DNA from: Mytilus edulis
Lineage: Eukaryota
DNA length: 64,000 nt
Direction of reading: 5' to 3'
Assembly (NCBI RefSeq): GCF_963676685.1
Contig: NC_092350.1
Coordinates: 12,896,001-12,960,000, forward strand
Shown: positions 1-64,000 of the stretch, piece after piece
Numbering within the stretch: position 1 is the first letter of the stretch
How the letters are laid out: the number at the start of each line of letters is the position of its first letter
Translations under genes and position numbers: made by a program
Notes under the pieces: generated by a model
What the model saw: the letters and a program-made list of their open reading frames with translations, nothing else
Told to the model about the DNA's origin: nothing
Database searches by the model: none

Positions 1-315
1 TACTTTAAGCACTTTTCGATTGTTGCACCTGCATCTGCTCACAATGATTGGTGTACATGGATTTTCGGTATACATATCTATATAATATATATATTTTAAA
101 TTGTTAATCAACCAGCTTTCAACAGTGTCCCAATAAACGTCACATAAGATTTTAAAAAGCCACTTTACATTATAAGCCTCTTATGTTCCCCCTGAATAAA
201 TGTAGGCCTAATATTAAGTAGCAGATATGACATGAAGATTGCTGACAATAGTTTCACATGTCGAAAATATTTATATTATGTTTTACTACAAATGTACTAT
301 ACACTGTTACGGATT

Positions 316-350
<35 letters not shown>

Positions 351-353
<3 letters not shown>

Positions 354-1432
354 CTCGTCTAAACATCAACCCAACAATGTTAGATCTGTAAATTTGCTTT
401 CGCAAATGTTTGGTTCTGCCCTCGCCGGGATTCGAACCCATGCTACTGTGATATCGTGACACCAAATCGCCTGCACTATAGCCGTCCCGCTAGACCACAC
501 GACCACCTGGGCTCTCAAAAAAAGAGCTTTCGCTGGCCGTGTGTTACCTTTCCTCGTCAGTTTTAATCTAGCGGCGTACTACAGTACATGATATATAAGG
601 CATGAAGATGTTATTGTTACAGATCAGCTAAATTATCTATAGTAAAGGATCCTACAAATTAATGTAATATACAGTCACAGAAAATAATTATATTTATAAG
701 TACGTCTGAGTCAGTGACAACTCTACAACAGATGTATCCATCGGATCGCCATCAATGATGGTGATACATGGCTGTGTACATAATGTATATACAACTCGTC
801 TAAACATCAACCCAACAATGTTAGATCTGTAAATTTGCTTTCGCAAATGTTTGGTTCTGCCCTCGCCGGGATTCGAACCCATGCTACTGTGATATCGTGA
901 CACCAAATCGCCTGTACTGTAGCCGTCCCGCTAGACCACACAACCACCTGGGCTCTCAAAAAAAGAGCTTTCGCTGGCCGTGTGTTACCTTTCCTCGTCA
1001 GTTTTAATCTAGCGGCGTACTACAGTAATATATATACAACTCGTCTAAACATCAACCCAACAATGTTAGATCTGTAAATTTGCTTTCGCAAATTTTTGGT
1101 TCTTTTCTCGCCGGGATTCGAACCCATACTACTGTGATATCGTGACACCAAATCGCCTGCACTGCAGCCGTCCCGCTAGACCACACGACCACCTGGGCTC
1201 TCAAAAAAAGAGCTTTCGCTGGCCGTGTGTTACCTTTCCTCGTCAGTTTTAATCTAGCGGCGTACTGCAGTACATGATATATAAGGCATGAAGATGTTAT
1301 TGTTACAGATCAGCTAAATTATATATAGTAAAGGATCCTACAAATTAATGTAATATACAGTCACAGAAAATAATTATATTTATAAGTACGTCTGAGTCAG
1401 TGACAACTCTACAACAGATGTATCCATCGGAT
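351..1432 (-). repeat. Tandem ~440-bp repeat (two near-full copies plus one partial) with a tRNA-like core, flanked by (TA)n
   Basis: Near-identical units start at ~351, ~794 and ~1038. The minus strand has an A-box-like TGGTCGTGTGG and a B-box GGTTCGAATCC inside GCCC...GGGC ends. A diverged, interrupted copy lies at ~26640..27170. Confidence 0.75.
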
Positions 1433-2402
1433 ATATATATATATATATATATGTATGACTGTATAAAAAAAATGAAGACAAGGAATATGTTACACAGCAA
1501 CAAACGACAACCACTGAATTGCTAGCACCTGATTTAGGAAAGAAACATGCATAATTATACTGAAAATAAATATTGTGGTTTTTCCCTTCACCTTATGGTG
1601 TTAAATTTTGAAAAAATACTTATGTTTGATTGATAGCGTCGAAAAACAAAAAAATCATAGAGTTAAACCCAATACCCCTCTTTTTGAAGCTCAAGGATTG
1701 TTCAATATCTTTATTATAATCAAACGGATGTAGGGTAGACTCCACGAAGAGTAATGCCACACTCTTTGCACGTTAAGAGTCCTTGCAACAACTCCGTAGG
1801 TGATATGTTACAAGGCTAAATTTCTGTACCTATCCAATTTACCCTCATATCTCGTGGCAGTCTAAATTTCTGCGACCTTGATACCGGACGCCTCTCTTCC
1901 AGAACCTACATATTGTATTAATTGGTAAATTATGTTCGTCCTATATATGCATAAATTATTTGCATTTGGACGTTAGGCAACCAACAAATTATAAAAAGTA
2001 AAAGAAAAGCATACAATGTAATATGTGTAAATATTAACAGCGACAGATTTTATGAATTTAAGTCAACGGTAACTGATCATAATTTATATCCATTTTTTTC
2101 TTATTCGTTAAAAAAAGACAGTATTCAACCATATTTTGTCCACAATGCTCTTTAACTACGTTCGATATTTAACATTTTAAACCTTTTTGATTCGAGCATC
2201 AATAGTGAATATTTTGTAGACTAAGCGCGAGTTTGTCGATCAAAATTTAAAGCCTAGAATATTTGATGAGTTTCTTTACAGTGCCGATAACGAATATACT
2301 AAAAAGTATAAACGAGTGAACTATAAATGTATCTAAATTTACGGGTTCTACAAACAAAATCACCGTATAATGAGTTTGTATTATCCATTTTGTAATAACA
2401 TT

Positions 2403-2408
2403 TTCCGG
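2403..2408. other. Left target-site duplication TTCCGG
   Basis: Identical hexamer at 26445..26450 directly abuts the other element end. Confidence 0.95.
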
Positions 2409-2856
2409 AGTAGTATATATTGTGTGGCAGCAGCAAATATTTTTGCCACGTTGACAAAAATTTGTTCCCGCTAGCAAAATTGTATAATATATTTGTTGAA
2501 TAATATCAAAATATTGGATTTTAAAATTTGTAGAAATATAAAAGACTGTTTTGATTTTTTCACACGTTGCATTTTGCAGACGTCAAGAAAATTACATAAT
2601 ATAACTGTTGTATAATATTAAATGAAAATTTTGTTTTTTCACTTATAAAAGAATGTTTTGATTTATTTTCCATCGCATTTAACATATAGACAATTTAAAT
2701 TGTTAATATTTTGGATAAAGAAGTTAAAAGTAAAACTGAAAAAATAGAAGATTAAATGACTTCGCGTTGAGAGAAGAAATTTTATAAAACTTTTAAGTTT
2801 CATTTGTAACAAAAAATGAATAAGAATTGAAAATATATTAATTAACCCTAACCCTA
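2409..2856 (+). repeat. Left terminal inverted repeat (55 bp perfect, then imperfect, ending in (TAACCC)2)
   Basis: Reverse complement of 26011..26444: exact for 55 bp, clear similarity for about 150 bp, and similar again at the inner boundary (AATTGAAAATATATTAATTAACCCTAACCC). Confidence 0.85.
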
Positions 2857-3046
2857 GCGTATATTGTAAAAACTATTATTATTATTTATTAAAACAATCC
2901 ATACTCAAACATTAATTAAACCTTATCCATCTACCACTCTTATCCCAACCATATATCACGGAATTAATTACCCCTAATTTATTCCCTAATTAGACTATTG
3001 TTTTTATTTCTCATCCGGGTATTTAATTCCTCAAAATATTTGCAAA

Positions 3047-4388
3047 ATGTCACCCATCAACACCATGTTTATATTCATCATCATTTGTTTCACAATGTCA
3101 GCTGTTTCATGCTCGCATGAATTGAGAGATGTATGCACAGTGGAGGGGGATACTCTCCATTGCAGATGGACTGGAGCAGGGCTCTACAACACCAGAATCC
3201 GACTAGATGTAAAGAAAGTCGTATTCGAAAGATTTTTTGTTGCCGGACAATTGGACCTTGCAAATAATAGAGACCTGCATTCAATTGAGATCAAACAAGG
3301 AAATTCTAAATGCAGCAATGTTTTAGCAGCACCAGAAACAATAACAATTGTTAATGGTATACATTGTGATGTAAGTATATAGGAAATTAGAAAAGAATAA
3401 CAGAATAATAAGAGCTTTAAAGTAATCACGTAGTATTGTCTCTATATGTAAAGTGACTAGAAACAACCTAAACTATGAGCAGATCTTATATATTATTTAT
3501 TAATTTTATTGTGTAAAACATTTCTTACATTATGTATATTTTTTTTTTACAGAATGGAGTCATAGCTTCTACAACAACAACAGCAGCAACAAGAGTAACA
3601 CCAGGATCCACATTGTCAATCGGCACCACTGATAAACAACTGGTAAGCATTTATCTGATATTTTTTTAATTAAAACGTCCGTTTTGTTTTCTATTTTTAT
3701 TAGGAAATACATGTACATGAACGAGTCAATTTGTATTCTCTATAGTATAGTGCTTAAAAACAAATTAAAATGTGAAGGATAAGATTTTTTAATATCAACA
3801 TTTTCATGAAATACATGATTTTATTTCTTTATTTCAGAAGTCAACACCACATGCACAGGAGGAAGACAAGGGTCTAGATAATATTAAGATCATTCTTATA
3901 ATGATTTTTGGTAAGTATCTAAATTTAATTTATTTATTTGATTGACAAACAATATAAAAATAAAATAAATAAATAAAATAAAAATATATACATGTTCTAA
4001 TAAAAACACTTATTTATAAATAAGAAAAAGATGCGGTATGAGTGCCAATGTATTATAGATCAAAGTATGACCTTCAACACAGAGCAAAAGCTCACACCAA
4101 ACAGTAAGCTATAAAGACAATTCAAACAGAAAAACCAATGGTCTAATCTATTTATATATATCAATATATTTTATAATTTTTAAAGTAAGTGACATATTCA
4201 AATTTATCTTTACAGCATCTCTAGCATGTGTTATGCTCTTGTCGCTGATGTTATTTTGCATCTGCAAAAAGAAGAGAACTGCAAAAACCAATTTCCGCCA
4301 ACACCAATTCTCCTTCAATGTCGATGCAGATTCACTATCCGAAATAGAAATTGCAGATTTTGTTAATACACCAAAAAAAACTGTTTAA
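3047..4388 (+). CDS. Spliced type-I membrane protein, 219 aa (exons 3047-3370, 3553-3642, 3838-3910, 4216-4388)
   Basis: GT-AG introns with GTAAG donors and compatible phases (0,0,1). Signal peptide, Cys-containing ectodomain, Thr-rich stalk, TM IILIMIFASLACVMLLSLMLFCIC, KKKR stop-transfer, ~40-aa tail. Confidence 0.85.
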
Positions 4389-4429
4389 GTTAATATCTAT
4401 CTCTGTATTTACTACTTTTTAATTTGTAG

Positions 4430-4596
4430 AATATATCCTCATCGCAATTTATGAAAGGCTTCAAGAAATTATAAATTATTTTTTTCCACCACGTGAAAAT
4501 AACAGACGAGTAGCCCCAGCACAACAACAACCACCAAGAATATTGAGAAGATCAAACAGGATATCTATTCGGCCACAGAGACTAACCTATGATTAA
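4430..4596 (+). CDS. Candidate alternative terminal exon of the membrane-protein gene
   Basis: Pyrimidine-rich tract plus TAG acceptor at 4427-4429; open in phase 1, matching exon 3: EYILIAIYERLQEIINYFFPPRENNRRVAPAQQQPPRILRRSNRISIRPQRLTYD*. Confidence 0.5.
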
Positions 4597-5934
4597 TTTT
4601 CTAAACTTTTAAATTTTATGAAATTTTTTAAATTTTTTTTCTAAATTTTATATTTTTTTTATTTTTTTTTTTCTAAATTTTATAATCTTTTTTCTAAATT
4701 TTATAAACTTATTTATACACTGTTATCTAAATTTTAATAATCACTGATGAGGATGTATTCTACAAATCTACTTATATTATGAAAAATTATATCACCAAAA
4801 CTTTTCAATTTTCTTTCATTTGATTTATTTGGATTAGTTACACTTTATTTTAATTAAAGAAAAGATTTTGATTATACTCGCATTTCTCTACTCTCATTTT
4901 ATTATATTGTAAATAGTAGTATACATGTAGTTTGTTTTTATAAATTCACCTTAGTTTATATGTTTCATGCTCATTCAAACCATAAATTTCATTATAAATC
5001 TATTCTTTTCATTAAATAATCTACTTTCTCTGGTATTAAAGTTCATTATTAATCTATTCCTTTCATTAAATTATTCTTTTTAGTTTTCCATTTACATATG
5101 TTTAGTTTTGTAATAGAAATAAATTAAATTAAAAAACAAATATGATTGGTATTATTGTATATATGTAAATAATATATATATGTATATAATGTTTGGAGAA
5201 CTTTTTGTTTTTATGTTTACTTTATCATCATTTTCATCTTTGGAATTTTTTCATATGAGAATTTACAGCATCCAAATTTAATTACAACATATTATCGCAT
5301 ATTTTATCATATTGTGTTTGCTTAAACTTTTTTTCTTTTGTTTTTATTACTTTTTATAGTGCTATATGATTAAGTTAAACCTAGAGATAAATATATAAAA
5401 ATTCTTGATTTGTAACCGCTGTCATGGTGCTTTCTATAACATGTTTTATGTGAAAAAAATGGTGCATTACAAATGATGTAAGTTTTTTATAACCAAATTT
5501 CATTTGATAGTTCTCTTGTTTATATTATTTACAATTGTTATATAAATAGTGCAGAAAACTTGATTTGTTTTGAAACTTACTATGTTGTTTCATGGAATAA
5601 AGTATTTGTATTTGATATGTGTTAATAAATTAGACTTTTCTTAAACTTTTCCCACTGCATTGCTACCCCAATCAATGTGGATGATTACCAGTTGACACCA
5701 TTTGTATATCATCTAGAAATTTGCAAACAAAAACTTTGCTTAATTAATTTTTATCTACTTTAAATTTATTAATTATAAAAGAAATATGGTTTAATTGCTG
5801 ATGAGACAACTCTTCAAAGAGGTCAAACCACAAGCTTCAATCTCAAATCTTGTCAAGAAAATGAAATATTTACACAGGAAAAAAGAAGCTAGCTGAAAAA
5901 AAAGTCATGAACAAAACAAGATTCACCATTTACA

Positions 5935-6480
5935 ATGATCCAAAGAAAAGAAAAGAGCATATCTAGAAATTTGCAAAACAAAAACTTTGCTTAAAACATT
6001 TTTATCAACTATTAATTATAAAAGATGGTAATCCACAAGCTTCAATCTCAAATCTTATCAAATGAAATATTTACACATGGGAAAAATTAGCTAGCTGCAA
6101 AAAAGTCATGAGCAAAACAATTAACTACGATCCAAAGAAAAGAAAAGAAAAAAGTAGCATGTAGGGGGAAAAATAGAGAGAGAGAGAAAAAGGAGATATG
6201 ATCCACCATTGAAAATATGATCCAAAGAAAAGATGATCCAAAGAAAAGAAAAAAGTCGCTTATGTTCTAACGAAGGAAAAAATAGAGAGAGAGAAAAAGG
6301 AGATAGGATTCACCATTGAAACTATGATCCAAAGAAAAGAAAAAAGGTGTTTTAACGATGAAAAAAATTAGAGCGAGAGAGAGAGAGAAAAAAAAAGGAG
6401 ATAGTAATGAGATGTAAAAATAATCGTCAAAATCCAACTCGATTTACCATTGAAAATATGATCCAAAGAAAAGAAAAGAA
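5935..6480 (+). repeat. Dispersed direct repeats GATCCAAAGAAAAG (~6 copies) with (GA)n tracts
   Basis: Motif recurs at ~5937, 6129, 6219, 6235, 6326 and 6460, upstream of the PC4-like gene. Confidence 0.8.
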
Positions 6481-6944
6481 AATAGGTTTTGTTTTAATGA
6501 AGGAAAAATTATATATAGAGAGAAAAAATAGTAATGAGATGTAAAAAATAACCATCAAAATCCGGTTCGAACAAATCTATAATATATAATTGATCTTAAA
6601 TAAAAACAATCAAAATTTATTGAGTAATGATCACTTTTCAAATTTGAAAGGTGATAAACACTTTATATTTAAACTGATGAACTAAGATTTAATGTAAACA
6701 GAAGGTGTATTATCCAAATACTGCCGCAATATTGGAGATCAATCTGACATGAAAAATCGCGATCGGGACAGATCTACACTGAAATTACATATGAATTAAT
6801 AAAATGGTGTAACATGGATAATGGAAGGTTGGCGAGCCTTTAGGAGTAAATAAGTGTTGGAAACTATTATTCATAATTTAATGAAACGGAAGCTTTATTC
6901 CTTTATTAACGCGGTACACTCAATTCTATCATAAAGCGATAAAA

Positions 6945-7881
6945 ATGATGAACCAGGTTGAGTACATGAGGGGATTTGGTGGAGAAGTAGAGCGGGCTGA
7001 GTTGAATTTTGGAAGAAAGAAGAACATTGCGGTTACACCGTACAAGGGATATGTTTATATCCACATAGGCAGTTTAACAAGTAGCAGAAGCATAACTCTT
7101 GGGACTGATGAGTTTAAAGAGCTATGCAATCTGAAGCCAGTTCTTTTAAAAGCTGAGGCAGAAATAAAAAAACAGGTTAGTGATTTCTAATATTTAGCAG
7201 TAAATATTTACATGAACATATAGCTAAATTATTATCGTTCAGCAGCAAATAGTTGAGCGTGATATATATTTTATTCTCTAAGAAATAGGAGCGATCTACA
7301 AAATTATTTTAAAGTAAGATATTGCGAGTGTTTAATAAAAGCACCAGCTGCAGATGTTTCACCTTATATGTTTTTTCGTAAATTTCACTACTGCTAGTAA
7401 GTACACATAATTTTCAAAGTTATTGAAAGCGAGTAAAAACTATATGATAAACGTTCTAATTATCCTTCAACAGCAAATAATTGAACATAAATATATACTT
7501 TATAGGTTTAATATACAACAAACGTTTTAGTTAAAAGTAAGTTATTGATAGAGAGTATTTACAAGCGGCTTGCGTTCAGCTGCAGATATTTCACTTGTTT
7601 CTGGGTTGATTTCACCACTGTTAGTATTAATTTTCAAAGTTATTGATAGCAAGTAAAAAATGTTTTGATAAACGTTCAGTTGCAGATATTTCAACATTTT
7701 TGTTTCTAGGTAAATTTCTCAACCGCTAATAAATACGAATTTCTTTCCCACAGCAAACGTTGATTTATATGATTTCTTACACGTTCAATTGTTTTTATTA
7801 TATATTAATTTTTTTAGCTGCAAAAACCTAGCAGGAAAAAGAAGGTTATAGTTGTTGAAGAGGAAGAAGAAGAAGAAGAAG

Positions 7882-7913
<32 letters not shown>

Positions 7914-8059
7914 GAAGAAGAAGAAGTAAAAAAAGTTACTTTGAAAAGAAAGGTAAAACAACTTTTGTTTTTTTTTTTCTATGTAAATCAAAATAAGTAG
8001 TTATAATTTTCAAGTTTATGAATTTAAAGTAATTATCCAATTAAATGTACCATAAAAAG

Positions 8060-8090
<31 letters not shown>

Positions 8091-8323
8091 AAACATTGAA
8101 ATAACTTTAAAATTTTAAGATGATTTTCTATATTATGATATTCTTATTTTAGAGAAAGGTGATTGCTATCAGCGATAGCGATGAGGAGGCGGGAGTGTCA
8201 GAGTCGGACGTCAGAAAGGTGATTGTTGCAGCAGAATCTGGCCCGTTCAAGGGGCTAAAGAAGAAAAAGAAAACAGCTGGAGCTGGATTCATACTTTCTG
8301 AAGCAGTTGAAGATGGCGAGTGA
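6945..8323 (+). CDS. Spliced PC4/Sub1-like protein with poly-Glu and SIM-like motifs, 178 aa (exons 6945-7175, 7818-7952, 8153-8323)
   Basis: Exon 1 LNFGRKKNIAVTPYKGYVYIHI...SITLGTDEFKEL resembles the PC4 ssDNA-binding fold. Phase-0 GT-AG introns. Tail contains KVIVVE(n), RKVIAISDSDEE, RKVIVAAES and KKKKK. Confidence 0.75.
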
Positions 8324-8401
8324 AGATAACACCAGTAAGTGATCAAATTTTTATTCTGTTTCTAATATGTTCTTATATACAATAGTTAGGATAGAAATCA
8401 T

Positions 8402-8899
8402 TTATAACTTAGCAACATTTTTCCAATCAAAGATTGATTTATCAATATGTGAAATACTCGCTTTAAGATAAAACCATTGCCTTTGATTTAAAGCGATTTC
8501 ATTTCTAAGAGGATCATTTCTCAATAATACAAACAGTTCACTATTCAATATACATGTATTTACAAAAATATCTTCAGATAAAGCAAAAGTGTCCATTTTA
8601 TTACAAAATAAATCGTTTCCGCTACTGTTTCGTTTAACATCATCAGATATGAATGGAGGATCATTTTCACTGTTTAATGGCCCATTTATTAATATAACTG
8701 CTAGAGTTATCGAACAGAATAACAATCCGACAATTTTCATCTTTGCACCAAGCCAGTGCAGTTGTGGAAACTGGTCACTGATTTCAGCTGTATCCATATT
8801 GATAAAATTGTAATCATGCTCATCTGTCATTTTAAGTGAATATTCTTCCACATTTGCACTACTCAATTCATCCTTTTCATTTATTTTAGAAATCTCCAT
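8402..8899 (-). CDS. Membrane-anchored protein with C-terminal PC4-like domain (first ATG at 8899; ORF-track start is TTG)
   Basis: Hydrophobic KIVGLLFCSITLAVILING; C-terminal FALSEDIFVNTC...IALNQRQWFYLKASISHIDKSI resembles PC4 [20 protein letters not shown]. Confidence 0.6.
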   Translation of the reverse strand: MEISKINEKDELSSANVEEYSLKMTDEHDYNFINMDTAEISDQFPQLHWLGAKMKIVGLLFCSITLAVILINGPLNSENDPPFISDDVKRNSSGNDLFCNKMDTFALSEDIFVNTCILNSELFVLLRNDPLRNEIALNQRQWFYLKASISHIDKSIFDWKNVAKL

Positions 8900-9046
8900 T
8901 ATGAAATCCAATTTCTTAATACAGGTGTCGCACTTTGTTCATTTGTTTTCATGCATGTATCTGTAGATTTATGATGTGAAAACTATTTTACTAGAGTTTA
9001 TGTATCTTATTTATTTCTTTTAGCCAATCAGAACAGAAAAAGGACA

Positions 9047-9481
9047 ATGGGAGAAGAAGTAGAAAAAAAGACACTGAGTGAAAAACGAAAGCGGTCAGCT
9101 CCACCTTCATTAAGAACTTTATCTGTTGCATGTATTTATAATAAATTAACAACAAAATGTGATATTCAAATGAGAGATTTTTTTTGTAAAATTCCCTCAC
9201 CAATTTTAATTATTTTTATGGATTATGCAGACTTTCAATTTGTTTTAAATCCTGGATTTGCCGAATTAGATGTGTTTAATGCTGCCGAGGAAATTTTTGA
9301 TCAAAGATATCAATTAAATAAAATGATAAGGGAATGCAGCCATTTCACATCTGAAGAGATATTCATTCATTTAAAGAACGTCCCAGGGTCTGTTTTAAAT
9401 TCACTCGGACTTTCGTTCAATAGGGAGAACTTTTCCGATATTTTAAGGAAAATATTAAACATGCGATTTTCACGTGTTTAA
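9047..9481 (+). CDS. 144-aa protein with NLS-like KRKR and BC-box/SOCS-box-like motif
   Basis: PPSLRTLSVACIYNKL followed by IPSPI (LPxP-like). Confidence 0.6.
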   Translation: MGEEVEKKTLSEKRKRSAPPSLRTLSVACIYNKLTTKCDIQMRDFFCKIPSPILIIFMDYADFQFVLNPGFAELDVFNAAEEIFDQRYQLNKMIRECSHFTSEEIFIHLKNVPGSVLNSLGLSFNRENFSDILRKILNMRFSRV

Positions 9482-9551
9482 TTTACCAAAGAATATGTCT
9501 CATATATTTTAATCTAAAATTTAAGAAATTTATTTGTAATATTTTCATCGT

Positions 9552-9990
9552 GTTTGAAGGTCTTTTTCCCCATTGCACAATGTATTTCACTGGTGCGTTT
9601 GAAGGTGTAATTCCCCATTTTCATAATTGTGTTTAATTTACCAAAGAATATGTCTCTTATATTTTAATCTAAAATTTATTTGTAATATTTTCATCGTGTT
9701 TGAAGGTGTTATTCCCCATTGTCCAATGTATTTCACTGGTGTGTTTGAAGGTGTTATTCCCCATTTGAAGGTGTTATTCCCCATTGACATAATGTTTGAA
9801 GGTGTTATTCCCCATTGTTCTAATGTTTGAAGGTGCTATTCCCCATTGTTCTAATGTTCGAAGGTGTTATTTCACATTGTCCTATGTTTGAAGGTGTTAT
9901 TCCCCATTGTCCTATTGCCTTAATGTTTGAAGGTGTTATTCCCCATTGTCCTATTGTCATTATGTTTGAAGTTTGTTTGAAGGTCCATTT
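9552..9990 (+). repeat. Array of ~10 copies of GTTTGAAGGTGTTATTCCCCATTG
   Basis: Seen directly; lies between the convergent 3' ends of the 144-aa ORF and pPolB. Confidence 0.9.
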
Positions 9991-10248
9991 GGGTTTTAAA
10001 GTTATGTATTTTCATTGGGGTTTTTAAGTTAAAGTCGCCATTTTACCATGCTACTCCCCATTGCCCTATGTATTTCACTTCCCCAGGTTGATAGCAAACG
10101 GATAAAAACTTAAATATGTTGATATATTTTATTATAAAATCATATATTTATTTACATGAAATAAAATATTATATAATTATTGTACAGTGTGTTTTCTTTT
10201 TCTTGAATTTATTACGGATATGGATTTTTTTTTCAATTTACAATTGTA

Positions 10249-11908
10249 TTAATGTTTTTCTTTTAATTTTCTATGAAAATATGCTAGCGAATGCACATTA
10301 TCATCCAGCAAGTGTCTCTTGTCATCATATGGTGATAGTCCACTTTTCACAACCTTCACCATGTGAATCTGATGGTTGAAACTTCTCAAAGTGTACATAT
10401 GCGAGAGTAGTGGAGAACAATTGAACAAGGTGTTTTTATATTGTTCGAATCTAACATTTCGGGTTTTAATACCCTTTGCTACTACAGTTTCCTTGTCGTC
10501 TGCGGTGATAAAACTATACATTTTTGCTCTTAGTCCGATATATTCCACCATTTGAATGGACTTGCATTCATCTTTGAATAAACCAATAATCGATTTCCTG
10601 TCTTTGGTGTAAAGAGGGTGATCAGCTGGATAATTTGAAAAGTCATATAGCTCACTGTTTAACGACATGTCTCTATATATGTCATCAGTTCTCACATGCA
10701 TAATGAAACTGTCAGTATCTGTGTAACATAATGTTACATTCTCCTTGTATAGTTTTTTCATGTGGTTGTAGTAGTAATCAACCATGTGCGCCTTTGACAG
10801 ATCGAGAATCATTTGTCCTAGGTAAATTGGTTTGTTGAAGAAAATTTTTGTTTTGGTTTGTAGCACGCCGCACAAGTGGTCGTTGAATATCTTAAAGCTT
10901 TTAAATGATGATTTTGCAGTAAGTTTTTGAAACTTATCCCACCTATGACAGAGAGAGAAGTTGATATGTTTCCGCAACGATTCCATTGATTTACCGAAAA
11001 TAGCATTGTTGCCATTTTTAAAAAGTTTTTGCTCGAAATTGCTAGTAGCCTTTTTCCTCATTTCGGTATTGAAGTCAATATACTGTTTCAACCATGGACG
11101 CTGTTCAAATGAAACTATATTGTGAATCTTCTTCAAAACCAAACCTAGTTTGAGGTATAACTTTAGATTCACATAGTGCAAGATGTAATGCTTTTTATCT
11201 TTCAAAGTAGCTAGCAATTTGGTGCTCGGTTGGTATTCTTTCCCATCATCATTTGCTTGCTCATACAGATGACGTGAATGAGGTGAAAGCATTTCATTTG
11301 TTATCACTCCTTTTTCAACTGCAAGAGGAAAATCATTGTGAAGATCGTGTAAGTTATCTGGGTAATCCAAATCGCATTCAATGACATATCCGATGTCAGC
11401 GTTATTGGATACATTTAAGACATTGAAATCGTTTATTTCCTCTTCTGACAACCACTGGAATTTCCCCACAGCTAATGGCATGCTCATGCTTAAACCGTAT
11501 AAATTGTTCGCATCTACATACATCAAGTATGAAGTTGGTAAAGCTGGATCATAATTGCTCAAGTAGGGATTGTTTGCTTTTGCATGTCTGCAGCTCACCA
11601 TTGTTAAACCTCCTCGTATACTCTGCTCAAAGAAGAGCCACATTGTAGGATCTGTCAATAGCTCAAGTCTCACACCAGTCATTTTCAATGCAGATTGCCA
11701 GGAAAGCCCTGGAAGAGTGTAATAATTTGCAGGGTCGAGGGAATAGTTCGTTATCCACTTCTTCCTGAAAGTTTCAAATACATCAGCTAATAATAGAACG
11801 TCAGTTTTTAGATAAAGATCGTGATATTCGCCTATATTCTTAATATTCATTTGATTCCATACCCGTTGCGCATGTTCATACTCGGTTTGACTAATTGTTT
11901 TCTCTGAT
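10249..11908 (-). other. Duplicate 3' part of pPolB, cut by the assembly gap
   Basis: Same translation as 16351..18010; ends at the N run. Confidence 0.9.
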
Positions 11909-12008
11909 NNNNNNNNNNNNNNNNNNNNNNNNNNNNNNNNNNNNNNNNNNNNNNNNNNNNNNNNNNNNNNNNNNNNNNNNNNNNNNNNNNNNNNNNNNNN
12001 NNNNNNNN
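11909..12008. other. 100-N scaffold gap
   Basis: Run of 100 N. Confidence 1.
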
Positions 12009-13982
12009 GAACAAAACAAGATTCACCATTTACAATGATCCAAAGAAAAGAAAAGAGCATATCTAGAAATTTGCAAAACAAAAAACTTTGCTTAAAACAT
12101 TTTTATCAACTATTAATTATAAAAGATGGTAATCCACAAGCTTCAATCTCAAATCTTATCAAATGAAATATTTACACATGGGAAAAATTAGCTAGCTGCA
12201 AAAAAGTCATGAGCAAAACAATTAACTACGATCCAAAGAAAAGAAAAGAAAAAAGTAGCATGTAGGGGGAAAAATAGAGAGAGAGAGAAAAAGGAGATAT
12301 GATCCACCATTGAAAATATGATCCAAAGAAAAGATGATCCAAAGAAAAGAAAAAAGTCGCTTATGTTCTAACGAAGGAAAAAATAGAGAGAGAGAAAAAG
12401 GAGATAGGATTCACCATTGAAACTATGATCCAAAGAAAAGAAAAAAGGTGTTTTAACGATGAAAAAAATTAGAGCGAGAGAGAGAGAGAAAAAAAAAGGA
12501 GATAGTAATGAGATGTAAAAATAATCGTCAAAATCCAACTCGATTTACCATTGAAAATATGATCCAAAGAAAAGAAAAGAAATTAGGTTTTGTTTTAATG
12601 AAGGAAAAATTATATATAGAGAGAAAAAATAGTAATGAGATGTAAAAAATAACCATCAAAATCCGGTTCGAACAAATCTATAATATATAATTGATCTTAA
12701 ATAAAAACAATCAAAATTTATTGAGTAATGATCACTTTTCAAATTTGAAAGGTGATAAACACTTTATATTTAAACTGATGAACTAAGATTTAATGTAAAC
12801 AGAAGGTGTATTATCCAAATACTGCCGCAATATTGGAGATCAATCTGACATGAAAAATCGCGATCGGGACAGATCTACACTGAAATTACATATGAATTAA
12901 TAAAATGGTGTAACATGGATAATGGAAGGTTGGCGAGCCTTTAGGAGTAAATAAGTGTTGGAAACTATTATTCATAATTTAATGAAACGGAAGCTTTATT
13001 CCTTTATTAACGCGGTACACTCAATTCTATCATAAAGCGATAAAAATGATGAACCAGGTTGAGTACATGAGGGGATTTGGTGGAGAAGTAGAGCGGGCTG
13101 AGTTGAATTTTGGAAGAAAGAAGAACATTGCGGTTACACCGTACAAGGGATATGTTTATATCCACATAGGCAGTTTAACAAGTAGCAGAAGCATAACTCT
13201 TGGGACTGATGAGTTTAAAGAGCTATGCAATCTGAAGCCAGTTCTTTTAAAAGCTGAGGCAGAAATAAAAAAACAGGTTAGTGATTTCTAATATTTAGCA
13301 GTAAATATTTACATGAACATATAGCTAAATTATTATCGTTCAGCAGCAAATAGTTGAGCGTGATATATATTTTATTCTCTAAGAAATAGGAGCGATCTAC
13401 AAAATTATTTTAAAGTAAGATATTGCGAGTGTTTAATAAAAGCACCAGCTGCAGATGTTTCACCTTATATGTTTTTTCGTAAATTTCACTACTGCTAGTA
13501 AGTACACATAATTTTCAAAGTTATTGAAAGCGAGTAAAAACTATATGATAAACGTTCTAATTATCCTTCAACAGCAAATAATTGAACATAAATATATACT
13601 TTATAGGTTTAATATACAACAAACGTTTTAGTTAAAAGTAAGTTATTGATAGAGAGTATTTACAAGCGGCTTGCGTTCAGCTGCAGATATTTCACTTGTT
13701 TCTGGGTTGATTTCACCACTGTTAGTATTAATTTCAAAGTTATTGATAGCAAGTAAAAAATGTTTTGATAAACGTTCAGTTGCAGATATTTCAACATTTT
13801 TGTTTCTAGGTAAATTTCTCAACCGCTAATAAATACGAATTTCTTTCCCACAGCAAACGTTGATTTATATGATTTCTTACACGTTCAATTGTTTTTATTA
13901 TATATTAATTTTTTTAGCTGCAAAAAACCTAGCAGGAAAAAGAAGGTTATAGTTGTTGAAGAGGAAGAAGAAGAAGAAGAAG

Positions 13983-14014
<32 letters not shown>

Positions 14015-14160
14015 GAAGAAGAAGAAGTAAAAAAAGTTACTTTGAAAAGAAAGGTAAAACAACTTTTGTTTTTTTTTTTCTATGTAAATCAAAATAAGTA
14101 GTTATAATTTTCAAGTTTATGAATTTAAAGTAATTATCCAATTAAATGTACCATAAAAAG

Positions 14161-14193
<33 letters not shown>

Positions 14194-17100
14194 AAACATT
14201 GAAATAACTTTAAAATTTTAAGATGATTTTCTATATTATGATATTCTTATTTTAGAGAAAGGTGATTGCTATCAGCGATAGCGATGAGGAGGCGGGAGTG
14301 TCAGAGTCGGACGTCAGAAAGGTGATTGTTGCAGCAGAATCTGGCCCGTTCAAGGGGCTAAAGAAGAAAAAGAAAACAGCTGGAGCTGGATTCATACTTT
14401 CTGAAGCAGTTGAAGATGGCGAGTGAAGATAACACCAGTAAGTGATCAAATTTTTATTCTGTTTCTAATATGTTCTTATATACAATAGTTAGGATAGAAA
14501 TCATTTATAACTTAGCAACATTTTTCCAATCAAAGATTGATTTATCAATATGTGAAATACTCGCTTTAAGATAAAACCATTGCCTTTGATTTAAAGCGAT
14601 TTCATTTCTAAGAGGATCATTTCTCAATAATACAAACAGTTCACTATTCAATATACATGTATTTACAAAAATATCTTCAGATAAAGCAAAAGTGTCCATT
14701 TTATTACAAAATAAATCGTTTCCGCTACTGTTTCGTTTAACATCATCAGATATGAATGGAGGATCATTTTCACTGTTTAATGGCCCATTTATTAATATAA
14801 CTGCTAGAGTTATCGAACAGAATAACAATCCGACAATTTTCATCTTTGCACCAAGCCAGTGCAGTTGTGGAAACTGGTCACTGATTTCAGCTGTATCCAT
14901 ATTGATAAAATTGTAATCATGCTCATCTGTCATTTTAAGTGAATATTCTTCCACATTTGCACTACTCAATTCATCCTTTTCATTTATTTTAGAAATCTCC
15001 ATTATGAAATCCAATTTCTTAATACAGGTGTCGCACTTTGTTCATTTGTTTTCATGCATGTATCTGTAGATTTATGATGTGAAAACTATTTTACTAGAGT
15101 TTATGTATCTTATTTATTTCTTTTAGCCAATCAGAACAGAAAAAGGACAATGGGAGAAGAAGTAGAAAAAAAGACACTGAGTGAAAAACGAAAGCGGTCA
15201 GCTCCACCTTCATTAAGAACTTTATCTGTTGCATGTATTTATAATAAATTAACAACAAAATGTGATATTCAAATGAGAGATTTTTTTTGTAAAATTCCCT
15301 CACCAATTTTAATTATTTTTATGGATTATGCAGACTTTCAATTTGTTTTAAATCCTGGATTTGCCGAATTAGATGTGTTTAATGCTGCCGAGGAAATTTT
15401 TGATCAAAGATATCAATTAAATAAAATGATAAGGGAATGCAGCCATTTCACATCTGAAGAGATATTCATTCATTTAAAGAACGTCCCAGGGTCTGTTTTA
15501 AATTCACTCGGACTTTCGTTCAATAGGGAGAACTTTTCCGATATTTTAAGGAAAATATTAAACATGCGATTTTCACGTGTTTAATTTACCAAAGAATATG
15601 TCTCATATATTTTAATCTAAAATTTAAGAAATTTATTTGTAATATTTTCATCGTGTTTGAAGGTCTTTTTCCCCATTGCACAATGTATTTCACTGGTGCG
15701 TTTGAAGGTGTAATTCCCCATTTTCATAATTGTGTTTAATTTACCAAAGAATATGTCTCTTATATTTTAATCTAAAATTTATTTGTAATATTTTCATCGT
15801 GTTTGAAGGTGTTATTCCCCATTGTCCAATGTATTTCACTGGTGTGTTTGAAGGTGTTATTCCCCATTTGAAGGTGTTATTCCCCATTGACATAATGTTT
15901 GAAGGTGTTATTCCCCATTGTTCTAATGTTTGAAGGTGCTATTCCCCATTGTTCTAATGTTCGAAGGTGTTATTTCACATTGTCCTATGTTTGAAGGTGT
16001 TATTCCCCATTGTCCTATTGCCTTAATGTTTGAAGGTGTTATTCCCCATTGTCCTATTGTCATTATGTTTGAAGTTTGTTTGAAGGTCCATTTGGGTTTT
16101 AAAGTTATGTATTTTCATTGGGGTTTTTAAGTTAAAGTCGCCATTTTACCATGCTACTCCCCATTGCCCTATGTATTTCACTTCCCCAGGTTGATAGCAA
16201 ACGGATAAAACTTAAATATGTTGATATATTTTATTATAAAATCATATATTTATTTACATGAAATAAAATATTATATAATTATTGTACAGTGTGTTTTCTT
16301 TTTCTTGAATTTATTACGGATATGGATTTTTTTTTCAATTTACAATTGTATTAATGTTTTTCTTTTAATTTTCTATGAAAATATGCTAGCGAATGCACAT
16401 TATCATCCAGCAAGTGTCTCTTGTCATCATATGGTGATAGTCCACTTTTCACAACCTTCACCATGTGAATCTGATGGTTGAAACTTCTCAAAGTGTACAT
16501 ATGCGAGAGTAGTGGAGAACAATTGAACAAGGTGTTTTTATATTGTTCGAATCTAACATTTCGGGTTTTAATACCCTTTGCTACTACAGTTTCCTTGTCG
16601 TCTGCGGTGATAAAACTATACATTTTTGCTCTTAGTCCGATATATTCCACCATTTGAATGGACTTGCATTCATCTTTGAATAAACCAATAATCGATTTCC
16701 TGTCTTTGGTGTAAAGAGGGTGATCAGCTGGATAATTTGAAAAGTCATATAGCTCACTGTTTAACGACATGTCTCTATATATGTCATCAGTTCTCACATG
16801 CATAATGAAACTGTCAGTATCTGTGTAACATAATGTTACATTCTCCTTGTATAGTTTTTTCATGTGGTTGTAGTAGTAATCAACCATGTGCGCCTTTGAC
16901 AGATCGAGAATCATTTGTCCTAGGTAAATTGGTTTGTTGAAGAAAATTTTTGTTTTGGTTTGTAGCACGCCGCACAAGTGGTCGTTGAATATCTTAAAGC
17001 TTTTAAATGATGATTTTGCAGTAAGTTTTTGAAACTTATCCCACCTATGACAGAGAGAGAAGTTGATATGTTTCCGCAACGATTCCATTGATTTACCGAA

Positions 17101-18010
17101 AATAGCATTGTTGCCATTTTTAAAAAGTTTTTGCTCGAAATTGCTAGTAGCCTTTTTCCTCATTTCGGTATTGAAGTCAATATACTGTTTCAACCATGGA
17201 CGCTGTTCAAATGAAACTATATTGTGAATCTTCTTCAAAACCAAACCTAGTTTGAGGTATAACTTTAGATTCACATAGTGCAAGATGTAATGCTTTTTAT
17301 CTTTCAAAGTAGCTAGCAATTTGGTGCTCGGTTGGTATTCTTTCCCATCATCATTTGCTTGCTCATACAGATGACGTGAATGAGGTGAAAGCATTTCATT
17401 TGTTATCACTCCTTTTTCAACTGCAAGAGGAAAATCATTGTGAAGATCGTGTAAGTTATCTGGGTAATCCAAATCGCATTCAATGACATATCCGATGTCA
17501 GCGTTATTGGATACATTTAAGACATTGAAATCGTTTATTTCCTCTTCTGACAACCACTGGAATTTCCCCACAGCTAATGGCATGCTCATGCTTAAACCGT
17601 ATAAATTGTTCGCATCTACATACATCAAGTATGAAGTTGGTAAAGCTGGATCATAATTGCTCAAGTAGGGATTGTTTGCTTTTGCATGTCTGCAGCTCAC
17701 CATTGTTAAACCTCCTCGTATACTCTGCTCAAAGAAGAGCCACATTGTAGGATCTGTCAATAGCTCAAGTCTCACACCAGTCATTTTCAATGCAGATTGC
17801 CAGGAAAGCCCTGGAAGAGTGTAATAATTTGCAGGGTCGAGGGAATAGTTCGTTATCCACTTCTTCCTGAAAGTTTCAAATACATCAGCTAATAATAGAA
17901 CGTCAGTTTTTAGATAAAGATCGTGATATTCGCCTATATTCTTAATATTCATTTGATTCCATACCCGTTGCGCATGTTCATACTCGGTTTGACTAATTGT
18001 TTTCTCTGAT
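12009..18010. other. Second copy of 5909..11908 (accessory genes at 13046-14426, 14505-15002, 15150-15584; repeat array ~15655-16090)
   Basis: Offset 6100-6103; the differences I could see are almost all homopolymer-length changes. Confidence 0.92.
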
Positions 18011-20154
18011 AAATTGCTGTAGAATTTGTCTATAGAGGGTAATTCAGTTTCATTGAACCTTGCTGCATTGTCAATGTATTCGTAAGGATATGTTCCTTTT
18101 TTCAACAAAAGAGCAATCCGCTTATCATCATCAAATTCTTTTGTAAAATGTTTAAATGTTTCTTTCGGATTCTCCTTAGACATTGACGATACCAATTCCT
18201 CTAGTGAACAATTCAAAAACTGGTATGAATCGATAAAGCGCAGATTGGATAGGTTGAAACTGATGTACTTTTCTGCATTCGTGGCTATGCAGCCAATTTC
18301 TTCACTCTTGAAAATACCTATCGAGGAACAGATTAAATGTGCATCAAACTGTTTCAGGTTATGAAATATAACTGGCACGAATGTGTGTTCTTTAAAATTA
18401 AGATTGCAATCTCTGCATGAAGCGCCACGAAATTTACCTGAAACATGTGCATGGTCTCGAACGCGGATAGTGGAATCTGTAAATTCTTCCATGCAAATGT
18501 GGCAATGTGTACTTGATTGAAAATCTTCCTCATCTTCAACAGTCATGCACAAGGGTTCAGGATTGTTCAAAATAGCCTTTATACGTTTATTTTCGTCAAG
18601 AAGACTATGAAGGAAGTGTTCACTAACATTTTCACCTCTATATATTTTAGGTGGTTGAGTGTATCTGTCATCGATGCAAACAACTTGATAACCGTACCCG
18701 CATGGTATCAACTTTGTTAATTTCGTTGTGCTGGTTCGATTATCTTCTGGCTCTTCAGTAACCATAGGTTCGCAAAATGTTTCCATGTCAGCATAAATAA
18801 CAAATGATGTTTGTAACTGTTTGGCGTGATCTTGAAATGTTAGTATATCGTCTACCCCCTTGGTGGGATATGTCACATGTTGAGCTTCAAATTTTGAGCA
18901 GTATTTTATATGTTTCTCTAAAGTATGTTCACTGGTGAAACCTGATAAACAGAATCTGCAATACTTATGACTGCGTCCCAAGCATTTTGTTCGATATAAA
19001 AGTCTATTGAGATCTGTAATCAAACACCAGTGACTTTTATTCCCACTTTTCAAATACAATAAGTCAACTTCATGATGAGCTTCTCTTAGACCTGTTACAT
19101 GGAGGGGGAAAAATTCACCCTCTTCAAATCCTAACACCATTACTGAAATGTTATTCTGCCTTTCAAATTTACTCACAAATGATGGTGCAACGGGCAATTG
19201 TATACCTTCCATGTTCAATTCATGTTCATATGGGATGTAGTGATGCACTTTAGAAGGGTCACCTGAACACGTAGGATGTATGGATGCTATAATAGCATAT
19301 ACAAAACATTTTTCATCTAAGTTTCTTATGTTGAGTAACGCTCTGGTTGCAGCAAGAGTTCTTGGTAGGGGTATATACGATCCACCGCCTAAAGGTTTAT
19401 ATTTAGCTGTATTAATCTCAATGTGTTTAATATGATCTAATGACCAACCGCTCCCATTTCGTATATACTCATCAAAACTTTTGAATATTTTTTGATATGT
19501 CACATTAATATCATGTTCATCATCTATATTTGCTCTATCAACTAGATTCGATGTCTTCGAGATAAAATGTGCATTATTCTTTAAATCATTACCACCTTCA
19601 CCTCCATTCGGCTTGATCATTTGCACAAGACAATTCATATACCACTTAATATGACCGAGTTCATCACACATCTCTTGTAAATGAGTTTTTACCTCATGCT
19701 TAATTCCAGATAAAAATGCTAGAAGATCATACTTTTCCCCATTATCCTCATTCGGATAAATGAAACGAGCTCGTGCTATTCCCAAGAGAGCAGACTTATC
19801 CACACTTTTATGTTTGATTGTAGTATGTGAATTTGAATCAGTGTTTCCTGAACCAGTCTGATAAGTTGTATGATCGATGTTGCTATGTTTAAACAAATTT
19901 TCCGCTGAATCAAAATGTCTATCACATTGTCGACATGGAAATGTACAACTGTTTCTCTGGTGTCTCTTCAGTTTGGAAGGGTGATCAAACAGAAGTTTAC
20001 AATAATAACATGAATAGACCTTAACCGTAAGATTTGATCTGTTGTCATTATCAACACTCAATCGATCATTTAACTCTCGCAACTGCTGTTGATATTGAGG
20101 GTTACTGTCAGGATAAAGACGCAATAAATCCTCGCAGAAATGATCATCAGCCAT
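16351..20154 (-). CDS. polB: Protein-primed family B DNA polymerase, 1267 aa, with C2H2 fingers, vOTU-like domain and EndoVII-like insert
   Basis: ExoI IYADMET, ExoII FHNLKQFD, ExoIII YLKTDVLLLAD, motif A YVDANNLYG, motif B KNGNNAIFGK, motif C YTDTDS. Confidence 0.97.
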   Translation of the reverse strand: MADDHFCEDLLRLYPDSNPQYQQQLRELNDRLSVDNDNRSNLTVKVYSCYYCKLLFDHPSKLKRHQRNSCTFPCRQCDRHFDSAENLFKHSNIDHTTYQTGSGNTDSNSHTTIKHKSVDKSALLGIARARFIYPNEDNGEKYDLLAFLSGIKHEVKTHLQEMCDELGHIKWYMNCLVQMIKPNGGEGGNDLKNNAHFISKTSNLVDRANIDDEHDINVTYQKIFKSFDEYIRNGSGWSLDHIKHIEINTAKYKPLGGGSYIPLPRTLAATRALLNIRNLDEKCFVYAIIASIHPTCSGDPSKVHHYIPYEHELNMEGIQLPVAPSFVSKFERQNNISVMVLGFEEGEFFPLHVTGLREAHHEVDLLYLKSGNKSHWCLITDLNRLLYRTKCLGRSHKYCRFCLSGFTSEHTLEKHIKYCSKFEAQHVTYPTKGVDDILTFQDHAKQLQTSFVIYADMETFCEPMVTEEPEDNRTSTTKLTKLIPCGYGYQVVCIDDRYTQPPKIYRGENVSEHFLHSLLDENKRIKAILNNPEPLCMTVEDEEDFQSSTHCHICMEEFTDSTIRVRDHAHVSGKFRGASCRDCNLNFKEHTFVPVIFHNLKQFDAHLICSSIGIFKSEEIGCIATNAEKYISFNLSNLRFIDSYQFLNCSLEELVSSMSKENPKETFKHFTKEFDDDKRIALLLKKGTYPYEYIDNAARFNETELPSIDKFYSNLSEKTISQTEYEHAQRVWNQMNIKNIGEYHDLYLKTDVLLLADVFETFRKKWITNYSLDPANYYTLPGLSWQSALKMTGVRLELLTDPTMWLFFEQSIRGGLTMVSCRHAKANNPYLSNYDPALPTSYLMYVDANNLYGLSMSMPLAVGKFQWLSEEEINDFNVLNVSNNADIGYVIECDLDYPDNLHDLHNDFPLAVEKGVITNEMLSPHSRHLYEQANDDGKEYQPSTKLLATLKDKKHYILHYVNLKLYLKLGLVLKKIHNIVSFEQRPWLKQYIDFNTEMRKKATSNFEQKLFKNGNNAIFGKSMESLRKHINFSLCHRWDKFQKLTAKSSFKSFKIFNDHLCGVLQTKTKIFFNKPIYLGQMILDLSKAHMVDYYYNHMKKLYKENVTLCYTDTDSFIMHVRTDDIYRDMSLNSELYDFSNYPADHPLYTKDRKSIIGLFKDECKSIQMVEYIGLRAKMYSFITADDKETVVAKGIKTRNVRFEQYKNTLFNCSPLLSHMYTLRSFNHQIHMVKVVKSGLSPYDDKRHLLDDNVHSLAYFHRKLKEKH

Positions 20155-20185
20155 GACAATTGTGATATCAATAGCACTTTCAACG

Positions 20186-20196
20186 TTTTATATATA
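20186..20196 (-). promoter_or_regulatory. TATA box candidate for pPolB
   Basis: TATATATAAAA on the minus strand ~32 bp upstream of the pPolB ATG; AATAAA signals near 20250 could end the upstream structural transcript. Confidence 0.5.
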
Positions 20197-20394
20197 CTAC
20201 GCGATCGTGGACTAGAACTAATAGGCGAACATATGTTATCTAAATATTTATTTTATTAATTAAATTTAAAGGTACACAGTGTAAATATACAAATAGACAA
20301 TATATTATATACATATATAAATATAGACAAATTTAAAGAAAAATACAAGTGATTGATTGAAGTCTCCAATAGTTTTAAATAATCCACTTCTTCA

Positions 20395-20790
20395 TTACAA
20401 ATGAAATGATAACCATTTACTCTTTAATCTTTTGCGATTTTGCGATTTTTCCACATTTCTTAAGAATTTTTCAGGAGACATCTTGATAGCTTTACCCTCT
20501 GCTGCACCATCATATTCATCAACATCCATCCTATTTTCCTCTTGATTGTCTGATTTTGATCGATCTACAGTTTCTTTTAAATTTTTCAATTCTGTTTTTT
20601 GCAAAACCTGACCACTACCATGTTGTTTGGTTACATCTTCTTCTAGGTTTATTTCTGTTTTTATACTGTCACTATTTTTACCATCATATTCCTTTTCTTT
20701 TTCTTTCACATTAACAATTTCACATTGGTTGGACATATTCATCAATCTTTCATATTTCTCCTTGGGTAATAGTATTAACTCCCGAGTCAT
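20395..20790 (-). CDS. Polinton small charged protein, 131 aa
   Basis: N-terminal ELILLPKEKY, internal QHGSG, C-terminal KSKWLSF; in the structural gene block. Confidence 0.7.
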   Translation of the reverse strand: MTRELILLPKEKYERLMNMSNQCEIVNVKEKEKEYDGKNSDSIKTEINLEEDVTKQHGSGQVLQKTELKNLKETVDRSKSDNQEENRMDVDEYDGAAEGKAIKMSPEKFLRNVEKSQNRKRLKSKWLSFHL

Positions 20791-21091
20791 AGTATTTGAA
20801 AAAAGATGATATCAATGTTGGAATAATAACAATTATCTTCAGTAAACGTTTTCTCCTCAACTGAGGTGTTATATTATTAACTACCACAGCACGAATGAAC
20901 TTTGCAAAAGTTGAAAGATTCCTTTTAACCCTCTCAGACAATGGTATGACGCTTTTTAGACAGTTGAATACTATTTCTACTAATAGTTGTAATTGTCTGT
21001 GGTCCGTGCTTTTTATGATTTGAGCAGATTGTTCAGGTGTAGTGTTCGCCAATAATTTAAGGAAGCTTCTACTTGATTCTTTTAAAATCAT
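20750..21091 (-). CDS. Polinton small basic helical protein, 113 aa
   Basis: LVEIVFNCLKSVIPLS pattern resembles a small ORF common in Mavericks; ATGA overlap with the ATPase stop. Confidence 0.7.
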   Translation of the reverse strand: MILKESSRSFLKLLANTTPEQSAQIIKSTDHRQLQLLVEIVFNCLKSVIPLSERVKRNLSTFAKFIRAVVVNNITPQLRRKRLLKIIVIIPTLISSFFKYYDSGVNTITQGEI

Positions 21092-21738
21092 TTTGGTTGA
21101 TAAACAATCGTGTCCTCCCCCGGAAAAGGATTTGCGCGCAACTGATATTCAGGGTTTGAACCTGGTGCTATATCCACTATCAAGCAATTGTATGGTCTGC
21201 TAATTGCACGTTGGTAAACGTCCATGAAAAAGCGAACTTGACCTGGAAACATTTGTCGAGCTAAAGATTGTATTTGCAGTGAATCTCTACCATTTTTGAA
21301 AAGAAAAAAGACGTGAGAATTCAAACTGATTGATCGCATAACCTTCCCCTTCTGATATAAATTTTGTAGTATAAAAATAATTGATGTTAAGGTGTGATGA
21401 CTTAAAACGCAATAAATCTTCTGCATCAGTTTACAGTCCACTACTTCATCCATTTTATCATCAATGATCCATAATGTGTGTATATCCTTATCAACAAGAA
21501 AATCACTTTCATCAGGCAGTTCCAGTTGAAATGAAATGTTGGAGACAGTTTTTTTCAATTCATCGAAGACATCTTGCCATATGCTGTAACAGTAGTATAT
21601 CTTCTGAGGTGGTATTGTAAACATTTCCTGAGCGTTCTCTAATAATCTTTTAATGTATGTAGTTTTTCCTGAACCCGTTGGACCGACACATATTGAAGTC
21701 ATGGGTGTTTGAAATTTCACCAAACTCATGATGATCAC
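21088..21738 (-). CDS. FtsK/HerA (A32-like) genome-packaging ATPase
   Basis: Walker A GPTGSGKT, Walker B LWIIDD, SHH and ILQN motifs. Confidence 0.95.
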   Translation of the reverse strand: MIIMSLVKFQTPMTSICVGPTGSGKTTYIKRLLENAQEMFTIPPQKIYYCYSIWQDVFDELKKTVSNISFQLELPDESDFLVDKDIHTLWIIDDKMDEVVDCKLMQKIYCVLSHHTLTSIIFILQNLYQKGKVMRSISLNSHVFFLFKNGRDSLQIQSLARQMFPGQVRFFMDVYQRAISRPYNCLIVDIAPGSNPEYQLRANPFPGEDTIVYQPK

Positions 21739-21791
21739 CTCTTGCTCGAATGATGATTGTTACCATGTGTCTCATCATTTTAAACACTTTT

Positions 21792-22259
21792 TCATATGCA
21801 GTGTGAATAGGTTTTACCAATCACATTGAAAACAAAGATGTCGTTTGCTTGATGATTATCACTGAAAAAATCGTGAATGTTAGTTAGATCATACTCTCTA
21901 CATAAGAGTGATAAGATGAAAATGCAATATTGACCGCATACTGATGAATTCTCACTCTGTAATCGTTTTTGATTTATTTCCAGAGATATCGCATTGTGTT
22001 CAAAGAATTTTAAGAAGTGACGTGAATAATAATCGGGAGAGTGTGCGAAGCTGTCGAAAAATATCCCTCTTCGTTCCTCATTTATGAAAAAGGCGATCCA
22101 GTGTGCACCATTCTCAAAATGATTTTCAGTGTTACAAATAAATCCCATGGGTCGATTTCTCACTATCTTAGGTATCTGATCTGCTGCAAATATACCAACA
22201 ATTTTATCCTTCATTAGTTCATCACAATTAATCATACACTCCAATTGCATAGTGTTCAT
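21792..22259 (-). CDS. Adenain-like cysteine maturation protease
   Basis: His GAHW, Asp FFDSF, oxyanion Gln RLQ, Cys VCGQYC. Confidence 0.93.
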   Translation of the reverse strand: MNTMQLECMINCDELMKDKIVGIFAADQIPKIVRNRPMGFICNTENHFENGAHWIAFFINEERRGIFFDSFAHSPDYYSRHFLKFFEHNAISLEINQKRLQSENSSVCGQYCIFILSLLCREYDLTNIHDFFSDNHQANDIFVFNVIGKTYSHCI

Positions 22260-23578
22260 TCTTGAATTATGATGTCTCGAGTTTGAGTTATTTCAAAATA
22301 TCCACTAAATTCACTATAAATGATTATAGTTGTTGGTTCAGTGAGGGGAGAATCAAATGTGCATTCCAAATTGACACGTTCATTCCTTTTCAATGTTAAA
22401 TAATCTAAACCTTCAAAAATTGGTTCCAGTTGAAAGGCATACAAGGCATATCCTTCAGAAAAACTGTCTCTGTTTAATCCATTACCACAGTCTTGCAGAG
22501 TTTTCCCAGCAACCTCAAATAGATTGCGAAATGCAACAATGGATGATTCTCCACTTGACGAGTCAAATTTTACTCTGACAGGATTCCCGGAAACTGGCAC
22601 TCCCTCAACTTTAAGATTTATTTCACTTAGGTGGCAATGTTTGAATGTCCACGGACATAGTGAGTAGTCACCTGCTATGTTTTGACTCCCCGTAAAGGCT
22701 ATCAATACCTTATTGGGTCTATTATTCTGGAATATGTTGTTGAAGTTAAAACTTATTTGACCAGCTGGAAGTGAAATTGTGCGAACATCATTTTGCACAA
22801 TGGGATATTTAGCGTTTACTGTCCTGAGTATAGAATCGTGGCCATATACAATGCCGGGGTGAACGTGGATCTTTGCTATTGATAGATACATATCTTCAAT
22901 CTCAAGGTAATAATCAGCATCTTCATCAACCGACATTAGATAAAATTCTGGTCTCGATCTGTAGAATTTCACAGTAACTCCTACTTGATTTAATATGTAA
23001 CGATTCATTGAAAACAGGGGATGGAAAATGTTTCCTTCAAGATCAACAGTTTTACCATTTTTTATGTATGCTGTTCTTCTGTAGAGCCCAAGATTTGATC
23101 CTGTGTTACAATCTGCATCATCCAATGTTCCTTGATGATCGTCTATCCATAATTGACTTGAGAGCTGCGATTCTTTAGCTTCTTTCCCATATTTCAATAA
23201 AGTTTGCATATAAGCTTTGTAAGGGTAAAATCCTGTTGAAGATGTGACAATTTTATTTTGAATTAAAACATCTATTTGATTAAATAATGCATGCAAAACA
23301 TAGTTCACAGGCCCGCAATTAACGTCACTGCTATCTGCTATGGTTCCATCTCCTCTTTTAAGTCTTAGACGTACATGCATTGTTGATTTACTTAAGTCTA
23401 GATACTCTGTTCCACCAGATATGTGAAACTCTATTGGCGATGTCTTTGTAAAAGTTGCAGCTGGTCGAATATGTTCATATGTGATTCTTGTGACTGCAGT
23501 TTGATGACCTGGTAGATTGAATAAAGACAACTGACTTGGTTGCAGCTCATGAAATGTTTCAGGATTTATTTTAGCCAT
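22256..23578 (-). CDS. Major capsid protein (double jelly-roll, Polinton PY)
   Basis: 440 aa; LSLFNLP, PIEFHI, YLDLSKS, GPVNYVLHALF, YPYKAYMQTLLKYG and GYALYAFQL match the Polinton MCP pattern. Confidence 0.92.
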   Translation of the reverse strand: MAKINPETFHELQPSQLSLFNLPGHQTAVTRITYEHIRPAATFTKTSPIEFHISGGTEYLDLSKSTMHVRLRLKRGDGTIADSSDVNCGPVNYVLHALFNQIDVLIQNKIVTSSTGFYPYKAYMQTLLKYGKEAKESQLSSQLWIDDHQGTLDDADCNTGSNLGLYRRTAYIKNGKTVDLEGNIFHPLFSMNRYILNQVGVTVKFYRSRPEFYLMSVDEDADYYLEIEDMYLSIAKIHVHPGIVYGHDSILRTVNAKYPIVQNDVRTISLPAGQISFNFNNIFQNNRPNKVLIAFTGSQNIAGDYSLCPWTFKHCHLSEINLKVEGVPVSGNPVRVKFDSSSGESSIVAFRNLFEVAGKTLQDCGNGLNRDSFSEGYALYAFQLEPIFEGLDYLTLKRNERVNLECTFDSPLTEPTTIIIYSEFSGYFEITQTRDIIIQE

Positions 23579-23586
23579 TTTGAATT

Positions 23587-24057
23587 TTACTGGAAAATAT
23601 CCTTTTCAATTAGCTGATTCTTTAATCTTTTTTTCACACTCTGTACACTTCCTTTCTTACTGTTTGTTTTATTTTTCCTTCCTCCTTTCTTTGTCTTTTT
23701 CGTTTTCTTCTGCTCCCCTCTATGGCTTTTTCTATTACTGTTTTGTAACTTCCCACGTTTGCGTTTTATCTTTTTCACAGCTCGACTAATTTCCGACTTA
23801 GCATTTTCCACCTGCTGCTGTGCATGTGTTACAAGTTTAATGGGTGATTGCGCATGTGGTTTACTTTGTGGTAATGTGATTGGTTCCATGAAGCTAGCTG
23901 CTGAATTAGTGAGGGAACCACCACTCTGGATAGTTCTTCTGTATGAATTATTAAGATATGAATTGTGATGTTTGTCATTCGCTAGATTTTCATAGTACAT
24001 TATCCATGTCCTAGGGTCTAGCACATATTGAGAATTGTTCAATTCCATGATTATCAT
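23587..24057 (-). CDS. Putative core/DNA-condensing protein, 156 aa
   Basis: QSGGS motif followed by a very Lys/Arg-rich C-terminal half; between mCP and MCP. Confidence 0.7.
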   Translation of the reverse strand: MIIMELNNSQYVLDPRTWIMYYENLANDKHHNSYLNNSYRRTIQSGGSLTNSAASFMEPITLPQSKPHAQSPIKLVTHAQQQVENAKSEISRAVKKIKRKRGKLQNSNRKSHRGEQKKTKKTKKGGRKNKTNSKKGSVQSVKKRLKNQLIEKDIFQ

Positions 24058-24461
24058 GCAAAGTATGGATACGACCTGAAGTGCAGTGTAATCGACACTG
24101 GATTTTTTAAAAATGATGCATGACTCCCTTGCATGTCAGTAATAAAGAATTCAATGTCTCTTATTTCACTTTTCACCACTGGAATGTATGCAAGTTGATC
24201 AAAGTGGTAGTATTCAGTTTGAGAGCAGCAACATATTCGCTTCAATAAGGGTTGTTTGTTACCATCGACTATTACATCACCGCATATGTTTGCATATATA
24301 TATAGATCATTATTTGATGATAATTTAATATCAACTAATGCGACTTTCCATTTTGATTTCATCACTATTGGCGTCTGAAGATATGTACGGAATTTGTGTG
24401 GTCTGTTATGTTGGTAAATGTCTAAATTTTTGTTACTGTTAATGACCATGTAAAAGCTCAT
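24054..24461 (-). CDS. Minor capsid (penton, single jelly-roll, Polinton PX), 135 aa from the first ATG
   Basis: FYMVINSN...FRTYLQTPI...WKVALVDI, LYIYANI...PLLKRI, YIPV...IEFFITD...VSITLHFR. Confidence 0.85.
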   Translation of the reverse strand: MSFYMVINSNKNLDIYQHNRPHKFRTYLQTPIVMKSKWKVALVDIKLSSNNDLYIYANICGDVIVDGNKQPLLKRICCCSQTEYYHFDQLAYIPVVKSEIRDIEFFITDMQGSHASFLKNPVSITLHFRSYPYFA

Positions 24462-24462
24462 T

Positions 24463-25617
24463 TTAAAAGTCAACAATATCTCTCTCAGGAATCCACTGAC
24501 AAAAACGTTTATCCCAATCCTGGAATTTTACATAACCCTCACGTTGACCATTCCGCCTTCGCCATTTAAGCACTTTCTCAACAAACCACAATGCGTCAGC
24601 CTCCTTTTTCACACGCTGCAACTCTGTATAATTGAAATTGCCTACAACTTCCTTGTCCAAAAAATCTTGTACTTTATAAAAGATTTTCCCATGTATTAGA
24701 AATCGTCTATATATTTTAAATATTTCGGAGGTCCACTGTTGCTGATAAGCTCTTTGAAACGGTTTCTTCAAATGGCTCAGTCTTACCATGTCATTGATTT
24801 TAAAATGAAACTGTTTCCCTCTTTTACGTTGTACTTTTAATGTTTCTTTCTTTTCTCTGATTCGTTTTTCTTTGGGTGGAGTTTTAATATACATATATGC
24901 CCACAAATCATATTTGTTTTTCTCATTCACATCTTTTGGAGCTGTATTATTTAAACTTCTATGTGGCGTTGCATTATAACTTGCTACCAAATTTTGTAGA
25001 ACATTGAGATAGCTATAAGTTCTATGCTTTGTAAAATATCGGAACATCATCCTCCGAAATGTCAAATTGACCCTCTCTGCTATTGACGCTTTACTACTGT
25101 CGGAATTTAAATAGACATGATGGTAAATGTCATATTTTTTAAACACACGTTTCAAATCTTTGTTTTTGAATTCAGTTCCCGCATCTGTGGAAACCTTCAA
25201 AGGGATTTTACCATGTTTGAAGATTTTTTCAAATGCATCAGCTACTGTCTTCCCAAACTTGTTTTTTAATGGATAAATCCATAAAAACCGTGTGAAAATA
25301 TCGATAACAACCAACAGGAAACGTGTCTTATTGTTATATTTCTGTATGTTGGATACATCCATAAGGTCAGCATCGTATTGCTCATACGGTTCCGATACAA
25401 TTATTTTCACTCTTTTAATTCTACGTTTTACAGGTTTTTGTAAATTGTAGTCGTCTATTTTTTCCATCCATTTCCTGATCTTGTATACGCTTGGTACATT
25501 TCCATCTCTTGATGTCTTCAACGTTTGATAAATTTTTTCAGCACTTAGGTATGCTCCCCCATTTGCTGTATTGTAATATACATTCCTAAGTTTTTCATCT
25601 AAATCATCATTTTCCAT
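24463..25617 (-). CDS. int: Retroviral-like (rve) DDE integrase with C-terminal chromodomain
   Basis: DADLMD, STDAGTEF, IAERVNLT; tail WFVEKVLKWRRRNGQREGYVKFQDWDKRFCQWIPE. Confidence 0.95.
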   Translation of the reverse strand: MENDDLDEKLRNVYYNTANGGAYLSAEKIYQTLKTSRDGNVPSVYKIRKWMEKIDDYNLQKPVKRRIKRVKIIVSEPYEQYDADLMDVSNIQKYNNKTRFLLVVIDIFTRFLWIYPLKNKFGKTVADAFEKIFKHGKIPLKVSTDAGTEFKNKDLKRVFKKYDIYHHVYLNSDSSKASIAERVNLTFRRMMFRYFTKHRTYSYLNVLQNLVASYNATPHRSLNNTAPKDVNEKNKYDLWAYMYIKTPPKEKRIREKKETLKVQRKRGKQFHFKINDMVRLSHLKKPFQRAYQQQWTSEIFKIYRRFLIHGKIFYKVQDFLDKEVVGNFNYTELQRVKKEADALWFVEKVLKWRRRNGQREGYVKFQDWDKRFCQWIPERDIVDF

Positions 25618-25963
25618 TGTTAAAAATAGGTTCCAAATCTATCATTTTTTCAACTTTATCTATTATGCGAGATGCTCTGTGCGGTGTTTTCAATATAGTA
25701 TTTTTCCAATCTGTTGATTGTAAAAATGTAAGTTGATAGTAGACTCTCACATTATCTGGAATATTTGATTGTCTGACTAAATTAACAAAATCGGTGTACA
25801 CTTTATCTGTTTCTACTTGATAAAAAAAATCCCATGCATTTCCTCCACTTATGTGTTCCACTTGATTTTCCTTCTTCAGAATGTCAAAAACTGACTTTGC
25901 ATATATTATATCGAATATGTTATCAAGTCTGGCTATATTTTCACATGATTCTATCTCATCCAT
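25607..25963 (-). CDS. Hypothetical protein, 118 aa, first ORF of the structural block
   Basis: ATG-initiated, overlaps the integrase start by 11 bp; no recognisable motif. Confidence 0.6.
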   Translation of the reverse strand: MDEIESCENIARLDNIFDIIYAKSVFDILKKENQVEHISGGNAWDFFYQVETDKVYTDFVNLVRQSNIPDNVRVYYQLTFLQSTDWKNTILKTPHRASRIIDKVEKMIDLEPIFNNGK

Positions 25964-26010
25964 GTTTTATTAATAATAATAATAATTTATAATGTATGAT
26001 ATTTTTGTTT

Positions 26011-26052
26011 GGGTTAGGGTTAGGGTTAGGGTTAGGGTTAGGGTTAGGGTTA
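26011..26052 (+). repeat. (GGGTTA)7 telomeric-type tract
   Basis: Seven perfect hexamers at the inner edge of the right TIR. Confidence 0.97.
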
Positions 26053-26444
26053 ATTATTATATTTACCAATTAAACTTTTATCAAATTAAAGCTCTCAAAT
26101 TGTTTTAAATGTTCCTTTTACTACTTCCATATCCAGCATATCAACAATTTAAATGATTGGTAATGCGTTAAATTGTTTAATGAAATGAAAATTTTTTTTA
26201 AATGTTCAATTTACTTTTACTACTTCCATATCCAGCATATCAACAATGTTAAATTGATTGGTAATGCATTAAAATTGTTTAATGCAGTGAAAAAAAAAAT
26301 AAAAACATTCTTTTATATTTTACAAATTAAAAATCAATATTTTGATATTATCCAACAAATATATTATGCAATTTTTGCTGACGGGGGCAAAATTTTTGTC
26401 AACGTGGCAAAAATATTTGCTGCTGCCACACAATATATACTACT
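26011..26444 (-). repeat. Right terminal inverted repeat
   Basis: Inverted counterpart of 2409..2856; contains an internal ~80-bp direct duplication (~26105 and ~26198). Confidence 0.85.
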
Positions 26445-26450
26445 TTCCGG
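26445..26450. other. Right target-site duplication TTCCGG
   Basis: Matches 2403..2408. Confidence 0.95.
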
Positions 26451-26533
26451 GTTAGCTAAACTTCCAAAGCAAGTGAGTTTGTATATATGAGATAACTAAG
26501 TGTATGTATTAAGTAATTTATGTACCAACTTAC

Positions 26534-29500
26534 AATTTATAGTGTTGAAGAGACAACTGAAATCATTATTCGGATGATCTTCGAATATTACAAACATCTG
26601 TCTTGAATGCTCATCTAATTTTTCTGAAAAAAAATTCCCCAAATAACAACAATGTTAAATCTGCAAATTATAGGAAACATTTTTTTTATTTTCTCGCAAG
26701 GTATTCGAACTCGTGCTATCGGGACAATACCGCCTGCAATGTGTTCATTGCTCTAGACCCCTCGGCCACCTATACTGAACTAAATAATATAAGCTTTCTG
26801 TGGTTTAGGTAACCTGTCTTCGTCATTAGAATCTAGAGTTGGCCTTTTAAAGCCGACTATGCAGTATGGGTCTTTTAAAGCTGACTATGCAGTATTGGGT
26901 TTCTCATTATTGAAGGCCGTACGGTGACCTATAGTTGTTAATTTCTGTGTCATTTCTTCTCTTGTGAAGAGTTGTCTCATACAACATATTCTTTTTTTAT
27001 ATTTTGACACAGTACATGATATATTAGGCACGAAGAGGGAATTGATTGCAGATTAGCTAAATTATCTATCGTTAAGGATCGTAAGATGCAGTCACATAAA
27101 TACTTAAGTACGTCTTAACAAGTGACAACTCTACGACGGAGCCATCCATTGGATCACCAGTGAAGGTGTTAAGGATGTCTGTCTAAAGAAAGGAAATTAC
27201 CAAGAAAACAAAATTTTCAGTAAATGTCAATCATTTCGACCCCCATTTATATCTAATATAAGCACATAAGGTATATTTGTTATAATAACTTATTTGAATT
27301 AGGTAAGTGAAAAGTAGCTTGTATGCAAATTTTCGTAAAAAAATCACCATGGGATCAAAACTGTGTCGCATGCTTTGAGCTATATAGCTTTCAATATCTG
27401 CGAGTGCTCCTATATCTTTACGGTTGTTTTTTCGTCTTTCTGTTATTTGTGGTGTGTTTTGGTTCGATCTGATGTGTCAAGCCTTCTCAACTGATTTTTT
27501 ACAGTCTGTTCTTCATGGTGCTGTGTCAGGTTATGGAAGGGTTAAACGCCCACAGAATTGTTGTGTATATATTTCTCCTTATCGTATATTTGCCTGTTTC
27601 ACATTTTAAGCTTTTTATTTCGTGGTCGGCGATAGTTGATGTCGGTCTTTGATTTCCGCTAATATTAGTGTTTTATTTTTTCGTTATTTGTTTAATATTT
27701 TATCATATATGGGGCTTATATACTTGACTGTACGGTACAGATTTTTTTCATTGTTATATGTGTACATGAACGTGGACCTAAAATTGCAGAAACTCGCTTC
27801 ATATCAATCATACCACATCTCTTTATTTTATATAGTACAATATCAACAGTACCAATTTTACTTCATCAGATGCATATTTCTGCAATTTATATATTTCAGA
27901 ATGAAAATGAGGAATGTTTCAAAGAGACAACAACCAGATCATAGAACAGAAAACAGTACAAAGCCATTAATGGATCTTCAACACAGCGAGAAAATCCCGC
28001 ACCTAGAGAGCTCAAGAATAGACTGGAAACATCTACCAACAAATAAGATGTTCGCAGAACGATTAGTAAACATATTCTCGCTGTATTGAAGGCCCTCGGC
28101 CGTTTTCAGCTCTTTTGTCGGGTTGTTGTCTCTTTGACACATTCCACATTTCAATTCTCAATTTTATGACATAGACATATATTGACATGATTAATGAAGA
28201 ATAAAGCCAAATTAACGGAGGTGAAAATAACTCAATTATTTCTAAAAAAAAATACGTTTTATTTAAATAAATATTACCGTGACTGTTTGTTTTTATTTAG
28301 GTGATAACACATACCCTTCATTTTGTGAAGTATTTCAACGGAATTCCCTCCATCCGCCGTACAGTAATCAGCAATTACTATAACGTCATCTTCAAAATGA
28401 TTGCACAGAGTTTCTAAAATGAATATACGTCAAGAAAATTATTTTTCTGAACACAACTACACCTTATATAATAATGACGGAGTTTGATTGGTTGGTAGCC
28501 AATGTATATTTCGCATATTCTAACCTTTTTTCTCATTTTATGTTTTTCACCACTGCCGGTGAATATAACTTTCTTAATCTATCCTAGATTTCTACTAAAC
28601 TTAAACCGAAGCTTGCTTATGATCATTAGATAGTATCCATAAGTTAATTTTGTAATTCCTGTTTTCCGTATTTTACTTATAAAAGGACTTAGTTTTTTTT
28701 TCTGCCAGGAAACATTACATTCACTCTGTGGTTAAAGTTTTTAAAATTTTAATAACTTTCTTAAACTGTCCTTGACTTCTATTAAATTTGGACGTAAGCT
28801 TGTTTATGATCACACAATAGTATCCACAAGTAAATATTATTAAAAAAAAATCCTGTTTTTCCATATTTTACTTATAAATGACTAAGAAGAAAAAAAAACT
28901 TACTATAACCCCTTTTTAAGTTAAATGGTTGCTCCTAAAACTATTTTACCTGAATAATTATTTGAAAAAAAAGTTTATACACAAACTCTAAAATTCTGTA
29001 ATATTTTAGGCATAATCGTCATTTCTTCTAAAACTAACTATAATTATACAAAAAAAAGTGTTAATTTTAAATGTCCAAGTGCCCAGTTCCATTTGATAAC
29101 AATTGAAATAAGTTATGGAAAACACATTTGACTCAAAGAAGAACGAAATGTTAACCTCCAGATGATGGTCGGTATGTCAAAACGAGGTGACACTACCGAA
29201 AATTAATCCATGATACAACAACTTTGTGCATATCAATGCACAATATACATCGAAGGACAGTTCCAAAGAAAAGAACAAAAGAAAATAAGCCTAAACATTT
29301 TGAGACCTCTTAATATTTGATTTAAAACTTCTATACTCTATTTGATAAGATATTTTTTCTAAATAACTTGTTTGTGCATATGAAAAATAAAAACTTTAGA
29401 ATATACGGAAGATTTGTCAAACTTGTATACTAAATATAGTAAACAAAATCAACATACCTATGCACTTGAGAATGGGCTCCGCAGAGGATATGATTATTTG

Positions 29501-29554
29501 GTTGCAAACTCTCATCACATCTGAGTACCGACTTTGTTCATCTGAGTACATCAT
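26534..29554 (-). CDS. SABATH/Methyltransf_7-like SAM methyltransferase, 5' exons (29554-29458, 28413-28315, 26623-26534); 3' exons not found in the window
   Basis: Three phase-1-compatible GT-AG exons give MMYSDEQSRYSDVMRVCNQIIISSAEPILKCI/ETLCNHFEDDVIVIADYCTADGGNSVEILHKMK/EKLDEHSRQMFVIFEDHPNNDFSCLFNTIN. This matches the SABATH motifs IADLGCSSGPNT and NDLPxNDFNxLF in order and spacing. Confidence 0.85.
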
Positions 29555-30756
29555 ACTTTTTTTTCTCTTTCTGAATAATAATATAATTATTAAGTTAGCA
29601 ACAGACCTATATTCCACCCGCTGCTCACCTACGTGTAAAGATGATTCTTATATCATTGGAGGATACTATCTAACATAAATGAGTGTATATATCCCTGTGA
29701 ATGACAAATCTCTCATTGTCAAAATAACCGCACAGATAACCTACGAAAGCCGTACAGCTTAATATTCCCAAAGGGTCATTTATAAATACTGATAAGGGTA
29801 TTTTAAGGTTAGTAATGAGACGTTAGTGGGGACATGGTATTATAAAATTAAGAATAATGATTTAATTAATATCTAGATCTTTGACATTCCTTTTTTTGTT
29901 CTACATTGTCACATCTCAAAAGTTTGACCTTTTTTTTCTAAATCTTTTAGATCCGAATGATTTAACAAATCAAATAAGGTATATACGAATAATATTTCTT
30001 ATTTATAGACATATCTATTTTACTTTATCCTGCATAATAAAAAGTAATCCGGTTTAGACCTTTACTAGTATCTGATTCTTTTTGACGACTTTTTTTCTAA
30101 TTATCGAAAATAAATATCATATATATAGCGAGGGTAACAGCTGTATCAAGATAAAACTTATTATAATGACTTTTTGTATACGTTTTTTCTTCTTCCTTTT
30201 CAAATTCATTTTATACTGCAACAAGTTGTGTATATTTTCTAAATGTAATAACACAACTATAGTTTGTGTAATGTCACTACAATCTGAGGTTCATTAAGGG
30301 ATGATGATATTAAGTTAGAAATTAAAATTTAAATAGCTATTAATGAATTGCTTAAGTTGCAGTATAAAAACAATATTCAATTTTTGTCAATGTAAAAAAC
30401 TTTTTTTGTATTCGTCACAAAACTGGGGTAGGGCTCGGTAAAACCTCGCACTTCCCTAGTTTCTCAGACTCATACAAAAAAGTTGACGTACTTATGGACG
30501 TACTTCAGCGCTCAATAATGAATAATGAACTATGAATAATGGACGTACTTCAGCGCGGTAAAAAAAGTTCCTATTTTTCTGACAATGACCTTATATTGTA
30601 TATTCATTTGTAAATATGGATGACGTGATTTATGTTATATTATTTGTATAGCATTACATGATAGCCAAAAGTATTTAATAAAACTGTTTGATGCGCCTCT
30701 TGATCCATCCAAGTCTTCAGTTGGTTTATTTCGAAGTAGTCACAAAATATGTATTT

Positions 30757-30913
30757 AAGAATTGAATGCTCTTTTTTGTCAATTTATTGGGGTGTAAAAG
30801 CGTTGACCGAAGTAATTTTGTATGAAGCGCGGAAGCGCTTCATACTTAAAATGTGCGCACGGTCAACGCTTTTACAACCCTATAAAGTTACAAAAAAAAG
30901 CATTCAATACTTA
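30757..30913. repeat. Long imperfect palindrome (MITE-like)
   Basis: TAAGAATTGAATGC...GTAAAAGCGTTGACCG...ATGAAGCGC / GCGCTTCAT...CGGTCAACGCTTTTAC...GCATTCAATACTTA. Confidence 0.75.
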
Positions 30914-32300
30914 TAATTACATTTTTACCTATAGGATCATGAAAACACGCCTTTTATCATGTTTTATTTCATTTACCTGTGCACTTTATTGTGGGACCTC
31001 GTGTCATCATGAATGAGAAGTTTCATTGAGTGATACAACTGCTTAAGGAATAACACATGATGTGCAGTTAGCCAATCAGAATAACGTATTGTAATGAAAC
31101 ATACATCTAATGTAATTATTTTCGAATGGGCATAGCAAAGTGGTAATTCAATTACTCTAATTATTTGAAGCGTGTGTAATTCTTATGTTATGTTATTGCT
31201 ATATTGTTCGTAAGTTTTAAATATATTCTTTTCAAATACATTTTAAGATGGACTTGTGTATGTATTGTTACACATCTATTAAACACAGTACGCATTTCTG
31301 TGTGTAACTCCTTATTTCAAAAGTGCTGATGTCAGTATGCCCAGTTTCATAATATTTAACTATATATATCATGATTTTCAAATGCCGTTATTATTTTTTA
31401 TAGGCATGTACGACCAATACATATCTGTTTGTTTTTTTATAATATTTATAATAATCAAGCATATTAGTTAGCCTATACACATATTTCATTAATTACAATA
31501 ACAGGGCTTTAAACATAGGCGAGAATCTATATGCAGTTGCATACGTATTTACCCGATGTAAAACATGATATAAAGTTAATTGTGATATCGTTATAGGTGC
31601 AAAATAACCAAATATGAATTAAACAAAAGCAAACAGCAAAGCTTACGTGCAGTTCAGCAATCAACTTGAACCAGATAATTTTACAACGGTGAACAACAAC
31701 TCATTGAACGAATAACAATTCCAAGGTTACATAACACCGGTCTATTGATGGTGGACGTTTTTAACGACCCTGACTGGCTATACAGCTCTATTGTATGGGA
31801 TACTTCTATTTTTATAGTCTTGTATGTAATTGAAGCTTTTTTTTTTAAAGAAGGTTATTTAATATGTACATGACTTTTTTGTATACTATGCATGTAAAAC
31901 CTTTTCTGAAAGCAGAGCAGTGAAGCGAACTAGAGATTTGTATATTTAATTATACGGTTTTTACCACAAAGGACCTACTGACCTAATGACTTGTTTTTTG
32001 TCTAACCCAATTATTTTGAAAATACAAATACTTTACTTTGTTATTGTTAGTGTGTTGGTAAGCAACTCGCTAGACACAACTGGCTCTTGGACAGTGAAGT
32101 ATAATTGTAACAGGCACTCTAAAGAATAAAGAATATATTTTTTTGTTAAAAAAAAGATATGAAAATGTAAAAGTCAGGAGTGGATTCAGATTAAGCGTAT
32201 AGGGCATACTCCAGCTCCCCTTTTAACGGAAACATCTTCCTTCTTTCATAAAAAAAAATGTAGGAAAATTTTCTGCATCCCACCGATCGGCGGTATATAT

Positions 32301-35300
32301 GTAGGACTCTAAAGTGCGATGGTCACGCTAAAGTACGATGGTGTCTCACGCTAAAGTGCGATGGTCACGCTAAAGAACGATGGTGTCTCACGCTAAAGTG
32401 CGATGGTTGTTTGTTCGCTCAAGTGCGATGGACCAAAAGGGTAAGATTCGAGGGATTAAAACATCGAGGTTAAAAAAAAATAGTCTTTTTACGAAAGATA
32501 ATTGGTGTAGATTGCCATACACAGAGTCTATCACTAATGGGAACATTTTAATTAGATTGCATTGTAAATTACAAATACAAAATAAGATTATTGTCGGAAT
32601 ATGTAACATTTTTTTTTAAGATTAAATCTAAACAAGAGAAAGAGGCGATGTTCGCTGACTTTTCTTCTTTTTCATAGTGACCACACAACCATGTTATATT
32701 TTCCTTCAATATACAAACGAATGTTTTAGCCAGTGACATCCCATTAGTCCGACAACCATTATTCCGACAGCCCAATACTTCAAACAGCCCACTATTTCGA
32801 CAACTCATTACTCCGACAGCCCAATATTCCGACAACCCATTACTCCGACAGCCCATTATTCCGACAATGTATCTGTCTTGTGGGTGTGGGTAAATTTTCT
32901 CTAAAAAGACCAACTCTGTTCTCTTTAATATTTGGGGTTGTCCGTTTTGATTCCAATTATTCTTTTCATGCGGGATATTTGTTTCATTATATTGGAGTTG
33001 ATACACATGCGTATTGCAACTGCTCAGTCCTTACCTCTGTCCCTCTTTCGTTTTACGTGTCTGGGTAATTTATTTGTCTTTATATTTCCTCGTTTGTGTG
33101 TCCACTGTCAGTCTGTGCTGTTCTAGTTCGCTGTTGTTTTTATTTCTTGTGTCTTGATCTACCTTCTTTCGCTAGATCTTCGGTTTCCCCCTTTCACGTA
33201 TCAGGGGAGTGAGGTTTCACCACAATTAACTACATAAATAAATATATCGGAGTTGGATTACACTACCCGCCCTCTTTGGTCGGAACACTTTCTATCCCTT
33301 GTGTCATTCATCTGAGTTTTATTCAAATTGATTTTGTCGCAGAAATAAGGGACAAATGTGGCGTCAGTCAAAATGAGAAAACAGAGACAAATACATACCC
33401 AGATCCTAAAAATAAGATGACAAATAGGATGAAATATGTGTTCAGAAAATATGATCAATTCCAATTATGAATACGGTATCATGTTTGGGAATGTGAATCC
33501 ACGAAGTACGGAGACAGTACAAGTCACTTCCAATAACGTTAGATCGGCCATGAGAGATGACACTCAATATATTTGTAGGGATACCAATTTTATACTCCGA
33601 GCTTATTTAAAATCTAGAAAAATATGCCTCTTTTATAATGGTTGGGGTAGGTGCAGGATTGATGATTTACAACAAAACTTATTACGAAAAACAAATATGA
33701 CGGACATGAATATTTCGGTAACTTTTATCTAAATATTCATAAGGAAAAGTGATATCGGGTCAATGACTATATGACATAGAAATATGCAGTAAATGCAATT
33801 TGACTGCTGAAATAGAGCAAGTCCAGTATAAAAGCCAATAACAACTAGTAAACAATCTAAAACAATGTGTGAAATTCTTGTCCTGCTTGTATCTTTGTCA
33901 AATTATCTAATTGTAATAACTTAGTACATTATGTGTTTTGTTTCAAGAAGAAAAATATTTGATATCATTGATTTTAAGAAAGATAGTTCATATGTTAATT
34001 AATGCTCATGCACTCATTACATTAGGAATTGAAAATGCCAGATACTCAAATTGCAAAAAATCGTATTGTACAGCTGATAAAGTTGAGGATGAGCGTCATT
34101 TTCAATCGAATTAATTTGAGGGATGAACTCTTCCAGCATATTTCTAGCACTTGTCAGAACTTTAAAAAGTTAGATAAACATGATTAATCAAGAAAACTTT
34201 ACTATTATCGGAAAAAATGATGATTTAATTGTTAGTTCTTTTAAACTATGTAGTACAGGTCTTGATACTGACTGTTGTTTGATATCAATGTGTTGGGTGT
34301 TTTTTCCCCCCTATTTTGTTTTGGTTCCGATTGTGACTGTGGATTATGGTGAAATAAAATTAAAAGATACATTGTAACTATATCATATTAGTATTGTAAT
34401 GTCTTAATGTTATACCAATCATTTTATACCGCCGCTTCGAAAAAGTGGGGAGTATATTGTTTTGCCTCTGTCTATCCGTCCGTCCATCCGTCAGTCCGTC
34501 CGTCTGTCCCATGAATATTTTCGTTGCATCTTTTTTAATGAACAACATTACAAGAATTTCTGAAATGGTTTCAGGGTTAATTGAAGTCGGCTTTATCGTG
34601 TGATGCGTTTTCAGATTCATAACTCAACAACTATCTGTTTACCGAAAACTTTTCACATGAGAGCTAAGTTGAAAATTATCATCATATTTTTCTCAGAAAC
34701 TACAATACAATGATTTCTGAAATTTGGTTTCAAGGATTATATAAGTCAATTATACTGTGTGATACTTTTTCAGATTCACAACTGAACAACTTCCTGTTTA
34801 CCGAAATATTTGGGCGGGGGTATCATCAGTAGCTCGCACCATCACTGGTTGGTCTTGATTTATATGCTCTTTATAGACCTTGTATTTTGGAAAATAAATC
34901 TCTTTTCTGTTCTGTTCTATATACAGATTTCGAATTGAGTATAGGGAAAGTACTCGAACTAGCTTAGTCTTATGTAATATATACGGAGTTATTTCTTAAA
35001 ATATGTTATTACATAAACGTAATAATTCAGACAGACAAATGTTATGTTACTCAGATACCCTTATACTTGACTTGATAAGTGTCAGCATTATGGGTTGTCG
35101 GAGTATTGGGCTGTCGGAGCAATGGGTTGTCGGACTAGTGGGTTGTCGGACTGATGGGCTGTCGGATTAATGGTGTGTAACTTTTAGCCGACCAAATCAA
35201 ATTATAATTTACGCATGAAAACAAGTACTTTTTTTTACCGACGTTACTTTCCAATAAAATCGACAACGTTTTCAAGGGAACTGCAAAGTAAACTGCAACA

Positions 35301-35638
35301 TAAAAAATGATTCAAATATATCTTTTCGCTTCCACCAAAACCAGGATACATGATATCCATGCGAATACCGACAAAGCACGGTCAGGTTTAAATCACTTCA
35401 GTCATTGACATTTGGTTTTAAAGGTGTTAATAAAATATTTGTAATTTATCTTCCGGCGTGTTCAATTTATAGTTTGTATAAACGACTGTTAACGTCATAA
35501 TCCAACTACGTTTCGTACGTAGATACTGTCGCGGACCATCGCACTTTAGCGTATGGAGGCATCGGACTTTAGCGTAGACCATCGCATTTTAGCGTGACCA
35601 TTGTACTTCAGTGTCCCCATGGCACTTTAGAGTCCTAC
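32301..35638. mobile_element. Non-autonomous TIR DNA transposon with subterminal repeats, in an (AT)n site
   Basis: GTAGGACTCTAAAGTGC.../...GCACTTTAGAGTCCTAC; repeated CGCTAAAGTGCGATGGT near both ends; ATATAT on both flanks. Confidence 0.8.
32733..35181. mobile_element. Nested TIR element with ~19-bp subterminal repeats (CCGACA cores), 8-9-bp TSD
   Basis: Inverted CCGACA/TGTCGG arrays at 32740-32870 and 35090-35170; flanks TTTTAGCCA / TTTTAGCCG. Confidence 0.75.
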
Positions 35639-37734
35639 ATATATGTTTGTCGCAATTTACGAAATTTTTCTTATATCTAACTGACTGATAATTTCTTTTC
35701 CCAGCACAGCAGAGTGATATGAACAATTATCGCTAGAAACTAAGGGCGCACCAGCCCCTTGTCATTAATATTGAAATTAACAATGTCGTCATAGGTAAAA
35801 TAGCAACAAACGGATTATCATTGGTCATCTCAACTCGATTGTTTTTCTCACTTGCGCCGTACCGGCTCAATCATAAAAATCATTCTCGTTCAGTTGATCA
35901 ACGATAATCTATAAAAATGAAAAAGCGTTATAAATGGTATAAAAAATATTTTAGTCTCATGCAACCTTTGGGTTTATAGACATATCTGAAAACTGGCCGA
36001 AAGTAGAGCGGTTGCTAGCAAGTGGCTCGGGTTTTAATGCAAATGTGTGAACAATCAGCTTGGTTTTATCCCTGATATGTTTAGACTATGTAATAAGTTC
36101 AATATCTTGCAATATACTGTTAATCTTATCGAACTAGGATCTTTTCCTTCAAAAACTGTCTGGAACAATGTAGTGTTACAAAACTTTCACAAGACTGAAC
36201 AATTGAAGTGGCTAGAAAGAATTTCAAACGATAGAGACTTCAACTTTTTCAAACTTATCCATCCAGTCATTATTTACATAAAGCATTTATAATTGCGAAG
36301 AGATAACCAGATTTAAGAGTAGCTTCAGAGTACATTTTGACCTGTGTGCTATTTATTGTACGTATGAAAGTTGAACATCTCCTATGTGAAAAATGCGGGA
36401 ATTTTCAAACGTTTAAGATCATAAACTATGCTCATGTGACTTAAACGTTTGTCCTTGATTATAGAAATGAAATGTGAAGAGACATCATAAACCTGAAGTC
36501 AATCATATGAACAGTCTATCATCTCTAGAATTCACACTTCTATCATGTGACACGAACTAGATAACGACGAGAGTAGTGTACTTATAAAACTTTGTGTCCA
36601 GCATATATATAACACATGTAAACTTTGTTTTATGGATAAGTTTCTGGTCATTAGCGACAATCACAATTGCTAAATTTGATGATCCTTTTTGTTGATACTT
36701 TGAACTGTCTAAGTGCGTGTTGTTTATGTGTATTGTTTCTAACGTGTTTATATGTTACGATATATTCTCTGTATAGAAAGAAAAAAGCCAAAAATAATAA
36801 CAATAATCCCTTTCTTTATGATTAAGCACGAGCGGTAGCGAGTATTTTACTGAAAGTGATTATCACTCTTTTAAAACCGTGAAAGATGTAAAGTGCTAAA
36901 GGTTCAAATAATTTCTTAATTGCTTTAATCAAGAACCTGTTCATTGTCAGAATATGTAGATTCAGATTCAATATTTTATTATAGTCTCACTACTTGCAAT
37001 ACTATTAGTTACATAGAGTGCTAGTGACCTAATACGGTATATATGGGGTCAGTAAATTCATATGGAATTTAGAATTTAATGACCCCATACATGTATATAC
37101 CGTATTAAGTCACTAGTGCACTATGTAACGAATTTATCTTACCGACTATCTTAACATGTTGCATTAGTTTAGTGACCTCTCACAGTGAGGAAGTCTTCTA
37201 TATCGTAAGCATTAAGAAACTATACTTCCATTGATCATCCAAAAACGGATAACCACTTGTTATCTTTGAATGTGTTTTTAAATTTATTTCAATCATTCAT
37301 TGTCTGTTTAAACCTTTAAAAGATTTTTTCTCAGTATCGTTTTGCTTGTATAAAGGGACGTACAATGTAACACTACTAACTGTGTATATTGAAAAGCCCT
37401 TAAACGCGATCTTACTACGTTCCCAGCAAAAACGTCGACATCATGTTCAATATCAATACAGTTCCATTCCTTCTAATTCTGATTAATACATTGTACGTAG
37501 ATTTCAAGAAAAAATACAGTCATGCCACCGAAATAAACTAGAACTAGTGTGCGTGGTGGTAGGGGTTTGTGTAGAGGCAGAGGGAGCTCTGATACATGTA
37601 GTAACTAATCCTGATCAAGCAGTGATATCGGACAGACCAATCCAACCTAAATTGCAACCTATTATAACTGGTCCATGAGGCTCAAATGACGATATTTTAG
37701 TGAACGATGGCAGAAATGACACAGTAGTGTCAAT

Positions 37735-38520
37735 AGATATGGGAAGATGTGGTATGGGTGCCAATGAGACAACTCTCCATCCAAGTAACAATTAATTTAT
37801 AAAAGTAAACCTATGTAGGCCAAGGTACGGCCTTCAACACGGAGCCTTGGCTCACACCGAACAGCAAGCTATAAATGGTCCCAAAAATTACTAGTGTAAA
37901 ACCATTCAAACGAGAAAACCAACGCCGGTCTAATCTATACAAAAACAAAGCATGGTTGAGCCGTTAGAGAAAATGGACAAGAAGTCTAATTACATACTGA
38001 CAAACAAAACCTGGAGAGATTTAATATATTTTATGTGAAAATGACAATGAGAATGATGGTCGTAGTATGAACGTAGTTAGGTGGTAAGAAGAGCGTGATG
38101 AGGACGACAAGGGCGTGCTAGAATCGTACTATGGTCTTGAATAGCGTGGTGTAAACGTGGTACCCAATATAGGCCAAGGTACGGCCTTCAACACGGAGCC
38201 TTGGCTCACACCGAACAGCAAGCTATAAATGATCCCAAAAATTACTAGTGTAAAACCATTCAAACAGGAAAACCAACGCCGGTCTAATCTATACAAAAAC
38301 GAGAAGCATGGTTGAGCCGTAAGAGAAAATGGACAAGAAGTCTAATTACATACTGACAAACAAAACCTGGAGAGATTTAATATATTTTATGTGAAAATGA
38401 CAATGAGAATGATGGTCGTAGTAAGAACATAGTCTGGTCGTAAGAAGAGAGTGACGAGGACGGCAAGGGCGTGCTAGAATCGTACTATGGTCTTGAATAG
38501 CGTGGTGTAAACGTGGTATA
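37735..38520 (+). repeat. Host interspersed repeat plus local ~355-bp tandem duplication
   Basis: GCCAATGAGACAACTCTCC family (related copies at ~48300, 53320, 61950); ~37815-38163 is repeated at ~38170-38520. Confidence 0.8.
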
Positions 38521-39997
38521 GTCGTAGAGGAAGCGTAGTTGGATCGCGGTGAGAAACGTGATGGTCGTAATGAGGTCGTAATAACGTCGCTGTGAGATCG
38601 TAGCGCAGTATCTCCGAATAGAATCACGCTTTCGCTACGCTCTCGCTACAATGGTACAGCGACCTTTGCGATCTTACCACGACATAAGTGCGCTCTCACT
38701 ACGCTTCTACAACGACCTCATTTCGCCACGACTGCACCACGATTGTTTTGAAATGTTCAAAGTTGGCCACGCTCATCACGATCTTGAAGACCTCACCACG
38801 ACCGTGATACGACCTTACTGCGATCTACACGATAGTACTATGATCGTCAAAATTTTTCATTTTTTTCACAGATCGTAGTGCGATCGTGGCCTAGTGGGAC
38901 TGTGGTATTAGCAAGAGCATTACTGTAACACCATTTAAATATTCTACAATTCAATCTATATGTACACATTATGTTACATCTAGTCCAGTGCCGAAAATAC
39001 ATGTCCAGCTTTTAAAACACTTGGAGGTCACCAGCCCATATCCGCTTGGATTGCATCGTTCGGGTATATTTTTCTTGATTTACAGTTCAATATCAATAAA
39101 TATAACTTTAGATACAGTTACAAATTTTCCACAGCTAATATTTGAATTTTAATTATTTACATTTCATACAGTTTCATTAAGTAAGACAATTGATTAGAAT
39201 GAAATGACCAAATACAATGCCTTTAAATTTAAATACTTTTTAATACGCTAAGCAAACAATTTAAAGGTTAACGTAACCCCCTACATGTAAATACTATTTT
39301 TACCAACCGCGGTTTATTTAATCTGAAATTTCGTAAGTGTATAAGCTCAAAGATTAAGTTACATTTATTCATTCTTTCCTTCTTTGTGGATAAAGCATTT
39401 TTCTTATTAGTACGTTTGAAGTTATGTGTATTCAATTTATAACTTTTACTGCAACAGTAAATTCAACTTTTATGATATGTGTTTTTAAAGCTTCATGTAC
39501 TAGTCAACATATAGAGCTGAAGAAGTATTAGGGTGCTGTTTAATTTTTAACCAATTTCAATAATGAAATTTAATCTTCTTGAATTCGCGCACCTGTATCT
39601 CATTTATAGAAACTTTTTGTTTTGGATTGTAAGTACATGTAGGGTTGAACAATAGAACAAACCCTCACTAAGAATATGATTGTCATTCATTTTAAACAAT
39701 TAAACACGTCAAATCCTACAATTTCATCGGTTCCGACCACTTTACTATATTCTTACAGAATTAAATCCTTTTATTTACTAATCTTGTTATCTACTTTTAA
39801 CGATTCTTTAGTATTAATCATATTATGAGTTTAACAAGTTGGACAACTGAAACCAGATATGTTAACAACGCTGTCCAGTGAACCGTATCACAGAGCACCG
39901 CGACCTTACCCAGACATTTACTGTTATTATAACATTCAAAGACGTTTGTTTGATTTATGATATTTTTCCAAATATTGTTCAAGTAGTTAGTTCAAGC

Positions 39998-42900
39998 ATG
40001 GACAACTTAAAGACAGAATTACTAACCGGACTTTCGGCAAATCCAATGTTTATTCCAGCATGGTACCGTTATGACGAAGAAGGATCTCGGTTAAATGATA
40101 TTTGTATGGAGCAGTGCAAATATTACTACTTTCATCGTTTTGAAAGGAACATCCTGATTGACATTATAACAGTACGTACTCATAAATTAAGGTGGCTCGG
40201 GCGTATTCGAAGTTTCTATCAGAAGTGCCGTATTTTTGGTTATTTTATTCTTTAAAGAAAATGAATCAAATTGGTCGAAAAAAAATAGGGTGTCACGGAC
40301 CATTTAAGCTCAAAATTTTACTTTTAAACACTGTCAGGTATGTAAAAGGGACCATTTTTCAATGAAATGATAGGGGAAATAGAGGTGTTGACATATTTTT
40401 TTCGGAATATCAAAAAAACGTTCTATGACAATTGTTCCAAATCTGTAATATGAAAAGCTGGAATACAGCTTCAAAGAATGAGCCAATAAAATACATAGGT
40501 CACCGATAAGGAAAAAAAAATATTTTGCCTTGCAACCCAAATTTTGGCGGGAAAATGGTAAAAATGGGTGAAATGTCATTTTGACCCTTTAAAAAATACC
40601 GATAATAACGAAAATATTCTATTAGTCACATAACTACAATGATTTAATATTTCTAATCAATCAAAATATTAAAAAAAATTACGACAATTACTTTTGTAAT
40701 TCATGCGTGAAATTATGCGCAGTCGAATAGTCCCGAGCCACCTTTAGCTAATATGTCGCTTAAATGTGCAAAAGGGATGAGACACAAGTTAATCAAACTT
40801 ATATAGTCTTCTCCCATAAAAATTTATAACAGTAGAATATTTACAAAGCATGTATACAAACAATACATTATATATATATATATATAAAAAATATTTGAAC
40901 TGTGAAGAGATGGTGTGTGATGATGTGACTGGTTATACACAATATGCATGTATTTGCACTTTATAATGTGCTATATTACACAATTACAAACCTCTTAGAC
41001 TCTTTAATAAATTCATATACATTCTTTACAATTCTTTCATTTTCAACATTAGTTAAAGACGTATCGCCAGAGGTTAAGATGTTCAAATTTAGTAGAGAGT
41101 TAAATAGAGAGTATTAAATAATTGGGTTCTTATATTCGAAAAATTAGGACAATAAAAAAAGAAGTGACGTGAATCTTCGCACTTAGCACCACAGCTACAA
41201 GACGGATCTGAAATAATGTTGACTCTGTTAAGATCATAATTCAAAAAAGAAGCTGAGCACCTAAGTTGTGTCAAAATAATATTGAGTTTACGATTGCCAA
41301 AGTCATAATGTTTTGGTACTTGGGCTTTTGAATTTATTTTAAGATTTTTTAGTTCGGTTTAAATTTACCTAAAGAGTAAATGTTGCGTGTCCGCACCACA
41401 TTAAGGTTATTCCACAGTCGTATTGTTGAAGGTATGAAGGATTCTTGGGTTAATGAAAGTCTACAAAAAGGGTATATGATATCATTCCCATTACGTAATG
41501 GATAAACAGTTTTAATTTGGATTGTTAGTGGAATTGAATTGCAAAGATCGGCTGGTGCATTATTATGTTGAATATTATAGAATAATTGTACCTTCCTTCT
41601 TTCTCGTCGTTCAGCTAGAGTTTCCCAACCAATCACATCATAGATAATTCTATTAATTGTAAAAATAGGAAGACCTGTTACAATTATGGCTGCCTCAAGC
41701 TGCAGCTGTTCTAATTTTTTACAATAACTCACACCCATATTAACCCAAAGTTCACATGCATATTCGAGTAGCGGTCTAATAAAAGTCAAGTAAAGCTTTC
41801 CTAAGTTGCTCCTACTTATCCTGTACTTTAATGTTCTAAGTACATTCAAATGTTTAAATACATTTTTTATGATAATTCAACATGGGTGATCCATTTAACA
41901 TCTTGACTAAATGTAACACCCAAGACGTGTTTATGGAAGTCTGTAACTTCAATCCTCTAACCATTGAAAGTGAAATTCATTTCTGGAGTTTCAATGTATG
42001 AAAACAACATTATTTCTGTTTTTCTGGGTTAAAGGACATCAGCCATTTCTTAGACCAATCGCTCAGCTCACTCATGTCGTTTAGATAGAAAAGAATAATA
42101 TATGCAATAAATACACATGGAAAAAAGTATTGCAACACCAAATTGAAATTCAAATTAAAAAAACACTCTTTATTTTTTTGTGATATAATTTGTTGAAATA
42201 GAACTATTTAAACATTCTTTAAATATTACTTGAGTTTAATTAATAAATATCGACTCGATAAGTTCTTATCTGCACATGCAGCTACTGTATTCGTAAACAA
42301 TAAAACAGATTTTTTTTATCTTCACTGTTTTCAACACTTTAAATAACCAAGTTTATAAAGTTATGTGATTGACACCTTGTAATTGGTCATCCAGACTACA
42401 ACTCATAACTGCAGCAAGATGGTAGATAATCAGCATTAGAGAAGCATGTATGTCGATGTGACAATTGCACGTATTGTTGGTTATCACCATTCTACTATAA
42501 GTCGTTTTGAGAATAAAAATCAGGCAACAAACGATGTTAAAGACCGTCCGAGATCAAGAAGATCCCCTATAACATATGCTAGGGAAAATCAAGCATAATG
42601 AAGGTTGGTCAGAAGGAACCCCATTGCAAACAATACAATCCTAAAAAGAGGGTGATGACCATACAGGAGCCTTTAAACAAGAACTGTTAAATCGGCTCAT
42701 CGCTACTGGTTATCGAGCGATGAGACCATTTCAGTGACCTTTGCCTACGAACAGACACAGTTGCCCGTATCCAATGTAGTGCAGAGCTCGCCAAAGTTGG
42801 AAATTAGCATCGTGGAAGAAGATCCATTGTTCCAATGGAATTCGGTTCATCTTTCTTTTTTTTTTTCTTTTTTTTTCCTTTTTAGTTGAAGTGTCCTAGA

Positions 42901-45900
42901 AATATCTTTAAAGTGTTTTACTTTGGAGAAATTAAAGTTTGAAGCATTTGGACTGTATTATATTCTTGTAGATTGTAGGATCTTACGTATTCGTCAAATT
43001 CAGATTTTAAAAAGAATTCGGTTTATCTTCCTTGGCCCGATCGTAGCCCGGATTCGAACCATACCGAGCATATATGGGACACTATTGGGCGTAAAGTGCA
43101 CGAAAGGACACCCCAGTTCAAACACGTCATGATATAAACAATACCCTTCGTAAGGAATGGTTGCTGCTACCTTAGCAACAAACTGGTCGACTTATGGTAG
43201 GAATCAGAAGACGTTAAGATGCGGTTATCTGTTTGAATGGAGGCTGCACACAAGTACTAATTCTTTGGCGTATAACGATCAACCATCATGTGAACAATCA
43301 TCTAAAGATTAATTTTGAAATGTCTGACATTGTAAAGTTCGACTACAGTAACAGTTGTAAAATGCATTTTTTTGTACAAAATACACTTCATTTTGTTATA
43401 AAAATTTTGGTTAAATAAAACAATTTTTTTCATACATTTTTTGTTCGTTTTAATGCCAATATTATTTTTCAAATATTTTATCATATTCCATCCAAAATAA
43501 GAGGCTGATTTTTCAAGTTTTAAAAAATCAAGGTGTTGCAATACTTTTTTCCATGTGTATATTAATAACATCGAAATAAAACGACTACGTACTGCAGTGT
43601 ATTGTAGATGATCATAAATTATCATTTATTGAGCATTACTATGATAGTGTTTGCATATGTGTAACATGTGTAACAAGCGATAGTAGACTTGTCATAAACT
43701 CAACGGACAATAACCCGTATCAGCTCTGTGTAACGTCACGTGATAGGGCTGATATGGGATTATCAGCCTGGTTGCGTTCGCACCTAGGCAGTATATGATA
43801 TGAAGTATAATACCTGTCTTTTTGTCTTTTTCCTTATCGACCCGGCAAAAATCTCTTGACCAATACTATAAATCGACTAACGACTCGGTATGATACCCCG
43901 GCCGATATGACTCTCGAGCTGATATGCAATCCTTATTGAAAACAATTTAGTTATTAAATTTATCCTATTCAGTAAAAATAGTTTGTTTTTTTTTTATAAA
44001 AAAGAAAGATGTAGTATAACTCTGACGAGACAATCATCTCTTGACAGAGAAGAAGTTAAAGACGAAAGGACAAATATGTGAACAAAATGTGGCATTGCAC
44101 GGCCTTCAACAGTTAGCAAAAACAAAATCATATAGAAAATTTAGAACTAACCAAATTAAGATCCAAAACCTGATTCAATTTAAAAAAAACAATAAACGAA
44201 CGAAAAACAAATTAAATGTAGACAGCAACCAAAGCGTCAGAGTTTAACAGGGTTCTCTAACCATCGCGGATAATGAGGTTACAGGCCAACATAAATGTAA
44301 AATGGACTTGATTCGGTCAATTCTAGGAACAGTTACAAAAGTTTGTTTTAATTTAATTTTGTAGATTGCCATCCTTTTCGTAACGTTCAGTCTTCGCAAG
44401 CAAAGCTTGGGGCTGAATAACATTTGCATCAATCGGATTCTGTTTTAGATTAAAAAAAAAAATACTTTTCTTTTATTGACAATGAAACTTGGCATGCAAG
44501 TCAGTATAAAACAATTGCGTCATTTCAAATTGAAAAAAACCTTTTCTAATTGGTAGATGCTAAAATTGTGTAAGGACTAAAGAGCCAGAGAAAAGAAAAC
44601 ATTACCAATTCTGAGGCTTTTTTTTTGTTTTGTTTGATGTAGTTGTATTTTAAAGGAATTAACAGAATATTTGAAAGATTCCAGAATGGTTGTTGACCTT
44701 GGTAGTGGAAATGCCACCAAGACAATGTTGATCTTAGATAAACTTTTAGAGACGCACGAATCTCTAACTTATGTCCCAGTAGATATTTCTAAAGGTTGGT
44801 ATGAACGCATTGTTTTCCCCTTACTAACCAAATGTGTTTTTCGAACGTGTCTATCTCCTTTTGTTGTTGAAATATTTGAACAGAAAGTCGATTATTTGTA
44901 AGCTGAAACATTTCTTGATCAATAACATATGCATACTGCATTTTAGGCTAGATAACACCATGGCTACAAAAGAAAAATACAAACAGACAAATAATAGTAC
45001 ACAAAACACAACATAGAAAAATAAAGACTAAGCAACATGAACCCCTCAGGTGCTCCGGAAGGGTATGGAGATCCAAAGATTCAAAGTATGACAATTAAAG
45101 ATTAAAATCATTTTGCATGTGGTTTAGTCTACAGCTCAAAAGAAAACTTGTATGATTTATAATTATATAATATACTGTAATTAAACAATATAACATAAAA
45201 CACAATGTTACCATATTTCTTCCAACGATACGTATTAGCAACAGAAATAGCTGCAGAAATAAGTTACTGTATAAAAAACGACTATTAGGATTTTCTGTGT
45301 CACTGCACACTGTACTAATTTTTCTAATGTTTTTGTATGCAATGTAGTGTTTGCCTAGCTAAGATTTTTTTTAAACATTGAACATTATTATTCACTATTT
45401 CATAGATTTTCTTAGCAAAACCGCTGCAAACGTGAAAACAATATATGGAAATAAATTAGATGTTCATCCAATCGGAGAGGAATACATGGTAGCACTGAGA
45501 AAAGTAAAGTTAGTATATTTATAATGTCTATGAATAGATGTTAATTGACTTAAAATGTTGCATCCTTGTTTGATTAATTGTTTCTCTGGAAAATCTACGA
45601 AAACGAAAACGACGCATAGTTTTTTTTTAATCGAATAACGTTTGAAATTGTCCTTTTCCATTAAAAGATTTTTTTTTATTAGATAGATTTTAGATAATTT
45701 ATTGTTTCTTATACAGAGACAATGCAGGCAATATAAATCACGAATGAATATGCAGTCAAGCTGTCGTGTGGTTTGACCAAATCATTTGTATCCAATAATG
45801 ATAAGGTATTCATAATCGCTTGTTTTGGTTTGAAAATTATAAAAGAAAAAAGAAATACATCGATTAAATAAATATTTCTTCTTTTTGTTTTATGAAAAAT

Positions 45901-48900
45901 CTAATTTGTCTTAAAACAATTCTAAAGTTTATAGCCATTTTTTTAGATTGACTTCTGATTTATGTTATACAGAAAAAAACATCTTGCGAGTCTTCAATAC
46001 ATTAGCTTATACAAGCTTTCAAATGCATTAAGTAATTAGTACATTTTGCCCCTTTATTTTTTTATTCACAGAACTATGACAGATAAAAAAATTATTGTAT
46101 GGTTTGGAAGTTTGCAGAGTTTATCGTATGAAAAGCAGTTAGATGTTCTATTGGAAATACGAAACACTATGCAAGGTACTTGAGGCGAAGAAGAAATGTA
46201 TTGCTGAACTTGACCATTCGTCAGTCTTTCCTTTTTTCTGTCAATCTTAACTTCCATTCGGCTGTCCGTCCAGCATATGACATCAAATCTTTGAATCAAG
46301 GAGCATTTAGGGTAAACTGTAGTTCAATGAGACCCCAAAATAGCGACAAAATTAATCAAAAGACATGCATATTGCAACATGCAACAATCAACAATAGACA
46401 ATGTATCGTACATTATGTCAAGTGCATCACCATTAGGAATACAAAAAATAAAAATAAATTCATAACTATGAACACCAATTCTCTACTTATTAAAAATTAC
46501 GATATAACATGATAAAACAATCGGACTTAGTGGCAGGCGCATGCGTGTTGATACATCTCAATACCTACCTTTACTATATCGACCAATGGACTGACACAAT
46601 GTCTGTCAAAGATTCTCATACTGAAATGTACAGAGCCATGTTGTTCTCATACATGTACAGATTCGTGGTTTATTAAGTCAAGCGCTGGATATGTAAAGTC
46701 TAGCGCTGTAGATTTAAAAGCAAGCGCTGAATGTGTAAAGCCAAGCTTTAAAGTATATATCCGGTTCTGTACTTTTATTACATATACACGTTGATATAGA
46801 TTTGAATTTTTATTTTCTAACACAGGGCTGAAACCTGCTAAACATTTGATCGTCAGAAGGTTTTAATACACTTATTTAATATGTTGCCAGGCTTTGTTCT
46901 TTCATCAAGTCATGCTGGGGATCAAACTTGTGAATTACAATACGCATATTTAAATATCACACTAAACACATAATAATTTAAGATAACAACACCAAAGATG
47001 CATGAAATTTTATTGTACAGAAAGTCAGATAGTACGTCGATGTCGTTTCTTCTCGCTCTACACAACACAACAATAACCCCCGTATATGTTTTTATTGGTT
47101 CTACATGTAAATAAAAACAATATTTGTTTCACTTAAGGTTTCTTTATTATGGCTGTACTATTTGTTTTATTTATGAAGAAATAATTTAATTTTGGATGTA
47201 CGCGTCTTCTGATTGGCTGACGTTGTTATGTTTATCAGCTCATAGACATAATTTTGTCATGTGACTTTGACGTCATCAATGGTTTTTCATGAATTCCTCC
47301 GGTTTAAAATGAAATTTAGATTTAAATTATAAGATCTGACTGTAATTCTTTTTTTTCTGTCTATTTGAAATAACATAAAAAATGTGGTGCACACTTTAAA
47401 ATAACCCACTACGAGGGTTATTCATTGTGCATCGCATTTTTTATGTTATTTCTTCATAGACAGAAAAAAGTAATATTAAATATGTGGTGCACACTAAATA
47501 ACCCGAGTAGCGGGGTAATTAAAAGTATGCATCACATTTTAAGGTTATTTCGAATAGACAAAAACACATTACAGTCATTTGTCATAATTTATTTCTATAT
47601 TCCAGTTGTAAGGAGTAAATTTTGAAAAAGACGATGGTTACGTCACGGTCAAATGACAAAATTATGTCTATGATCTGATAGACAAAACACATTTAGCCAA
47701 TCAGAAGACGTGTTACATCCAAAGTTAAATTATTTACCTATAATTCACATATTTCTTTTTTTATTCAATTGCAGTACTTATGGTGTCTTAAATGATTTTA
47801 ATTAATACTTGGTATCTTGTTGCAGTGGATGACAAATTGGTGATTACATTTGATGTGACAGATGCATCTCGTAAAGATATTATAGAGCTATCTTACCTAG
47901 ATCCTGAAGGTAAATATTAGTCCTCATGCGTTTGATACTACAACCATCTCATAAAACGTAATATACAATTATGATAAGTAGTTACTACTGTAATCACTAG
48001 CCAATCAACACTGAGGTTGCGAGTTCGAACCCCGCTCGAGCGGGTGCACTCCACTCCAATCTTTATTGACTAGGATTGTCAGTTTTCCTATCGAAGGTCG
48101 GTGGTTTTCTCCGGGCACTCCGGCTTCCTCCACCAATAAAAACAAGCAGCCACGAAATAGCCTAAATGCGGTGGTTAAAGGGGCGTTAAAATACCAACAA
48201 TAATAAATCAGTAATGATTAATACAAAACAAAGTCAAAATCTCTAATTTTTATTTTCTACAAAACATTTTGAATGTCATATTTATATCGATAGATATAGG
48301 AAGATGTGGTATGAGTGCCAATGAGACAACTCTCTATCCAAATAACAGTTTATAAAAAGTAAACCATCATAGGTCAATGTATGGCCTTCAACACGGAGCC
48401 TTGGCTCACACCGAACAACAAGCTATAAAGGGCCCCAAAATTACTAGTGTAAAACCATTCAAACGGGAAAACCAACGGTCTAATCTATATAAAAAAAAGC
48501 GAGAAAGGTACAGTTTGTTGTTCATATATTTTAAACTTTGTAAAAAAATATACTAGCATTTTCATATCATACTGGTTCGTTAAATATCTTCATGTTTTAC
48601 TGACATCACTCCCTAGACTAGTTTATAATGACACCATACTCGAATTATAGAATATACGATTGTCTATGACATCATGTAAAGACATACTGGAATATACGAT
48701 TGTCTATGACATCATGTAAGGACATACTGGAATATACGATTGTCTATGACATCATGTAAGGACATACTGGAATATACGATTGTCTATGACATCATGTAAG
48801 GACATACTGGAATATACGATTGTCTATGACATCATGTAAGGACATACTGGAATATACGATTGTCTATGACATCATGTAAGGACATACTGGAATATACGAT

Positions 48901-51900
48901 TGTCTATGACATCATGTAAGGACATACTGGAATATACGATCGTCTATGACATCATGTAAAGACATACTGGAATAAACGATCGTCTATGACATCATGTAAG
49001 GACATACTGTATATACGATTGTCTATGACATCATGTAAGGACATACTGTATATACGATTGTCTATGACATCATGTAAGGACATACTGGAATATACGATTG
49101 TCTATGACATCATGTAAGGACATACTGGAATATACGATTGTTTATGACATCATGTAAGGACATACTGTATATACGATTGTCTATGACATCATGTAAGGAC
49201 ATACTGGAATGTACGATTGTCTATGACATCATGTAAGGACATACTGTATATACGATTGTCTTTGCCATCATGTAAGGACATACTGTATATACGATTGTCT
49301 ACGACATCATGTAAGAACATACTGGAATATACGATTGTCTATGGCATCATGTAAGGACATACTGGAACATACGATTGTCTATGACATCATGTAAGGACAT
49401 ACTGGAACATACGATTGTCTATGACATCATGTAAGGACATACTGTAATATACCATTGTCTATGACATCATGTAAGGACAAACTGGAATATACGATTGTCT
49501 ATGACATCATGTAAGGACATACTGAAATATACGATTGTCTATGACATCATGTAAGGACATACTGTAATATACGATTGTCTTTGACATCATGTAAGGACAT
49601 ACTGGAATATACGATTGTCTATGACATCATGTAAGGACATACTGGAATATACGATTGTCTTTGACATCATGTAAGGACATACTGGATTATACGATTGTCT
49701 ATGACATCATGTAAGGACATACTGGAATATACGATTGTCTATGACATCATGTAAGGACATACTGGAATATACGATTGTCTATGACATCATGTAAGGACAT
49801 ACTGGAATATACGATTGTCCTTGACATCATGTAAGGACATACTGAAATATACGATTGTCTATGACATCATGTAAGGACATACTGTAATATACGATTGTCT
49901 TTGACATCATGTAAGGACATACTGGAATATACGATTGTCTATGACATCATGTAAGGACATACTGGAATATACGATTGTCTTTGACATCATGTAAGGACAT
50001 ACTGGATTATACGATTGTCTATGACATCATGTAAGGACATACTGGACTATACGATTGTCTATTACATCATGTAAGGACATACTGTAATATACGATTGTCT
50101 TTGACATCATGTAAGGACATTCTGGAATATACGATTGTCTATGACATCATGTAAGGACATACTGGAATATACGATTGTCTTTGACATCATGTAAGGACAT
50201 ACTGGAATATACGATTGTCTATGACATCATGTAAGGACATACTGTAATATACGATTGTCTTTGACATCATGTAAGGACATACTGGAATATATGATTGTCT
50301 ATGACATCATGTAAGGACATACTGGAATATACGATTGTCTTTGACATCATGTAAGGACATACTGGATTATACGATTGTCTATGACATCATGTAAGGACAT
50401 ACTGGAATATACGATTGTCTATTATATCATGTAAGGACATACTGGAATATACGATTGTCTTTGACATCATGTAAGGACATTCTGGAATATACGATTGTCT
50501 ATGACATCATGTAAGGACATACTGGAATATACGATTGTCTTTGACATCATGTAAGGACATACTGGATTATACGATTGTCTATGACATCAGGTTAGGACAT
50601 ACTGGAATATACGATTGTCTATGACATCATGTAAGGACATACTGGAATATACGATTGTCTATGACATCATGTAAGGACATACTGGAATATACGATTGTCT
50701 TTGACATCATGTAAGGACATACTGGAATATACGATTGTCTATTACATCATGAATGGACATACTGTAATATACGATTGTCTTTGACATCATGTAAGGACAT
50801 ACTGGATTATACGATTGTCTATGACATCATGTAAGGACATACTGGAATATTCGATTGTCTATTACATCATGTAAGGACATACTGTAATATACGATTGTCT
50901 TTGACATCATGTAAGGACATAATGGAATATACGATTGTCTATGACATCATGTAAGGACATAATGGAATATACGATTGTCTTTGAAATCATGTAAGGACAT
51001 ACTGGATTATACGATTGTCTATGACATCATGTAAGGACATACTGGAATATACGATTGTCTATGACATCATGTAAGGACATACTGGAATATACGATTGTCT
51101 ATGCCATCATGTAAGGACATACTGGAATATACGATTGTCTATGACATCATGTAAGGACATACTGGAATATACGATTGTCTTTGACATCATGTAAGGACAT
51201 ACTGGATTATACGATTGTCTATGAAATCATGTAAGGACATACTGGAATATACGATTGTCTATTACATCATGTAAGGACATACTGTAATATACGATTGTCT
51301 TTGACATCATGTAAGGACATACTGGAATATACGATTGTCTATGACATCATGTAAGGACATACTGGAATATACGATTGTCTTTGACATCATGTAAGGACAT
51401 ACTGGATTATACGATTGTCTATGACATCATGTAAGGACATACTGGAATATACGATTGTCTATGACATCATGTAAGGACATACTGAAATATACGATTGTCT
51501 ATGACATCATGTAAGGACATACTGGAATATACGATTGTCTTTGACATCATGTAAGGACATATTGGAATATACGATTGTCTATTACATCATGTAAGGACAT
51601 ACTGTAATATACGATTGTCTTTGACATCATGTAAGGACATACTGGAATATACGATTGTCTATGACATCATGTAAGGACATACTGGAATATACGATTGTCT
51701 ATGACATCATGTAAGGACATACTGGAATATACGATTGTCTTTGACATCATGTAAGGACATACTGGAATATACGATTGTCTATGACATCATGTAAGGACAT
51801 ACTGGAATATACGATTGTCTATGCCATCATGTAAGGACATACTGGAATATACGATTGTCTTTGACATCATGTAAGAACATACTGAAATATACGATTGTCT

Positions 51901-53709
51901 ATGACATCATGTAAGGACATACTGGAATGTACGATTGTCTATGACATCATGTAAGGACATACAGGAATATACGATTGTCTATGACATCATGTAAGGACAT
52001 ACTGGAATATACGATTGTCTATGACATTATGTAAGGACATACTGTATATACATTATTGTTTTATTTGAGACGTACTTTAATATTTGTCTTTTATGTATCA
52101 TCGATCAATTGATACAATTTTTTTCTGCAGGTTACAGCGAGAAGTTTTATCTCAATTCCATCCATCGCTTAAATAGGGAAATGAATGGTAATATTGACGT
52201 ATCAAAGTTCGAAATTAAGAACGAATTGGTGGCAAATTCAAAGTCAGATAATTGTAGCTATGTTAATGTTTGGATAGAGGCTATCGAGAATTGTGAAGTT
52301 AACATAGGTTTGTATTAAATAAATACGACTCAATCGGGTGTGCAAGGCTGTACAAGTTTTTTTTAATCAATCGTTTTCAGTATGGCATAACATAGTTTTC
52401 GACATGCTGTTGTCCTTGTTTGAAAGCTTGGACATGTGTCTAGAGTGAACTGTAAATAAAAGAATATTACCGTTATTGATAAGTGTGTTTTGAATGATTG
52501 CAATGGAAGGATATGTGGTATGCTTGCCAATGAGACAATATCTCCCGTCCAAAAAAAGATCACCCAGACATGATGGAATATAAAACAAGAACCCCATACA
52601 AACCTGTTTTAATCTTATATACTGTGTTCTGGAAAGACCACGCTTTTGAAGGGAATACGTTTTTATTTTACGAATCGGTGCAACAACGGAGAGATGTTTT
52701 TCCTTGATTTAAAGATTTTAAGTTGAATTGTACAGTAACGTGTTAATCAAAGTTGCTACTAGAAACTGTATTAGGCAAACAATGTCAATGGCTACACTGT
52801 TTTCTTTTTATATCGCAAATTAGGCCAAACAATATAAGAATTGAAAGATAGTTAAAACAGTTTGACATCGTTCGTTATTGCATCAAGAATTAAACAGTCC
52901 AGAGTTTGAATAACAATTGTTTAACAAGCCAACAAGAAATGTATGCCAAATCATTAACATCTTATAATTGAGCTCATTTTGTTTTTTAACGCGAAGTTTT
53001 GCAGGTCCGGTTTTTATGACATAGATAGGTCTATAATATTGAGGCAATTTTGTTTTCTGTGCGAAATTTTCTAATGTTTTATAAAATAAGAAGATATTAT
53101 GAAATAGTTCTAGTTCATTGAACTAAAAAACATGAAATCATAATAATTATTTATCTAATAACAGCCGTATACTATATAATGTTTGTATATTTGTAACAAT
53201 TATTTAAAATACATTTTGAAAGAGAAGATTAATTGTACTATGATAGCAGTTTGAGGAACAAGGACAACTTAAATTTCCCTCACTCATTTGAATATTTATG
53301 TTGAGATAAAAAAAAAATGTGGCATGATTGCCAATGCAATGAGACAACTCTCCACAAGAGACAAAAATGACACAGAAATTAACAACTATAGGTCACCGTG
53401 CGGCCTTAAACAATATGCTAAGCCCAAACCGCATAGTCAGCTATGAAAGGCCCCGAAATAACAATGTAAAACAATTCAAACAAAAAAACTAACGGCCTTA
53501 TTGAGTTCATTTTATTATATATTATAGGAAAATTAGATTTAACCAGGAAAATTCTAAAAGGAGAAAGATTATACCTGAACGAAGAGGGAGGGATCAGCTC
53601 CAAACATACTATTGCACAATTCGAATATCTCTTGAATAAAGCGTCACTGGGAATGGAGAAATACTGGACGAATGAACATGTGGGAGTGGTATTAGTGAAC
53701 CGGCAATAA
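39998..53709 (+). CDS. EgtD-like (Methyltransf_33) SAM-dependent amino-acid N-methyltransferase, 320 aa, 7 exons (39998-40171, 44656-44794, 45406-45508, 46072-46175, 47826-47909, 52131-52307, 53528-53709)
   Basis: All GT-AG, phases compatible, 963 nt open. GLSANPMFIPAWYRYDEEGSRL, VVDLGSGNATKTMLILD, YVPVDIS, SYLDPEG...FYLNSIHRLNRE and GERLYLNE...ISSK parallel EgtD. Confidence 0.92.
40191..40742. mobile_element. MITE-like element (Kolobok-like ends) in intron 1
   Basis: TTAA|GGTGGCTCGGG...CCCGAGCCACC|TTTA. Confidence 0.6.
40980..42075 (-). mobile_element. Degenerate non-LTR retrotransposon (CR1/L2-group) ORF2 3' fragment
   Basis: LYLTFIRPLLEYACELW, GWETLAERRERRK, CSCGAKCEDSRHFFFYCP; frameshifted. 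Confidence 0.85.
42114..43557 (+). mobile_element. Decayed Tc1/mariner element
   Basis: 26-bp perfect TIR CACATGGAAAAAAGTATTGCAACACC with TA flanks; remnants DVKDRPRS (~42535) and WPDRSPDSNHTEHIWD (~43035). Confidence 0.88.
47181..47735. mobile_element. Palindromic MITE-like element
   Basis: ATAATTTAATTTTGGATGTA...TCTTCTGATTGGCT is inverted at AGCCAATCAGAAGA...TACATCCAAAGTTAAATTAT. Confidence 0.75.
48000..48210 (+). mobile_element. tRNA-derived SINE (V/Meta-like core), 5'-truncated
   Basis: B-box GAGTTCGAACC followed by GGTTTTCTCCGGGCACTCCGGCTTCCTCCACC. Confidence 0.7.
48650..52050. repeat. 40-bp satellite, ~85 copies (GGAATATACGATTGTCTATGACATCATGTAAGGACATACT), in intron 5 of the EgtD-like gene
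   Basis: Seen directly; head-to-tail with point variants. Confidence 0.98.
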
Positions 53710-54227
53710 AAAAAAATGTATATTAGATTACATAACTTGTTTCTTGTGTTTTTACTCTTTGTTCCCCAATGCAATCAATAAACAGCACATCAGTTACAAT
53801 AAATGATTACACAAACCTTAAAGGTCAACTATACGACGCAGGTCGGCAAAAATAGTTCAATCTCAACCGGTTGTGGTTGTTTTTTCGTCTCTCTGTTTGT
53901 TTATATACAACTTTTTTCTTCTTGAAAATTTGTTCTAGTTGGGAGTCAGTTTTTTCTATATTGTTTTTTTTTCTTTTTCGTTCTGTTTCGTTCATTTCAA
54001 TCACTTGGCATCCGTGGTCTGTAAAATTTTGCACACACATCCTTCTCTGAATCTTCAATGCTAGGTGGAACCGATTTTGACCAGAAATGTACAACTGTTT
54101 GGCTTATCAGATTCATAAAGCTTTGTCCTATCACAAAAAGATATGTATATCCGATGTTTTTGTTGTGGGAATTTCACGCTATCTATATATCTATATATCT
54201 ATACGCTAAATCATTTAAATAACTCTA

Positions 54228-55372
54228 TTGAAATATGTAAACACAAAAAATGTCAGCTATAATGGCAGTTTTTTACATACACAAAAAATGTTAGCCAATC
54301 AAGGAAGAAAAGCTGTTTTTGCTTTATGTAGTAAAATTGTAGATGAATATTATAACTGTGAAACGTTACTGTCCTTATTTGATACTTATGTATCTAGTAT
54401 ACTTAATTATAGCTGTGAAGTGTGGGGTAATCATAAAGCTGATGATATAGAGAAAGTACATTTATATTTTTTAAAACGAATTCTAAAGGTTAGAAAAACT
54501 GCAGTAAATAACATGGTTTACTGTGAATTGGGACGTTATCCAATGTATTATGAAAGACAAAGAAGACTGATTCAGTTTTGGTTTAAATTATTAAATACTG
54601 ATAACTGTATACTTAAAGCATGTTATGAAGATATGTTGGAGAGTTCATTTAAAAAACCCAATGACAAATCGAATTGGGCATGTTCAGTCAAAGATATTTT
54701 ATATAGATATGGTTTTCATGATGTATGGCTAAAACAAAGCGTAAATAATGTTGATATATTCATACATGAGTTAAAACAAAGAATGAAAGATACCTTTATT
54801 GCTGATGCTAATGCTTTTTTTAATAATTCATCAAAATGTATACTTTATAGATATATATATGACACAGATATACTGCAATTTTATTTAGATAGACCTGTTA
54901 ATCAAATATATAAACCTTTTATATGTAAATATCGTATATCCGCCCATAGCCTCAACATAGAAACAGGCAGATATTACAATGTAGATAGAGAAAATAGATT
55001 ATGTACTATGTGCAATAACAATATTGTAGAAGATGAATACCATGTTGTTCTAGAATGTAATAGATATAGTGATGTAAGAAAACTATGATACATTAAGAAA
55101 TATCATTGGCAATATCCATCCACTTTTAAACTTATACAGTTGTTATCAGTTCACAATGTGAAAGAACTTAATAATTTAGGTAAATTTTTGTTTAATATTG
55201 AAAAAAATTCGTAATATGTAGTTGTATTAATTATTTATCATATGAATTTATTTTCATTCTCCGCCATACATATATTGTGTATAATTATTGTATTTATATT
55301 TCACTGATACAAAATATTGTAAAATTGTATATTCTATAAGCTGTATTGCTTCTGAATAAAGTATTATTATTA
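54228..55372 (+). mobile_element. 5'-truncated LINE (CR1/L2-group) 3' end
   Basis: YVSSILNYSCEVWG, YRISAHSLNIETGRY, CTMC...EDEYHVVLEC; ends AATAAAG(TAT)n. Confidence 0.88.
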
Positions 55373-56859
55373 AATATTTTCAAATAGGTCGCATGGCTGA
55401 TTTAAGCACATTTTGGCGACTTTTGTTAGGATAATTGCAGATGAAAAAAATTAATAACAAAACCGATCAGCGAGAGAATATATATATAAAAAATATAAAT
55501 GAAACGCCCGAAATAAGTTGAATCCTTATATGGATAGTTGTCAACATTTGTTATCCAATTTTGCTTTTATGATAATTATTATACCATTCTGATACATGTA
55601 TATAGATAAATTTGAAGTGTTGTCAGCGAAACGAGAATGCCGTTATTCTATGTTTAATTTATGAGTGATTGCAACTCAATGAAGATTTATTGTCCCCTCT
55701 CCTCTTAATTTTGCTGGAAAGAATACAATGTAACCCTTGATGTGGACTATGACAACGTTTTGTGATGTTAAATAATATTAAATGCAAAGAGAAAAATGAT
55801 GGAAGAATTAAATGCTAATTTTTACGCGTAAAAATTCAAATGTAAATAAATATAAAATACATTAAAATCGGAAACTGATTGAGACAACTGAATATAAAAG
55901 ATTATACATCTCCAAATGAAGATGAGTATTTCATTTCTCACTTTATGTCCAGTGGCAAATATGTCATGACGAGACGCAAAGGGGTTCAACCTGAGGTATT
56001 TTATTACAATTCTAGAGTGGCACTTTTTTCAAGGCAGAGAGTTCGCTACAGGTAAAACGTATGCCATAATAGAATAAAGTCGAACCATGCCCGAAGTCGT
56101 AAGTTAACCTATATGCCCTCCTTCTCTCTTTTTACTCCCCAGTAGACGAATGCCAAAAACAAAACGTCTTTAATTTATAATCAATAACGGTCACTATATT
56201 AAAGTAAACGAAATATGGACTTTTTTTGTAAATAAACTCCTATTGCAGCCAACATTTCCTGGTTTGGGCCAGATTAGTATTTACCTCTAAAATACCATTT
56301 GGTTAATGACCGGAGATATTAAATCAACCAAAAGAACCCTGAATCAAAGATTTCTAAAATCGTAAATTATGGTATTTCGCTTGGTGTTTTTTCCAGATTC
56401 TATTTTTGGACGACCTGATTTTAAGAAGGCATATCTAATAAGTCATGCCCGATTAACTTACAGTAAATTGAAACTTAAATTTTAAATATATCGGGTCAAT
56501 AAGTTCGAGTTACAAAAAGTAAACAAAAGAAATCCTTTATAATTCAGATCGTTCTAGGTATCTTAGGATATTATTTTTGCGTTGAAAAACAACACGTTTG
56601 TAGTATATATTATATTACTAAACGTAAATACTTTACGACGTACTATTGTAAGTAATTATGATAATTATTTATCTTCATTACACCATGGACACAATTTATA
56701 TTCGACACTTTTTGTTTTTTGTTATACATCATGTATGTTTTGTATATTTTTTTTCAATTTGTCTTTCAACGCAGATTGATAATCAATGTCTCTGAACCTC
56801 ACAGCATTCGAAGCCTAACAGTTTATAAGTAGTTGCATTTGCTACGGTGCATCTTGGGA

Positions 56860-57190
56860 AAATGGACATTACACCTTTAAACAACAGACACGGTCATCTC
56901 AGAATCTATGACAAACGAAACAATTTTAATTTTAAAATTATCAATTTTCCGCACCTAATGAGCAGTATACATGTACCAACTTCATCTGCATATGGGATAA
57001 ACATTTCCCAACTTATTTGTTATTCAAGAGTTTGCAGCTCTTACTCGGACTATGTAAAACGTCACCAGTGTCTAATCAGAAAGTTGGCGAACAAGGGGCA
57101 TGGTAGAGTTCATCGGAAGAAATCAAGACCTTGTTGATAAATATTGCGAATCAACTTCACAAATCATACACGATGGTCTTGAAGTATAGA
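56860..57190 (+). mobile_element. Penelope-like retroelement remnant
   Basis: YDKRNNFNFKIINFPHL...SAYGINISQLICYSRVCS. Confidence 0.75.
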
Positions 57191-57789
57191 TTCTGGGTAC
57201 TGACGTTGTTTATCATCTTCTATAGTCTTTTATTTGTTTTGATGAATATGAATTTAATTGTTTAGTCAGTTTTGGTGATATACATTGTACATTTGACGTG
57301 GCTATGTACTAATTAATCCCATCATTGTGTTATTGTTCTATGATACAATTTTACGATTCTCGTCTTTCATTTTTTGCTAATTTCCTCTCACTATATATCT
57401 TTTTGTGTTTTTTATTGCATATTAGGTGGCTCTGTTTTTATGTATCCCGTCATTGTGTTATTGGTCTATGGTACAATTTTACGAATCTTCATTTTTGCTA
57501 ATTTGCTCTCACTATTTAACTTTTTGTGGCTTTTTTTTTATTGCATAATACGTGGCTCTGTTTTTATGTATCCCGTCATTGTGTACTTGGTCTATGGTAC
57601 AATTTTTGTATTCTTGTCTTTCATTTTTGGTAATGTGCCTTGGCTTTATACCTCTTTGTGTTTCATGTTACATATGACGTGGCTCTGTACTTATACATCC
57701 CGCCAAAGCGTTACTTTACTATAGTAATCATTAGCATTCTTGTCTTTCATTTATTTGTCTATTATGCCTTTATGTGCTTCTTTGTTACA

Positions 57790-58535
57790 TTTTTAGCTCA
57801 CCTGGCCCAAAGGGCCAAGTGAGCTTTTCTAATCACTTGGCGTCCGTCGTCCGTCGTCGTTAACTTTTACAAAAATCTTCCCCTCTGAAACTACTGGGCC
57901 AAATTTAAACAAAATTGGCCACAATCATCATTTGAGTATCTAGTTAAAAAAATATGTCCGGTGACCCGGCCAACCAACCAAGATGGCCGTCATGGTTAAA
58001 AATAGAACATAGGGGTAAAATGTAGATTTTGGCTTATAACTCTGAAACCAAAGCATTTAGAGCAAATCTGACATGAGGTATATTTTTTTATCAAGTAAAG
58101 ATCTATCTGCCTTGAAATTTTCAGACGAATCGGACAACCGGTTGTTGGGTTGCTGCCACTGAATTGGCAATTTTAAGGAAATTATGCCGTTTTTAGTTAT
58201 TATCTTGAATACTATTATAGATAGAAATAAACTGTAAACAGCAATAATGTTCAGCAAAGTAAGATCTACAAATAAGTCAAACCTGACCAAATGGTCCATA
58301 TTTAAGCAGTTATTGCCCTTTATAGTCATTTTTTACTAATTTTTCGTAAATTTTTGTAATCTTTTACAAAACTCTTCTCCTCTGTAACTACTGGGTCAAA
58401 TTTGACTAAACAAAATCACAATCATTATTTAAGTTTCTAGTTTTAAAAATGTGTCCAGTGACCCGGCCAACCAACCAAGATGGCCACCATCGCTTAAAAT
58501 AGAACATAGGGGAGAAATGTAGATTTTGGCTTATA
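57790..58535. mobile_element. Bivalve pearl/Helentron-associated-type repeat
   Basis: TTTTAGCTCACCTGGCCCAAAGGGCCAAGTGAGC start, CGTC microsatellite, repeated internal block (57875 vs 58370). Confidence 0.65.
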
Positions 58536-60381
58536 TGGGGACAGGAGTTGGGGTACACCCAAAAAACATGTTCAAATCAGCCATATACTTCATGTAACCT
58601 TATCCAGGAACCTGTAAAGAGTTATTGTTGTTGTATAATTTTGATTACTTTTATATGTATTTGTAAATGAAGTTATCATAGATTCAGTACTAATTTTTCT
58701 CCTTTAATTTGTTTCATATTTTTCTTATCCGGGTCTTATACAAATGGCCTAACGATATAGGATTTTTCTTATTGTTGAAGGAAATATGGTAACCTATAAT
58801 TGTTAACTCCCACGATATAAGCTGACTAGATCTTTGGTAAATAAATGTGTCATTAGCAATTAGATCACATCTCATTTTTCTTTAATTTTAAAGAGATTAT
58901 TTATCTTGTTGACTACATTCGAACTGGCCAAAAACAGTATATTAATAATTGTTCAAATATAATATGAATTTACATGAAATATGTTTTGAAACTCTGTTAA
59001 GACAATAGATGTTTACTAGTATACCATTACCTTTCGTTGATAAACTGACTAGAATGTACATGCAATGCATGAAGGTACTTCATTAGTACATGGGGTCTTA
59101 ACGTTTACCCCCCAAAAATAAGGCATTTAGAATCAAAGGAAAAGTACAAATTGCCGATGATAAAGTTTTGTCATACGTCTTCGTTCAGTCTTTTAAAGTT
59201 TATGATATGAATATCCGTTTCATCGGTATTCAACACTATTATCATGAGCTTCAATCCTTCTATTATAGGGGTAGATTGAAGACAGGTTATATAAATTGAA
59301 ACATTTTTATTTCAGTGGCAACCCTACATTCATCAGAGAGATGAAACGCATTTTTTGCCGACTAAAAAATATATCATAGATCGCAGCCGTGTATAATATG
59401 TACACACAAATGCGATTATCTATTAATAATTATCCCTGGGTAAATTGATAAAAAAAAATATTAAACAATGCTTAATATCTATATAATGGTGTACTGATGA
59501 TACTTTAATTTAATAACCAATTTAAAAAAAAAAGAAAATCATCAACAGTTCACTATTCAGTAGTCTTGTGTTTAAAAATTGCAGGGCTGCCAATTTAGCT
59601 TGAGACTCACGCTAATTTATGCTTTTTTCGCGGCATTTTCCTTTGATCTACTGTTTTTTCTCTTTGATCTTTTCAATTTTGGTCAAATCTCACGCATTTG
59701 CTTCATGAAAAGTTGGCATAACTGAAATTGTGAAAACAAAATTAACAACTGTTGTATGGAAAAGGATGAATCCTTTCAATGAGAAAGTTGCAAATGTACA
59801 AGTGTTCAAGATCGTGTGGTCACTTACCGACCGTACCCTTCAATTATGAATGTCACGATTACATTCTTGGGGAATATCTCCGTTGTAACCTATTTTAAAT
59901 ACGTTTCACTCTTACAGCTGTTCAGTGCATCTTTATCTCATCACTTTTCACAATATTAATATACAGTTTCGATATTTAAAAACACCAATATAAACATATC
60001 CTTTAGTAGTCTTCAATCTTGCCGAGGGTTTCAATTAGTCTATCATCTGGGGTGACTTTTAGATTGATGACGCTTAAAAATAACAACTTTTATTTCAGTG
60101 CTAAAACTACATGTTTCTGGCACAGAAACTGCGTCTCATCCAAAACGAATGATCATTGAGACCCTCACTTATATTTCCACGATCATTTTTTCGCCATATA
60201 CCAGTCATTTAATACATGCATGTTATTTAAAATCAATAATCAAACGTCACTAAATATTTTACCTGGGTGCATTTAGTGATATTCTTTATTGATACGATAA
60301 AATAAGTTCACAAATATATAACGTGTACATATATGATTTCTTGTAAACGACATCTACTTTCGGTTTTGTGATACTTCTATA

Positions 60382-61423
60382 ATGGCGACAGATTCGTCAT
60401 TTGAAGATCAAATCAAAAAAGCTTTATGGACTAAAGATGTGGACGCAATTCTCCGTTTGTGTGACGATAGTTCTCACAGGACAAGTATTCTAGGCTATAA
60501 AAAAGACGGAAAGCAATTAGTGCACTTTGCAGCTCAGTTTGGTTCTGTTCTCTTGCTTGACAAATTACGTGGATTTGGTTCTGATTTAAAACTTATAATT
60601 GATGATACATACGGATATCATCATGGTGGAGGTTCTACTCCTTTGCATATTGCATGTAAACATGGCAACATCGAAGTAGTTGAATACCTGCTTAAAACAG
60701 TACAAGACATTTCCTTCAACAATGTAGCGACTGTACAAGGTACATGTAGGAATAACAGGAATGCCTTTTACTATGCAGCACAGTCGGGAAATACTGAGGT
60801 TGTTAAATGTCTTCAAACGCTTGGAAAACTAAACATTAATGAAATACTACCGAATAATCATACAGCACTGTCAATATGTGTTGCAGAAAGGAATTCGAAA
60901 AGTGCTAAAATCTTATGCGAGTGTGGTGCAAATGTTAATCTTGGGAAGTTTGATAGAGGACTAAAACCTATTCAATATTTAGCAGAAAAACAGGGTAGTA
61001 GTGAAACAATGAAGGTCTTACTGAATTTCGGAGCAAACGTAAATGAACCGTGGGTGAAAATTGCGAGAAGATCGTGTTTACGACAGTCGCCTCTATTCAT
61101 GGCACTAAAACATGGCATCGGAGAGAATGCTAAAACCCTTATAGAATGTGGGGCAGACGTGTCATTTGTTGGACAAACTTCGAACATTGATATGGGTTCA
61201 ATAGGTTGTTTTAGTTTGGCAGCAAAGAGGTGCCCTGAGCTTATTTCGGATTTCTTGAAATACGGGGCCAATCCAAATGAAAGACACAATGGCAAATCTG
61301 TGTTGATGACTGTAATGGATGAGTATGCAGATAAAAGTGCGATACAAGCTTTAGTGGAAGCAGGGGCTGATGTCAACCAGCGGAAAAATGGTAAAACGCT
61401 CATACAATGCTGCCACAATTATG
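60382..61423 (+). CDS. Ankyrin-repeat protein, first coding exon (continues past the donor at 61424)
   Basis: TPLHIACKHGNIEVVEYLL, AFYYAAQSGNTEVVKCL, SPLFMALKHG, LVEAGADVN; donor G|GTAAGT. Confidence 0.9.
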
Positions 61424-62449
61424 GTAAGTTGTTCTAAATAATGATATCTTCATGAGTAAAACATGAAAGAAGAAATAATTCATTTAAGGTTGCAAGCTAA
61501 TGTATTACTTAAGGTTTATCATCATAATCTATCGGTGAATGTGACTGTTTTAACCTAAAACACGACATAAAATTATTTCGATACAGATCTAGACAAACCT
61601 TGCTGTGCACATTTAAAGCTTCAAGACATAGCTGGAACTAGTTTTTACCTCTCTTTAAAACTGTCAGAATAACTGTTATACGTTTTTTAGAACTGACATA
61701 CTCAGTTCTACGGTATAAATGTCGGAACAGAACAATACAGACAGTCAGACAGATATTTGCATTAACATAATAAAGAAATACTTTAAAATATACGGATCTT
61801 TCCAAAACTGTTTGTTTTAGAATTTTAGCAATAAAGAACTTTATTAATTTTGTTTAGACCTGTCAGAATCTGTTGTATGGTACAACTGTCTAAAACTGTT
61901 CTATGGTACTGCCGTTTCTGTCCAAAACTATTTTAAATTATAAATAAGAAAATGTGATATGATTGCCAATGAGACAATTCTCCAAAAGAGACCAAAATGA
62001 CACAGTTATTAACAAATATAGGTCACCCTATGGCTTTCAACATTGAGCAAATCCCATACCGCATAGTCAGCTATAATAATTATTGTCCGCACGACCTTAA
62101 ACAATGAGCCAATCCCATACCGCATAGTCAGCTATAATTAACAACTATTAATCACCGTACGACCTTCAACAATGAGCAAATCCCATATCGCATAGTTAGC
62201 TATAATTAACAACTATAGGTCACGTAAGAACTGTTCTACAGACTGTTGTAAAACTGTTCTCTGGACAGCTGATGACAGATATTTACAGAATTTAGAACTG
62301 ATCACAACTGGTTCATATGATTGCAGTTGCGTATCTAGGTCTATTTTACGTGCACGCCCTAACCTAGGAGGGTCCGGGTCAAAGCAATTACTGACAGTGG
62401 ATTCAAGGGAGCAAAACCAAAAAGTAAACATATCTTTTAAATTAGATTA

Positions 62450-63085
62450 ATATAACAAAGAAATGTGTAAAGTTTTAAGCAATAATCATAAATTATTTTT
62501 TGAGATACGACGCGACATGTAAAAAAAACCTCCCCCCTTTTTTACAAAATACTCAATAACTCAAAAATGAAATTTTGAATCATCACCAAAAAGTATACAG
62601 ATCTTAAGATTAATATAACTAAGAAGTGTGTAAAGTTTTAAGCAATAATCATAAATCGTTTTTGAGATACGGAGCGACATGTAAAAAAAACTCTCCCCCT
62701 TTTTTACAAAATACTCAATAATTCAAAAATGAAATTTTGAATCATCACCAAAAAGTATACAGATCTTAAGATTAATATAACTAAGAAGTGTGTAAAGTTT
62801 TAAGCAATAATCAAAAATCGTTTTTGAGATACAGTGCGACATGTGAAAAAAAACACACCCCTGTTTTAGTTACAAAGTGCCGTAATTCAAAAAGTTTTAA
62901 TCCTGTTTTCACCAAAAAGTATACAGATCATTTGACCATCATAAGAAACTTCTATAAAATTTGGATAAGTCGTTCTCAAGTTACTGTGCGACATGTTTAC
63001 GCCGGACAGACAGACGGACAGACGGACGGACGCAGACATCTGTATAACATAATACGTCCCGTCAAAATTTTGACGGGCGTATAAA
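62450..63085. repeat. Host repeat with ~176-bp internal tandem units and GACA/GACG microsatellite
   Basis: TGTGTAAAGTTTTAAGCAATAATCA recurs at ~62464, 62627 and 62790. Confidence 0.75.
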
Positions 63086-63321
63086 ACTGACCAGAAGCAA
63101 CATACTTTAGAATCTAGATGGTTTATTTTTATGTTAAATTATTCATTTTGTTAATTTCAGAAATATAATGGTCATTGGATTTAGAAAAAAATGTCCAAAC
63201 CAGTTACTTTTAAATACAATGTATGTTTAAACTTTTTATATCCAAATTTCGTAACTTGGATTCTGCTAAAAAATAAGTTATTGATCTGTAATAAACTTTA
63301 ACCCCAGACCGTAACTTATGA

Positions 63322-63945
63322 AATAAAATTGAGAATAGAAATGGGGAATGTGTCAAAGAGACAACAACCCGACCATAGAACAGACAACAGCAGAAGGTCA
63401 CCAAAAGGTCTTCAATGCAGCGGGAAATTCCCGCACCAGGAGGTGTCTTTCAGCTGGCACCTAAACAAATATATATACTAGTTCAGTGATAATGAACGCC
63501 ATACTAAACTCCAAATTGTACACAAGAAACTAAAAGTAAAAATAATACAAGACTAACAAGGGCCAGAGGCTCCTGACTTGGGACAGGCGCAAAAATGTGG
63601 CGGAGTTAAACATGTTAATGAGATCTCAACCCTCCCCCTATACCTCTAACCAATGTAGAAAGTAAACGCATAACAATACGCACATTAAAATTCAGTTCAA
63701 GAGAAGTCAGAGCCTGATGTCAGAAGATGTAACAAAAAAATAAAAAAATGACAATAATACATAAATAACAACAGACTACTAGCAGTTAACTGACATGCCA
63801 GCTCCAGACTTCAATTAAACTGACTGAAAGATTATGCCTTCATCATATGAATGTTAGGCACAATCTTTCCCGTTAGGGGTTTAGTATCATACCATCATAA
63901 CATATATGAGAAGAACATAACCCGTGTCATGCCAACAACTGTTTT
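63322..63945 (+). repeat. Host interspersed repeat
   Basis: AAAATTGAGAATAGAAATGGGGAATGTGTCAAAGAGACAACAACCCGAC; related fragments at ~27900 (+) and ~28110-28165 (-). Confidence 0.7.
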
Positions 63946-64000
63946 TTTTTTAAATTAGGCTTATTTTTGTCATTCTATGCTGTAGAGAAAAAAATGTAAG

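Follow-up and report, generated by a model that had tools for sequence, protein, structure and literature searches.

Two adjacent genes for unrelated SAM-dependent methyltransferases, both intact, spliced and predicted to methylate small molecules, lie wholly or in part in the 64 000 nt of Mytilus edulis DNA analysed here (the window). The SABATH-like gene (ATG 29554, minus strand) and the EgtD-like gene (ATG 39998, plus strand) are non-homologous and diverge head-to-head. Each is a new member of a known family; that they are neighbours is probably incidental. The family calls, starts and arrangement given in an earlier note on this DNA were borne out, with Pfam PF03492 and PF10017 both matched above cut-off. 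Its proposal of sequential methylation under shared regulation was not positively supported. Duplication of the EgtD-like gene took in an ankyrin/SOCS gene but not the SABATH-like gene, the 5′ ends seen were 8.1 kb apart, and a coarse screen of the neighbourhood showed no core biosynthetic enzyme.

Table 1. Features of the methyltransferase locus (window positions unless prefixed C7)
Feature	Position	Strand	Remarks
EgtD-like (PF10017) gene, 7 exons	39998-40171, 44656-44794, 45406-45508, 46072-46175, 47826-47909, 52131-52307, 53528-53709	+	GT-AG; 320 aa
SABATH-like (PF03492) gene, coding exons 1-3	29458-29554, 28315-28413, 26534-26623	-	In window
SABATH-like gene, exons 4-8	C7:12894571-12894694, 12893621-12893748, 12892914-12893035, 12891725-12891884, 12890607-12890818	-	Left of window; 8-exon model
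SABATH-like gene, 5′ UTR exon A	31647-31779	-	Joint 29570/31647 (CT..AC), runs X1 and X7 (2/8); GT donor
SABATH-like gene, alternative first exon B	47897-47953	-	Single RNA-like contig; joint 29570/47897 (CT..AC); GT donor
Ankyrin-repeat/SOCS-box gene, first coding exon	60388-61434	+	Gene extends to about C7:13.039 Mb
Gap between 5′-most RNA-supported ends	31780-39917	.	8.1 kb; contig ends 31779 and 39918
Polinton (Maverick)	2409-26444	.	In SABATH-like intron 3, from 89 bp into intron
40-bp tandem array, 85 copies	48650-52051	.	EgtD-like intron 5

Gene structures and transcripts

The SABATH-like gene neither ends at 26534 nor is a pseudogene. Its exon 3 closes with an open phase-1 donor and the gene continues past 26534 into five further exons, and the translation of the complete eight-exon model is identical to the 343-aa protein P0005. 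RNA-like contigs contained the joint 26623/28315 in four of four runs and the joint 28413/29458 in six of eight, and the pseudogene option was ruled out by these splice joints together with the full frame. The eight sequencing runs (each from a different study, out of 18 rows of this kind) are presumed to be RNA, no run being recorded as such; they were picked for SABATH, and their contigs give no level, strand or start.

Upstream of the coding exons, exon A is spliced to position 29570 and adds no in-frame coding sequence. Exon B (57 letters, contig depth 5.4) was seen in one of the four runs whose stretch reached it; it has one genomic match and lies antisense in exon 5/intron 5 of the EgtD-like gene.

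The EgtD-like frame (39998-53709) has no internal stop and is identical in sequence to the RefSeq protein P0019. An RNA-like contig extends it to 39918, and spliced pieces were found in X7 and X8, in both of which the SABATH-like gene was also spliced (contigs without levels, from runs picked for SABATH). Exons 1 and 4 were uncovered in X11, X12 and X16 at 97 % likeness; this lack of cover was not used as evidence.

Searches of the genome detected a single SABATH-like gene. Here ‘single copy’ stands for no other copy found, because a PF03492 profile search of the genome gave no match anywhere, missing even the known gene, and a genome search with the protein P0027 also matched nothing. A candidate second locus at C5:68.73 Mb (E 3.8) was dropped, as no further SABATH exons were present there.

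The EgtD-like protein

The protein matched PF10017 (Methyltransf_33) over its whole length (residues 5–311) with 178.5 bits against a cut-off of 23. Its structure model (pLDDT 97.4) has the two-domain EgtD fold and aligned with EgtD (4uy6) at Z 39.8 and an rmsd of 1.5 Å over 305 residues, the next non-EgtD structure matching at Z 20.5. SAM motif I is D72-L-G-S-G76 and the acidic residue after strand 2 is D101. Mycobacterial EgtD, a histidine Nα-trimethyltransferase, shares with the mussel protein the fold, the SAM motifs and equivalents of Y39, Y56, Y206, S284, G161 and K286. The mussel protein differs from it in overall sequence (24 % identity), in the replacements F47 to N33, T213 to S204 and N217 to Y208, in an insertion of three to four residues beside E282, in being encoded by seven exons and in having no egtB-type neighbour. 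In the sequence alignment E282 pairs with E279 before the insertion, or with G282 if no insertion is allowed.

In EgtD, M252 has a role in the choice of histidine, which fits the title of PDB 4PIP; V247 takes its place in the mussel side-chain pocket. The structure 4PIP is that of an engineered variant (M252V,E282A) solved with tryptophan, and the mussel protein likewise has Val at the 252 position. The top rank of 4PIP in the Foldseek search was dropped as a sign of a tryptophan substrate because it ties with wild-type EgtD. Residues Y56, Y206 and S284 of EgtD, described in the accessible text of PMC8593015 as contacts to the substrate carboxylate, are kept as Y43, Y197 and S284 (sequence alignment). 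Residue N166, for which the accessible portions of PMC9103826 and PMC8593015 describe a role at the α-amine, is S155 in the mussel protein, the single residue T163 is deleted and G161 is kept as G151. Serine at the Asn166 position is typical of the protein's clade.

With three EgtD contacts kept, the enzyme would hold an α-amino acid by its carboxylate and N-methylate it. Judged from the sequence, histidine trimethylation is doubtful because the pocket has been remodelled, with V for M252, S for N166 and N for F47. Since the side-chain pocket is widened and less polar, Trp, Tyr or another larger aromatic amino acid would be a likelier substrate than His, and since the Asn166 equivalent has been lost, the product would be mono- or dimethylated rather than a betaine. 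The annotation given to animal EgtD-like proteins is histidine methyltransferase, yet key residues of the histidine pocket have been lost from the mussel one. Ergothioneine synthesis is held to be absent from animals (PMC7653990, accessible text).

The SABATH-like protein

The SABATH-like protein matched PF03492 with 101.1 bits (cut-off 29.8), and its atlas matches (0.98) were all to PF03492. Its best PDB match was the mycobacterial fatty acid O-methyltransferase 5F2K (E 7.5e-25). The order of motifs and the H-W-L-S motif are common to the mussel protein and the SABATH family (5F2K, salicylic acid carboxyl methyltransferase and the caffeine-pathway N-methyltransferases), but the mussel member is an animal gene with eight coding exons and has Cys at the motif-I Gly, and the N-terminal Gln of the family could not be placed in it confidently. 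This Gln binds the substrate carboxylate in SABATH enzymes; its position falls on C17 or Q19 depending on register, where the structure model has a pLDDT of about 26. The model as a whole, built from seven sequences, reached a pLDDT of 50.7 and was too poor for structure search. The nearest non-Mytilus match was from abalone, with 32 % identity.

Motif I reads D48-Y-C50, with Cys in place of the Gly of D-x-G. All five Mytilus rows have this Cys, against Gly in the abalone and metagenome rows and in four PDB alignments, and together with the diverged first substrate-binding helix it raises the question of whether the protein is expressed but weak or altered in activity. This is very improbable: the frame is conserved in five species (89–98 % identity where full length), and the acidic motif-I residue, the D-x-P-x-N-D-F motif (D82-H-P-N-N-D-F) and the H-W of H-W-L-S (H132-W133) are all kept. 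As its closest solved relative is a fatty acid O-methyltransferase, the enzyme would methylate a small carboxylic acid, or else a ring nitrogen, in one step. Homarine and trigonelline take one methylation each, not two enzymes. Being the only SABATH-like gene detected in the genome, it is a direct candidate for the formation of homarine, trigonelline or a methyl ester. Mussel haemolymph contains homarine and, putatively, trigonelline (PMC8447493, accessible text).

Duplication and linkage

The region that begins at window position 39954, spans the ankyrin gene and reaches C7:13.035 Mb is homologous, in inverted orientation, to C7:13.223-13.140 Mb. This twin block, about 200–280 kb away, contains EgtD-like and ankyrin/SOCS genes without a SABATH gene. 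SABATH exons were found beside none of the five other EgtD-like copies (tblastn and profile) in the flanks read, namely C7:13.06-13.40 Mb (two copies), 110 kb at C7:24.65 Mb, 90 kb at C3:89.98 Mb and 60 kb at C2:3.34 Mb.

A quick tree (SH-aLRT only) was reconstructed from 27 animal-type and 22 other rows of 150 matches, leaving out the C7:24.65 Mb paralogue and non-Mytilus mytilids. The window gene and its twin grouped in a long-branched clade confined to Mytilus (SH-aLRT 100, eight of 49 rows), and scallops had EgtD-like expansions of their own, so the family duplicates readily. The animal clade was found in bivalves, hemichordates and lancelets. If the SABATH-linked block of the twins is the original one, the pairing may be old.

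The linkage, for which the earlier note had called for comparison across bivalves, appears to be kept within Mytilus. Near-consecutive accessions on one contig were found in M. trossulus, M. galloprovincialis, M. californianus and a second M. edulis assembly; such accession numbers are a proxy from which orientation and strict adjacency cannot be read. Outside Mytilus, none of the species among the named matches had both genes. The two frames were 88.6 and 89.9 % identical to those of M. californianus.

Neighbourhood and known clusters

A coarse Pfam screen of about 770 kb, which misses short exons, found no scaffold-forming or further tailoring enzyme near the pair. In this screen 240 proteins were scanned, 232 of them frames from C7:12.63-13.40 Mb, where the matches were to ankyrin/SOCS, TSP1, Ig, tyrosine phosphatase, ABC transporter, a TatD-domain frame and transposons. 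FGE-sulfatase-domain loci were found on C1 and C13. Two formyltransferase matches on C3 lie in frames of about 1600 aa, which are probably the bur-ox NRPS, and the nearest such match on C7 was at 17.1 Mb.

The bur-ox cluster (PMC11869996, accessible text) resembles the pair in belonging to the same genus and in adjoining unrelated, microbe-like enzymes. It has, however, a scaffold-forming NRPS, recurs across bivalves and gastropods and comes with a product and assays, none of which was seen for the pair, and the NRPS-like frames map to another chromosome. The EEVS/MT-Ox gadusol pair of vertebrates likewise consists of two neighbouring genes for enzymes, one of which has a methyltransferase part, but includes a cyclase, has a known product and keeps its linkage in fish, amphibians, reptiles and birds (PMC4426668, accessible text), whereas linkage of the mussel pair was seen within one genus only. 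The literature searched, with partly loosely aimed searches and with subscription journals outside its scope, contained no account of the locus or of SABATH or EgtD-like enzymes in animals. The supplements of PMC12833800, on clusters from seven mollusc genomes, might bear on the novelty of the pair.

Alternative readings of the pair

We consider it moderately likely that the two enzymes act on different small molecules and that each gene is expressed from its own promoter. They would have become neighbours by rearrangement (local duplication) in the mussel lineage and been kept so by ordinary gene-order conservation. Chance adjacency, which the earlier note had allowed for, depends on what is counted. 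The exact pair is a priori unlikely, at about 3e-4 (about 2 × 6 copies over an assumed 40 000 genes; hand arithmetic), and against an incidental origin also stand the position of the sole detected SABATH-like gene beside an EgtD-like gene, the linkage that appears to be kept within Mytilus, the existence of a proven enzyme cluster (bur-ox) in that genus and the contig in which the transcription units overlap. On the other hand, 0.25–1 adjacent pairs of any unrelated small-molecule methyltransferases are expected per genome (hand arithmetic, assuming 100–200 such genes), and a scan may therefore come upon such a pair by chance.

In a two-enzyme module under selection for linkage, an aromatic amino acid would be N-methylated by the EgtD-like enzyme and esterified at its carboxylate by the SABATH-like enzyme; the product would be the methyl ester of an N-methylated amino acid. 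The two chemistries suit one substrate with amine and carboxylate, both frames are conserved, the linkage extends within the genus by the accession proxy, the serine at the Asn166 position is a feature of the clade, and bur-ox and EEVS/MT-Ox offer precedents. The omission of SABATH from the EgtD-like duplication, the unpaired state of the other five copies, the coarse screen in which no core enzyme was found and the failure to see a short shared promoter nevertheless make such a module unlikely. We know of no N-methylated amino acid methyl ester as a mussel metabolite, and none was found in the literature searched. The fuller version, a core-less module born in Mytilus in which a re-tuned EgtD-type enzyme N-methylates Trp or Tyr, SABATH caps the carboxylate to give an undescribed metabolite and an antisense first exon ties the promoters together, is improbable. 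A true module would be an animal cluster of tailoring enzymes only, observed early in its history, and would imply that a food species contains a methylated metabolite not yet known; if there is no module, two testable enzymes remain.

Regulation might instead be coupled where chemistry is not, with an antisense SABATH isoform running across EgtD-like exons 1–5 and the promoter and causing interference or alternating expression. The splice ends of the exon B joint are canonical and its match in the genome is unique, but it comes from one contig (depth 5.4) in a quarter of the runs able to show it, the nearer exon A was seen in two of the eight runs, and contigs reveal neither level nor direction nor start; we regard this coupling as rather unlikely.

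The intergenic interval and repeats

The ~10-kb interval in which the earlier note saw only repeats contains exon A. When 29571-39997 was compared with 800 kb of other DNA and with the remainder of the window, only 23 % of it found a match, which sets a minimum for its repeat content. Genes of a bidirectional promoter pair start within about 1 kb of each other; the contig ends of the two genes, which cannot show starts, are separated by the whole 8.1-kb gap, where interspersed and tandem repeats are mixed with sequence unmatched in the DNA compared. The Polinton occupies most of the 27.8-kb SABATH-like intron 3. It has terminal inverted repeats, a 6-bp target-site duplication (2403-2408 and 26445-26450) and frames for an integrase, a protease and an A32-like ATPase.

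Structure and expression of the two genes

The SABATH-like and EgtD-like genes are new members of known families, and both translations correspond to M. edulis RefSeq proteins (P0005 and P0019; the window is G000:C7:12896001–12960000, contig C7 of assembly G000). The EgtD-like protein scored 178.5 bits against PF10017 (Pfam), and its predicted structure (pLDDT 97.4) matched EgtD with Z 39.8 and rmsd 1.5 Å over 305 residues, the next family reaching Z 20.5. Spliced contigs covered exons 1–4 in sequencing run X7 and spanned the exon 3-4-5 joints in X8. Intron 5 holds a 40-bp satellite.

P0005 was 98, 94 and 89 % identical to full-length orthologues in M. galloprovincialis, M. trossulus and M. 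californianus, respectively, and its closest solved relative was a mycobacterial fatty acid O-methyltransferase (E 7.5e-25). The exon 2–3 joint was found in four of four runs and the exon 1–2 joint in six of eight. The earlier note had considered that this gene might be a pseudogene; given the full-length eight-exon frame, the Mytilus orthologues and the spliced joints, it is not. Intron 3 measures 27.8 kb because a Polinton has inserted there; a contig from run X1 continued for 978 letters 3′ of exon 1, a length that fits exons 2–8 spliced, and the X1 animals may or may not carry the element. The Polinton, whose host is an expressed gene, carries a telomere-like 6-bp array immediately within its right end. 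A 6-kb direct duplicate (99.9 % identical) flanking a 100-N gap is likely an assembly artefact.

Features of the window and related loci
Feature	Position	Strand	Remarks
EgtD-like gene	39998–53709	+	7 GT-AG exons, 320 aa, stop-free frame
Satellite	48650–52051		85 copies, 94 % matches
SABATH-like gene	3 coding exons in window, 5 further exons 1.3–5.4 kb left of it	-	8-exon model, 343-aa P0005
Polinton	2409–26444		terminal inverted repeats, 6-bp target-site duplication
Telomere-like array	26007–26052
Direct duplicate	5909–11908 / 12009–18010
SABATH-like 5′ UTR exon	31647–31779	-	spliced to 29570, 2/8 runs
Alternative SABATH-like first piece	47897–47953	-	57 bases, joined to 29570
ABC transporter gene (ABCC-like by sequence)	G000:C7:13.259–13.287 Mb (L041–L042, L100–L101)	as twin EgtD-like copy	~36 kb upstream of twin
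Broken EgtD-like copy	G000:C7:13198771–13208241 (L035–L036)		insertion splits exon 2, exon 6 has a stop; exons 5 and 7 undetected
Ankyrin-repeat/SOCS-box twins	G000:C7:12.936–13.039 / 13.135–13.223 Mb (L014–L021, L069–L074, L035–L038)	inverted	long multi-exon gene, ~75 % alike
EgtD-like paralogue	G000:C7:24643251–24643791 (L044)
7-kb units	G000:C7:12.838–12.887 Mb (L008–L013)

Predicted substrate of the EgtD-like enzyme

Residues of M. tuberculosis EgtD were mapped onto P0002, a 96 %-identical orthologue of the EgtD-like protein, with columns checked over 71 rows. Y56, Y206 and S284, given as carboxylate contacts in PMC8593015, were conserved in the alignment, as were Y39, G161 and K286. F47 was replaced by Asn, N166 by Ser and M252 by Val, T163 was deleted, and an insertion adjoining the E282 column leaves its counterpart ambiguous. 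According to PMC9103826, sequential methylation depends critically on N166, and one PDB entry is, by its title, a structure of the engineered M252V,E282A enzyme with tryptophan. These residues point to a predicted α-amino acid N-methyltransferase that would likely act on a larger aromatic amino acid and would probably not trimethylate processively; the annotation ‘histidine N-alpha-methyltransferase-like’ tells the family, not the substrate.

Linkage and duplication history

SABATH and EgtD-like accessions were near-consecutive on a single contig in M. trossulus (XP_063401137–143), M. galloprovincialis (XP_076114139–141), M. californianus (XP_052064154/155 and 158) and a second M. edulis assembly (CAG2195802/803). 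The twin EgtD-like copy ~270 kb off also takes the adjoining number in two species, and this proxy therefore shows a shared neighbourhood, not strict adjacency or orientation. The comparison covers the genus Mytilus, and neighbouring genes are by default expected to stay linked inside one genus.

The genome holds at least six EgtD-like copies at five places. An inverted twin of the window copy and of the ankyrin/SOCS gene that follows it lies at C7:13.14–13.22 Mb and includes two EgtD-like copies, one of them broken; window copy and twin formed a Mytilus-only clade in a quick tree. Twin homology begins 44 bases upstream of the EgtD-like ATG, and no SABATH exon lies within its detectable extent. 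In the flanking sequence read, none of the five other EgtD-like copies was accompanied by a SABATH gene; upstream of the twin an ABC transporter stands in its stead.

Relationship between the two genes

The earlier note had proposed a mini-cluster methylating one metabolite sequentially under shared regulation. The divergent pair stands, while the interval is not made up only of repeats: it contains a SABATH-like 5′ UTR exon, and with this exon the RNA-supported ends are separated by 8.1 kb. The genes are, on balance, probably independent neighbours. With assumed gene counts, adjacency of exactly SABATH and EgtD-like genes would be an improbable coincidence (~3e-4), but 0.25–1 adjacent pairs of any two unrelated small-molecule methyltransferases are expected per genome.

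A true two-enzyme module is quite unlikely and is not supported by the present evidence. The animal clusters bur-ox of Mytilus (PMC11869996), EEVS/MT-Ox (PMC4426668) and oro (PMC12833800) are each backed by conservation across distant lineages or by correspondence with the species that make the compound, plus a product and assays; in these respects they differ from the present pair, whose linkage is seen within one genus. Mussel haemolymph is reported to contain homarine, betaine and putative trigonelline (PMC8447493). In a coarse screen of ~770 kb around the pair, no other biosynthetic enzyme emerged; the screen recovered one exon each of the SABATH-like and intact twin EgtD-like genes and left the broken copy unlisted, and can therefore miss genes. 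To our knowledge, none of the three metabolites requires an N-methyltransferase and an O-methyltransferase acting in series. Regulatory overlap with no shared chemistry is unlikely: a contig joins 29570 to a first piece inside the EgtD-like gene, unique in the genome and with a canonical donor, and such an isoform would run antisense through most of that gene, but the joint occurs in a single contig from one of the four runs able to show it. That the SABATH-like enzyme is impaired is very improbable; the glycine of its motif I is replaced by Cys throughout the five Mytilus rows, and its reading frame is intact.

Other features of the neighbourhood

TSP1-, Ig- and tyrosine-phosphatase exons sit between the ankyrin/SOCS twins. 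In the EgtD-like paralogue at L044, one coding segment recurs as short repeats within exon 6. Just downstream of the SABATH-like gene begins an array in which a 7-kb unit is repeated about seven times, nearly unchanged; its 170-aa frame had no Pfam match. Two proteins, P0006 and P0025, each come from a 1,065-base contig: P0006 comprises SABATH exons 2–4 followed by an off-frame reading of exon 3 from an EgtD-like twin copy, which P0025 carries on. If on one contig, they represent a chimeric transcript or an assembly chimera, which would not arise from the G000 gene order. At G000:C3:30.24–30.28 Mb, two open frames of ~1,620–1,640 aa, each with a formyltransferase domain, probably represent two copies of the bur-ox NRPS.

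Follow-up and report, generated by a model that had tools for sequence, protein, structure and literature searches.

A seven-exon Mytilus edulis gene of a likely old animal family encodes a predicted EgtD-fold methyltransferase with a changed histidine pocket

Within the window analysed here, a stretch of 64,000 nucleotides from Mytilus edulis contig NC_092350.1, the + strand carries at 39998..53709 a gene of seven exons with GT-AG boundaries at all six introns. Joined, the exons give 963 nt, i.e. 320 codons plus a stop, without an internal stop codon. The spliced product is identical at 320 of 320 residues to RefSeq XP_071182075.1 (P0288), a Mytilus edulis protein named 'histidine N-alpha-methyltransferase-like'. 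An earlier sequence-only reading had proposed an intact, intron-containing gene with this same start, end and length, and the four motifs that it singled out—DLGSG, AWYRYD, WFGSLQS and NEEGGISSK—all lie on the + strand where it had placed them.

Exon 1 (39998..40171, as all exons on the + strand; residues 1–58) holds the start codon, the WYRYD motif and Y25, N33 and Y43 (EgtD Y39, F47 and Y56); it is among the four exons out of seven that match the Pfam family PF10017 individually (E 2.9e-7 for exon 1). Exon 2 (44656..44794, residues 59–104) encodes the SAM motif DLGSG at residues 72–76 together with K80 (K92) and D101 (D113), and exon 3 (45406..45508, residues 105–139) encodes the SAM-site pair E130/Y131 (D141/F142). 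The WFGSLQS loop, one residue shorter than in EgtD and with Q154 for G165 and S155 for N166, falls in exon 4 (46072..46175, residues 139–173), and Y197 (Y206) in exon 5 (47826..47909, residues 174–201). S204 (T213), F207 (F216), Y208 (N217) and V248 (M252) come from exon 6 (52131..52307, residues 202–260). Exon 7 (53528..53709, residues 261–320 and stop) supplies a seven-residue loop, 277–283, in place of the T-E282-V strand segment of EgtD, and the retained S284 and K286. Most of intron 5 is occupied by a 40-bp minisatellite of about 85 copies (48650..52051, unstranded), to which we ascribe no role.

Spliced transcripts of the gene are present in public runs. In one of four runs compared (X1), introns 2, 3 and 4 are joined in spliced contigs, which covers the 3′ joint of exon 2, both joints of exons 3 and 4 and the 5′ joint of exon 5, and exon 5 is read with a loose end into exon 6; in all of four further public runs exon 6 is covered and joined to exon 7 across intron 6. 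None of the four runs compared, X1 included, covers exon 1 or the intron 1 joint, and no exon coverage was found in runs X21, X24 and X6 (6% and 18% of two raw-read runs were searched). Because three of four runs are without exon coverage, expression of the gene looks restricted. Since exon 6 joins exon 7 in four of four runs, fusions to a downstream ankyrin gene or to a reverse transcriptase, as drawn in database models P0011 and P0009, respectively, are unsupported. The GC content of the coding sequence (0.35) is similar to that of the window (0.25–0.37), and dN/dS values of 0.24 (0.16–0.36) and 0.21 (0.12–0.31) against two intact paralogs indicate purifying selection. The six GT-AG introns, the absence of a stop, the spliced contigs and a dN/dS of about 0.2 together rule out contamination or a pseudogene.

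The protein scores 178.5 bits against PF10017 (Methyltransf_33; gathering cut-off 23) over residues 5–311. Its predicted model (pLDDT 96.7) shows the two-domain EgtD fold with a class I SAM site, and the best structural match is EgtD itself (TM 0.84–0.87, Z 38.6, rmsd 1.7–1.9 over 304–305 residues), the next structural family following at Z 20.4; the EgtD-like fold proposed from sequence is thus borne out when the model is compared with the EgtD structure (TM 0.87). The tryptophan-binding variant of EgtD (PDB 4PIP) and the wild-type enzyme tie in fold rank, and so these ranks are uninformative as to substrate. Of the sequence-only interpretation, an intact EgtD-fold methyltransferase with a changed side-chain pocket for histidine is supported by the residues described below, and the different substrate that it proposed is hypothetical.

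Both the RefSeq name and the closest solved structures would fit a true EgtD, through which the mussel would make hercynine on the way to ergothioneine. However, the protein reaches only 163.1 bits against the EgtD equivalog model TIGR03438, for which the curated cut-off is 290.9 and is missed by all 12 of the animal proteins tested, and its histidine-reading residues are changed. Moreover, a search of the genome with an EgtB profile, in which only the best candidates were scored, returned the ovoA-like locus and two places that match profile positions 165–312 alone; among these candidates there was no egtB-type partner besides ovoA. We therefore consider a true EgtD highly improbable, and the mussel gene is not evidence that animals make ergothioneine.

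We compared individual residues, in EgtD numbering, across 22 animal rows and 106 non-animal relatives. The SAM site of the mussel protein consists of G74, G76, K80, D101, E130 and Y131, and among the animal rows G86, G88 and D113 are kept in all 22 and K92 in 21. The carboxylate anchors Y56, Y206, S284 and K286 of EgtD correspond to Y43, Y197, S284 and K286; in the animal rows the first is Y or F in 21, the second Y in 19 (the other three being gaps), the third S in 21 and the fourth K in 22. We take K286 to have a carboxylate-binding role in EgtD. For Y56, Y206 and S284, binding of the substrate carboxylate is described in the available text of PMC8593015, which also gives N166 as the partner of the alpha-amine. 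Two of the motif changes that the sequence-only reading had invoked need to be narrowed: the altered counterpart of KWFYD is present, but it aligns as WYRYD and retains Y39 and D40, and in the W37 column Y predominates even among the non-animal relatives (63/106); in the counterpart of TExSxK, a four-residue insertion precedes S-x-K, while S-x-K itself is kept.

It is the histidine-reading set that differs in the mussel protein: F47 is replaced by N33, N166 by S155, T213 by S204 (conservatively) and M252 by V248. The combination F47/N166/T213/E282 is complete in 94 of the 106 non-animal relatives. Among the animal rows there is free variation at T213, N217 and M252, and T213 is kept in 101 of the 106 non-animal ones. 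In EgtD, F47, T213 and M252 line the histidine pocket and E282 binds the imidazole. None of the 22 animal rows has Glu in the E282 column, and in the predicted model of the mussel protein the E282 strand gives way to the seven-residue loop, whose equivalent residue is G282 or N278 depending on the register. One place from the E282 site, E279 is E or D in 19 of the 22 animal rows and is preceded by H in 15. Judging from these alignments, E279 could stand in for E282, and an imidazole-binding acid may survive.

Such an acid would suit an enzyme, or a paralog of it, that adds one or two methyl groups to the alpha-nitrogen of histidine, 5-thiohistidine or ovothiol A and thereby provides ovothiol B and C, with the H/N-E loop replacing E282. 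The mussel genome contains one multi-exon ovoA-like locus, scallops have several paralogs, and the methyltransferase responsible for ovothiol B and C is stated to be unknown in the accessible part of PMC12631010. On the other hand, animals show no conservation of T213, F47 and M252, the Results of PMC9029387 report ovothiol A alone from M. galloprovincialis tissues, and no echinoderm or diatom appears among the named matches (names were retrieved for 30 clusters only, and the majority of matches carry none). We regard histidine or ovothiol methylation as unlikely.

N166 is N in all 106 non-animal rows and in 17 of the 22 animal rows. It is C in oyster and S only in the mussel gene and its nearest paralog (3/22 animal rows); as most animal rows keep the residue, the loss is confined to these two paralogs and may signal a weaker activity and not a new one. 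In the mussel protein the loop holding N166 and G161 is one residue shorter, and both residues are critical for sequential methylation according to the available text of PMC9103826. A different reading is that the acceptor is a ring nitrogen beside the carboxylate, as in the conversion of picolinate to homarine or of proline or pipecolate to betaines, and that N166 was lost because such an acceptor has few or no N–H bonds to read. Retention of the carboxylate anchors together with S (mussel) or C (oyster) in place of the alpha-amine partner would fit. Homarine and the betaines of proline and pipecolate are abundant in bivalves, and one oyster paper reportedly mentions both kinds of compound. 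Homarine occurs widely in the sea as a metabolite and was originally discovered in lobsters (PMC13236597, as far as its text was available), yet there is no crustacean name among the matches in the 30 clusters looked up by name, and the same text names neither a homarine synthase nor a link to the EgtD-like family. The argument is purely geometric, it is at odds with the retention of N166 in most animal rows, and we consider it unlikely.

Our preferred reading, which we hold to be about evenly balanced between right and wrong, is that the gene encodes a SAM-dependent alpha-N-methyltransferase whose substrate is a free amino acid but not histidine; from the aligned residues, our first guess is an aromatic one of the tryptophan type. 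SAM would be bound as in EgtD; Y43, Y197, S284 and K286 would hold the substrate carboxylate, and the alpha-nitrogen would therefore face the methyl group; and the substrate side chain would occupy a pocket in which imidazole is no longer recognised. Because N166 and F47 are changed, methylation would probably stop at one or two groups, short of the betaine. Tryptophan or a modified tryptophan, for which V at M252 and the lack of Glu in the E282 column parallel the engineered tryptophan-binding EgtD M252V,E282A (PDB 4PIP), is a tentative proposal; the remainder of our confidence goes to other side chains. Against tryptophan, the changes N217→Y and F47→N need not create room for an indole, and in our literature search we came across no record of mussels containing N-methylated tryptophan.

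In phylogenetic trees, which contained no named fungal rows, all 19 animal-clade rows, from bivalves, hemichordates and amphioxus, fall on one side of a branch with support of 100/99, and the clade follows the protostome/deuterostome split. The nearest non-animal rows (P0038, P0040 and P0088) are metagenome proteins joined by long branches, and a methyltransferase–sulfoxide synthase fusion (P0052) falls outside the animal group. In two hemichordates, isoform boundaries coincide with mussel introns 1, 2, 4 and 6, and so four of six introns are apparently shared. A recent bacteria-to-animal transfer is rejected on the grounds of this single clade, the six introns, four of them apparently shared, and the host-like GC content. 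The term 'domesticated' used in the sequence-only reading would thus be misleading if a recent or mussel-specific transfer were meant, given the old animal clade, the RefSeq annotation and at least five further loci of the family in the Mytilus edulis genome, of which the intact ones lie on C7 at 13.21–13.22 Mb and 24.64–24.65 Mb and on C3 at 89.98 Mb; as to its choice between transfer and ancient retention, the animal ancestor may have acquired the gene from bacteria or have inherited it. The family likely dates to early bilaterian animals; an intron-containing member was likely present in the protostome–deuterostome ancestor and later duplicated in bivalves, with varying pockets.

In-frame stops in two of the six mussel loci, pockets that differ among paralogs and the apparently restricted expression would also suit a broad-specificity methylase with which filter and deposit feeders—every named host among the named matches is one or the other—detoxify aromatic amines or acids from their diet, or else a binding protein with little or no catalytic activity. 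The SAM and carboxylate residues, however, are near-invariant across the clade, and with the low dN/dS this fits a defined, amino-acid-like substrate, making a detoxifying or non-catalytic role very unlikely.

EgtD-like methyltransferases have so far been described from microbes and fungi, and here we find an old, expanded animal branch. Our literature searches found no study, functional or otherwise, of animal EgtD-like genes, although the family is annotated in databases; it is not treated in the available parts of PMC13245600 and bioRxiv 10.64898/2026.04.22.720169. With a catalytic frame that is conserved and side-chain pockets that vary, the branch offers a small set of soluble 320-aa candidate enzymes for reactions without an assigned animal enzyme, among them the N-alpha-methylation in ovothiol B/C synthesis, unassigned according to a 2025 paper. 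It is conceivable, if doubtful, that bilaterians have retained this EgtD-type family of their own for over half a billion years and that it holds the missing ovothiol B/C N-alpha-methylase or a homarine or proline-betaine synthase.

Among known proteins, those closest to the mussel gene are the members of its own clade, bivalve, hemichordate and amphioxus proteins to which RefSeq gives the automatic name 'histidine N-alpha-methyltransferase-like'. Fungal N-methyltransferases of the EasF type also belong to PF10017; EasF itself mono-methylates a tryptophan derivative. By language-model features, a fungal cluster bearing the EasF name ranks second (0.97), but the mussel protein scores 98.7 bits against the EasF model TIGR03439 (curated cut-off 205.55), lower than against that of EgtD. 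With M. smegmatis EgtD (PDB 4PIO and 4UY6) it shares the fold, the SAM motif, Y39 and the carboxylate anchors at 22–25% identity; it differs by K36W, F47N, G165Q, N166S, T213S, N217Y and M252V, a one-residue deletion in the G161 loop, a four-residue insertion at E282 and six introns. The likeness to 4PIP rests on profile alignments: whereas that variant is two changes away from EgtD, the mussel protein also alters F47, N166, T213 and N217, and the acid in its loop insertion may reach back into the pocket.

The EgtD-like gene at 39998-53709 (+) has seven exons, GT-AG ends at 6/6 introns and no internal stops in its 320-aa product, bearing out the sequence-only reading of an intact, intron-containing gene. 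Four of the seven exons (1, 2, 6 and 7) match PF10017 (Methyltransf_33) individually. The protein is identical at 320/320 positions to RefSeq XP_071182075.1 (P0288, Mytilus edulis), an automatic annotation named 'histidine N-alpha-methyltransferase-like'; a 62-member, mostly molluscan Atlas cluster bears the same name. We found no study of animal EgtD-like genes in the open-access literature, a scope mostly excluding subscription papers. The M. trossulus protein P0002, differing at 14/320 positions, served as the query for most searches and for fold prediction.

Splicing was examined in eight public sequencing runs, four over exons 1-5 and four over exons 6-7, the latter chosen because they were known to contain that stretch. 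In run X1, contigs with introns 2, 3 and 4 spliced out at GT..AG boundaries reach a depth of 143-170, and from 47911 a loose end continues into exon 6. In the exons 1-5 comparison, exon cover was absent in X21, X24 and X6, and exon 1 had no cover in any of the four runs. The intron 6 joint (1220 bases) was present in 4/4 runs from four studies, and 10/17 variant letters in the exon 6-7 runs are silent; run X7 differs enough to come from a related species.

The M. edulis genome holds at least six EgtD-like loci, the window gene included. Two paralogs on contig C7, at 13.21-13.22 Mb and 24.64-24.65 Mb, are intact with the same exon layout, and a locus at C3 89.98 Mb has seven open candidate exons when viewed exon by exon, not as a whole translation. 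Copies at C7 13.199-13.208 Mb (L006/L012) and C2 3.34 Mb (L014) are broken by in-frame stops, the former immediately following an intact paralog. Intron 6 of the paralog at 24.6 Mb also contains a tandem array of three partial copies of the exon 6 3' end (C7 24.6432-24.6434 Mb). Against the two intact paralogs of the same layout, Nei-Gojobori dN/dS was 0.24 (bootstrap 0.16-0.36) and 0.21 (0.12-0.31), the second pair being close to saturation (dS 1.3). The window gene is intact, spliced and conserved.

Intron 5 holds a 40-bp minisatellite (48650-52051, ~85 copies, 94% alike). Open frames in intron 1 (41349-41876, -) and just downstream of the gene (54219-55088, +) resemble by eye the C-terminal part of LINE-type reverse transcriptases; a Pfam search of both gave no relevant match. 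A 366-aa open frame at 60337-61437 carries several ankyrin repeats, and the database model P0011, which fuses methyltransferase exons 4-6 to similar repeats, is probably a mis-annotation. Upstream, ~2000-26100 (-) is a Polinton/Maverick-like element, with a 1278-aa open frame resembling by eye a protein-primed DNA polymerase (16351-20187, -; in Pfam only a weak Endonuclease_7 match), a Pox_A32-like ATPase (21088-21759, -), a Peptidase_C5 protease (21792-22292, -), a 449-aa possible capsid frame with no Pfam match (22256-23605, -) and an rve integrase with chromodomain (24463-25638, -). Near its end lie 7.7 copies of the telomere-like hexamer GTTAGG (26007-26052). A tandem pair of ~6.1-kb blocks (~6200-16500) flanks a 100-N gap (11909-12008) and contains identical open-frame pairs (6885/12986, 8402/14505, 8975/15078); it may be an assembly duplication.

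Animal EgtD-like proteins form one clade: 29/29 of its rows fell on one side of a branch in FastTree (153 rows, support 99), as did 19/19 in IQ-TREE (69 rows, 100/99), a run that included 50 of 124 other rows and whose bootstrap was not fully settled. Named members come from mussels, scallops, oysters, Dreissena, three hemichordates and amphioxus, with bivalve and deuterostome rows split at 100/99. Mussel exons 5 and 6 correspond exactly to the residues missing from isoform P0069 of Ptychodera, and exon 2 to the span that occurs twice in model P0030 of Glandiceps; these protein models, rather than genome sequence, point to introns 1, 2, 4 and 6 being common to mussel and hemichordates. Given the apparently shared introns and a clade spanning bivalves and deuterostomes, a gene with introns was likely already present in the protostome-deuterostome ancestor. 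On the question of transfer versus retention, the phylogeny, whose rows included no named fungi, reaches back to that ancestor; fungal and bacterial Atlas clusters are almost equally distant.

The PF10017 score, 178.5 bits, lies above that profile's cut-off, while the cut-offs of TIGR03438 (EgtD equivalog; 163.1 vs 290.9) and TIGR03439 (EasF; 98.7 vs 205.55) are missed, as both are by 12/12 animal proteins tested. Among non-animal matches, P0051 and P0080 join EgtD to a SenB selenosugar synthase and P0150 to an ATP-grasp domain. Modelling against the EgtD structure, as had been proposed, placed the predicted fold (AlphaFold2, P0002, 138 sequences, pLDDT 96.7) closest to EgtD, with TM 0.84-0.87 and, across nine entries, Z 35.9-38.6; AzeJ followed at Z 20.4.

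EgtD positions were transferred by pairwise, profile and profile-profile alignment, and columns were counted in 22 of the 32 animal-clade rows (19 with names and 3 without, after removal of near-duplicates and fragments) and in 106 other rows. The DLGSG motif (44695, +) is intact, as claimed, and the SAM residues G86, G88 and D113 are present in 22/22 animal rows, K92 in 21/22. The Y56 column holds Y in 19 and F in 2 rows, Y206 is retained in 19/22 (the 3 gaps are models without exon 5), S284 in 21/22, and K286, which we take to belong to the EgtD carboxylate-binding set, in 22/22. In EgtD, Y56, Y206 and S284 are described as carboxylate partners and N166 as the alpha-amine partner, with T213, E282, F47 and Y39 among further site residues (PMC8593015). 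The full F47-N166-T213-E282 set occurs in 94/106 non-animal rows; the window protein has N33, S155, S204 and G282 or N278 there, with V248 at M252 and Y208 at N217. The altered segments are AWYRYD (40058, +), WFGSLQS (46100, +) and NEEGGISSK (53578, +). Among animal rows, the F47 column holds N (7), F (7) or an acid (5), T213, N217 and M252 vary freely, and N166 is retained in 17/22, S occurring only in the window gene and its nearest paralog. Traits of the whole clade are K36W (20/22), loss of G165 (22/22) and a 4-residue insertion at E282. This segment is a single strand (276-283) in a model of a bacterial EgtD; in the mussel model two strands (274-276 and 284-287) are separated by a loop (277-283). 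Since this loop has H (15/22) followed by E or D (19/22), an acid may still reach the modelled pocket. The proposed remodelling is borne out at the F47, N166, T213, M252 and N217 positions; at E282 the register is ambiguous and the loop acid, E279, may compensate. The carboxylate set is kept.

The predicted enzyme would transfer a methyl group from SAM to the nitrogen adjoining a carboxylate held as in EgtD. Ergothioneine synthesis is very improbable: the histidine-site residues are missing, and among the best candidates of an EgtB profile search of the M. edulis genome stood only an ovoA-like locus and two places matching profile positions 165-312 alone. The motif-distinguishable His-specific members mostly co-occur with EgtB or EanB (PMC9516567). 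An N-alpha-methylase supplying ovothiol B/C, an enzyme stated as unknown (PMC12631010), is unlikely though less so; mono- and dimethyl-His are OvoA substrates (PMC8433421), and a single multi-exon ovoA-like locus lies in the genome (C1:116864685-116873989, -; nine TIGR04344 matches), yet ovothiol A is the only form reported from mussels (PMC9029387). Homarine or proline betaine synthesis seems somewhat less probable again; the accessible text of PMC13236597, on homarine, names no synthase. We give about even chances to a non-histidine amino acid of any kind. Trimethylation by the predicted enzyme is doubtful, since sequential methylation is said in a review to depend critically on N166 and G161 (PMC9103826). 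Within the non-histidine reading, a Trp-type amino acid is a tentative first guess, against which stand E279, the bulky Y208 and absent metabolite support; it is suggested by a likeness to the engineered Trp-binding EgtD (PDB 4PIP), in that position 252 of the window protein is V and its 282 column lacks Glu.
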